Part shown: one piece after another, positions 1 to 64,000 of the stretch
How positions within the stretch are numbered: the first letter of the stretch is position 1
Layout of the letters: each line of letters starts with the position of its first letter
Virus record (IMG/VR): IMGVR_UViG_3300021255_002052
Location: 45,772-109,771 of that record
DNA length: 64,000 bases
Source: a virus
Lineage: Duplodnaviria > Caudoviricetes
Strand: one strand, 5' to 3'
Translations under genes and position numbers: made by a program
Notes under the pieces: generated by a model
The model's input: the letters and a program-made list of their open reading frames with translations, nothing else
Database searches by the model: none
Told to the model about the DNA's origin: nothing

Positions 1-1
1 G

Positions 2-412
2 GCCTTCGCTGTGTTTAAGAAACCCGTCGATCAATGGACTCAGATAGAGGAAAACGAGAAAGCGATCAAGTCCCTGGAGGGACGTGTTGACCGCTTAGAA
101 GAACGTCTGGAGAAAGCCGTCGAGGAGTCCATCCATCACGACGAAAAGATCGAGTATTCGATTAAGCAGGTCGGAGACAAGATCGAGAAAATGAGCGAAG
201 TCGCCGGGCGGCGCACAGTCGTCTCCCTGAGATCTGAACTCTATAAACTCCATCACGATTTTATGGAGCAGGGTTACGTAACAGAATCCGGGCTCCATAC
301 CTTTATGGAGATCTATAACATTTACGAAGAAGCGGGAGGCAACGACATAGCCAAAAAGAAGCTGCTGCCTGAGGTTTAGCAGTTAGAGCTTCGGCGGGAT
401 ATGCCAGATTAA
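2..412 (+). CDS. Phage protein, holin-like family; 5'-truncated by the window; one in-frame TAG
   Basis: Coiled coil then LRSELYKLHH..GY..YNIYEEAGGN, a motif typical of holin-annotated Firmicutes phage proteins. TAG 377-379 reads on to TAA 410-412, just before the next ATG at 414. Confidence 0.55.
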
Positions 413-413
413 T

Positions 414-875
414 ATGGGTAAACGAAGTAAATACAAAGTGGACATGTCTAATTCCGCGAAGAAGAAACGCACGGTCCACGACGAGCATACCGGGAAGGAT
501 ATCACTTTTGATAGTGCCATCGAAAAAAGGTACTATGACGAAGTTGTACTCCCCGGGTTTTTATCCGGTGAAATAGTCGACTACGATCTCTAGCGGCGGT
601 ACACTCTTCTACCCTCTTTCCGGAGGGAAAACGGAGAACTTGTAAGGGCTATTACCTATATAGCTGATTACGTGCTTAAGTTCGCTGACGGGCACGAAGA
701 GATCAAAGATACGAAAGGTGCGGGTTATCTAGTCGACCCACTGGCTCGCATTAAGCGGAAATTATTTTATCACGCATTCCCAGATCTCGATCTTGAATGG
801 ATCACTTGGACTAAGGCTACGGGTTGGGTTAACTGGGATGATTTCATGAAGGAAAAGAGGAATAAAAGGACATGA
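414..875 (+). CDS. DUF1064-family PD-(D/E)XK endonuclease, 153 aa with TAG=Gln
   Basis: MGKRSKY..TFDSAIEKRYY..GEIVDYDL*RRYTL..RAITYIADY..IKDTKG. TAG 591-593 sits at the family's conserved LQ position. Confidence 0.8.
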
Positions 876-1441
876 CAGTAAAAGAATTTATAGGAAAATA
901 TCATACGGCAAAGAAGGTCCCGGGAGGGGTCGAAACTTTTCTGGAACAGAGTCTGGTGACCAGATACGTTCCTTACCTAACGAAAAAGGTTATTTGTCAG
1001 AAAATCGTTGACGCCACTTATTACGTGACGGAGAAGAATGATGACGGTGTGGTCGTTAATCGGAGATTCCGTGTAGACTCCGCGAACACCTATCTCCTGT
1101 TCATCACTAGATTGATCGCGACGTATTACGGATTAGAACTATCCGAGAATATCGCCGACGATTACGATCTATTGAATCAGGAAGGGCTGATAGCTCCGGA
1201 AGACGGAGAATCAGTGACTCTGATCACCAGCATCCCGGCAACGGAATATGCGGAGTTCAAAGCGTTGTTAGATATGGCTAAAGCTGATATCACGGCTAAC
1301 GAATATGAGCCGGGTGCGTATATCTCCAATAAGATCAACAATCTCGGACTCATTCTCGGAACTGCTATTCAACCGATTTTGGATGCGGCGGGGATCACTC
1401 CGGAGGATATCAGGACTTTATTATTGAATTCGCGTAGTTAA
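872..1441 (+). CDS. Hypothetical late protein, possible tail assembly chaperone
   Basis: 189-aa ORF with ATGA overlap and TAA stop, two genes upstream of the tape measure gene. Confidence 0.6.
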   Translation: MTVKEFIGKYHTAKKVPGGVETFLEQSLVTRYVPYLTKKVICQKIVDATYYVTEKNDDGVVVNRRFRVDSANTYLLFITRLIATYYGLELSENIADDYDLLNQEGLIAPEDGESVTLITSIPATEYAEFKALLDMAKADITANEYEPGAYISNKINNLGLILGTAIQPILDAAGITPEDIRTLLLNSRS

Positions 1442-1449
1442 ACGCAGTC

Positions 1450-1484
1450 AGGCTCCCGTGGTGTCATAGCTACGGGGGCTTTTT
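1450..1484 (+). terminator. Stem-loop plus T-tract, loop TGTCATAG
   Basis: AGGCTCCCGTGG-TGTCATAG-CTACGGGGGCTT followed by T-run, right after the stop of the upstream gene. Confidence 0.7.
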
Positions 1485-1499
1485 AAAAGGAGGGGAAAT

Positions 1500-2084
1500 A
1501 TGAATTTAGCAGGTTGGGCTGCTCGGTTAGAATAGAGAATAGAGGCGGGAAAGAAAATCGCGAACAAGAAAACAATACAGCTCGCTGCGAAAAAATCTAA
1601 GATGTTCGCAAAATATGCGGCAAAGGAGTTTTATAGTTCTTATGATCCCCTCTTTTATGGTAGAACTTATGATTTTTACAATCGACTTTTCATTATTGAA
1701 CCAAAAGAGGAAGAGATTTTTGTAAAGGCATCTTCTGCCGGTCTATGGGGGCATAGGGTATCTGGCGATTATATTTTAGAAGTTGTCGCTAATCAAGGAT
1801 ATCATGGAGGAGCCATGAGTGGTCCATCAGATTTTCACGGTAATTCGCATCCGGCACCAGGAACACCGTATTGGCGTAAACCAGCTACAGAATATGACGG
1901 TATCCCTCCATATTCCCTCTGGGGAAGACCCGCAGAGAAAACCGAGTCTCCAATAGAGATTTTTTTAAGGTATTTCCGTGCTGCTGAAAAGAGCGATTTT
2001 AGTGATTGCTGGAATAAGACTTTTTTGAAGTATGTGTATACAAAAAACTTTCAAGATTTCTTAAAGATTAAAATAGAGTTATAA
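1500..2084 (+). CDS. Hypothetical virion-associated protein, 194 aa with one TAG=Gln
   Basis: AGGAGG RBS at 1488-1493, ATG 1500 in frame with the track ORF 1602-2084, TAG 1533-1535, TAA stop. Confidence 0.7.
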
Positions 2085-2101
2085 CCGAAGGAGGTGGTCT
2101 A

Positions 2102-5100
2102 ATGAGTGAAGAAATTAGTTTAGTTAAAGGTACAATAGAGATTGATTCTTCTAAATCCGTTGAAGCTACTAATGCGGTCGTTGGTGCATTGAAGGAAATG
2201 GCGGAACAAGCTGGCCAGACAAAGAGAGCTATCTCTGATGTATTTAAAACGCTCAACAACGCAGGGAATAGAAAAGGTATTACGGGATATGCCGAGTCTA
2301 TGGAAAAGGCCTTAGAAGGTGTAGGAGAAACGGCGAAAGATGCTCAGGATCAAATAAGAACATTAAATGATTTTATGAAGACCACTTCTAAGGGTGGGAA
2401 ATTCCTAAAATCCAAAGAAGAATTAGCAGATGTTATTGCCGGTAGCCTTATGCCGCAAGCTAAAGGTTTCGCCAAAAAAGAAGACCGGTCAGGGTTTGGC
2501 CGTACAGCGGATACGCTAGCTTAGTATGTGAACGCATACGTAGCCAAAGGTGGAACTTTGGACGATTCTGATAGTGTGCTGAAAAAGGCATTAAAGAAAA
2601 ATGGTTTTGACCTTGATACTCTCATGGCGATAAGCAATGAAGGGAACGCCGGAGATAAAACAGTCGAGAATTTACAAAATATCTACGGTATTGTAGATAA
2701 ATTAGCCAGCACCAAACAGGTGGATCTAAGCGCAATTATCGATTCTAGTGCTTACCTTAAAGAGCTGCACATCATAGAGGCCGAAACTACGAGAACCATG
2801 GATAATATCATGGCAAAACTTGCAGGAAAAAGCAAAGGCCCTTCTGTCTAGAAAGATGATATCGCATCGAGCAAGACTTCATCACAGAGAAGTGCCGATA
2901 TTAAAAGATTCGCTAAGACTCTTCTGAATAGGGATATTCCTCTATCAGATGATGATAAAAAGTTGGCCGCGACATTATTAGGTGAAATTGAAGGTGAATT
3001 ACGGTCAAGTGAAAATACCGATCTACGAAATCAATTAAAGAATAAGCTTAAATTTAAAGGAAACTTCGAAGGCCCCGGGACTATGATGGACTTCTGGGAT
3101 GCATTAAGAGAAAACGCGGGTGATGGGTCTATTGATGTAGAAGAAGCCATAAAATCTATAGATGTGAAATACACTCAAAGAAAAAAATAGGCATTAGACA
3201 CGACGATCGCTAAGAAAGCTAAGAATGCCGCAGAAGAAGCTTTAAAGAGTGTTGATGGCTTAAACAAAGACCAGCTCAGATAGATGAGAGAAAAAATAAA
3301 TGGCATGCTAGATGAATCGATCGCAAAGGAAATAGAAGAAGCATACGATGAAAAAATGAAAGATTTTGAGTGGCTGACGGACGAAGAGATCCAGGACAGA
3401 TGGTTTAATGAACATACAGATGAGAGGGGAAAAGTCAAAGCTGGGCGCCGTAATGAAAGATTTGATGGCAGTAAAGGTGGCAAGAAAACGGAAAAAATTG
3501 GCGGAGATGCTGCGTATATCGATTATTTGACTAGTAGAGGAATAGATCCGTATGCCAGGGAAGGCTTTACCGGTGATCTAACAGACGAAGAAACCAACAA
3601 AAGAGCATTAGAATTGATCAAGTCAAGAAAAACGCTTAGGGGGTTAGGTGAACAAGCATCGAAAGCGTACGCTGAGCAGGAAACGGAAGCGATTGAAAAT
3701 CTTACGAATAGACTTCAAGAGGCAAACGATAAGGTAGCTGAATTAAAACAGAATGCCGCAAAAATGTTAGATGGAGATGGGACAACAGAGGAAATCAAAA
3801 ATATCATTAACGAATTAGATAATCTTAAAAGCGCTCTTGGAGAAATTTCTAAAGATGCATCAAGAGCCAAATTGACTGATCTGATCCCGGGATTTTATGA
3901 TATAGATTCAACAAAGGATGACTTGTTAGATTTAAGGTCTAACCTTAACAAAAGGTACGGAGAAGCTGAGAGAAAACAGCAGAGGGATGCTAATTTAAAG
4001 AAGGCTCGAGAAGCTTTCCAAAAAAACGCTAACATTGATCAATTCATGAAAGATGACGCATCTTTTGAAGATATCAAAAGAGCTATCAACGAAGAGAAAA
4101 CGGCAATAGAAAATCTGAAGAATCTACAGAAGCAAAATGGAAAAGAAACATGGAAATTTACTCCGGAGGAGCTCGGTGGCGATATAGATGCAAAGATAAC
4201 AGATTACACTCAAAATCTCTATACCCTAGCTGCCGCGCTAGATAAAGTTGCTACGGCCCAAGAAGAGGCTGCGGCAGAGACAGATAAAGCAGGGTCTTTC
4301 TATGGAGAAGCTAGTGATACGGTACTATCTGTAGCTGAGTAGCTTGGGGTTGCAAGGAAAGATAAGAACGGAAAACTATCTGTCGATGTTCGTGATATAG
4401 ACAGGAATAGAGGGTTTTTAGCTGGTAATGATTAGGCTGTCGCGTTTCTCGATATGCTAGAGAAATATGCGAGAAGGGATTCAGAGAAATTTGGATTCAA
4501 GGATTATACGGCAGACGACCTTAAAAAGAAAGTGTCCTCCGAAGAAAACGTTCGCGATGTACAGAATTATGTGGACGCCATCGAAAAAGGACTGGATCAA
4601 TCTTCTGAAGAATTCCAGTAGATTCAAGAAGCTTATAAACGCGCGGTCGAGAGAATTCAGAAATTTGGTGAAGGACTGTCCCATTTCAAGATCGACGATT
4701 ATTCGGACCCGAAACAAGTTCTGTCGGCTATAACGGATAAGAATCTAGGCCTCTCAGATTACGACATTGAAAAAAATAGCCTTTTAGAAAGAACACACTC
4801 GCTCGCGGAGAGAAGGAAAGATATAGGGAAAACAGCAAGTGACCAAAGTGAAGAGAATATCCGGAACAGAATAAAAGCGTATAAGGAATTGCTACCCGAA
4901 TACCAAGCGCTTCAAAAAGATCTCGACGCGTCCGAATTTAAGGACGATTTTCTTGCGCCAAAAGGCGGGATAAAAGAGTTTAAATACCTGGCCGGTGAAA
5001 TTCAAGGCTTGATGGACCTCATCAAGAGGATGGAAGCTGATCTCGAAAAAGTAACTGGTGAGAATCCGTTTAAAGATCTTACAGATGAGGTAGATAATTA

Positions 5101-8100
5101 TAAGAAGTCGCTAGAGGATGTAGCAAAAACATCGGAAACGGCACTGTCGAAAAAAACTATAGACTCTGACGGGATCAAATAGGAAATAGAAAAGATCAAT
5201 GAAGCACTAAAAGAATATGCTGAGATAAAAGAGAAAGTTGAAAAATCCGAGTCTGCTGATGCTGTAAAAGAAAGAACGGGATTTGGAGCGATTGAGGACA
5301 CCACTAAAGCCCTCGAGGATCAAAAGAAAAAGTTAGAGCAAAAGTTCGAAGTCCAACAAGAATATGAGAAGCTTCAAGCTCAAGCTCAGAAGCTAAGGAC
5401 AGATCGAAACGCTATTAGCACCACGCAGAAAGATTACACTCAGGCAGAAGACGCAGATGAGGCGATCGGAAAACTTAAAAATCTCCAGGAAGAATACGAA
5501 AAGCTTAAAGAAGCGGTTGTGGCATACCAGAAAACCAGAGCTGATGCCGGTGATATAGCGTCGGGATAGGAATTCGATCTTGGTAAAAGACTTGGTGTCG
5601 ATCAAATCGATAATATTATCAAGCAGATAGATACCAATATCGCGACACTTTAGAAACGGGCGGATAAACTACGCGGAGTAACTCCTGAACAGGAAGCCCC
5701 ATCTTCCACTGGCTCTACTTAGTCAAGAGGTGAAGAGACAAAGAGTACGGCTTCTTCTGATACAAAGGAAGAGGCTAGAGCAATGGAACCTCTCGAAAAT
5801 GAGGTTAGGGCGGTCACTCGGGCGGTAGATGAAAAGACTTAGGCCTTTGATCGTGAAGCGACGGCTGTTGGTGCAAATGTTATCAACGAAGTGGCTGACC
5901 TTGAGAAACTCCAGAAGATCCTCACCGAAATCGCGAAGACAACCGCTGATGTCACATAGTTCCCGGAGGGTTTTGTCAACCAGCTAAAAGCGATTGGTAA
6001 GATCGACATAAAAGATGGAGTTCCTGCTAAGATTGAGGAACTTGCGGAAGCACTGACCAAGCTGTCAAATTCTCTCAATAGTATCTCAGGCGAAGGTGCC
6101 GCAAATATATAGCATCTTAATACCCTAATTAATTCAGCACAGGAAGTCGGTGGAGTTGTTAGTGCTCTCGCGAAGGTAAGCGAGAAGAATAACGGTGCAT
6201 CCGCTACTAACGAAGAATAGCTGTTCAAAACATATGATCGTCTGAAATACGCTATGACTGATTACTACGCAGTAATCGATGAGGGTATAAAGAAGGGGTA
6301 TTTAGATAAGGACTTCTGGGATAAAGCGGGTGTTACAGACCCGACGGATTATGAAGTCAGTGATCAAATCCCGTCCGACCCGGGATATTATAACAGATTC
6401 GTGGCGGCAAGATCAAAAGCCCGCAAGATGAATCAAGAACTTGAAAAGAGTGTCTCCAACTATAATCAGAATGCCGAATCTCAGTACGATTATGATTCTC
6501 TGGCTAAAGGAGCGAGGGAATGGGCACGGGCAAATCAAGACGCCCTCTCTTCTATCGAAGAATTGTCTCGGGCAGAGAAAAAGAGATCAGATATTGAACG
6601 AGAACTAGTCACGAAGGCTGATCAAAATAAAAACTCTGAATATTATAAAAAGCTGACGGATGATTTAAAGGAACAAGAAGATGCTATAGAAAAAATAAAA
6701 GCAGATATTAAGTAGACTTTCGCTGATCTGGGCTCTGATGGTGGGTTTGTTGGCGGAGATGTTGATTCGTTAATTAATGAAGCTATCAGCTAGGCCGGAA
6801 CTAAGAATAAGGAAGCCGTAGCTAATACCATTGCCAAATATAAGGATGAGCTACGTGGCCAATTAGACGAACTTGTCAAAGAATACGGATTTAACAAGAA
6901 CGATAATAGAATCAAACGACTGAATACGGCCATAAGCGGAGTGACTGATCTGACCGGTCGCAACCTCGTAGAAAATCAGATCACTGACCTGATGGAAACT
7001 AAAGACAAAAAAGCTGCGACATTAAAAAGATATTCCAAGGAATATGCAGAACTTAATCGACTTCAACTAGAACAGGCGAAAACCGATTAGTCGCAGGATC
7101 CTTAGAAATTTTCCGAGGTAACCACAGCTATTCAGGCACAGCAAAAAGTCGTTGCTGAGCTAGTCAATGAATACAAAAACCTGTCCACCGTTAAGAGAGA
7201 CGCAGAACGGGAACTGGCTGCCGAGGCGAGGACTGTTCGGACAAAGCAGGGAAATGTTTCTGACGAAGTAAAAGGCTATAAGGATGAGGCGACGAAGCAG
7301 CTTGATAAGATAGCTCAAAAGCATAATATCAAAAAAGACAGTTCCGAGTATGACGCGTTAGCCAGACAGATTTCGAAAATTAAAGGGAAGACCCAACAAT
7401 CTAAGATTTTATCTAAGATAGATGATCTGGATAAAGATTATACTCGTAAAACACAGGCTAAAGATAATAAAGAGACTGTTGAGAAAAAGCTAAACGATAT
7501 TATAGAAAAGCGCAAGTTAGACAGAAATGGTATCTATAAGGGAAGAATTGAAGCTCTGGAAGCCTCCAAAACGGAGACTAAGGAAGAACTGAACGATACA
7601 TTAGATGAGATAGACAAATTCGATGCCGAAATTAAAAAGAGGCAGGATAAGGGCAAGAAAGCTCTATCTCATTACAATGAAGCTTACACTAACCAAGCAA
7701 AATTAGAAGCTCAGGCCGTCGCCACTACTCCTCTCGATGCAGGATATGACCAACTGAACAATGCGTTGGATGAGGCGAAGAATAAGACTGCTGCTCTACG
7801 CGCAGAGACTCTATCCTATGTCGACGTGATTCCTAATATCGGAAATTAGATGAAGGATGTTGAAGCTACGGCAGATGCGACTTACGACAAACAAGCCGCC
7901 ATTATGAAGCGCTATAAATCTGAAAAAGAAGCCAGAGAACAGCTTAACTATAAATACAAAACAACCGACTATGGTAATCCTAATAACACGTAGGCGAAAG
8001 CTCAGAGAGACGAACTTCAGAGGCTAGATGGGATTCTTCAGGAATTAGACAGCCGTTACGTCAGCTTGGCCGCCTCTGCCGGACAGGCAGCGACTGCTAC

Positions 8101-11100
8101 CCAACAGATGGCCGACGCGAAAGCAAGTATCGGAAAAGATAATATCAATAAGCTTCAGGGTAAAATTGACGAGTATAAAGACTCTGCGAATAAACGTCTA
8201 GCTGACACGCTCTCTTCTACCGGGATTTCAACTACCGGTGCATACAAGAATTTCATAGAGAATATTAAGGGACAGATCGGAAACATCGACTCTGCTTCTT
8301 CTCTAAAAGACGTAGTTTCGAAGATAGACAACTTTAAAACCTATATTTCTAAACGCTAGACGAAGTCCACTGGTCTGTTAGATGAATATAAATAGGCTAT
8401 GACCCTATAGTCTCAACTTCAGGCTCAATTATCCACAATGAAACCTGGAGATGCGGGATTTGACAAGATCAAGCAAGATCTAGACGACGCGACAAAGAAA
8501 ACCAGCGAATTACGTACATAGCTCGAACGTTTAGACGATGTGACGCCGGATATTAGTACGAAGCTGGATACCTTTGACAACGAGGCGAAGGCCACGGCTC
8601 AAGCTGAGAAAGAAAAAGATTTACTGGATCAGATTACTAAAGCAGAGGAAAAACGTGCGAATGCCCAGAAAAGGCTAGTATCTACCAACACGGATGCTCC
8701 GAGTAGCGCGAAGGTTTACGCAGAGGCTAATCAGGAAATTTCGACCCAAACAGAATTAATCAATAAGCTCACTGAAGCGTATATGAACCTAACGGGCGGA
8801 ACTACTGCCGCTCAAGATACCATCGCCAGAACAATAGCTGGAGCGGGCGCTGATACCAAGGCCAGTATGGCGCAGTAGATTGAACGGTATAAGTCTCAGG
8901 CGTACAATGAATTGAATAGCTCGGCTATTACCGGTTCTGATTTCACGAAAATATCTGATAACATATCTAATCTCACAGGGAAAACAGATCTAGACAAGAT
9001 TCTCCAGACAATTAAAGAACTTAATAAAGAAGCACAAAAACCGACTGAACAGCAGAATAAGCTAAAAGAATATGTGGAAGCTGTTAAGGAACAGGAAAAA
9101 GCTCAACTGCACTTGAATGCAATAAACAAAGACACAAACCCGTATGCATGGGATGCGCAAAAGAACGCTGTAGACCAACTCACACAGAAGGTGCGGGACC
9201 TCGGTGAGGAATATGTCAAACTCTCTTATAATGAGGAAGTTGCGAGGAATGCCCTAAAGTTTAACGCCGGAGAAGCGGTAGCTGAGGTTGATCGTAACTG
9301 GAGTGGTAAAACTACAGCCAATTTCCAAGACGAGACACATCAATATTTTCTTCGATTCCTATAGAAATATGGGAATATCTCAGACAAAAATCAGGATTAT
9401 CTGAATATACGTAATAGAATTAGAGGAATAATGGATGCCACATCGGCGAGTGGTGTCAGAACGGATATTGATGAATGGGCTAATCGCTTAGACCAGGAAA
9501 GAAAAGAACGAGAAGAGCTATACAGCAAATTATCTACTAAGCAATGGAAAGATTATGGGTATCTACAGGGAAAACTCGAACTTGCCGGAGGAGATACGTC
9601 GAAACTAACTTCCGACGAATTGAGCAGATACAACGAATATCTACAAGTCTTATCAAAAATCGAACAAAAGATCGGTGATATCACTAAAGGGGTGTCCGGA
9701 CTAACATTACCGGAAGGTATAACTGACGGCGAGTTTTCTAAGATAGACAAAATGCTCGACAATGCCAAGGAAATGCAGAAGTCGAAAGCATTTGAAATCA
9801 AGGTAGGGAATAACCCGGAACTTCAGGGTTATCTGCTTCAAATTAATAACCTAAGAAATGTGATCGACGGTATAGGTCCAATAGCAGATAGAGCTGAAAA
9901 TGAATTGGCGGAGCTAAATGCTCAATTCGCTAAAAAAGGCGACATGTCTGGCTTCACGGAAAGAGCGCAAGAGGTCGTATCTAACCTGAGTAAAATTCAG
10001 AGAGTGATGCCGGAAGAAACCACTAGAGAAGGTGGTGTTGCTGCGGCACGGAGCATGATCGAACAGAGAAGTGGTGGTACTGCTACCGGCTATAAGGTAG
10101 ATTATAACGGCAACACGTCTACTGTCACGGCTGAATATAGAGACCAGAACAATATGATCCGTACTCTTTCGGCCTCTTATAATGAACTTGACAGGAGTAT
10201 TAGTCTCACGCAGACAAGGGCTGTATAGGGATAGACCATAATGCAACAATTCGCCGAGGGGCTCAAGCAACGCATGATGAGCCTCGGCTAGTATCTTCTG
10301 ACTTTTGTGTCCTTCTACGATATTATTAATATGGCGAAGTAGGCGGCATCGATCGTGACAGATTTCGATACTGCTTTTACTGAGATGAGAAAAGTATCAG
10401 ACGAATCGGTTTAGTCGCTAAAGCAATTCCAGGAAGAGTCTTTCGCTATCGGAGATTCAGTTGGAACGACCGGATTACAGATCGAACAGTCCACCGCTGA
10501 ATTTATGAGACTTGGATAGGCTCTAGAAGAAGCAAAAGAATCCGCAAAGAATGCCAACATACTTTTTAACGTATCAGAATTCGATACTATAGATGAAGCT
10601 ACGGAATCCCTAATCGCGATGTCTTAGGCATTCGACGATGTGAGCCAGACTGAAATCATTGATTCGCTCAATAAAATTGGTAACGATTTCTCAATCAGCA
10701 CATCTGGACTATCAGAAGCCCTCCAAAATTCCGCATCAGCATTAAGGACATCTGGAAACGATCTAGCTGAATCCCTGGCCATCCTAACCGCTGGTAACTA
10801 GGTCGTGCAAGATCCGAATAAAGTCGGGGCTGGCGCTAGAACAATCGCTCTGCGTCTGTCTGGAACTGATCAGGCGAAAACTGAGTTGGCGGAATTGGGT
10901 GAAGAGACCGAAGGTGTCATTACTACGGTCTCAAAACTCAGAGATACAATAATGAACGCCACGAGGGTATCTTCCAATTCCTACAAAGGGTTTGATATTC
11001 TAAATGAGAATGGGAATTATAAGAGCACCTATGAAATAATCCAAGGCATTGCCGACATATGGGAAGAGATCGGTCAGAACGATATCGTGACTGGAAATAA

Positions 11101-14100
11101 TAACCAGAATCTACTCCTAGAAAAGATGGCTGGCAAGAATAGGTCGAATATTCTAGCCTCCATGCTTCAATCACCGGACGTTCTTAGAGATGCCTATGAA
11201 GAAGCTCAGGACGCAGCAGGATCAGCAGCTAAAGAGAACGAGAAATATATCGATTCAATAGAAGGAAGAACAAAAGCATTAAAGAATCAACTTCAGGAAC
11301 TAGCTACTACTACTCTCAAATCCGGTTTTCTTAAAGCCATAGTATCTGGCGGGACCGAAGCCCTGAAGATAATTACCGAACTCGAAAAAGGACTAGGCCT
11401 TCTAGGAACTGCGGCTCTTGGAGGAGGTGGGATTGGTTTTGCAAAAGCCCTAATGAAAAACATGGACGCTATAAAGAAGGGAGCTTTCGCGCAAACGTCC
11501 GCCGAATAGCTCACTACTTCTTTAAATGCTTTAGGCTCTACGTATTCTGGTTTTTCTGGTGGCGACGCTCAAGTGAAAGGGCTCGAACTCTTCACTAAGG
11601 CTAAAACAGCTATAGAAATTGGAAACATAGAATATAATACCGATCAATTACAGGCTTTTGCTAACGCGCTTAGATCTACAGCAGGAGAGGCCGGAAATGT
11701 GGCGGCAGGTCTTTTTGAAGCGGCATATGGAATTGATAAAGTTAGCCAAACTGCACAGGAAGCACAGAAACAAACTGGCGTATTATCAAATATGTTCTCA
11801 GCTTTTAAAGCAAATCCAATTCCGGGATTAATAGCGGCAGGGACATTAGCTATAACAGTTATTTCAGGAGTAGTAAAACATATATAGAAACAGAAACAAG
11901 AAGCTATATAGAGTGCTTCTGAGGGGGCATCCGAGTTTAAGAAGACATCGGATAATGTTGAAGAAAGTGTTCTTGCGTATAATTCGTTATATGAAGCTAT
12001 GGCAAGCGGGAATCAAACTGAAAAAGAAGCGGCTCAGACTAAATCAGAACTCCTATCTCTATAGCAGCAACTAGTGGAAACGTACGGAGCTCAAGCAGAA
12101 GGAATAGACCTCGTAAACGGATCATACGATGAGCAAGTTGCAAAGATTAAAGAAATAGAAGAAGCAAGCGCAAGGGCAATGCTCGCGAAAAACAAAGTGA
12201 CAGGTACGAGCGATGGTAACTTTGAAACTGCTGTTGAAGAAATGGAAAAACAGTATGGTGCTGATAATAGAAATACTTGGATGTCATTATCTCAGACGGA
12301 CGAAATCGGCTCTAAGATACTGGACGTCGCTAGTAAATACGTCGGGAAAGGTGTGGAAATAGTCGCGAATGACCTAAATCCGGATCTCAAAGATGTAGTT
12401 TTGACAGGCACAGTAAAAGATGTCAACAAAACAGCGCTAGATCTAAAAACAGCTCTGCAAGAATCTGATTTCTACGAGGATAACACTGGCAATGAGTGGA
12501 TCTCTGTGATGGAGAGAACTCTTGATGCAGTTTATGACGACACCGATGAAATTCTCAAAAACTATGAAGAAACTTATACTCAGTATTTAGAAGCTTCAAT
12601 GATTACCAGTACAAAGAGATTGTCTGCTGGTAATAAGAAAGAGAAAATCGGGGATTTCTATTACGACTACATGAAAGCGATTGCTGATTACCAGAGAGCA
12701 GTCGAAATTGGTGCAGACAACGATAAAGTCGAAGAAGCTAGAGCAAAAGTTGAAGAACTCGGGCTTGCCTGGGATGCTGTAGCCGATCAAGAAGGGTTTT
12801 CCAAATACGGAATCTTGATCGATGGACTAGAAGAATCTCTCGACAGCGCAACTATAAAAGCTTACGAATTCAAGCGTGCTCTTTCGAATCCGACAGAGAA
12901 TAGCGAAGATTTCAATAAAGCGATGAACGCTATAAGAGAAAGCGGCGCAACGAAAGATGAGCTACTCTCCTCTTATGGAACCGGAAGTTCAAAATCCGAG
13001 CATAATAAATACTACGGCATCGTTGAATCTGCCGCTCAAGCGGCTCAATAGGCTGGGTTTATAGATGAAGTTACGGAAGCAACTGTTTCTTGGCTACTAA
13101 CCCAGTTCGAAAATTCTATGCCGTCGAGTTATTCCGGAAGAGAACAGAAAGCCGCAACTTTCAGCGATTTTCTGAAAGGAACCGCCGAATCTGATTCAGA
13201 GAAGACAATAAGCGATATTGTAGACGATTACCAGAGCGCGGTATCCAGTATCGATGAAGTCAGAAACAAATTCCTGAGTGAATCGATGACTTCCTCAGAG
13301 TTTACTGACATGTTACAGACTTATCCCGAACTGGCCGAAGATGCCAAATTCATGCAGGAAGTAACGGATAACATGGATCCTTCCGGATTCATTCGCTATT
13401 CTTCCGGTATTGAAAGTGCCTTAAAGGGCCTATAGTTCGATAAGGTCAAGGAAGAAGTCAAGGATCTAAACAGTGCTATCGGTGACCAGTAGAAAGAGCT
13501 GGATCTGATGATCACGCAGGGCGCTGATCAAAAGGTGATATCTGCTCAAAGAGCTACGATCCAGAAAACCAAGGATTACCTCAAGACTCTGATCTCCACG
13601 TCTGACTTCTCCGGAATCTTAGCAGATGATATCAGATCTGTATTTTATTCTAGCACATTCGCGGCTGAGAAAGATGCAGAAGTGAGGAAAGCTAGCCAGG
13701 ATCAAGTGTTCAATCTAGCCAAAAATGGACATGCGGAAGCGGTTGCTACTCTCCTACTTGAAACCAATACTGCTACCTGGGATTATGAACGTTGGGTGGC
13801 TGAGATCGAGAGTAAGGAGATCGAACTCAAAACTCGCATAGATACGGAAGCTATCCAAGGCGCGACTTCACAAATTCAGGATGCACTCTCCAAGAATTCG
13901 AATCTTAAAGGAGTTATTGATTCGGCGACGAACCGAGAATTTAACACAGACTCCGTATTGGATCTTATCAATCAATTCCCTCTTCTGACTCAGAATACTA
14001 ACGAATGGGCGGCGATTATCGGCTCTATTGATTCTGATGGACTGGTGACAGACGTACAGGCAGTCTCTGATCTTGTTGCGGGAATGACTTTTGATAATCT

Positions 14101-17100
14101 TTCCGGACTTGGAACATATTTCGATACTATAGCAGAAAAAGCGAGAATTAATTCTAACGTATTTGATGATTTACGCAAAAAGATAATTGATCTTTCGGAT
14201 TTATCATCTGTAAGCTGGGAAGATATTATAGATTCTGACGCTTATAAGAGTTTGTCTGGTTACACGAGAACAAAACTAGCTGAAACTGGAGCTCCGACAG
14301 AGGTCCTAGCTAAAATTATACTCAGAGGAGATATTGATCTCAATACTCTTGAGCAGGATATCCAAGAAGGTATCGCCCAGATCGAACACCGGAAATTCTA
14401 GGCTCAGATATCTGTACTGACGACTTACAACTCCGACATTTCGTCTATTAGAGATGCGGAGGCCGAAATCGCTCAGGGTACGATGACACCGGACAAAGCC
14501 CTCTCTCTCGCTTCTAGCTTACCGGAAGTGGCAAAGGCGGCGGAAGAACTAGGCCTCACGTTTACAGATATGAATGCCGACGAGATCTTAGACGATGTCG
14601 ACAAACTATAGGTTGCACTGGCTAATGCGAAATTTGACAGACTAGAACGACTCCTATCTGATAAAAATGTCGGTCGAGCCGAGAAACTCTCTGCCATAGC
14701 TAACGCGGATCTTTCCGGCAATACGCGTCAAAATGATTATCTCGCCAGAGGAGGCCACGTACAAAACGAATGGTTAGCTAATAGGCTAGCTGGCGAAGGC
14801 GAATTTGAGAATACATACGGTTTTGGCCGAGAGTCTGCGTACCAGACGGTGGTCGGCGTTTAGATGATGCTCGACGCAGGGTCTTTAGAAAATACCGAAG
14901 CTTCTGTAGAATAGGCATTCTCGGCACTAGAGCCTAAGGTCGCGATCTAGTTGGCGGAAGGTTCGATCAGAGATATTGAACAGCAGATTACCACGATCTC
15001 ACAGGTCGCTAGCGACTAGATGGCAAACGGATACGTCACTTAGGAGCAGTTAAATACCCTGAAAGCTGCCGGTATCGATTATTCGCAGATGCTCGAAGTC
15101 GGTGCTAAAGGCTGGAAACTGAACACGGATAAAGTCCAGGAATACGAAGATGCTCTCCGTGCGGTTCAGGTGGCTCAGTCGAAACAAACCGAGAATATCG
15201 CGAAAGATAGGGTGGCTGCCTTAGATAAATAGATGAAGGAACTCCTCGGAGAAGGATCGGGGTCAGCTAAAATAGCAGAAGAAGCCGGTAAGAACGCCGC
15301 GAATAATTTTGTCAGTGGCATGTCTAGCGAGCTCGAAACTGCGGCCAGAGGTGGAACTACAGCATACGGAAAAGCAGAGCAAGAAACCGCTAAGACAGAT
15401 ATCGCGGAGCGCATTCAGGCTGGTGCATCAGCACAGGATCTATTGGATGAAGGATACGGATTCCAGGATCTGGCGGCTGCTCAGAATTATCTCGATCTTT
15501 CTGATGCCAGGGCTGAGCTGGAAGAAACAATATAGAAGCAACAGCAGTACCAGATGGCTACAGCGGCCTCTATAGATATAGCCAAACAGTTCAGCGAAGC
15601 AAGTTCTGCGGCCAACGACCGTGATCTGGCAGAGACTGTTAGCGGCGGAGTTAAAGGTGCGTTAGAGACGAAGAATAAGGGCTGGTGGGGAGATAAGAAT
15701 CTTCAACAGTATGCGAAGTTCTTTGCGGATAAAGACACACCTCTTTATAAGGCGCTCGATGAATTTGAATCATCTTGGAATAACGTCTGGTCGAAGTATT
15801 ACGGTTCCGATGGAGAGATAACCGACGACGGAGTTCAGAAGTTTATTTAGGACTCAGTCGGAAAAGGACTTACTCTCGATTCGGAAGTTGGGGAAGATGG
15901 TTATACGTTCGACTGGCTCTTAAAAGACGTTAATATAGATGAACTGGCTAAATCCTGGGATACTAGTACCGAAAATATTATCGCTCTTCTCTCCGCTTTT
16001 GAAGACACTCGTTCTTGGGATCAAGTTGACTGGAGCTCGATATTTGGAAGCACTGACGAAATAAGTGATTCTGCTTCTGCAATGGACGAGTACATAAGCA
16101 ATTTAGAGATTCTTCAGAAATATAATCCTGAAATGGATATGGGGTAGTACTTCTAGACGGCAGCGGAAGGACTCAAAACTCTCTAGGCGAGCGATCCAAA
16201 TGCAGACATACAAGGGTACGTAGATAGGCTTAATCAATTAGCGCAATTGACTGGTTAGGATTATGTGGTAACAGTTACAGACAGTGGCGATTTCGAAGTC
16301 GTCGACTCGAAGCTCGCTGAAATGCATGAAAAGATTGATCAAATCAATAAGAGCAATATTACCATTAACGCAGAAGGGAAAGTAGAAACCGATTCTGAAA
16401 CAGAAAAACAATTAAATGCACTAGCCGATTACGCAAACGGTGATGGCAAGGAGATGATGCTCAAGTGGGGATTTAAACCCGCTGAGAATGGTCAATTTAC
16501 GCCGGAGGACTTAGCCAAGTAGATCATCGAGTTCCGCTGGAAATTTAGCGAAAAACCGGAAGTAGAACCTGGAGAAACTGGCAACGGTAAAGGATTTCAT
16601 AGGGGTCCAGTAAAGAAAAATGCTAAAGGGGAACTCATAACCGGGGCTGTAGAATATACAGATTCGGGGGTAACCGAACCTGAAACCCATGTCATTGAGA
16701 CAGAAACACCTACAGATCCGATGGAAAACCTCAACAGTGGCGTAGATAATATATATAGCGGAATTGAAACAGCTAATGGATACCTGGCGACGATCGCAGG
16801 GAAAGCAGAAAAAGACTCTGAAAAAGATGAAGGATCAGAGCCTAAAACTGACGAGTCTGATACACCAAAAGACAATAGCGACAGACCTGATAAACATGGC
16901 CCAAGCACTACTAAAGAATATCGCGATCAATTAGTGTCGGAAGGTAAAGTCGCAGAGGATACATCAACCGTATTTGAAAATTCAGTAAATGAATTATAGG
17001 AAAGCGCGAAAGAAGCCTACGAAGAAGCACATGGTATCACAGAAGGCTTGCCATTAGTTTAGAATGCCATAAATGCAAATACATAGGCACAAGTTGATAA

Positions 17101-20100
17101 CACCACCAGTGAAGAGTCAAAAGAGAACATTCCTATCGATTTGCCGTATAATGAAGAGCCAGGTGTTGAAACAGGTTTACTTGGACTTACTCATCCTATC
17201 GGAGTTCCTTCATTTGGTCATGAGGTGTATGCTTCCGAAAACGAAGGTGGTGATACAAGTTTCGTTGAGACCCCCACCGAAACCGAACAAACCGCTGAAA
17301 ATGTATCTGTAAGTGGTCAAGTGGTTTAGGTCACAGATGATACCAACACTCCTGGCACTCTATCCAAAGGTGAGAGCCTTACATCGGAACAGAGATCGGA
17401 GTACTCTTCCACTGCCGAAACCCCAGAAGGTGAAGCATACGAGCCGGAATCTCAAACTTCTAGAGCAGTCATCAACGCAGACGTTGCTGAACTTAACGCT
17501 GATCTTCCTAACGAAACCGATCCTAATTATCAGCCGCCTTCTGATGATTTCAATTATCGATTCATAAATCCGTCGAATCCTTTCACATACGGTCAAGCAC
17601 CGCAACCCGCTCCGGGACAATCGCTCCCAATGAATTAGGGGTTACAATTACAAACCGTCGAAGGGACTACCACACCGGGCGAATTATCCGCTTCTGAAGT
17701 TTCGGTAAGCGGCGGATCCGTAACAGTATCTGGTCCAGTCGAGATACCTACGAGTACACCGACGGAGACTTCGACGTTCACTCCCACTCCTACCATTACT
17801 TCTGCCCCGGCTCCGGAAGCACCTACCACTGAAGCGACTACGACGGTTACGGTAGAAGCAGACGTTACCCCAGCGGAAGAAGCCATAGCGGGGCTAGAGG
17901 ATAAAACCGTAACAATTGGAGTATAGATAGAAACGCCGTAGCCAGAGGAGTTTTAGGGCGTTCTTGACCGAGTGGGTAATTCTGGTCCGCAGTCAGTATA
18001 GGTAGATGCATCTGTTCAAGATGGAGCGACTGAAGGTTTATAGGAAGTTGAAAATAAAGCCAATGAGGTAGACGGCTTAAATCCGACAGTCACGGCAGAA
18101 ACTTAGGATAACGCTAGTAGTGTTCTGGGCAATATAGTGAGTAGCGCGTAGGAAGTTGATGCTCAAACTCCGAATGTGGGCGTTGAAGCGACGGATAATG
18201 CGTCCTCTACTTTGGATAAGGTTAAAGGCCTGGCTGACGACGTAGAATCGACAGATCCAAACGTGAGTGTTAGTGCTAGTACAGGAAATACTATAAGCGT
18301 TCTTACGGATATTCTCAACAAAGTTAATCAACTGCCACCGAGCAGAATGATTAACATAACGACAAAATATACCACAATCGGAAATCCTCCTGGGCAAGCA
18401 TCCGGTACCTTCCACCCAGCCCAAAACCTCGGCACTGTTAAATCAGCATTTGCTGATGGTACTGTTGGAAAGCTATGGGATGATTATTCTAGACAAAACA
18501 GTCTAGGTGCATATGCAAGAGGAACCGATGTAACGCTCAGTCGTAACCAAGACGCATTGGTAAACGAGGTCGGTATTGAATCCATCGTTCGTGACGGTCA
18601 ATGGATGCTAATGCCAGGTGGCAATGGCGTTCATGTAGAGAGCCTCAAACGCGGCGACATAGTTTTCAATGCCAGTTAGACTGCTGACCTAATCAAACAC
18701 GGTAAGGCTTCTGGGCGCGGCAAAGTAGCATACGCATCTGGTACTGCTACCAGCCCAATGCCCGCTTTCGTAAAAGCGACCGAAGAGCCGACCAAAGTAC
18801 GACACAACAGAAATATCGTCCATAGCACTAACGGCAAAGGTCACGTCGAGATAATCAGAGATGGCAACCTCGTCGATCAAATCAGCGGCGTTGTCTCTAA
18901 GATGGCTCACGAAGTCGCGGGTGCAATAGAAGATGTTCAAGATAATAGCCCCGATTCGTGGTCTGACGGCTACGGAGTGACGCATCTGATCAACGCGCAA
19001 TCTGCGGCTATTCAGGCTAACACTGCGGCGACGCAGAACAATACCAAGGTTAAGAATCAAGAAGCGACCTACGTAGACTTCGCGGAAAAGGTCATGAATC
19101 GCCTGTCCAAAGCGACGGCGAGACTTCAGAACCGCATCACGGAGTTTACCACCTATACATTTAAGAAGAACACCTTAAGATCCGAACTCGATTCTCTCGC
19201 TGACGAAATCGCGGCGGCTTCTGCTGCTCTCCCGGTCTATGCGGAGTACTTAGAGATGCTCCGTAATACCCCGATTCAGCACGAGTCCGGTTCTGATAGT
19301 GGCGGAGGTGGCGGCGGAGGATCCGACTCCGGTTCTGATTCTAGCGCCGATGATACGGCCGAAACAGATGCCGAGGCAGCTGCTACCAGGCTCGAAACAG
19401 CTAAGAGTAATCTCAAAGCGGCGAAATAGAACCTGAAGCAGAACTATAAACTTTCCGACGAACAAAGTAAGAAGCTTAAGAATAATAAGAAGATCGACGA
19501 ATCCGAGATTAAAGGATCGAATAAGAAGAACGCGGCTTCCGTATATAACGATGCGCTGAAGCAGTATAAGCAGTTAAAGAAACAGGAAGATACCGCGACC
19601 GAAACGACTGCGAAAGAAACGAGTAAGTCCGTTAAGAATACTGAGAAATCCACTGCCGAAGTTGCTCAGACTAGTAGTCAGACGGCTTCTAATAGTGGGG
19701 CTATCGTATCTAGTGCGGAAGCTGTACAGGCGTCCGGCTACGATATTGCGTCGTATACGGCATTGGGCGCTGCAGCTGGTTAGGATACTCTCACGGTGCT
19801 TCAGACAATTGCCGGATAGATAGCTGGCCTATCTACTCAGATTGCCGATATTAGCGTCAATGTTAACGTGAATGGCGGATCTGTGAGTACAAGCTCAGGC
19901 GGCGGATCTAAAAAGTCTGGAGGTGGAAATAGCGGGGACGACGGTGACGACAGCGGAAATGGTGGCGTCGACGATTATTCCTGGAGTAAGAAGAATCAAA
20001 AAGCTATCGAAAACGGTGAAAAGATCGACATCTCCACCATCGATCCTTCCAAGAAAGATAAGATTAAAGCCGCCAAGCAATATAATAAATCTCTGAAGAA

Positions 20101-23100
20101 TGGCGGAGGATCTAGTAGTTCTGGTTCCAGTAATAAGAGTTCCGGCGGTAATTCTGGCGGAAATGTTAAAAGTAAATCCGGAGGTGGAGGACTTTCTGTC
20201 TCTAGCAGTAACAGCGGTTCCGCGAGCCCCGAAGAAAAGCAGTTCAAGAAAGAAATGAAGGCGGCGGCTAAGGAAGTTAAGAACTCCTATTCGCTCACTT
20301 CTAATTAGAAATCTTCGATTAAGAAAGGTGAGACTTTATCTACTAAGGGTATCACCGATCCGACGAAGAAGTAGGCTTTCCAGACATATAATCAAGCCGT
20401 AAAGAAATATAACAATGCTAAAGTTTCTCGAAGCGTTACGAGCAATAGTAATAATTCAAGTTCAAGTTTCGATAACTTCGGACCTAACATGGATTACATC
20501 AACAAAGTTCAGTCTTCTCTGGGCAAAGGCGGCGGAGGAGGCGGAGGAGGCGGTTTCCAGAATGCCAGGATTATGATACCAGAAGGTCTTGCCACAGGTG
20601 AAGAGACCACTGAAATAGATCCGGCATTTGCTGGTGATTATCTTGGTGCGTACGCTGATCTCCTTGAAGATAATAATCTGGTCGATATTCTTGGGCTAGA
20701 TAAAGATCTGGCTGCCGCTATAGAGGAATATGATGAGTTCTTAAGCAAACTTGAAGACACTAAAGATACTCTCGAATAGCTCTATCAGCAAGTCGTATAG
20801 GTCTGGGATTAGATGGCGCAAGCTCCGCTGGAAGAAGCTGACCGTCAGATCGAACAGCTAGAATTAGGAATAGATGGTCTAACTGCGGCTCTCGGTCGGT
20901 TAGATAGCGCGATGGCGGGTGGTTCTACACTCAACGTTCTCGACACTATCAGAGAGACATAGAAAGCTGCGGCAGATTATACCGCGACATCTCAAGCGGT
21001 TCTCGATGCTATCCGTGGCGTAAACGCTGATAAAACAGAAAACGCGGCTAAACAAGTAGAAATTAGACGGTGGGCGGTTGACGAAGCCAAGCAGGTTCTC
21101 GATGACGCATAGACCGCCATGGATGACCTAACTCGCGAATTAGATACGAAGATCGCTGAATATAAGAAAATTCGAGAAGAAACCGAAGTGAAGGTAGCTT
21201 AGGCCCAGGGCGAAGTGACTGCCACTTCTGCTGCTGTAGCTGCTCTGGAAGAAACAGATGCGATAAAATATTATAATGATGTCGGCGCATTGTGGGGCAA
21301 AGGTGCGCTACTTATGAGCGGGAATATTGGTATCGCTGGAACTGTTACTGGCTACGATCCTCGCGTATGGAATGAGATTAAGTGGCGGGGTGATGACTGG
21401 AAGTTTATGCCCGGCGGCCCGCTAGAAGTTGGATAGGAAAGAGCTGGAGATCCATATGCTGATCAGAAGCCGCAAACATCCGGTGGAGTTATAGATGAAT
21501 ACAAAGCTGCTGTTTAGAAAGCCGGGGAAGCGACGGCAGAACTTACCTAGCAACAGACGGCGCTTAGGGAAGCTACCTATATGCTCGCCCAGGCGGAACT
21601 CGACAAAACTCTCCGCGAGGAGATGTAGGCAGAGATTCTCCAGCAAGCTAAACTCGCATATGATTAGGCTCAGACTGCGTTAGCGTAGGCCGAATCCGAA
21701 TACGCGGCTCAGTACATCCAGGAAATCGTAGATAACTTCGGCGCAGTAGAAGAAGCCTTCGAATCTGTACTGAATTATCAGAAAGCTCTCGACGAAAACG
21801 AAGAACTATACGTCAAAAACGCAGAAGATCGCGGAAACCGTATCACGGCGGCGATGCGTCAGTTCCAGTCAGGCAATCTTATCGGACAAACCGCGACGCT
21901 AAGAGCAGAAATCGCGGCGCTGAACGAAGAACTGTCTGGTGATAGGCTAGTCTACGGATCTAAGGAATGGAACGACCTGATGTCCCAGATCCTGGATAAG
22001 GAGACGGAACTTAACGATCTACTGAATCAGCAACATAGTATTCTGCTTAATATTCTCTCCGACGTGAAAGAACATTACGGTGTTCTGATCGATCATCTGG
22101 AGCAGGTTAATAAGCTGAACGATGCGTGGATTGATGCCGCCAAGGCTATAGGCGATTACGAGACGGAGCTCTCCTACGTATAGAGATATGCGGAACAGCA
22201 GGGACTCGTTAATCTGTATCTACAGCAGTCGGCAGATGCGTAGGAACAGTTTAATAACTTGGTTGCAAGCGGAGAACTGATCGCTGGTACGGATGAATAT
22301 ATAGCCAAACAGTCAGAGGTTCTGAGTCTAATTAACGATGCCAAGGATGCCCAGAACGAACTTCGCCAGATTGAAGCCGACCGTATCCAGTATACTATCG
22401 ACCGCTACGAAGAGTTACTGGAAAGAACCGACAACTACGTAGATATTATTCAGGCTCTCGGGTCTCTGATTACTGATGCTGCTAAATTCGATTATAAGAC
22501 TGGCAATCTGACCGATATGGGACAGGCGACCATCGCTATAGAGATGACGGCTTGGCAGGAAAACACCGAGCAGTTGCGCGACGTACTCGAAGAACGGCAG
22601 AGACTGCGCGACGAATTCGCTAGTAATCCGGATTTCGGAGAACAGGCATTTGCGGAAGCCCTCGACGCTAACGATAAACAGATTCAAGAGTATCTGTCTA
22701 ATATCAAGGGTGCGGCGGATCAGATCGTTGAAATCGGAATAATGATAGCCGAGAAGCAATTAGCGGCGATTAATAAGACAATAGATGCTAGGAAAAAGGC
22801 GCTCTAGCTGGAGCAAGATTATTATAATTACGACAAGTCGTTAAAGAGTTCGACGAAGGACATAGAGCTGTTAAATGCTTAGATTTCGGCCCTTGACGGC
22901 GTAGCAGATGCTGAGAGCCGCGCAATGAAGGCTCGTCTCGAAGCTCAGAGGCAAGAACTTCAGGAAGACTTAGATGATACTGTAAGAAATCACGTCGTTT
23001 CGCTCCAGACTGAAGGCCTCACCGAGATGCAGGAGCAGTTAGCGGACAACCTCGACGAATGGCGCAACGAGCTGTAGGGAGACATTCAGAAGCAGCTTGA

Positions 23101-24586
23101 TTATATTAACTCTCTCAATCTGTCTGCTAGTAACATCGAGGCTGCTCTCAACAAGCTAGTGTTAGGTGCTTCTAACGGTGTGGCTACTCTCTCCGATGTT
23201 GAAACGGCGGTTAAAGAAAACGGTCTTCTGACCAGTACTGTATCCGACGTTAATAAGCAGTATGAGGAAGGTCATGCTAATGCGGTAGCTACTAAACAGG
23301 CTCAAGATGCTGGTGCCGAATTGGCGGCTCGTATCCAGGGCGCGATCAATACCCTCGGGACTAGTGTCTCTACTACTAACATCGACAAGTTTACCAAGGA
23401 GTGGGCGGAAGTCGCAGATAAGACGAACTATAATATCGGATCTACGGATCAGACCGGTAAAGATATTTAGGCTCTAATCGATTAGCTGAAGAGCGATGTA
23501 GCTCAGAATCAGTCTATGAAGAAATGGGTAGACGCGATCGCCGCCGTTAAGAATCCGACTTATAACTACTCTCAGGCGCAGATCGACGCGATGGCGAAGT
23601 CTGGCAATGTGGCAAAAGCGAACTATAGTTCCGTGATAACCAACGCAAAAGCGGTCTGGGATAAGATGTCCGCCGAACAAAAGAAAGCTTATAACGAAAT
23701 CGCGGGGTCCTTCCACGCCGGTAAGACTGTCGATCAGATGCTGGCCACCTACACTAACGCTGTAGATTCTCTGAATAAAGCGGTTGCTACGAACGTCGAA
23801 AAGGCGAAGGCTGAAATGGCGAGAAAAGCTGCCGAAGAGGCTAAGCGTAAAGCCGAAGAAGAAGCCAAACGCAGAGCGGCGGAAGAAGCTGCGAGAAAGA
23901 AAGCCGAGGAAGAAGCGAAGAAAAAGGCTGAAGAAGCTGCCAAGAAGAAGGCCGAAGAAGAGGCTAAGAAGAAGGCCGAGTAGGAAGCCCAGGATCCATG
24001 GGGACTAAGAAGATTCATCATGGGCGGTGGCGGAGGTGGAAGCTATGGAGATGGTGGATACTCCAATATGCTATACGGTGTCCAGTCAGCTCCTGCCGCT
24101 ACGACCACTAGTTCTTCTAAAGAAAAGGTTTATGTGCTAACTCCGAAGGGTGATTATAACCTGAAAGAAGGCGAGATCCTTGTAGACACGAAGAAGTCCA
24201 AAAAGAAAAAAGCTACCGGTACGAGATACGCTCAGAAAGGCTTAACTCTCACCCAGGAAAAAGGCGGAGAGATCATCACCACAAAAGATGGTGTTCTTGT
24301 GCCGCTTAAAGCCGGTGATGGAGTGATTCCGGCTCATTTGACGGATAAATTATTCAAGATGGCTATGAATTATCCGAACATTGGGCAAACTATCACTCTG
24401 CCGTAGGTACAACCTGCGCAACAGAATCTTACGGTGAACTATGGTTCACTTCTTACGGTTAACGGAGATGTAGATAAAGAGGCTCTTCCAGGTCTCCAAG
24501 ACATTCTCAAGCAAGCATATCAGTATACTAGTAAACAATTAGCCATAGACGCTAAGAAAGCAGGAATGCGTCAGGCAAGATATTAA
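2102..24586 (+). CDS. Giant tail tape measure protein, 7494 aa, dozens of TAG=Gln
   Basis: About 30 track fragments share one frame. In the gaps I translated by hand (most of them) the only stops were TAG, until TAA 24584-24586. GGAGGTGG RBS. TP901-type TMP core at ~10360-11330 (DTAFTEMRKVSDE..STAEFMRLG..IIDSLNKIGNDFSIS..VQDPNKVGAGARTIALRL). Confidence 0.92.
23810..23990 (+). repeat. TolA-like (K/R)KAEEEA tandem repeat inside the TMP
   Basis: RKAAEEAKRKAEEEAKRRAAEEAARKKAEEEAKKKAEEAAKKKAEEEAKKKAE. Confidence 0.85.
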
Positions 24587-24590
24587 TTTT

Positions 24591-24627
24591 AGGAGGCGGG
24601 GCTGTCATAGGCTCCGTCTCTTCTCTT
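24591..24627 (+). terminator. Stem-loop after the TMP, loop TGTCATAG
   Basis: AGGAGGCGGGGC-TGTCATAG-GCTCCGTCTCTT, 12-bp stem with G-U pairs, then a pyrimidine tract. Confidence 0.65.
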
Positions 24628-24651
24628 AATTAGGAAAGGAGGGGAGAAATC

Positions 24652-25575
24652 GTGGGATTTAGATATAACGGATTTTCTACCGAAAACATTATAGGAACGA
24701 AACTTATGCTTATGTCGATGGATGGTGCTATAGATCGCGTTGATTGGGCTAGCCGCGAGAATATGATAGGATCGACCACTGTGACGAGACCTATTCCTAA
24801 CGACTACGGTACGACCTATAATCTGCCGGAGTTTACGTACGGACTTATGAAAGCGGATTATGAACCCTTCACAACAGAAGAACAGGTTATGGTTGAAGCC
24901 TGGCTTACTAGTCCGAAAAGATCTTCTTTCGTCGAGATATGGCCGGATGGCTGCGACGAACCGGCGGAAGGTGAAGAAGTATACAGATATTTCGGCAAAT
25001 TCACCAGTACGTCTTACGGTCTTATGAGCGAAGGTTTCTACGGCGTGATATTCACGTTCCAAAGTACATCGCCGTATCCGCTCAAACATGTGGAGTTTAC
25101 CATAGACGCCACTTTGGATGGCGGTCGCACTATAGAGACTACTGACCCAGATACCGGCGAGACTACTACCGAAGTTATTCCGGTGGATGAGCCGTTCATT
25201 GCGCCGTGTTATATATACTCTGACGAATGGGAAGAATATGTCTACCCAACTGTTACTATCTCTAACAACGACAATTCGCAGGAAGTGACTATCACTCAGG
25301 TGACAGACAACGGTAATGTTATGGGTATATACGCCGACGAGATGGGGAACGTCCTTAGACTCGACGTTACTATAGACTGTCAGCGTTGCTTACTAACCGA
25401 CTCTACCAGATCTACGGTAGTTAGTTTTAAAGACATGGGCTGGGCCGATGTCGGATCTATTTACTGGCTCAGATTCTTGCCGAGGCGTATCAACGTACTG
25501 GAAATCATCGGAGACGTTTCGATCAAAATAGCCTACGACTATCCGTATAAGAAAGTCGGCGGGTGGTTAGTATGA
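24652..25575 (+). CDS. Distal tail protein (Dit-like)
   Basis: Directly after the TMP. GFRYNG..VEAWLTSP..TFQSTSPY..IYWLRFLP.RIN.L pattern of siphophage Dit proteins. Confidence 0.75.
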   Translation: MGFRYNGFSTENIIGTKLMLMSMDGAIDRVDWASRENMIGSTTVTRPIPNDYGTTYNLPEFTYGLMKADYEPFTTEEQVMVEAWLTSPKRSSFVEIWPDGCDEPAEGEEVYRYFGKFTSTSYGLMSEGFYGVIFTFQSTSPYPLKHVEFTIDATLDGGRTIETTDPDTGETTTEVIPVDEPFIAPCYIYSDEWEEYVYPTVTISNNDNSQEVTITQVTDNGNVMGIYADEMGNVLRLDVTIDCQRCLLTDSTRSTVVSFKDMGWADVGSIYWLRFLPRRINVLEIIGDVSIKIAYDYPYKKVGGWLV

Positions 25576-28500
25576 TATCAGATGTAAAGCATTTATATCT
25601 CTGCCGCCCGGATCTTTCTATAATCACGGAACTGAACGGTGTAAACCGCGAATCCGTATCTTATTCTCAACATACTAAGGACTTTGATACTCTCGATTTC
25701 GTAGTTGACGAATATATCGAAAGCCCCGGCGATTCCGACGGTCTTATCGAAGGATACCGCAAGTCGAACGGATACGATTATCTGGATAAGAGTATGTATA
25801 TTCTTCTCGAAGATGTCGGCTACTTTATCATGGAATATCCAGCAATTGAGAACGACGGCTTACACGAGACAAAACAGGTAAGTGCGTATTCGCTAGAGAA
25901 GGAACTATACAACCGCGACTGGCTGAACTTCAAAGTTAACACTGGCGAAGAAGATTCTCTTGAATCTATAGCGACTGATAACCTTAACGAACTCGGAATC
26001 CCAAAGAATTTCGTCACCTTCTATTGTCCTAGTAATCCCGAATTATCGTTATTAGATTTGCTCTTAACCAAACTCCCGGGCTGGTCCCTGGGTGAGATAG
26101 ATCCTCTGCTAGTTAATAAGAAGATCGGTCAGTATAAAGAGCCAAATATTAACATATACGCTCTCCTAACATCTGTGATAGGCCCGAAAGTACCATGCAT
26201 CTTCACGTTCGACATAATGCATCGGAAGATTAATGCGTACTCATAGGAGAGTCTGGAACTAGATTCTAACATCTTCATCGGATTCAGAAATCTGGCGCAG
26301 AACGTAACCATTCAGGTAGAGGAAGATTCGATTATCACTCGGCTTCGTTGCTACGGAGATAACGAACTCTCGTTCGAGGCTCTGAACTACGGTTCTACCC
26401 AGATCGTGAATCTCTCCTATTTCATGCGCGAGCCTTACATGTCGCCGGAACTGGCGGCTAAGGTCCAGGCATGGCAAAATTATTAGGACGAAAACCGTGA
26501 GACGTTTAAGGAACTAGGCCGCACATCCGCCGATCTCTACGAGAAGATGGACGAGATCAAATATCGCGTTCCTAGCGACGGCGTTATGCAAGATTGGAGT
26601 GATCTTAACGAAGATGCTCTGAATGAGTCTCAGAAGTACTACGAGGCTCTTCTGACGTCTTTACAAGTCTCGGTTGACGCTAACCCACAGTACGATGAGG
26701 ACGGCTCCTACATACCTTGGAAGGACTCTGAGGGGCATGTGGATGACGCACGTTATCTCGAACTGCTCTACGACATGGCGAATGGCTATGGCGGCTACTA
26801 TACCTATAAGGAGATCCAGGAATATATCCTTCCTAACATTCAGATCGCTATAGATAATTTGAATATCCCGGAAGATGACCAGGAAAGTTATGTCGAAACC
26901 TGGAAAACTAACTGGGATCTCTACGGAATCGAAGAACTGGAAGGTAAGAAGAAAGATTATACGAATCGACTGGAGGCTCTGTAGGTCTATTCCAAAGATT
27001 GGGACGAACTTACCCCCGAAGAACAGGCGGCTTAGGTTAACGAGGATTACTACAACATCCAACACGCCGAGTATACGAAAGTCGAGGGATATCTGGACGA
27101 AGACAGTCCAACTTCTCTCCCCGCCAAGTTGAAGCAGTTATAGGGAGAATACGACGATCTTAAAGAATAGCGCGATCAAAACGAAGAGAACAGAATCGCG
27201 ATGGTTAATCCGTCGAAACTCTACTATACAAACGAAGAAGGCGAGACAGTATACAACTTCGATCTTACGGCTGAAGACTGTGCGATCATCGAGCCGTTAC
27301 TGATCGATTCTGACTACGTTAACTCTAACATTATCAGTACGTCCATAGATACATCTGTCAGCAGGTTTGACAGACAGTAGGAATTATTCGACGATTCTGT
27401 GGATAAGCTGTCAGAGCTATGTCAGCCTCAGTATAAGTTTACCACTACTCTCGACAATCTGTATAGACTGCCGGAATTCGCGGATTTCGCGAAAGATCTG
27501 AAACTCCTGACATATATCCGGCTAGGAGTACGAGACGATTATTCTGTTAAACTTCGCGTGGTAGGTATCACCTGGAATCCGTGTGAGGTAACTCCCGATC
27601 TGGAGTTAGAGTTCTCTAACATGATTTCGTCGAGATCCGGGCGGACAGACTACGTAGATATTCTTCAGACGGAGAATGAGCGGGCTTCAAAAAACTCCGT
27701 CGCTCTCGGAACAGGTAACTCGGATACGGACAAAGAATATCTGACAAACCTGCTCAACCTAATGATAACCAACCGGCTGTTTACTAACGCCGTTTCGAAT
27801 ATATCTGGTGTCGCTAGTGGAGGGTCCGCAGACAGTGCTGGGAGTGCCGCAACTGCTGGTTACGCCGCTAATGCCGGAACCGCGAACAAAGCTATATCAG
27901 CTAATACGGCTACTAACGCCATTAATATAGATCCCAACGGTAACATCTCCAGTATTATCTCCGATTATATCAAGGCGAATAAGATCGATGTCGGATATAT
28001 CACTGGCGATGCCGCCGATTTTCGTAAACTCTTCGCTGACTACATCGACGCTGAGAGTATCGTTACGAATATCTTAAGAGCGGATTAGGCGACACTTAAC
28101 TAGCTGACCACGAAGGTGGTGACGGCCGATTCTATCTCTACGGGGATTCTGAACGCGACCGACGCCCAGATTACGAATATTAAATCGAAAGTGGTTACCG
28201 CCGACGATGTGGCAACCAAGCTGTTATCCGCGACAGACGCGAATATTACGAACCTGTCATCGAAACTAGTAACATCAGAGATCGTAACTACTGCCGTTCT
28301 TAACGCGACAGACGCCCAGATATAGAACATACGTTCGTCCGTAATTAGCGCCGACGATATCTCGACCCGTCTTCTCTCCGCCGAAAACGCGAAGCTGGGA
28401 GAACTCTCCGCCGGAATTATCGAAGCCGGTGAAGCGACGATCCGGGAACTCGCGGCGAATAACGTGACGGCGGATTATATCTTTTCTAACGTACTTGAAG

Positions 28501-29372
28501 CTAACCAGGCGCGGGTCGGAGAACTGATATCTGACGTGGCTGCTTCAGCTAGTTCGCAGATATTCAACCTTACTTCCTCTAACGCGACCATCGACTCCGT
28601 ATTGGCGAGAAGTATCGTAGCGGGGAATGTATAGGCATCCGACATTCAGGCGGGGAATATCACGCTATCCGACAATCTGAAGATCGTATCTGAGAACGGC
28701 TAGTTAACAGCGAATGGCGACACGATTCTGATAGGACGGACAAACCAGGACGGAACCCTGAGATCTGGCGTACAGATCGGCTATAACGCGTAGGATGAGC
28801 CGTCGGTCATCGTAAAGAACGAGAACGGCGCGACGGTAATGACGGCAGAGGGTATCACTTCTGACGCAGTAGCTGATTCGCTGATCGTCAACCGGATGGT
28901 GTAGGATAAGGCGATTACGCCCGGAAAGCTGTCGTTCAACGTCGAGACAGACGAAGATGGCAACATCGTCACTTCTATAGATAATATCTACCTCGGCGAT
29001 GGCGGCAAATTTGGTGCGGACTACAGTACGTTCAAAGAATCCACCAAGGGAGACCTGGCGGATATACAGGATGCCGTAGATTCGTCTATGGTATATCAGA
29101 TAGAGATCATCTCTTCTAACGGAGACGCTTTTAAACACGGCGAGGTATCTACTACTCTCTCCGCGCACGTATATAAATAGAACGAAGACATCACCGACTA
29201 CCTGGACGCGAACGCTTTCCACTGGTGGAAAATTAATAGCGACGGAACACACGACACTGAGTGGGAGACGAATCACGCCGCCGGTCGGAAGAGCATCACT
29301 ATAACTAGTGCGGACGTATACAGACGTGCCACGTTTAATGTTACGGTAGATGGGATCCCGTCTTCTAGTTAA
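25572..29372 (+). CDS. Tal / baseplate hub-tail spike protein, 1266 aa with TAG=Gln
   Basis: ATGA overlap with Dit. Fragments 25563, 26547, 27399 and 28116 share one frame broken only by TAG; TAA 29370-29372. Position after Dit. Confidence 0.75.
28071..28450 (+). repeat. About 5 tandem 25-aa (75-bp) repeats in Tal
   Basis: ILNATDAQITNIKSKVVTADDVATK / LLSATDANITNLSSKLVTSEIVTTA / VLNATDAQI*NIRSSVISADDISTR. Confidence 0.75.
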
Positions 29373-29389
29373 TAAAGGAGGTTTGAAAT

Positions 29390-30460
29390 ATGGCTATATC
29401 AATGGGCCAGTTTACGATTCATGATTATAATGATGCCGTAACGCTAACTGGTTATATATCGAGTAATATCTAGAAATATCAAATTTATAATCCGGACACC
29501 GACACGGTTGCGCCGGATTTTACTAATACGAATATGATTCTCACGCCCTCACTGTACGTGATTAACTCTACGGATGATATCATGTCTGGAGCGCAGACGA
29601 GTATCTAGTCTGTCAAGTGGTATAGAGATAATGAGACAACCGCGATCGCGGCGGGTACGAGTTACGCTTTCGAGGGAACTAATAACTATAAACTGAAGAT
29701 CAAGACTAATATTCTGACTGAAGCGATTCCTACCGCGACATTCCGCTGCGAAATCGCGTATAAGGACCCGGCATCCAGTCTTGTAGTTACACACGTAGAA
29801 GACATCACGATCAACCGTGTATCCTCTGGTGGTGGCGTACAGACTGCTATAGCGGCAACTCCGAATGGCAACGTATTCAAGAATGGCACAATCGACTCTC
29901 TGATCGCGACCTGTGAATTATGGCACGGCTCGACGGTTCAGACGACCGGGTTAACATTCCAGTGGTACATTATGGACTCTTCTGTTACTACCGACCAGGG
30001 TGGCGGAAAAGGCTGGAAGAAACTGACTAATACCACAAATATGTATACTGGCGTAACAACCACGCAGATCACCGTTTATAACAAAGCGGTCGATTCTGTG
30101 CAGTCATTCAAGTGTATCATCACTGATTCTAGCGGCAACGACTATCAGGATTTCGTAACCTTCAACGACTATACAGATCCGATTCAGGTCGAGGTCCAGT
30201 CTTCCGCCGGAGACGTATTCAAGAACGGCGTCGGTTCGACTGTGTTAACCGCGAGACTGTTCCAGAATGGTGCCGAGATCGATACGGCGGGAACGAAATA
30301 CTTATATACCTGGACGATGCGGGATAAAGACGGAGTCGCGACAGACTTCGACGCAGATACTTCCAGCCCTGTAGCTACCAAGACGGGCAAGACTCTGACG
30401 GTCGATGGGGGCGATGTAGATGTAAAAGCTACTTTCATAGTCGAAATAACTGAGAGGTGA
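29390..30460 (+). CDS. Minor tail protein with Ig-like folds, 356 aa with TAG=Gln
   Basis: AAGGAGG RBS, MAISMGQFTIHDYNDAVTL.., in frame with track ORF 29972-30460, repeated NG/AG-xVFKNG units. Confidence 0.7.
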
Positions 30461-30464
30461 TAAT

Positions 30465-33400
30465 ATGGTCGCTTATGGACAGTTTACGATATCCGCTCTC
30501 AATGACGGTACAAGCGTAGAGTCTGTCTCAGTCCAGTACTATCTCTCGACTAGCAGAACTAAGCTAACGGGCGGATCCTGGGGCGCGACATGCCCTAGCG
30601 TGTCTGACGGGCATTATGTCTGGACAAGAACCGGAACTAAACTGTCCGATTCCGCCACCGTTAACTACTCCCAACCGGCTTGTATTACCGGCGACAAGGG
30701 AGCTACGGGTGCAAGCGGCAAGGGGATAGTCTCGGTAACGCCCCTGTATCTGATGAATGAGAGCAAAGAGAGCTGTGCGGAACCGCCCACTGGATGGACA
30801 GACGATCCGTCTACTCTAACCTGGGAAGCCGGAAAATATATCTGGACGACTAGTAAGATCGTCTATAGCAATCCGTCTTCTACTGTTTATACTACGCCTT
30901 CATGCGACACGGCGTGGGAGGCGGCAAACGAAGTCCAGAATAATCTGGATACCTATAAGCAGACGAACGACGCGGCAGTCGCGGCTTAGGCACAGACCTT
31001 AGCTAAGCACACCAGTTCTATCAGTACGATCAGCTCTACAGTCGACGACCATACGAATCAGATCGCGAATAAAGTATCCCAGAGCGACTTTAACAGTTCA
31101 ATCCAGGGAATCGAGAACGACATAGACAAGTCCACCGGAATCAATAAGTGGCTGGTCGAGATCTATAATAAGGCTAATCTGCCCACGGCTAACCAGTCTC
31201 TATACGACTTCACCGCGTTCACTGGCAGCGGAATAAACCCGACATCCTCCGCCACTTATAAGGATTCGGATATATCGAAGTCATTCCTTTCTACGACTAA
31301 CTACATCGGCTACGCTCTTACGTTCGTGGATGTAACGACGCAATTCACCTGGACGCACGGATTTTCGGCTTCCGGCAATGGGCGTTTATACGTCAACGGA
31401 TCTCAGGTAACCGGCACGACGATCACGCTTAAAGTAGGTTGGAACGTCATCGAAGTTATCTGGAATGTTGGAACCACGAAGCCAAATGGGTTCACGTTCT
31501 CTAATAAGCTGGGTACGAATTCCAACGTTCTTCTGATGAACTGCTACCACCGCACGATCACCGGGCGCGAGGCTTCTGAGGTAACGCGGACTTCTGAGTT
31601 GACAATCGATCTGAACGGGATTACCTCCCGGGTAAGTTCGGCTGAGACGAACATCAACACGAACGCCGGAAATATCACGACTTTGAATCAGAGCGTTTCC
31701 ACGGTCTCTCAGACGGCGAATAAGATCAACTGGCTAGTAAAATCGGGATCGTCACAGTCTTCAGTTACGCTGACAGACGCTGCGGTCACCGCTGTTACGA
31801 ACCAGTTCGTGATTAAAGACCCAGAAGGATCTGCTACGATTATTAGCGGAGGGAAGATTCAGGCGAACAGTATCACCGCAAATATGCTGGCCGCGAACGC
31901 GATCAAGTCTTAGAATTATCGGACTTACGACAAAGATGGCCACCAGGTAACAGATGGCGTTCCTTATAACTCGCCCTATTCGACATTCGGTACGCTACTC
32001 GATCTGTCAACGGGAAGTATCTATACACCGAATTTCGGCGTAGACAACGCGAACGGTAATGCATATATCAACGGTGAGATCATCGCGACTAGCGGAAGAA
32101 TCGGCGGAGAGAGCGGAACTTACTGGGATATTACTTAGGTAGAGGAAGACTCGTAGGATCACGCGGCGATTATCGCGAATGGCCGGGCGTTTATTAATAC
32201 CGGCGACTGGACGATCGCGGCTGATCGGATTCACAGCTAGTCGGTTAACGCTCAGAAGAATCTGGTCTATCCTTCCTACAATAAGAGATATTACGACTTC
32301 GGACTTCACGTACCAGAATTAAACCCGGCAGCGTCGGGTTATATTGAGCACGTATCCGATGATTTCTTATATATACGGTATCATGACAACACTGTTCCCG
32401 AAATCGAGTCGGACTGGAACTATATATTCCGAATTGACAAAGCGGGAATGATCTATATTAACGGTCAGTCGCTAGATCAGAAATACGCTTCTATAGACGG
32501 GGTATCTGGCGCTTACCTGCCGATGACTGGCGGTACAATCACTGGCGATCTTACAGTAAACGGAACTCTCTCTGCCAACGCTTCTTCAGCCACCAAGCTG
32601 AATAACTCTATCTCAATCAACGGAAAGTCCTTCAACGGAGAATCTTCCGTGAACGTGGGAACTATCGGAGTCGGCTACGGCGGAACCGGGCGGACAGCTT
32701 GGACGGCAGCCGGGATCGTATACGCTTCTACGGCTAATACGCTTGGATAGCTGGATACCGGAACTTCTGGGCAGATTCTTAGTTCTGGTGGAAACACCGC
32801 GCCTACCTGGATTAACCAGAGTTCGATAGCGGCTGGGTCGGCGACTAAAGACTCTGCGGGGCATACGATATCTAGTTACTATGCTCCTCTTTCTGGAGCG
32901 ACCTTCACTGGAGATGTGACGTTCACAGAGGGGGCAACTTTCTCTGGTGCGACGTTCAATGGAGATGTGGTGTTCACGGATGGAGTAACTGTAGGTCAAA
33001 CCTTCGATGCAATCGAAGCGACCGTCGGTGATCTGATGGTCACTGGCGCGGCGAGATTTATTAACGGTTTGTATGGTAATTTAATTGGGAACGCCGACAC
33101 TGCGACGACTGCCACTACTGCGGATAAGGTTGGTAGTAATCTGGTAATACTGCTCAATAGTGGAACTACCGAGGGAACTAATAAGTTTACGTATAACGGT
33201 TCAGCGACGAAAAACGTAAATATAACAAAGTCCGCCATTGGACTTGGTAATGTGGATAACACGGCAGATGCGAATAAGACTGTCAAAGAAGCGGGTAAGG
33301 TTACAAATACGCTCAAGATTCAGCTTAACGGCGGGACTACGGAAGGAACTAACCAGTTCTCATACAATGGTTCCGCTGCCAAGAATATAAATATAACTAA

Positions 33401-36400
33401 ATCAAGCGTAGGACTTGGGAATGTGGAAAACACTGCTCTCTCGACTTGGGCGGGTTCTGCAAATCTTACGACAACAAAAGTCGGTACTCTCGCTGCTGCT
33501 GCGGCAAAGGATGTGGATACGTCAATCAGTGCCGCTTCTTCAAGCGCAAATCTTCCTACTTCTGAGGCAGTTGCGGCATTCGTGGAAGGAAAAGGGTACG
33601 CCACAAGTACCGAGGTTACGACGTTTGTTGAGGGCAAAGGATACGTAACAAGTTCTGGCGTAACATCTGTTCGTGTACAAGCAACAAGTCCTGTTGTATC
33701 GAGCGTTAATACTGCGCAGTCTTCGACATTAAATACGACGATATCTCTCGCCAATGGATATGGTGACACGAAGAATCCGTATGGTACGAAAACGAAGAAC
33801 TACGTTCTCGCTGGCCCATCATCTGGTGACGCTGCTGCGCCGACGTTTAGGGCATTAGTTGCGGCTGATATTCCGACTCTCACTCCTGCAAAAGCTGGAC
33901 TTGGGAATGTCACAAACAATAAACAAGTCAAAGGTCTTTCATCTGGGACGACATCTGGGCATCTTGTTTCTTGGGGGTCAGATGGGTATACAGTGGCTGA
34001 CAGCGGAATTGCCACTACTTCTGTAACGACAAAAATCAAGCTTGCCGAAACAGATTATTCCGTATCATCAAATACGATTACCATTACTTAGGAGAATCTG
34101 CAAAGTGCAGTCCAAAGCACTGGCCTTGTGTTAATGACTTCGGCAGAAAGGTCTAAACTTGAATCAATCCAAGTATCTGAAGGCGGCACTATCGACTTCT
34201 CTGGCGTTACTGCAAGCTCACCGTTAACTGCGACTGTTGCTACCAATAAAACCGTAAATATCACTCATAATACAAGTGGTGTATCTGCCGGTACTTATAG
34301 GTCGGTTACGGTAAATACCTACGGACACGTAACCGCAGGAACAAGCCCAACTACTTTGAGTGGGTATGGAATAACAGATGCAAAAATAGCGAGTGGAACT
34401 ATAACTCTTGGAAGTAATACGATTACGCCTCTTACGGCAAATAGCACTCTTAACGCAGCAAAGTTAAGTGGTACAGCGAGTATTTCCACAACTGGAAACG
34501 CCACTACTGCGACAAAATTCAGTTCTAACCGTTCAATAACGCTCACTGGCGATGTAATTGGAACTTCAAGTTCGAATGGTGAAAATGGTTGGAGTTTAAC
34601 AACTGCTATCGTTGATGATTCGCATAATCACACAACTGAGACAATAGTACCATTACAGGCCAAGACATATACTGGAGTCATTGCAGAGGCAAATAATGAG
34701 GCAAAGGGTTAGTTATATTTTATAAAAGTGCAGCCCGATACTTATGGTGGTTAGTGGAGTATCCATTACAAAGTAACGGCAACTATCGATGGCGTATCAG
34801 TAGCAAATGGTAGCGGTTTTGAAACCAGTAATGTTTATTTAAGCGGTATGAGAGATACTTATTCTAGTTATAGAACATGGAATGATATCACTAATACATC
34901 TTATCGACCATATTATTACCATTGCTTTTATAGAGCAAAGGAAGCAGGAATCACTGACGGATATGGTCATGCCATAGGTGTTAATCTAAGATATTCTTAT
35001 AATCCAACAACCGCTGCTAACACCAGAACCGTTACTTTTGAAATAATTAAAACAGAAGGGTGTACAGTAACGTTACTTGATTCGCCACTAACGTATGATA
35101 GTTTCCCTGGAACTGGATCGACAAATTATAATACTTACAATAATTTTGATGCTACGACTTATGGCAATACAATGACTGGGGATCGAAATGATGTAAACTA
35201 TTATAACCGTAATTATTATGGAAGTCGTACTGCGGCTGCTAATATTTATAGGTTTCAATTATGCCTAACAAAAAAAGACAGATCGTTGTTGCCAATCAAT
35301 AGCGTTAATAATAGCATTTCGACGGATAAAACGTTAACGACGGAAGCGTTTGACCCATTTGGAGATATTCTGTATTGGAGCAGTACTACCACTTATTCTG
35401 CTGGGGCGAATGTTGGTGATGGTTGGTATGCTCAATACCTTGCTGATATACGATATTCTTTTAATATTGGAGGATATAATACTACTTCTACATTAGTTGG
35501 AAGAAAACCCTTGTATCTAGTTGCTACCCCACAAGCAGATGGAACTGCTATATTACATTCTTCTCCTCTAGCACAAGAATTGCCAACCACAGAAGATGGG
35601 CTGATTTATATTTATTTGGGGCAAGTATACCCAGATACTCATCCATATAGGTTGTATTTAACGATTTTGCATCCGATTTACTGGTACAAAAATGGAGCCG
35701 TCTGCCAATATATCCAAACATCTGAAAAGGCGTTGCAAGACGGCAACGGTGCAGTCATCGCTTCAACGTACGCCAAGCTCTCCGGCGCAACATTTACCGG
35801 TGCTGTCAATACCGCAAAAAGTACTTGGAATACAATCGGCGACGATGCCTATTTAGGTGATATAAATAAAGCTGGTCACATCGGTATTAAAGGCAAGAAC
35901 GGTAATACTGGACTGTTTTTCGTTACTTATAATTAGGACTCTAATACTACAGGCGGAGCAATAACATGGGATGGAACTAAATTCTCTATTTCTGGCACTG
36001 TAGATACGAGTATTTCTGGAAATGCTGATACTGCGACAAAACTTGCTGCTGCCAAAACAATAACTCTCTCTGGTTCTGTAACTGGTTCGACTACATTTGA
36101 TGGTTCTGGTAATGTAACAATTGCTACTACTACAAATCATACACATAACTACGCTGGCTCTAGTTCTGCGGGCGGTTCTGCCAATAAGGTAGCCGGGGGT
36201 GTTGGTACCGTTAATAAAGATAGACATGTGTGGTTTTCGGACTCCGCAACTGAGACTGTACGAAATTATGATGATGATTTTAAATATAATCCTTCAACAA
36301 ATGTTTTAACGGTAGGGTCCATTACTGGTAATGCTGCAACTGCTACTAAAGCAACACAAGACGGCTCTGGCAATACGATCACTAGCTACTACGTCACTCT

Positions 36401-36617
36401 CTCTACGGCCCAGACAGTATCTGGTGCGAAGACGTTCTCTGGTGCTACTGCCATTACGAATACGACAGCCAGTACGAATAAGTCTACTGGTGCGCTGAAG
36501 GTATCCGGCGGCGTAGGAGTCGCGGGGTAGATGTCCGCTAATAAAGTGATGGTTGGAGATAATGTTACGCTAGAATATGACTCATCCAAGTCCTGTCTGA
36601 ATTTCGTGTTTGTGTAA
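30465..36617 (+). CDS. Long tail fibre / receptor-binding protein, 2050 aa with TAG=Gln
   Basis: Seven track fragments in one frame, TAA 36615-36617. Fibre motifs GLGNVDNTA, GNATTATK, VTVNTYGHVTAG and YLPMTGGTITG. Confidence 0.8.
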
Positions 36618-36629
36618 GGAGGTGGTGGC

Positions 36630-38465
36630 ATGTTGAGCGTATGGTTTCCTTTGACAGAGGATTTAAGAAATTAGGGTTTATTTAATCTACCAGCATCTTC
36701 ATTTGATACTCGGATTCGATATACAGATGGGAAATTAGGACAATATTGTTATGGAGACTGTGCAATTTATCATATTGGGCAAGAGTGGCTAGGAAATACA
36801 TGGAGCCTTGCTTGTTGGGTTAAATCCTCAGAATGGTCGAATTATAATGATATAATATTATGTAAGAATACAACAAGTTCAACTGAAGCTCAATTTTATT
36901 TTTCAATAATTGGAGGAAAGCAATTAAATATTGGATGTAATGCTGGTAGTCAAACGCTTGCAACTTCTTACACTTTTGCTACAAATACATGGTATCATGT
37001 AGCGGCAACATATGATGGTACTACTTTAAAATTATATTTGAATGGTAATGAAATCGCATCTAAAGCTTATGCTTCAGTTCAAAAGACCGGCATGAATAAT
37101 TTGGGTATTGGATGTAGATCTAACAATACAAGTGGGACTTCTGCTACAGGCTAGGCAAGTAAACGTATGAATGACGTCCGTATCTATGATCACGCTCTTT
37201 CACCTCTCGAAGTAAAACACTTGGCGCAAGGGTTGGTGCTGCATTATCCTTTAAATAGAGGGGGATTTGGGGGAGACAACATCCTTCCGAACACCTGGGC
37301 AGGAGAAAGAACCTTCGAATACCCGTCAAGTTCCTACTCTGATAGATGGAGTTGCGTTACATCTATTGTTCCTACAGCTTCTCAGTACACACTTTCATTC
37401 TGGGCGAAATCAACTGTGGCTGGGGATTAGATCAGGACACATTTTTATAGCCCGAATACGACGACGACTTGCGTAAGTAGCTAGGGGATTACAAAACGGG
37501 CAACGGACGGGAATATGACATTCACGTTATCCACAGAATGGGAACATTACTGGGTAACGTATTCACAGAATGAAACGTCCGCTGTAAAACATGTAATCTG
37601 CCCAAGAATGGGTGCGGTAGGAAATACTCAAGGTGTTTGTTACGGAACTGGTACCGTTTCTATCAAAGGACTTAAACTTGAAGAGGGTTCCGTGGCTACT
37701 CCCTGGGTCCCGGCTACCACTGATTCGTTGTACTCGGCTATGGGACTTGATTCAAACGTAGTTTATGACACAAGTGGATATGGCAATAATGGAGAATTAT
37801 ATGCACACGATACAGAAGGCTCAATAACTGTAGAAAGTGATACTCCGAGATATAACGTGTCAACTCATATTGCTAGTACAAATACGACAACTTCTACTTC
37901 AACTGGCACTAGATATATTTATGGTCATTGTTCATTAACAAACCCAACTGAAATGACTGTTGCTTTTTGGGCAAAACCAATAAGTGCCGGTTATCGTGAA
38001 TCTTCTTCAACTGGAAATGGCATTTTTTGCACTACTAATTACAAATATGGCAGCGGTAGTGTTGGAACAGATTATGTAACAAGTGCGATGAATCATAGAG
38101 ATGGCACAGTTGATATAAACGACTCAGCAAGTACTACACAATGTAGGCCATCACTTAATGTTACTCTTAATGAATGGCATCATTATGCAATTACGTATGA
38201 TGGTCAAGTAGGGCGAGTATACAAAGATGGAGTTTAGTCAAGTACTGCGCAATTTAGTTCACCGAAAACGCTTGACTCTTTTATTGGCGTTGTAATTGGT
38301 TTCTCAGGTGCTGGGAGCGCTTGGCGAAGTAATGACGCATATTACTCCGACTTCCGAATCTACGCCACCTGCCTCTTGCCGCAAGACATCCGCGATCTAT
38401 ATGCAGTCGGTGCTTCCCTATCGGACACCGGCGTTTTATTTTCTAACGAGGTATCAGAAGTATGA
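36630..38465 (+). CDS. LamG/ConA-like lectin tail protein with two LamG domains, 611 aa with TAG=Gln
   Basis: WYHVAATYDG..LYLNG, MNDVRIYDHALS, WHHYAITYDG..YKDG, SDFRIYATCL; KLEEGSVATPW carbohydrate-binding linker; TGA 38463-38465. Confidence 0.8.
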
Positions 38466-38656
38466 GCAATATATCTAAAGCAGGAATCGTAAACGCGGAC
38501 TATCTGATCGAGGATGTCGACCTATCCGAAGCGGGAATCGAGGACGAGCAGACCACTAAACTAGCATCTATCGGCAGCTATCCTCTGCTTACAGACAAGA
38601 TCGAAACACGGGTGGGCGAAGACTATATCATAGTCCGCGAATTTATAGAATGGTAA
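38462..38656 (+). CDS. Small hypothetical tail-associated protein
   Basis: 64-aa ORF, ATGA overlap, TAA stop. Confidence 0.6.
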   Translation: MSNISKAGIVNADYLIEDVDLSEAGIEDEQTTKLASIGSYPLLTDKIETRVGEDYIIVREFIEW

Positions 38657-38666
38657 GGAGAAAGAC

Positions 38667-39527
38667 ATGACCGGATATAATATACGGCTCAACGGGGACG
38701 GTGGGTTGACCTACTAGTTGACCGACTTCTCCGTCTCCGATTTTGAGAATAACAGAACCCTCAGTATACAGTCGAACGATTTCAATACGCTTAGGGACGC
38801 GTTCGGAAGGCTGACTCTGCTGGAGGTGTTCAAGGGCGAAAATCCCGTGGCTAGTTATACCTGCTACGACGGCTTCGAGAATATCTCGTACGTCGGGACG
38901 GTATACGTGCCGCTGGAGAAGAAGTTCGCCGAATGTATCAAAGTAACGTTAATTAAGACGAATATCGTCGAATTAGTAAACCGCCTGGATAAGCAGATCA
39001 ATCCCGTAGTTAATACGGATACTCTGACACTTACTTAGGCGAAGGCTTACAAGGTCGAGCAGATCCGCGCAGCTTGTTAGGAAGATATCTATGCGGGGCA
39101 GGTAATTGAGACTTCTCTGGGATCCCATCTGTATAAATACGATCCAGAGACTCAGATCGACCTCGACAGTATGGTGACGCTAGTTAATCTCTGTAAGCTG
39201 AACGGTATTGACGACGTTAAGAAATTGCCATGGCACTGGCATGCGGGAGCTTGTCAGCTTATGGACGTGAAGGATCTCTTCACGATCTATATCACGCTGA
39301 AGACGATGCTAGTATCGAAAACGACATACGGCAATCTGCTTCAGAGAGTGGTCAACGAGATGACTAATAAAGATCTGGTATTAGAGGCGAAATACGGTGA
39401 TCCGCTACCGCCGAGGTATCAGGATATCCTTAACGAGATTAATACAGAAACGTTGACCGCTGTAACGAAATTTAAGGAAAAGATTAACGGTTCTTCCGCT
39501 AGTAACGAAGAATCGAATGAGGAATAA
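38667..39527 (+). CDS. DUF4376-like tail fibre assembly protein, 286 aa with TAG=Gln
   Basis: AAGGAG RBS, joins track fragments 38718 and 39171; C..IYAG..Y...Q.....LPWH....C motif. Confidence 0.65.
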
Positions 39528-39539
39528 AGGAGAAAAAAT

Positions 39540-40052
39540 ATGAACATGAATCTAACTACTGCCGAAGTTTACGGAATCGTATCTTTCTATATCGAAGACT
39601 CTAAGAAACCGGACGGAATCGTTTCGCGACTATCCAACCTTCTCAAGTGGAAGCTGAAGCGGAACATCGCGATTCTTCAGCCTGTCGCGGAGGAATTCGA
39701 GAAGTTTCGGAACGAAACCCGGGACGAGCTCTTCGCCGCATGGTTCACTGACGAGAAATCCGATCCTTACGAGGAACCTATTCTGGACGAGAACGGTGAG
39801 CAGAGAACTGACGAAGAAGGGAACGTATTAACTAATAGTCTCCGGAAGATCAAGCCGGAATTTATGGAGGACTACGCTAAAGCCGCCGACGAGGCTAATA
39901 AGAAGATCATCGAGGTGGCGAATAACGTCGAATCCTATAAGCTGAATACCGCGAACGTCGAGGCTGAGATTGAGACCTTTATCAACGATCTGTCCGACGA
40001 AGACTTCAGCAGGGTAGATGTCCTGATGTTTATGGATGAGGGCGATGAGTAA
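39540..40052 (+). CDS. Hypothetical acidic protein
   Basis: 170-aa ORF with AAGGAG RBS and TAA stop. Confidence 0.7.
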   Translation: MNMNLTTAEVYGIVSFYIEDSKKPDGIVSRLSNLLKWKLKRNIAILQPVAEEFEKFRNETRDELFAAWFTDEKSDPYEEPILDENGEQRTDEEGNVLTNSLRKIKPEFMEDYAKAADEANKKIIEVANNVESYKLNTANVEAEIETFINDLSDEDFSRVDVLMFMDEGDE

Positions 40053-40076
40053 TCGCTCTAAACGGGGTGATTATTT

Positions 40077-42887
40077 ATGGCTATATTAGGAAATTTAATC
40101 GTATAGGGTGACGCCAGATTCCTCTAGGGGATTACGGCGGACACCCTGTCCGTAATAAACCGGATCGAGGCACCGGCGGTTATGGCGGACTCGTATTTGA
40201 TCGGAGCCCGCGAATTCGCCTCTGCAATCGATGATCAGCTTAGGATCAACGCTGAGAACGTCTTCGCCGATGGCGTATATTTTGGCGAGTCGGTAATTAA
40301 GACAGAGGGCGGGGTCCAGGTCGGAACGGACGGTGCTGTCGCTAGTATCTCTCAGAACGGGGCCATGTTCGGAGTAGACGTATATCCATCCACGGCGAAC
40401 GGCTCACTGGGACTTTAGACTCACACTTGGGAGTATATCTACGGCTTCCACGGCATATTCACCGGCGACCTCGACGTATCCGGTAATACTACTTTTAATG
40501 GCGAAAACTAGTTTAACGGCAGATCGGTGTTTGTCGGCGATATTTAGTCATAGGACGCGGAGTTCGAAAAAGTGCGCGTCAGATCTGAACTTCGGGCGAC
40601 TAACTACATCTTAGATAACGTATCCTCGATTGGCGGAACGTTCTACGTCTCTCCGTCGCTCTACTGTCTTACACCGACTGTCGTCGTTTCAAATAAAGGA
40701 AATACCTCCTCAACGCTGACGATCACAGATACCGCGATTTCGTCGGATAATCTGGGCGGCACGACCTGGCATTCCGGTTCGCGGGTAAAAGTATCCGGGC
40801 GAATCGGCAATGTCGTACTCGGATCGGTCGACGGTACTCTTAAGTCGAAAATGAACAGTACTTCGCACGTACTGGCTCTGAACATAACGTTCGCAGCTAG
40901 TGATCCTATTGCTGAACTAGATAACGGAACCTACGACGATATCCAGAATCTGATCGTCACGCTCTACGAGGTAAACTATAACGGAACCGGGCAGTTATAT
41001 CCGCTCGGCATCTATCTGGAGTCTTACGGTGACGCGAAGAAACCGGTAATCGACATATTCGGCGGAAATTCTGGTTATTCCGATCCTAACGTCCGAATCG
41101 GCTATCTGGACGGACTCCCAGCGATTACGGTAGGCAGCTCATCTTTCGTGCCCCGCAACTGGGGTATCTACGCGAATAACGGCTACTTCAAAGGGACTAT
41201 CGTCACGAACTCCGGCGCGATTGGTAACTGGCGGATAAACGATGATTCTCTCTACTACGGCACTCTCGGCTAGGGTATCTGGCTCTCGCCGGTAGGTACT
41301 TAGGGCGTTGCGGATATCGCGGGATCCGGTCTCAGAAGCGGCTGGGCGTTTACTTCGTCGAATACGTTCGGCGTTACGTCTGCCGGGGAATTTTACTCTA
41401 CGGCTGGTAAGATCGCCAGCTTCTATATTAACGACACTACGATCTATAACGGAGAATTCGGAACTGACAACTCTGTCTTACTGAGCACGGGTTATACGAC
41501 CGCTACAGGAATCGGCACAATCACTGGTACCTAGGAGTACGCTTTCGGTGCTGGTGCGCATTTCGGCGTTACGACGTCTGGCTATCTTACTTCTAGCGCT
41601 GGAAACATCGCTGGCTGGGAAATATCGCCTATCGCGCTCTCCCATGGGACGTTAGGATCTCCGCAGGGATATATCCTCGATTCGTCCGGTTCGACTCAGA
41701 CAACGATTAACGGAGATTAGATATCCGGCCTAATGATGGTGGTCGGATCTAACTTCGCGATAGATAAAGACGGAATTATATATACGAACGGTGGCGTATT
41801 CAGCGGGGATATTATCGGTGGAACGATAACTTCGCGGAACTACTCCTCCGACTCCTATATGAAAACGGCGACTGGAGCATACGTACTTCTCGCCGACGGT
41901 ACTAGTAAACTGAAGAAAACTAGAGAAGATAACTATTCTAACAACGGTATGATGCTCGACCTGAATCGCGGTATCATTTCTACCTCTAACTTCTTTATAG
42001 CCGAAGACGGATCAGTAAATATCCGTAACGCGACGATAGGCGGAACTCACGCGACCGGTATGATTCATACGGAAGCGTATCTGCCACCATCTGTCGGCAA
42101 CGAGAATAGTCTGATCAATTCTAATGGCGCAGATAGTATATCTACTAAGTATTTCGCCAGGCAGGGAATAAAGATCGGCCTAGACGATAGCGGATTCTTC
42201 ACGTCGGAGAATTTCGCGATCACTGGCGACGGAAGCGCGTATATAAACGGCGAAATAAGAGGGCATCTGGGTTCTTCGTCTAGCGGTCTGACTATCGGCG
42301 AATCGGCGATCTATAAAGGAACAGCCTCGATGACCAGTATTATCCCCGGTATCTATTATGGCACGGACGGTATTAGGAACTTCACCGAAGACGGCAAATA
42401 TGCGCAGATTAAAGACGGTGTTATCAGTTCGACGGAAAGTATAACTATTGGATCGACGGTGGGAAATCATGTTGTGCTGTCGGAAAACACTGGCAAGTTT
42501 GCGCTGAATTATCTCAATTCTTCTGGTGAACTTAACAGTAGCATAGAACTCGGATCTGGAGCTAGAGGTCCTAACTCCGTGGTTGTATTACCATATACCG
42601 ATTATGTCGGCTTTGGTTCTTCTACTGGTATTACCCTATAGGCATACCTTCAGAAGCTCATTCAGTGGATATGTGTCAATTATCCGAATCGTAGTCGAAA
42701 TCTCTTTATAGGTGTCGGAGGTCCTGCGGCGATGGGATTTTATATAATCTGCATTTACGGTACCTCCGACTTAAGCGGTGGCGTTCCTAAACATGCTTTT
42801 GGCTAGTTTACTTTATGGAATACTGCTGTATATAATTTTGGGTACAATAACTATAACTTCTATTTCAAGACCTTAACTCAGACCTAA
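40077..42887 (+). CDS. Tail/adhesin protein with beta-rich repeats, 936 aa with TAG=Gln
   Basis: Fragments 40182, 40572 and 41733 in one frame, TAA 42885-42887; repeated G.IG/A.W.I units seen in tail spikes. Confidence 0.7.
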
Positions 42888-42905
42888 CGCGGAAGGAGGC
42901 CCTAT

Positions 42906-43310
42906 ATGAAGAAGAACTTATTCTTATTTATAGTCGGCGGCATTCTATACTCCGTAATTGAGCTGCTCTTTCGTGGTCATACCCACTGGCTGATGTTCTT
43001 CGTCGGAGGATTCTGTTTCTTGTTAGTCGGAGCTATAAACAATTATATCGACTGGGAAATGCCGTTTCCTCTGTAGTAGTTAATAGGAGCTATACTAATT
43101 ACCGCTGTTGAACTAATATCAGGTTTCGTCCTGAACATTATGTTAAAACTGAATATATGGGATTATAGTAATATGCCACTCAACTTTCTCGGCTAGATAT
43201 GTTTGCCGTTTTCTATTGGGTGGTTTTTCTTATCAGCCGTAGCGATAGTTCTAGACGATTATCTCCGCTACTGGCTTTTCAACGAACAAAAACCTAAATA
43301 TAGGGGGTGA
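42906..43310 (+). CDS. DUF1113/CmpB-like membrane protein, 134 aa with 3 TAG=Gln; absent from the ORF track
   Basis: GGAGG RBS; IELLFRGHTHW.MF..GG..L**LIGAILITAVE..G...IWDYSNMPLNFLG*ICLPFS matches the family WDYS..P.N..GQICL motif. Confidence 0.85.
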
Positions 43311-43315
43311 TTTAA

Positions 43316-44167
43316 TTGCCGGAAAATGAAGGAATAAAGATTTCCGATATGACAGAGGCGAGCACTATTGATGGGTCGGAAAATCTGTACGCAATATAGC
43401 TTAGTGATGACCGGAGACTTACCCCGCAATAGTTAGCTGATTACGTAGCAGAATCCTACGTATATGATAAGACTAACTCGGATACGACTACGATCGCCGG
43501 GAAACTTAACGAGTTAGAAGCAGCTCTTACGTCTGCGACGAATTTATTACCTTATGTATATCCGGTTGGGGCTATATATTGGAGTCGACGGGATACTAGT
43601 CCGGCGTCGTTATTCGGCGGAACATGGACGCAAATACAGAATAGATTTTTATTAACGGCTGGAGGGTCTTACGCGGTTAATTCTACTGGTGGGGAAGCTA
43701 CGCATACTCTTACAGTGGCAGAAATGGGAAGACATGATCATGGCGGGGTCACCGGCAAACCGAGTAACAATACTTCAGGCGGATCTAGTTCAGATAAGAC
43801 TGGAGTCTCAACTAAACATACACATGGTATCCCTGGGTTATCTGGAACAGCCACTAATACAGGAACTCATGCTCATACACTGCCTGATGATTATAATTTT
43901 GGAGCATCAGGAACTGTCCCGTTTATAGTTCAAAGAACCGGTGGAGCATCATGCTCGATGAGTATGTCAACCGATGGTGCTCATACACACACGGTAAAGA
44001 CTACCGCTGCTACTTCAGGTGCAGCAGACAAGGGGCATACCCACGATCTTTAGAGCCATACTCATAGCATTAGTCATACACATACTATTACGGCTGAGGG
44101 CAGTGGAGGAGCCCATAATAATATGCCCCCGTACGTAGCTTATTACTGTTGGGAAAGGACGGCATAA
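43316..44167 (+). CDS. Tail-collar/baseplate-like protein with HxH repeats, copy 1 (283 aa)
   Basis: TTG start; YPVGAIYWS..SPASLFGGTWTQI.NRFLL..GGEATHTLTVAEM..HNNMPPYVAYYCWER; 3 TAG. Confidence 0.75.
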
Positions 44168-45015
44168 TATGGCAGATAAATCTATATTAGAATTCCCTAC
44201 TTCTGAATCTATTGAAGGTGATGAAATTTTTTATGGTGTTTAGGCTTCGTCTGACGTGAAAATAATAGCAGACGATCTCGCGGAATATATCCTTGATAAA
44301 TATACTTTCAATCAAGCCGTAACTAATAAGAACGTCATATCTGGCAGAATTACTTCGCTAATGACTATTGCCAATATAGAAGATCTTGCTGATAAGACTT
44401 ATCCTCCAGGCAGTCTTTACTGGAGTAGTTCGAGTACGTCACCAGCATTGATATTAGGCGTGGGAGTGTGGACACGAGTTAACGATGCGTTTATTCTAGC
44501 TGCCGGAAGCACTTACACTGCTGGTTCAAGCGGGGGCGAAACAGTACATTTACTTACTATTAATGAAATTCCATCTCACGCTCATGGTACTACTACTGGT
44601 GATGCTAGTAATACAACGTCTAATGGTCCAAATACGACTAATACAGGCGATACAGATGCTGGGCATACTCATACCATACCTTCTTTATCCGCAACTACAA
44701 GTAAAAATACTGGTCATACACATTATGTGAATAATCCATCGTATTCTGCTGGCGATAATGATATGATGGGTTCGCCGTATAGAACCACTTATGGTAGTAG
44801 CAGTAAAACGAGTTTTTCATCTTAGGCAGGTCATAGTCATACAGTATCAATTCCGTCTGGGTCATACCTTGATAAGAATACGGCAACACATACTCATAGT
44901 CTTCAGGATCATACTCATGATCTTAGCAATCATACACACACTATATCGGCTCAAGGTGGAGGCTTATAGCATAATAATATGCCCCCGTACGTAGCTTATT
45001 ACTGTTGGGAAAGGA
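44114..45015 (+). repeat. 46-bp perfect direct repeat (44114-44159 and 44970-45015)
   Basis: cataataatatgcccccgtacgtagcttattactgttgggaaagga at the 3' ends of paralogues 1 and 2. Confidence 0.9.
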
Positions 45016-45023
45016 TAGAATAA
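44169..45023 (+). CDS. Tail-collar/baseplate-like protein with HxH repeats, copy 2 (284 aa)
   Basis: YPPGSLYWS..SPALILGVGVW..GGETVHLLTINEIPSH..HNNMPPYVAYYCWER; TAG in frame. Confidence 0.75.
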
Positions 45024-45865
45024 TGGCAGACTCAATGATACCGGAATTATCGATAGCTTCCGCGCTATCTGGAGCGGAGTCTTTCTATATTATAGATGAA
45101 TCTTCGGACGTGAAGATATCTCCTGTTCAATTAGCACAATATATAGTGGAGTCGTATCAATTTGACACTACAAACGATACTGAAAATTCTATTACAGGAG
45201 CAATTAATTAGTTGAACGCCATCGGAACTGATACTCGTGCCTTGTTATTGTCTGTTCATCCAATAGGTAGTCTTTATTGGAGTAGCTCTAGCAAGAGTCC
45301 AGCTGAACTATTTGGTGGCACATGGACATAGATAAAAGATCGGTTTATATTGGCAGCCGGAAATACTTTTGCAGTAAAGCAAACTGGCGGCGAAGAAAAA
45401 CATACTTTAACGGTAGCTGAAATGCCATCACATAGTCACGGTGGGAAAACTAGCGCTCCTGGTAATAATAAAACTGGTAAGCCTAGCAAAACCACTACAG
45501 GAAATAATAGTTAGGCTCATCAACATAGCATCCCTAAATTATCAGGAACAGCTCTAACATGCTCATCTCATACCCACACAGTTACTGTAAATGGTAACCC
45601 TGGTGGCGGTAATGGAGCTAGTGGTAGTGTCAATATGAAAGGGCAAGCCATAAGATGGATAACAACGACTTCTAACGGAGATCACGGTCATACGTTCACT
45701 ACTACAAAAAGCACTTCTGGTTAGGATTCGGCAGATCATAAACATACGATGGCTCATACACATAATTTATAGAACCACACGCATAGTCTTACAGCTGAAG
45801 GTGGTTCTGCCCACAACAACATGCCGCCTTATGTCGCTAAATACTGTTGGGAAAGGATATCTTAA
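45023..45865 (+). CDS. Tail-collar/baseplate-like protein with HxH repeats, copy 3 (280 aa)
   Basis: TAATG overlap; HPIGSLYWS..SPAELFGGTWT*IKDRFILAAG..GGEEKHTLTVAEMPSH..HNNMPPYVAKYCWER. Confidence 0.75.
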
Positions 45866-45867
45866 AA

Positions 45868-46707
45868 ATGAGAATATTGGACGAAAATGGAAATGAAATA
45901 ACAAACCCAGATTTAGAACTGGGTTATTTAGAACAGGAAGAAATAATTAAAGAACACCATGACGAAATTCCGGCAACACCCGGATCTTTTCATTATGAAG
46001 TAATACGAGAATATCCGAATGGTGGCAAAGATGCTGAGAAGGTCTGGGATGTAGAACCGACCGAAGCTATCGCCGCTTGGGATGAGAAAGAAATCATCTC
46101 GCGCTATATCCGCTATACTCAGGAAGAACTAGACGAACAGGAAACGAAGAAACGCGAGGAGCGAGAAGCAGCTGAGCGGGAAGACGCAGAACGTACCGCA
46201 CGTGAAGCTCGGTTAGTAAAAATCGAGTAGACTCTCAGTAAACTCGACGATGAAGCGATCAAAAAAGAAATCGAGACAGCAGAAGATTTAGAGGACATCG
46301 AATACGTTCGCCAGAAAAAACTACGTGATATGTCTGAAGCATGTGCTGCCTCTATAGAAGCTGGGTTTGGCGTCCAACTCTCAGATGGTCATATGCATCA
46401 CTTCTCTCTCACTGTTGTGGATCAGGTCATGATTATGGCTTTAGCGCAGAAAGCTAAAGCGGGATAGACAGTTCTTCCCTGGCATGCTGACGGCGAATTC
46501 TGTGAGTTCTTTTCTCCAGAGGATATTCTGGTAATCAACGAAGAAATGGAACACATAGTTACTTATCACGAAACCTACTTCAACTCTTTGAAGCAGTACA
46601 TGCTCTCGATGAACGTAATTGAGCAGCTTAACGCAGTAACCTACGGACAAGAAATCCCGGAGGCTTACTGGTCAGATGTATACCGGGCGATCGTTACGCC
46701 TACTTGA
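45868..46707 (+). CDS. Tail fibre assembly protein with DUF4376-like C-terminus, 279 aa with TAG=Gln
   Basis: MRILDENGNEITNPDLELGYL.. then, through TAG, HFSLTVVDQ..LPWHADGEFC..TYFNSLKQY; TGA 46705-46707. Confidence 0.7.
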
Positions 46708-46735
46708 TTATTAGTGAAGAAAGGACGGTGATACC

Positions 46736-47149
46736 GTGAGTTGGAAAATAACTGAGCGAACAGATGGCGACGAAACGTCGTACGTCATAAAGATGTGTCG
46801 CGGAGATACGCCGACTTTTCGTATAAACGTAAAGAAGAATACCGTGGACGGGGTGCTAGACTGGGAACCGACGCAGGGCCTGGACTACGACCTCGTCTTC
46901 GCGATTAAGGAGAGGGGCGGAGAATCCCCTCTCTACTAGATTAAAGCAGACTCCGACTATACGATCTTTCTGCCGGAGGAAGCGACGGGCAATCTCGAGC
47001 CCGGGAAGTACCGCTGGGAAGTATCTCTGAACATTTACGACGAGGGAGAACTCTCCTACCACGATACCTTTATCGAGAACCAGCTTCTAATAATAACCGA
47101 CGAAGTCTACGGAAGCCGTAACCGGGGAGGAGGCGATCTCGGTGGCTGA
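46736..47149 (+). CDS. BppU-N-like baseplate protein, 137 aa with one TAG
   Basis: IKMCRGDT..LVFAIK..LPEEATGNLEPGKYRWEVSL..DTFI pattern; TGA 47147-47149. Confidence 0.55.
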
Positions 47150-48326
47150 TTTTATAGGGACGCTAGAAACGACGCCCGAGCAGATAACCGGTAACCTGTC
47201 ATCCGACTAGTCGCTGGCCGGTAAGCTCTCCTCTCTCGGTATCCCTGGCAACGGAATCGCGACGATCGAGAAAACCGCGACCGAGGGGCTCGTAGACACG
47301 TATACGATCACGTACGACGACGGCGCGACGACCGTCTACCAGATCACGAACGGTAACGGGATCGCGAACGCTAGCTTTAACGAGGATAATACTCTTACGC
47401 TCGAATTCTCGGACGGGACCTCTCTCACGACCGGAGTCCTGCGCGGCGACGACGGAGAGGAAGTCCTGCTGCGAGCCGAGGATAACGTAGTCAGCTATAA
47501 GTACGAGTCGGATCCGGACTGGACAGTGCTCGTCGATCTGACCGGTTTCGCGGACGAAGCGAGTAACGCCGCCGCTACGGCGACCGAGAAAGCTACCCAG
47601 GCCAGCAACTCCGCGACCAGGGCCGAGACAGCCGCGAGTACGGTTAATTCCGCTGTTGCGACCGTAACACAGAAGGCGGAGGAGGTCACGAATTCGGCGG
47701 AACAGGCCGCGATCTCTCAGAGACGAGCCGAAGCCGCCGCCGAGGATGGGCGGATCTATAAGAACACCGCCCGGGAATACGCCACCGCTTCTCTAGCCGC
47801 ACAGGAGAATACGCGGATATATTCGGAGCGGACTCTTGGCTACGCTAATAACGCCGCCGCGTCTGCCCAGGCTGCGAAAGATTCCGAGACTGCCGCCGCT
47901 TCCTCCGCCGATCAGGCGCGGGAATATGCCGAGAACGTCGACGATCTAGCTGTCCAGGCGATGGAGGATTATCTCGACGAACATCCGGCGGTACAGTCGA
48001 TCAACGGTAAAACCGGCCACGTTATTCTCTCCGCCTCCGATGTCGGGGCTCTCCCCTCTTCTACGGCTATCCCCTCGAAGATCTCGGATCTGACGGACGA
48101 TTCGGGTCATTATACTAAACCGGCAACGGGTATTCCGGCAAGTGACATGGCGAACGGTGTGATCCCGGCCATTGACAACACGCTGACCGTTATCGGAGCG
48201 GCGGCAGACGCAAAGAAAACTGGTGACGAATTATATGCGTTAAAGGAAGAATTAACCGAGATCAAGAGGCGTATCGACGATATCGAGGAGAAACACAACG
48301 CTGGAGAAGGTGAATCCAATGGATAA
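47142..48326 (+). CDS. Side tail fibre-like protein, 394 aa with one TAG
   Basis: GGAGG RBS, GTG start; GNGIATIEKTATEGLVDTYTITY, Ala-rich coiled coil, VQSINGKTGHVILSASDVGALP, GAAADAKKTGD. Confidence 0.65.
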
Positions 48327-48465
48327 AGATTTAGCAGAAAAGATATATTGGATATTGATTGAAGAAGGACAGCACAATTTAAATTTCCCACTTGGCAGTA
48401 TAATCACAAATACACCAGATGAAGTAAGGGATATTATCCGAAAACACATCAAGGAACTAACTTAA
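48319..48465 (+). CDS. Small hypothetical protein, 48 aa
   Basis: GAAGGTG RBS; MDKDLAEKIYWILIEEGQHNLNFPLGSIITNTPDEVRDIIRKHIKELT; TAA stop. Confidence 0.5.
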   Translation: MDKDLAEKIYWILIEEGQHNLNFPLGSIITNTPDEVRDIIRKHIKELT

Positions 48466-48489
48466 ATAGATCTTTCAGGAGGCAAGTAT

Positions 48490-48612
48490 ATGGTAGAGCT
48501 AATATGCGAATTCTGCTCAGAGCATTGGGTAGTTTTGTATGGGCTTTTGATGTTTGGTATAGGCGAAATCTACGGATATATCAAAGGCCGAAAAACTATC
48601 GCAGGAGCTTAA
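48490..48612 (+). CDS. Small single-TM peptide, 40 aa
   Basis: AGGAGG RBS; hydrophobic WVVLYGLLMFGIGEIYGYI followed by a basic tail. Confidence 0.5.
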   Translation: MVELICEFCSEHWVVLYGLLMFGIGEIYGYIKGRKTIAGA

Positions 48613-48693
48613 AGGAGGAAACAATTATGAAAAAGTATCATGAAGTATCGGCGGCGGTAACTGAAACGAAGCCGGTCGAGGAGGGATAATCTG

Positions 48694-49311
48694 ATGGACG
48701 AATTAAGGGTAATATCTAATAACCATGACGAAAATGGAAAGTTAGCTGGCGGAAAGGTCGGCGATTAGACCGGGTACGAGTTCGTGATTAAGAAATTCTA
48801 CGACGGCGACTGGGATCTCTGCCTCCGCTACGACGGTCCCCGCGCGGAAGAAGCTCGCGCTCTCGCCAGTCGGATCGGCTGTATTCTCGCGGCCGAGGAC
48901 AAAGTAGGTTACGACACTAGCAATAAGCTGGCCCTCTCTAAGGCGCTCAAGAAAGCCGGTTACGACCCGTTCCGGATCACGGACACCGAGGCGACCTGCT
49001 CCTCTTCTATCAACGCGACCTGGATCACGGTCGGCTAGCTCCTCGATATCCCGCAGTTAAAGCTCCTCCGGCCGGGTGTTATGACCGCGCATATGAAGGA
49101 AGTATATCAGAACAGCGGCTTCACGATCCATAGAGGGAAGCGGTTCCTCTGCGGCGAGAAGAATATTCCCGGCGACGTGATCGTAAACGAGGGCGTCCAC
49201 ACGATTATGGTGGTCGACTTTAAGGACGCGCGGAAGGCGCGGAACGATAAGTATAATTCCGAGAACCTTCTGAAGAACCTGGGAGGTAACGATGCCGAAA
49301 GTATACGCTGA
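48694..49311 (+). CDS. NlpC/P60-like (Cys-His) peptidoglycan hydrolase, 205 aa with 2 TAG
   Basis: DENGKLAGGKVGD*TGYE (family GDQTG), VGYD, TCSS catalytic Cys, PGDVIVNEGVHT catalytic His. Confidence 0.75.
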
Positions 49312-50425
49312 TTACGCTGCCGGGGCCCCGATCATGCCGGAGGTCCTGGACGCGATGCTCCCCTACTTCGGAGCTAGCTACGGAAATCCTTCCGCCGCCT
49401 ACGACTTAGGGATAGAAGCCCGTCGAGCCGTGGAGGACGCGCGGGGGATAATCGCCGAATCGATAGGCGCGAACCCCGACGAGATCGTATTCGTCAGCTC
49501 CGGCTGCGAGGCTGATTCTTCGATTATTAGAGGAGTCCTCTCCCGGAATCCCGGTGGCCGGTTCGTCACGGATACCGTCGAGCACAAGACCGTTCAGGAG
49601 GCCTGTGAGTGGCTCTCTGGGCACGGCTGGCTCGTAGACAGGTTAACTGTCGACCAGTTTGGCAGAACGTCTCCTGCTGCCCTCAGCGAGGCTCTACGCG
49701 GCCGTCCCGCTGCTCTCGTCTCGATCATGTACGGAAACAACGAGGTCGGTACCTTAAGCGACGTCGCGGATCTAGCCAGAATCGCCCACGAGTACTCCGT
49801 ACTCTTTCACAGTGACTGCGTACAGGCTTACCAGAAGATTCCGATCGACGTGAAGGCGCTAGATCTAGACGCCGCCAGTTTCTCGGGACATAAAATCGGC
49901 GCTCCGTCCGGAATCGGGTTCCTGTACCTGCGCGAAGGTATCGAGATAGATCCGCTCATATTCGGCTCCCAGGAGGGATACCGCCGGGGCGGTACCGAAA
50001 ATGTTGCGTATATCGTTGGCCTAGCCAAAGCGGTCGAGATCCGCAGCCGGAACCTCGAAGAGCGCGTCGCGAAGACTGCCGAAAACCAGAGACGGTTAAT
50101 CGACGGTCTACGCGGAATCGGGCGGCTTAACGGCCCAGAGCCGGGTCCTGACAGGCTAGCGAACAACGTCTCGTTCTGCTTCGGCGGCGTACAGGGAGAG
50201 GAACTGCTCGAGCTCCTGAACCTTAACGGGATTGCGGCGAGTACCGGATCCGCCTGTAATACGAGCGACGGTGAGCCTAGTCACGTACTTCTAGCGATCG
50301 GTCTGACACCGGAGGAGGCGAATTCGACGATCAGATTCACGGTCAGTGAGGACCTGTCTCCCGCCGACGTGGACTATATCATCGCGAAGACGAAGGAAGC
50401 TGTCGCTTTACTGAGGAGGGACTAA
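49292..50425 (+). CDS. iscS: Cysteine desulfurase, group I NifS/IscS
   Basis: YGNPS, VEHK, NNEVGT, HSDCVQ, PLP-lysine FSGHK, RGGTENV, catalytic STGSAC, TIRFT. Confidence 0.92.
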   Translation: MPKVYADYAAGAPIMPEVLDAMLPYFGASYGNPSAAYDLGIEARRAVEDARGIIAESIGANPDEIVFVSSGCEADSSIIRGVLSRNPGGRFVTDTVEHKTVQEACEWLSGHGWLVDRLTVDQFGRTSPAALSEALRGRPAALVSIMYGNNEVGTLSDVADLARIAHEYSVLFHSDCVQAYQKIPIDVKALDLDAASFSGHKIGAPSGIGFLYLREGIEIDPLIFGSQEGYRRGGTENVAYIVGLAKAVEIRSRNLEERVAKTAENQRRLIDGLRGIGRLNGPEPGPDRLANNVSFCFGGVQGEELLELLNLNGIAASTGSACNTSDGEPSHVLLAIGLTPEEANSTIRFTVSEDLSPADVDYIIAKTKEAVALLRRD

Positions 50426-58873: not shown

Positions 58874-59038
58874 TTATTTCTCCTTCGTAACAACAATCTC
58901 GTTTAGAATCCTTTTTGGTATGAACTCCCAACAGGGTTCCAATTCACCCTGACAATTCCAATACTCATGAAGGAAGTAATCGCATTCCCGACATGCATTA
59001 CAAACATCAGTTTCAGGATTCCAGCCTTTCTTACACAT
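58874..59038 (-). CDS. Small Cys-rich protein, 54 aa
   Basis: AAGGAG RBS; MCKKGWNPETDVCNACRECD.. Confidence 0.55.
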   Translation of the reverse strand: MCKKGWNPETDVCNACRECDYFLHEYWNCQGELEPCWEFIPKRILNEIVVTKEK

Positions 59039-59055
59039 TAAAGAATCTCCTTTTA

Positions 59056-59259
59056 TTATTTTCTCCTATTCCAGAATCCGATTGCTTCTTCTTCTGTAAA
59101 ATATTCTCTACCATAGTAGCAGTCGGCTGCGATTCGCATAGTTGCGGGGCAAGAATTACATGATATGCTCCAATCAAAATAATGGCAGTTTCCATCTACG
59201 TAACTAATCTTTTCAATTTTAGGGTCTCCACCACAAAAAGGACAAATTTTAAGATTCAT
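59056..59259 (-). CDS. Lar-family (restriction alleviation-like) zinc-finger protein
   Basis: LKICPFCGG..ISCNSC..EEEAIGFWNRR. Confidence 0.7.
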   Translation of the reverse strand: MNLKICPFCGGDPKIEKISYVDGNCHYFDWSISCNSCPATMRIAADCYYGREYFTEEEAIGFWNRRK

Positions 59260-59271
59260 CAAACAACCCTT

Positions 59272-59445
59272 TCATTGTACTTTCAACCATCTACAACCTC
59301 GATGCACATTATCAAACATTAAATTACATTGACGTTCATCAAGGACACATATGTATTGAATGGCTGCTGCATCACTACTATATTGTGTCTTGCAAAACGG
59401 ACATCTGTTTTGTACTATTGGCAACGAATCAACAATAAATCTCAT
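59272..59445 (-). CDS. Small Cys-rich protein, 57 aa, paralogue of 62748-62933
   Basis: MRFIVDSLP..CPFC..YIC..CNL..CRWLKV. Confidence 0.6.
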   Translation of the reverse strand: MRFIVDSLPIVQNRCPFCKTQYSSDAAAIQYICVLDERQCNLMFDNVHRGCRWLKVQ

Positions 59446-59456
59446 TTATTTACCCC

Positions 59457-59729
59457 TCATTCTGCGTCAATAATTGTTTCCGCGCTATCAATTAAATTAT
59501 AAGTCGATAACCATTCACCAGCATGTTTTTCAAGATAATCAGCATCAACCAATCTGCCATGATGCTCAGGAAGTTCCACAAGAGGACACCATTCTGGTCT
59601 TCTTTCTTCGCAATCATCTTCGAGAAGTCTGTACTGAGAAAACGCTTGACAATTTATAAATGAAGTATCAGTAAGCCCACAATAATAGCAACTTATGGGC
59701 ATCTGCATATCTTTAACTAGCACACTCAT
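59457..59729 (-). CDS. Hypothetical phage protein
   Basis: MQMPISCYYC..RPEWCPLVELP..GRLVDAD, a common Firmicutes phage family. Confidence 0.65.
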   Translation of the reverse strand: MSVLVKDMQMPISCYYCGLTDTSFINCQAFSQYRLLEDDCEERRPEWCPLVELPEHHGRLVDADYLEKHAGEWLSTYNLIDSAETIIDAE

Positions 59730-60124
59730 CTGACAATCTCCATTAACTCTGTCATTACGAACCATGTTGCGATAATCTGGCAAACATGTGTTGTTTGATC
59801 CGTAACCAAACTTATATTATGAACATTAGCTTTTAAATGATCTACCCATCCGTGGATGATCCAGTTAATAATAAATGCTATACTCCAAGGAACTACCAAG
59901 ATATTATTGTTAATCACCATCAGCACAGTTATTGGCAGCATGATCATAAATGTCCAACTGAAAGCATGTTCAATCAACGCAACCTTGTAATCGTTTTTAT
60001 AAAGCGGATCTGGTGCATTTTTCTCCCACCAGGATTTCTGCTTCATACTGGCAAGTATTCCTTGAAGATAATAGTCATCAACGAGATGAAGAAATAACAT
60101 CGCGTATAATAAAATCGTTCTCAT
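59726..60124 (-). CDS. DUF3307-like membrane protein
   Basis: HLVDDYYLQ..MK..IHGWVDHLK..DQTTH with hydrophobic segments. Confidence 0.7.
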   Translation of the reverse strand: MRTILLYAMLFLHLVDDYYLQGILASMKQKSWWEKNAPDPLYKNDYKVALIEHAFSWTFMIMLPITVLMVINNNILVVPWSIAFIINWIIHGWVDHLKANVHNISLVTDQTTHVCQIIATWFVMTELMEIVR

Positions 60125-60138
60125 AAAACAATCCCTCA

Positions 60139-60309
60139 TTACTCTGTCCAGAAAATTATACTTTTATCATCCGGGTCTTCATGAATCATATTAGGTTCTA
60201 AGATTGCACGATGAGTAACGTCACCAAATTGCGTAATACCGTAACAGTCTAATCGATAGTCTGCTATTTCATGTTCTACGCAATAATTATAAAACTCTTT
60301 AACTGTCAT
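60139..60309 (-). CDS. Hypothetical early protein, 56 aa
   Basis: AAAGGA RBS; MTVKEFYNYCVEH..IIFWTE, TAA. Confidence 0.55.
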   Translation of the reverse strand: MTVKEFYNYCVEHEIADYRLDCYGITQFGDVTHRAILEPNMIHEDPDDKSIIFWTE

Positions 60310-60321
60310 AAAATAATCCTT

Positions 60322-60642
60322 TCAACATACCACGAACCCAACTGGGTAATAACTCTTAGATTCTATCTTTTCTTGTGGTTCATCATTGTATAAACCAAGC
60401 AGCAGCTTCATGTGGTGATCTCCACCGTAATAATTTTCATCCAGAACTGCCGATTCTTTAATAACTGACTTAATCCGATCATTCTTCTCGAATAGTTCAT
60501 CAATTGTATTGAACGGAGTAATGTTTCCAGGGATATTCGATATGCTGCCAACTGGTCTATAACAGTACTTAAAATTGCCATCCAGGCCGTTACACATTCC
60601 AAGACGATTTCTTGTATCACATGTCTCACAAATCTTGTTCAT
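60322..60642 (-). CDS. Hypothetical early protein
   Basis: 106 aa, Cys-rich N-terminus. Confidence 0.6.
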   Translation of the reverse strand: MNKICETCDTRNRLGMCNGLDGNFKYCYRPVGSISNIPGNITPFNTIDELFEKNDRIKSVIKESAVLDENYYGGDHHMKLLLGLYNDEPQEKIESKSYYPVGFVVC

Positions 60643-60654
60643 AAAATAATCCTT

Positions 60655-61119
60655 TCAATCGAATTCACTGGCTTTCAAACACATATCAGCCATTAATTTA
60701 AAATACTTCGCCATATCTTGCGTAGTCGCAAATTTAGTAACATTGTTTTCTTCGTCTGGGAGAGAATACTGTTCGAGCATGAAACATAGGGTTTTCAGAC
60801 AGGCATTTATATCTCTTAACTTTGACATGGCCTCTTCTGACTGATCCTGATATTTTATAAATGGTTGAAGCTTAGCATTTTTAATTGAAAGATTTGTATA
60901 ACCTTCTTTACATCCGCCACTTGCCATATCGTATCCTTCAATTTGAGTTAATGTATTTGCCGTTCCATCTGAATACCAAAGATCCGCTGCGACTAGTTTT
61001 TGTCCTTCATGACTAGTTGATTTCTGATTCACAGATTTGGTTTTACTTATATATCTACCATCTATATCAAATAATTCACCCATTAAATCATTATAGCAAT
61101 CGCAATTACATGCTCCCAA
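60655..61119 (-). CDS. Hypothetical early protein
   Basis: AAGGAGG RBS, TTG start. Confidence 0.6.
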   Translation of the reverse strand: MGACNCDCYNDLMGELFDIDGRYISKTKSVNQKSTSHEGQKLVAADLWYSDGTANTLTQIEGYDMASGGCKEGYTNLSIKNAKLQPFIKYQDQSEEAMSKLRDINACLKTLCFMLEQYSLPDEENNVTKFATTQDMAKYFKLMADMCLKASEFD

Positions 61120-61121
61120 AA

Positions 61122-61316
61122 TTAATTACCTCCTTTATACAAATTTTCAAATATTCTTTCCCAGTCTTTTTCTGAAAGTTTTCTACCGGAATCTAAAAAT
61201 TCTTTCATCCTATTATTCATTATTTTTAATGCCAAAGCGATTTCTTCAACTGAAACTAAATATTCCTCCGATACTTGATTTAAAGCATCAATTATTTTTT
61301 CTTTATTACCATCCAT
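61122..61316 (-). CDS. Hypothetical early protein
   Basis: 64-aa ORF. Confidence 0.55.
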   Translation of the reverse strand: MDGNKEKIIDALNQVSEEYLVSVEEIALALKIMNNRMKEFLDSGRKLSEKDWERIFENLYKGGN

Positions 61317-61325
61317 ATCAAAAAC

Positions 61326-61487
61326 TCATTTCATTTTGTTTTTTTCAAAAATTATAAATTTCTCTCTACTACTGCCCAGGTCAAATCTGCGTACCAAAAC
61401 ATCTTGATTTTCAAGGAGTTTAAGAACCCAATTTGTGTCTGATAGCGAAGAAGTAATGATTTCGCACATTTTTCTCAATTCATCCAT
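61326..61487 (-). CDS. Hypothetical early protein, 53 aa
   Basis: GAGGT RBS; MDELRKMCEII.. Confidence 0.5.
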   Translation of the reverse strand: MDELRKMCEIITSSLSDTNWVLKLLENQDVLVRRFDLGSSREKFIIFEKNKMK

Positions 61488-61510
61488 TTTTACCTCAAAT
61501 AAAGTATTGT

Positions 61511-61774
61511 TTATCTCAGTTCAACTTCACCGTATTTCATACTTGGATCACTAAAAACTTTTGTCCCCTCGTATGTACCAACCCTACCTGTGCAATTATT
61601 ACATGTACTTTTTGAAACATAAATTCCAATATCATCGAATTTAGGCATATCTGCCAATGTATCTGGAGACATTAGAATTATAGGGCTATAATCATGAGTA
61701 TTATTCCAAGCAGTAATTTTTCTATCTAAAATTTCTATATCAATATGTCGTGCAATACTAAAAATATTTGGCAT
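61511..61774 (-). CDS. Hypothetical early protein
   Basis: GAGGA RBS; ends MKYGEVELR. Confidence 0.65.
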   Translation of the reverse strand: MPNIFSIARHIDIEILDRKITAWNNTHDYSPIILMSPDTLADMPKFDDIGIYVSKSTCNNCTGRVGTYEGTKVFSDPSMKYGEVELR

Positions 61775-61804
61775 TTCTATATCCTCACATAAAACAATCC
61801 TTCA

Positions 61805-62044
61805 TTACCAATTGTATTCTACGGATGCCTGTTTTATCCTCAGATCATTATACAAAGCACAGTTTTTAGGTGGATGTGCTAAGAATAAATGAGCAGCCAT
61901 TTGGGAATCGAATTTTGCAGCCTCCTCAATATTATCAGTAAAATCCCAATCATTCGTGCAGAACATTGTTTTTGTCACTTCCTCTACTTCACCAGTAGAT
62001 ACACAATCAGAAATTAAAATATAAAATTTTCTAAAAATCTTCAT
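61805..62044 (-). CDS. Hypothetical early protein
   Basis: Track ORF; FTDNIEEAAKF motif. Confidence 0.6.
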   Translation of the reverse strand: MKIFRKFYILISDCVSTGEVEEVTKTMFCTNDWDFTDNIEEAAKFDSQMAAHLFLAHPPKNCALYNDLRIKQASVEYNW

Positions 62045-62056
62045 CAAATGATCCTT

Positions 62057-62317
62057 TCATATATACCACTTCTGTGTATTTTCCAACCAAACTCTCTCCG
62101 TGTAATCTCTCAGATTGGCCACAGTAAGAAATCTCTGAATATGATTTTCAAAGTAATTAATTCCAGCTTCTTCAGAATCAAACTCCTCTTCTGATTCCCA
62201 GAAAAAATGTCTTTCATTTGTTACAAAAAATGAATTTGTATCTGGACAAAACGCTATAATCCATGTTGGATATTTTGTATCAAATGGCTCTTCTATTTTT
62301 ATACGATCAACGCACAT
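62057..62317 (-). CDS. Hypothetical early protein
   Basis: Track ORF. Confidence 0.6.
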   Translation of the reverse strand: MCVDRIKIEEPFDTKYPTWIIAFCPDTNSFFVTNERHFFWESEEEFDSEEAGINYFENHIQRFLTVANLRDYTERVWLENTQKWYI

Positions 62318-62329
62318 CAAATAACCCTT

Positions 62330-62521
62330 TCATTTATTAGCTAATGGACATCCAAAACAAGAAATACATTTAGAAAGCTGATCTATACGCCAGTCCTCAT
62401 ATGCTGCCTTATCGTTCAATTTTACATCTCCGTCATTCACATTTACGCAACATTCTTCTGCGATGTCGGCATCTTCTTTTGTGTCAAAGATTTTTCCCGA
62501 AAATAATCCAATGTATTTCAT
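62330..62521 (-). CDS. Small Cys-containing protein
   Basis: MKYIGLFSGKI..CISCFGCP. Confidence 0.55.
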   Translation of the reverse strand: MKYIGLFSGKIFDTKEDADIAEECCVNVNDGDVKLNDKAAYEDWRIDQLSKCISCFGCPLANK

Positions 62522-62532
62522 ATGGCCCCATT

Positions 62533-62736
62533 TCATTGATAATTAGGATCAATCAGTTGAACAGGATACTCTGATAATTTTCTTCCGCCATGGTACAAAC
62601 TAAATGTAACCTCTCCGCCTTCAGAAATCGCTTCAATAATTTCCCGCCGTAACCATTCCGGTTTAATCGAAGTTACAACCATTTTATTATCTAATATATA
62701 TCGCCCTATATGATTTCCGTGAGATTCTTCGTTCAT
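62533..62736 (-). CDS. Hypothetical early protein
   Basis: AAAGGA RBS before MNEESH. Confidence 0.5.
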   Translation of the reverse strand: MNEESHGNHIGRYILDNKMVVTSIKPEWLRREIIEAISEGGEVTFSLYHGGRKLSEYPVQLIDPNYQ

Positions 62737-62747
62737 TATTATTCCTT

Positions 62748-62933
62748 TCATCGTACTTTTAACCATCGACATGACGTACATGTAATTGGATGATCTTCAT
62801 CTAAATTGCAGGTTTTACCGTCTTTTTTACAGATATATCTACCTGTCTTTTCAATAAATGGCGGATATGGTTCCCACTCTGAATGATCGCAATCTTTTTT
62901 GGTTTTGGGCAACCTGTCAACTATGTATTTCAT
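62748..62933 (-). CDS. Small Cys-rich protein, paralogue of 59272-59445
   Basis: MKYIVDRLP..C..YIC..CNL..CRWLKV. Confidence 0.6.
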   Translation of the reverse strand: MKYIVDRLPKTKKDCDHSEWEPYPPFIEKTGRYICKKDGKTCNLDEDHPITCTSCRWLKVR

Positions 62934-62959
62934 ACAACACTCTCCTATTAACCCTCTCA

Positions 62960-63157
62960 TCAAAACAAATACGGTTCTTCTTCCATCATCTCTCGTTGCA
63001 TGAAGTCATTCATTTCTTGCTCATACCGTTCTCTGGCGGCAGCTTCTTGGAGTTCATCCCACGCTTCTTGCTCAGTAAGTTCTCCACGCTGAACTGCTCC
63101 GTCAAGTCTATTTTCAAGATCGTCAAGAGTTGTATATCCAGTACCACAGTAAATCAT
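62960..63157 (-). CDS. Hypothetical acidic protein
   Basis: AAGGAG RBS, ATGA overlap. Confidence 0.6.
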   Translation of the reverse strand: MIYCGTGYTTLDDLENRLDGAVQRGELTEQEAWDELQEAAARERYEQEMNDFMQREMMEEEPYLF

Positions 63158-63369
63158 TTTTTATTCTCCTTATCATGCAATCTTTTTCTAAATCTTTCTA
63201 TACTTAACGCCATTTCTGTAAATTTAAGCAACGAAACAAGATGATACACATGGCTTTGGTATGTCTCGTCATCACTAAAATTTTCTAGATAATGGATAGA
63301 ATCTACCGCGGTTGATACCAGTTCTCTGCGCAATGTTTCAGTTAAATTAATCGGTTCTGTTAGTGACAT
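63154..63369 (-). CDS. Hypothetical early protein
   Basis: GAGGT RBS. Confidence 0.55.
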   Translation of the reverse strand: MSLTEPINLTETLRRELVSTAVDSIHYLENFSDDETYQSHVYHLVSLLKFTEMALSIERFRKRLHDKENKK

Positions 63370-63373
63370 GTTT

Positions 63374-63619
63374 TTAAACCTCAGTTATATCTCCTATTAA
63401 TAAAAGACATTTTGCCATTTCATATATTTCATATATCTTTGGTCTTTCGTAGCTTTGCCAAGGGTAAATATAAATCTTACCTGTACTCCACATTTTTCTT
63501 AGTATTTCTTTCTGGTACGCAAAAAGCTTAATCCCAAAGTAATCTTCGAGAAATTCTATCGGGTCAATATCCTGTATACTTGTTCCATCCTTCAATTCTA
63601 CGATTTCTTCTTGGCTCAT
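63374..63619 (-). CDS. Hypothetical protein (P..F.EDYFGIKL..YQK motif)
   Basis: Resembles short phage proteins similar to the terminase N-terminus. Confidence 0.55.
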   Translation of the reverse strand: MSQEEIVELKDGTSIQDIDPIEFLEDYFGIKLFAYQKEILRKMWSTGKIYIYPWQSYERPKIYEIYEMAKCLLLIGDITEV

Positions 63620-63961
63620 TTAGTTCTTCTCCCAATCCTCCGGATTATACTGCTCGATTAGCCATACCTGGAAAGCCACTATCCTGGTTCTTCCGGCCGA
63701 CCGCCATTCTCCGTCGGGAAAATACCATCTTTCCCACGCCCAGATCGACGGATTTTCTTCTATAACGTGATCGCCAGATATACACCCTTTCGCCATGTTA
63801 CCGTGATTAGAAGAGGCGGATTCGGCCCAGCGATTGAAAGCGTAATATATCTTATCAGAGAAAGATCCTTGTCTAGTCTGGTACGGCTCGTTGTGTGGGA
63901 ATATGAAGTATGCTAAATCCCGCTCCGTCAGGTGTTTCATGATATATTCAAAATTAGTCAT
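63620..63961 (-). CDS. Hypothetical early protein
   Basis: 113 aa, MTNFEYI..WL pattern. Confidence 0.6.
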   Translation of the reverse strand: MTNFEYIMKHLTERDLAYFIFPHNEPYQTRQGSFSDKIYYAFNRWAESASSNHGNMAKGCISGDHVIEENPSIWAWERWYFPDGEWRSAGRTRIVAFQVWLIEQYNPEDWEKN

Positions 63962-64000
63962 ACTACGAGCCTTATCCAGCAGTATTCGCCCATATGATCC

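What the first reader, a model, noticed from the sequence alone, without database searches (positions are those of the whole stretch)
2102..24586. A hidden 22.5-kb gene: 7494-aa tape measure protein
Seen: a single frame across 35% of the window. The recognisable TMP core starts only at about residue 2750, after a long charged coiled-coil extension with degenerate helical repeats (~6500-9500). Established: tail length scales at roughly 0.15 nm per TMP residue, and the very long-tailed Thermus phages P74-26/P23-45 have TMPs of about 5000 aa. Inference: either a tail approaching 1.1 micrometre, or a processed polyprotein with non-ruler cargo. With dozens of TAGs it is also the gene most sensitive to suppression efficiency, so it could set a sharp threshold for virion assembly.
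Basis: partly seen in the sequence, partly recalled or inferred. Interest (0 to 1): 0.75.

Follow-up and report, generated by a model that had tools for sequence, protein, structure and literature searches.

The report
Giant 7,494-residue phage tape measure gene
A large gut-type phage that reads the stop codon TAG as an amino acid encodes its tail-length "ruler" as one 7,494-residue protein, which predicts a tail of roughly one micrometre; the gene is real but belongs to an already populated, unpublished family of giant rulers.

Summary
Observation confirmed. Window 2102-24586 (+) is one frame of 7,494 codons with 96 in-frame TAG, no TGA and only the terminal TAA. The other two frames carry 251 and 636 TAA/TGA.

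It is the tape measure protein (TMP) of a TAG-recoded, SPbeta-like siphophage on a 109.8-kb IMG/VR contig, about 60% complete. PF10145 lies at aa 2783-2992 and phrog_4211 at aa 2691-3835. A Dit-like gene and a Tal gene follow.

It is one gene, not a misassembly. Independent assemblies are colinear with it. Two near relatives carry a group I intron at window nt 18588|18589 whose exons rejoin in frame to give the same protein.

No enzyme cargo was found. The first 1,200 aa are predicted 71% helical at low confidence. They have no homologues except code-11 fragments of this gene and one 89-aa fragment.

It is not unique. Sixty-four metagenomic relatives have 4,176-7,628 aa, six of them at least 7,000. 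This scan had already noted giant TMPs, including one of 7,473 aa, on other DNA.

At the SPbeta ratio of 0.14 nm/aa the tail would be about 0.9-1.1 micrometre. That matches or exceeds the published record, but it is an untested extrapolation. Full-length yield scales as readthrough^96, so decoding must be near complete.

The parts
872..1441 (+). YomO-like protein (189 aa), a conserved member of the SPbeta-type tail module upstream of the TMP
   Evidence: 33% identity, E 3e-30, to the gene of relative L004 that carries PF27287 YomO (weak)
1500..2084 (+). 194-aa ORF directly upstream of the TMP, function unknown; strong SD, one TAG at codon 12
   Evidence: Sequence read; no Pfam or PHROG hit
2087..2096 (+). 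Shine-Dalgarno GAAGGAGGTG, 5 nt before the TMP start codon
2102..24586 (+). Whole TMP gene: 7,494 codons plus TAA, 96 in-frame TAG
2102..10171 (+). N-terminal extension (aa 1-2690): charged, Cys-free, helix-rich, lineage-specific
   Evidence: 34% KRDE, 7% P+G, 0 Cys. AF2 on aa 1-1200: 71% helix, 0.5% strand, mean pLDDT 51.6. No homologues among 1.84e9 representatives except own code-11 fragments and one 89-aa fragment. No family hits
6554..9079 (+). Degenerate repeats of about 236 aa within the N-extension (aa 1485-2326)
   Evidence: Masked self-BLAST, best pair aa 1806-1991 vs 2042-2232, 28% identity, E 2e-17
10172..13606 (+). TMP core region (aa 2691-3835) matching phrog_4211; PF10145 PhageMin_Tail at aa 2783-2992 (nt 10448-11077)
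   Evidence: phrog_4211 E 6e-54; PF10145 46 bits vs cut-off 33.2; 25-33% identity to TMPs of SPbeta (YomI), Sundance, PBC2 and others
11819..11875 (+). Only TM-like hydrophobic segment (aa 3240-3258), just after the core
   Evidence: Kyte-Doolittle 19-residue mean 2.03
13607..16501 (+). Middle helix-compatible region (aa 3836-4800)
   Evidence: P+G mostly below 12%, no domains; colinear with P0002 and P0003
16502..18001 (+). Acidic P/T/S-rich low-complexity region (aa 4801-5300), probably not helical
   Evidence: P+G 17-20% and GSPTN 45-50% in aa 5001-5300
18257..18766 (+). Conserved module M1 (aa 5386-5555) with a small beta-rich mini-domain at aa 5476-5538
   Evidence: Shared with most giant relatives. 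AF2 with alignment gives pLDDT 81-93 for segment residues 176-238, five strands plus one helix. No solved-fold match
18588..18589 (+). Empty homing site: relatives L006 and L007 carry a group I intron with a 191-aa ORF exactly here (inside codon V5496)
   Evidence: blastn breakpoints 18588/18590; RF00028 at 44-45 bits, E about 2e-8, just below Rfam's 50-bit gathering score; exons rejoin in frame to IVRDG
19439..21001 (+). G/S/N/K-rich low-complexity region with poly-G and poly-GS runs (aa 5780-6300)
22049..23101 (+). Conserved helical module M2 (aa 6650-7000), colinear with the C-terminal part of phrog_4211
   Evidence: Shared with relatives; phrog_4211 positions 2257-2363 match aa 6884-6993, E 0.001
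23807..23992 (+). E/K/A-rich run (aa 7236-7297), single-alpha-helix type
24212..24583 (+). Conserved C-terminal module (aa 7371-7494), presumed docking end for the tail-tip complex
   Evidence: 60% identity to the C-terminus of P0003, 35-49% to P0010-12 and P0019; 96% to L006
24652..25575 (+). Dit-like distal tail protein (307 aa)
   Evidence: PF20753 DUF6558_C, 22.8 bits, just under the cut-off; the same position holds DUF6558 proteins in L004 and L005
25563..29372 (+). Tal-type tail protein (1,269 aa)
   Evidence: PF06605 Prophage_tail at 42.8 bits; phrog_6211 minor tail protein

Best explanation
The ORF is the tape measure protein gene of a TAG-recoded, SPbeta-like siphophage of a probable Bacillota host. 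It is one gene, translated from ATG 2102 through 96 TAG codons to TAA 24584-24586. TAG is read as Gln on alignment evidence, and the phage carries its own tRNA with a CUA anticodon. The protein is a family-typical TMP whose N-terminal part and middle part have each been expanded by more than 2,000 residues of fast-evolving, charged, Cys-free, mostly helical sequence. Inferred from lambda, TP901-1 and SPP1 biology: the conserved C-terminal module docks in the Dit/Tal initiator, and the YomU-like tube protein polymerises along the extended TMP until its N-terminus is reached. Length is therefore set by most of the chain. At the within-family ratio (SPbeta: 320 nm for 2,285 aa, or 0.14 nm/aa) this gives about 1.05 micrometre for all residues, or about 0.9 micrometre if the roughly 1,200 low-complexity or non-helical residues do not count. 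Chains that terminate early at any TAG lack the C-terminal docking end and cannot seed tails. Tail output should therefore scale as (per-codon readthrough)^96, which requires near-complete reassignment late in infection. Shown: the ORF, TAG=Q at conserved sites, TMP identity, synteny, single-gene continuity, absence of recognisable cargo, and the existence of a family. Inferred: ruler function of the whole length, tail length, docking, and gating.
For: ORF statistics. TMP identity: PF10145 above cut-off, phrog_4211 E 6e-54, tblastn to annotated TMPs of Bacillota phages. Synteny TMP - Dit-like - Tal - fibre proteins. Capsid, YomW, YomU tube and YomO homologues lie upstream. Single gene: the architecture is colinear with P0003 (6,912 aa), P0010-12 (7,515-7,628 aa), P0019 (7,464 aa) and P0168 (68% identity across aa 5039-6940). 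The group I intron in L006 and L007 splices in frame to the same sequence. phrog_4211 matches colinearly at the core and near the C-terminus. There are fewer terminator-like sites than in shuffled sequence. No cargo: no DxDGD or HExxH motif, no Pfam, PHROG or PDB sequence hit outside the core. AF2 predicts aa 1-1200 as 71% helix. N-extensions across the clade share composition but not sequence. The near relative L006 has a spliced length of about 7,400 aa despite only 45-50% identity in the core and middle. TAG=Q. A tRNA(CUA) is present at 51 bits against RF00005. SPbeta tail of 320 nm (PMC8270828).
Against: No virion, EM or proteome data exist. AF2 confidence for the N-extension is low (mean pLDDT 51.6), and aa 1-495 show short helices only. 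About 1,200 aa are low-complexity or P/G-rich, and M1 holds a small beta domain, so not all of the chain is a helical ruler. P23-45 shows that a giant TMP can carry N-terminal cargo (PMC10770324). No G/GT-type frameshifted chaperone pair was recognised upstream. The CUA tRNA is 92 nt with a long variable arm, unlike a normal tRNA-Gln, so the inserted residue is not proven. The contig is only about 60% complete.
Confidence: 0.6

Rival explanations
1. Partial ruler: only the part from the TMP core onward (aa 2691-7494) measures the tail, giving about 0.5-0.7 micrometre. The 2,690-aa N-extension has another job, such as ejected cargo, a head-proximal plug, a DNA or membrane escort, or a piece removed by proteolysis.
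For: P23-45 gp96 carries a functional RNAP in its first ~1,200 residues (PMC10770324). The N-extension has no homologues and no TMP-family signal. Its first ~500 aa are predicted as short helices at low confidence. Core start varies from 1,360 to 4,500 aa among relatives.
Against: No catalytic motif, domain or beta-rich fold was found. Composition is uniform and ruler-like across the clade while sequence is free to drift, which is the opposite of a conserved enzyme. Total length recurs in classes near 5,490 and 7,460-7,630 aa although N-extension length varies.
Confidence: 0.25
2. Polyprotein: the chain is cleaved at its low-complexity G/S- or P/T-rich linkers (about aa 4800-5300, 5780-6300, 7300-7370) into a TMP proper plus separate tail or ejection proteins.
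For: Long flexible linkers separate conserved modules. Some relatives (P0002, P0016, P0017) end at module M1. M1 plus M2 occur in proteins of about 2,400-2,700 aa without PF10145. From established knowledge, C-terminal processing of TMPs is known for lambda gpH and T5 pb2.
Against: No protease domain or recognisable cleavage motif. Most relatives keep all modules in one ORF in the same order. The short forms may be cut by introns or contig ends, as shown for L006 and L007, where the apparent split is an intron.
Confidence: 0.12
3. Artefact: a chimeric assembly or a decayed gene that merely stays open under code 15.
For: The contig is a metagenome assembly, about 60% complete. Low-complexity and repeat regions are prone to misassembly.
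Against: Zero TAA/TGA in 7,493 codons against 251-636 in the other frames. Independent ENA and Logan assemblies are colinear at 68-97% amino-acid identity across the junctions. Code-11 fragments of the same gene recur in many samples. Conserved modules lie at both ends.
Confidence: 0.02

Closest known systems
Bacillus phage SPbeta YomI and phrog_4211 / TP901-family tape measure proteins (PF10145)
   Same: Same family by profile (phrog_4211 E 6e-54; PF10145 above cut-off). Same gene order (tube ... TMP - DUF6558 Dit - Tal). Shared capsid, YomW, YomU and YomO-type neighbours. A hydrophobic segment follows the core.
   Different: 3.3 times longer (7,494 vs 2,285 aa). More than 2,000 extra residues before the core and more than 2,000 between the core and the C-terminal module. 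No lytic transglycosylase or peptidase domain detected. TAG-recoded.
[quoted passage not shown]
   Same: A giant TMP that defines an extremely long siphovirus tail, with a long N-terminal region ahead of the TMP-typical parts.
   Different: No sequence relationship was found. The Thermus N-terminus is a two-barrel RNA polymerase with a DFDGD motif, whereas this N-extension has no such motif and is predicted all-helical. This protein is 50% longer. No metallopeptidase motif is present.
TAG-recoded gut phages such as phAss-1 (TMP 3,149 aa, PMC10607447) and the recoded clades of Borges et al. (bioRxiv 10.1101/2021.08.26.457843)
   Same: TAG to Gln recoding concentrated in structural genes, a phage-borne CUA tRNA, and a TMP broken by TAG under code 11.
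   Different: The TMP is 2.4 times longer with 96 TAGs. No release factor gene lies in the 110 kb available. The CUA tRNA has a long variable arm.
Group I introns in TMP genes of Bacillus cereus-group prophages (TMP-IVS1-3, PMC2504315)
   Same: Near relatives of this gene carry a group I intron with an ORF inside a conserved TMP motif.
   Different: The window gene is the intron-less allele. The insertion site (module M1) and the 191-aa ORF were not compared with the Bacillus introns.

Membership tests
TP901-family / PhageMin_Tail tape measure protein (PF10145) | PF10145 domain above Pfam's gathering score | tested here: met
   46 bits vs 33.2, aa 2783-2992
TP901-family / PhageMin_Tail tape measure protein (PF10145) | Gene lies between the tube/chaperone genes and the Dit and Tal genes of a siphovirus tail module | tested here: met
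   YomU-like tube and YomO-like genes upstream, Dit-like and PF06605 Tal downstream
TP901-family / PhageMin_Tail tape measure protein (PF10145) | Predominantly alpha-helical extended protein | tested here: inconclusive
   AF2 on aa 1-1200 gives 71% helix but mean pLDDT 51.6. Composition proxy: 63 of 75 100-aa windows are not flagged as low-complexity and 12 are. The rest was not folded.
TP901-family / PhageMin_Tail tape measure protein (PF10145) | Tail length proportional to TMP length | not testable with these tools
   Needs EM of virions or length variants
TP901-family / PhageMin_Tail tape measure protein (PF10145) | Upstream chaperone pair made by programmed frameshift (G/GT type) | tested here: inconclusive
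   The two upstream ORFs (872-1441, 1500-2084) do not overlap and have no chaperone family hit. Slippery sites were not searched.
SPbeta-like TMP (YomI type, phrog_4211) | Profile match over the core and the C-terminal region in colinear order | tested here: met
   Profile 552-1509 matches aa 2691-3835 (E 6e-54); profile 2257-2363 matches aa 6884-6993 (E 0.001)
SPbeta-like TMP (YomI type, phrog_4211) | Embedded muralytic domain (YomI is annotated as a lytic transglycosylase) | tested here: not met
   No SLT, M23, lysozyme or peptidoglycan-binding Pfam hit at E up to 1 in any segment. Some relatives carry PF01471 or PF08230.
RNAP-TMP fusion of P23-45 type | DxDGD metal-binding loop and double-psi beta-barrels in the N-terminal part | tested here: not met
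   No DxDGD; the only DxDxD is DLDKD at aa 1775 in a helical repeat. AF2 gives 0.5% strand in aa 1-1200. vRNAP_dom_2 scores only 11.8 bits, E 0.32.
Code-15 (TAG=Gln) recoded phage gene | In-frame TAGs at positions held by Gln in standard-code homologues | tested here: met
   66 of 123 aligned residues are Q, close to the CAR control. The TMPs of relatives L004 and L005 have 0 TAG.
Code-15 (TAG=Gln) recoded phage gene | Phage-encoded suppressor tRNA with CUA anticodon | tested here: met
   Genome 28566-28657; ARAGORN anticodon cta; RF00005 at 51 bits. It is 92 nt with a long variable arm, so its charging identity is untested.

The most novel reading that the evidence does not exclude
This phage and the other lineages with TMPs of 7.2-7.6 thousand residues build tails longer than 1 micrometre, longer than any tail described for a virus. 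Here the 96-TAG ruler would also act as an ultrasensitive all-or-none gate that allows tail assembly only after the code switch is essentially complete.
Probability: 0.35. Interest if true: 0.65.

Novelty: new member of a known kind. Interest (0 to 1): 0.45.

Why it matters
If most of the chain acts as a ruler, this clade would set a new upper limit for viral tail length. The published record is 'nearly 1 micrometre' for P74-26, with a 5,002-aa TMP. That would raise questions about how a tube of roughly 1 micrometre, about 250-280 rings by my own inference at ~4 nm per ring, is assembled, kept intact and used in a gut or rumen habitat.

The gene is also a stringent natural reporter of recoding efficiency. 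With 96 TAGs, 95% readthrough per codon yields 0.7% full-length protein and 99% yields 38%. Ordinary suppressor-level competition with release factor 1 would therefore not suffice.

On the practical side, standard gene calling splits this gene into about a hundred pieces. Public databases hold it only as fragments cut at the TAGs, so giant TMPs of recoded phages are systematically missed.

Tried and rejected
- **RNAP or enzyme cargo in the N-extension.** Rejected: no motif, family hit or beta-rich fold.
- **M1 and the C-terminal module as duplicated copies, implying a TMP-TMP fusion.** The pairwise BLAST is not significant (E 0.13), so I dropped the idea.
- **A genuine split gene in relatives.** P0071 looked like a separate 1,909-aa protein, but the gap is a group I intron that splices in frame.
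- **The search for related loci in viral contigs.** The core segment found no confirmed relative, and the whole-protein alignment was too long for the tool.
- **The look-up of encoding contigs for P0002 and P0003.** Both exceed the 5,000-aa limit.
- **Fold search of the M1 model.** Foldseek gave no hit with E below 0.4, and VIA-align matched only generic helical hairpins at Z about 8 or less.
- **PDB sequence searches of aa 2651-7494.** Nothing beyond an E/K-rich low-complexity match.
- **Release-factor gene (PF00472) in the contig.** None found.
- **The record behind L006.** It is not held, so the relative's N-extension could not be fetched. The last homologue search did not return its 5,462-aa piece.
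- **Local Pfam copy.** It lacks the PF27xxx SPbeta families, so homology of the upstream genes was shown by tblastn against L004 and L005.
Full report
**1. Observation**

With TAG read as sense, window 2102-24586 (+) is one ORF of 7,494 codons with an ATG start. It holds 96 TAG, no TGA and one TAA, the terminator. The other two + frames of the same stretch hold 251 and 636 TAA/TGA, so chance is excluded. The previous in-frame TAA is at 2069, and the ATG follows GAAGGAGGTG by 5 nt. Under table 11 the longest piece is 352 aa.

TAGs are spread evenly along the gene (KS p = 0.18). Their density, 12.8 per 1,000 codons, is ordinary for this phage's late genes. At conserved alignment columns, TAG codons face Gln in standard-code relatives: 66 of 123 residues overall, and 12 of 12 at position 5526. 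That distribution is close to the CAA/CAG control.

**2. Genome context**

The window is bases 45,772-109,771 of a single 109,771-bp IMG/VR virus contig with a CheckV completeness estimate of 60%.

- Genes before about 29 kb have few TAGs.
- A tRNA with anticodon CTA sits at 28,566-28,657 (RF00005 at 51 bits).
- The TAG-rich late block follows: TerL, portal, capsid-like, YomW-like, YomU-like tube and YomO-like proteins, and then the giant ORF.
- Downstream come a Dit-like protein (PF20753, just under cut-off), a 1,269-aa Tal (PF06605) and fibre-type proteins.
- No release-factor gene lies in the 110 kb available.

**3. Identity**

PF10145 PhageMin_Tail scores 46 bits (cut-off 33.2) at aa 2783-2992. 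phrog_4211 ('tail length tape measure protein') matches aa 2691-3835 with E 6e-54. It matches again, colinearly, at aa 6884-6993 against profile positions 2257-2363. tblastn of the core hits annotated TMPs of Bacillota phages at 25-33% identity, including SPbeta YomI, Sundance, PBC2 and Thrax2.

Standard-code relatives L004 and L005 carry the SPbeta-specific families YonB, YomW, YomU_Tube and YomO around their TMPs. The gene is therefore the TMP of an SPbeta-like siphophage, and the host is probably a member of Bacillota (inference).

**4. One gene, not a join**

- Giant relatives are colinear over the whole post-core length: the core, module M1 (aa 5386-5555), module M2 (aa 6650-7000) and the C-terminal module (aa 7371-7494). 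This holds for P0003 (6,912 aa), P0010-12 (7,515-7,628 aa) and P0019 (7,464 aa). P0168 is 68% identical in one stretch across aa 5039-6940.
- Two near relatives that also read TAG as Gln, L006 (ENA, 123-kb contig) and L007, appear split at first sight. The gap is a group I intron (RF00028, 44-45 bits, E about 2e-8, just below Rfam's 50-bit gathering score) carrying a 191-aa ORF.
- The intron sits exactly between window nt 18588 and 18589. The 5' exon ends in U, the intron ends in G, and the exons rejoin in frame as I-V-R-D-G, identical to the window protein. The window holds the intron-less allele.
- L006's spliced gene is about 7,400 codons (5,462-aa piece minus 29 read-in codons, plus about 1,967), although its core and middle are only 45-50% identical to the window.
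- Terminator-like sites inside the gene are fewer than in shuffled sequence.

**5. Architecture**

| Region (aa) | Character |
|---|---|
| 1-2690 | N-extension: 34% charged, 7% P+G, no Cys; a ~236-aa degenerate repeat at aa 1485-2326 |
| 2691-3835 | TMP core, followed by the only TM-like segment at aa 3240-3258 |
| 3836-4800 | Helix-compatible |
| 4801-5300 | Acidic, P/T/S-rich |
| 5386-5555 | Module M1, with a confidently predicted ~60-aa mini-domain (five strands plus a helix, pLDDT 81-93) that holds the intron site |
| 5780-6300 | G/S/N/K-rich, with poly-G runs |
| 6300-7300 | Helical, including M2 and a 62-aa E/K/A run |
| 7371-7494 | Conserved C-terminal module |

Relative to the 2,625-position phrog_4211 profile, the protein has gained about 2,100 residues before the core and about 2,300 between the core and M2.

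**6. Cargo or ruler?**

P23-45 gp96 shows that a giant TMP can carry an N-terminal enzyme: a two-barrel RNAP at aa 327-1124 with a DFDGD motif (PMC10770324). Nothing of that kind was found here.

- There is no DxDGD or HExxH motif.
- No Pfam or PHROG family appears beyond coiled-coil noise in nine sub-segments, with Pfam scanned at E up to 1 and PHROGs at E up to 0.1.
- There is no PDB sequence match.
- AF2 (single sequence, mean pLDDT 51.6) predicts aa 1-1200 as 71% helix and 0.5% strand, with helices of 25-65 residues from aa 496 onward.
- Against 1.84 billion representative proteins, aa 1-1200 match only code-11 fragments of this same gene (99-100% identity, cut at the TAGs) and one 89-aa fragment at 52%.
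- N-extensions of other lineages share the composition but not the sequence.

This pattern fits a length-constrained, sequence-free spacer better than an enzyme. By a crude composition proxy, 12 of 75 100-aa windows (about 1,200 aa) are low-complexity or P/G-rich.

**7. Predicted tail length (inference)**

SPbeta has a 320-nm tail (PMC8270828) and a YomI of 2,285 aa, which gives 0.14 nm/aa. Estimates at 0.14-0.15 nm/aa are as follows.

| Residues counted | Predicted tail length |
|---|---|
| All 7,494 | 1.05-1.12 micrometre |
| Without the ~1,200 non-helical residues | 0.88-0.94 micrometre |
| From the core onward only | 0.67-0.72 micrometre |

**8. Recoding load**

Full-length yield equals e^96, where e is the per-codon readthrough. 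That gives 0.7% at e = 0.95, 14% at 0.98 and 38% at 0.99. Tail assembly starts from the TMP C-terminus together with the tip complex (established for lambda-like siphophages). Prematurely terminated chains should therefore be inert rather than giving short tails (inference).

**9. Not unique**

A word-seeded search of 5.8 billion proteins found 64 relatives of 4,176-7,628 aa that share the core. Six have at least 7,000 aa and six have 6,000-6,999 aa. Many cluster near 5,490 aa, and five lie at 7,464-7,628 aa. Core start in these proteins ranges from about 1,360 to 4,500 aa.

L004 and L005 use the standard code, with 0 TAG in their TMPs. Among 50,697 GenBank phage records, only one has M1 and M2: an unannotated, uncultivated human-faecal contig, where they lie in a 2,722-aa ORF.

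The held literature gave no TMP above 5,002 aa. The published TAG-recoded phage phAss-1 has a TMP of 3,149 aa. Introns in TMP genes are already known (PMC2504315). Earlier notes of this scan, which are unchecked AI notes, report similar giant recoded TMPs on other DNA, including a 7,473-aa five-intron gene. My results agree with them independently.

**10. Verdict**

The gene is real, correctly identified, and remarkable for its length. It belongs to a known kind and to a populated family, so I rate it a new member of a known kind. The tail of more than 1 micrometre remains an untested extrapolation.

Noticed in passing
L006:8461-9978 and L007:~13387-14905 (equivalent to window 18588|18589): Near relatives carry a group I intron (RF00028, E about 2e-8, just below Rfam's gathering score) with a 191-aa ORF inside the conserved M1 motif GIESIV|RDGQW of the TMP. 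The window has the empty site.
   Followed up: yes
L007:281-3621 and L007:3892-5896: The same relative has two more large insertions inside the TMP core, between aa 2901/2922 and at aa 3010/3011. They carry 387- and 449-aa ORFs with faint to weak DUF723, CapR and DUF4379 signals, so they are probably further introns with homing endonucleases. Rfam did not flag them.
   Followed up: partly
window 18588 (relatives L006, L007): Identity to the window jumps at the intron site: L006 goes from 50% upstream to 79% downstream, and L007 from 83% to 97.5%. The nuclease-bearing intron therefore marks a recombination boundary inside the TMP gene.
   Followed up: partly
genome 28566-28657 (L001:566-657), upstream of the window: The CTA-anticodon tRNA is 92 nt with a long variable arm (class-II shape, as in tRNA-Leu, Ser or Tyr), unlike a normal tRNA-Gln. 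Alignments still favour Gln at TAG sites, so its charging identity is open.
   Followed up: partly
window 1452-1484: An 8-bp GC-rich hairpin (GCTCCCGT / ACGGGGGC, 12-nt loop) followed by TTTTT lies between the YomO-like gene and the next ORF. The ORF starts at ATG 1500 behind AAAGGAGGGG, so this is a possible attenuating terminator just upstream of the TMP.
   Followed up: no
L006:15169-15882: In relative L006 the last 53 codons of the TMP (96% identical to the window) lie in a different frame from the preceding 1,909-aa piece. This is an indel, an assembly error or a frameshift in the low-complexity region near the C-terminus.
   Followed up: no
window 2102-24583: The 7,494-aa protein has no cysteine at all, and the N-extensions of relatives have 0-0.1% Cys.
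   Followed up: no
proteins P0002-P0065 and P0168: Lengths of giant relatives cluster near 5,490 aa (more than 20 clusters) and at 7,464-7,628 aa (5 clusters), although the start of the core varies. This suggests preferred tail-length classes.
   Followed up: partly
L008:15969-24137 (MT835469.1): The only GenBank phage record with modules M1 and M2 encodes them in a 2,722-aa standard-code ORF. Proteins of about 2,400-2,500 aa with M1 and M2 but no PF10145 are common in metagenomes.
   Followed up: no
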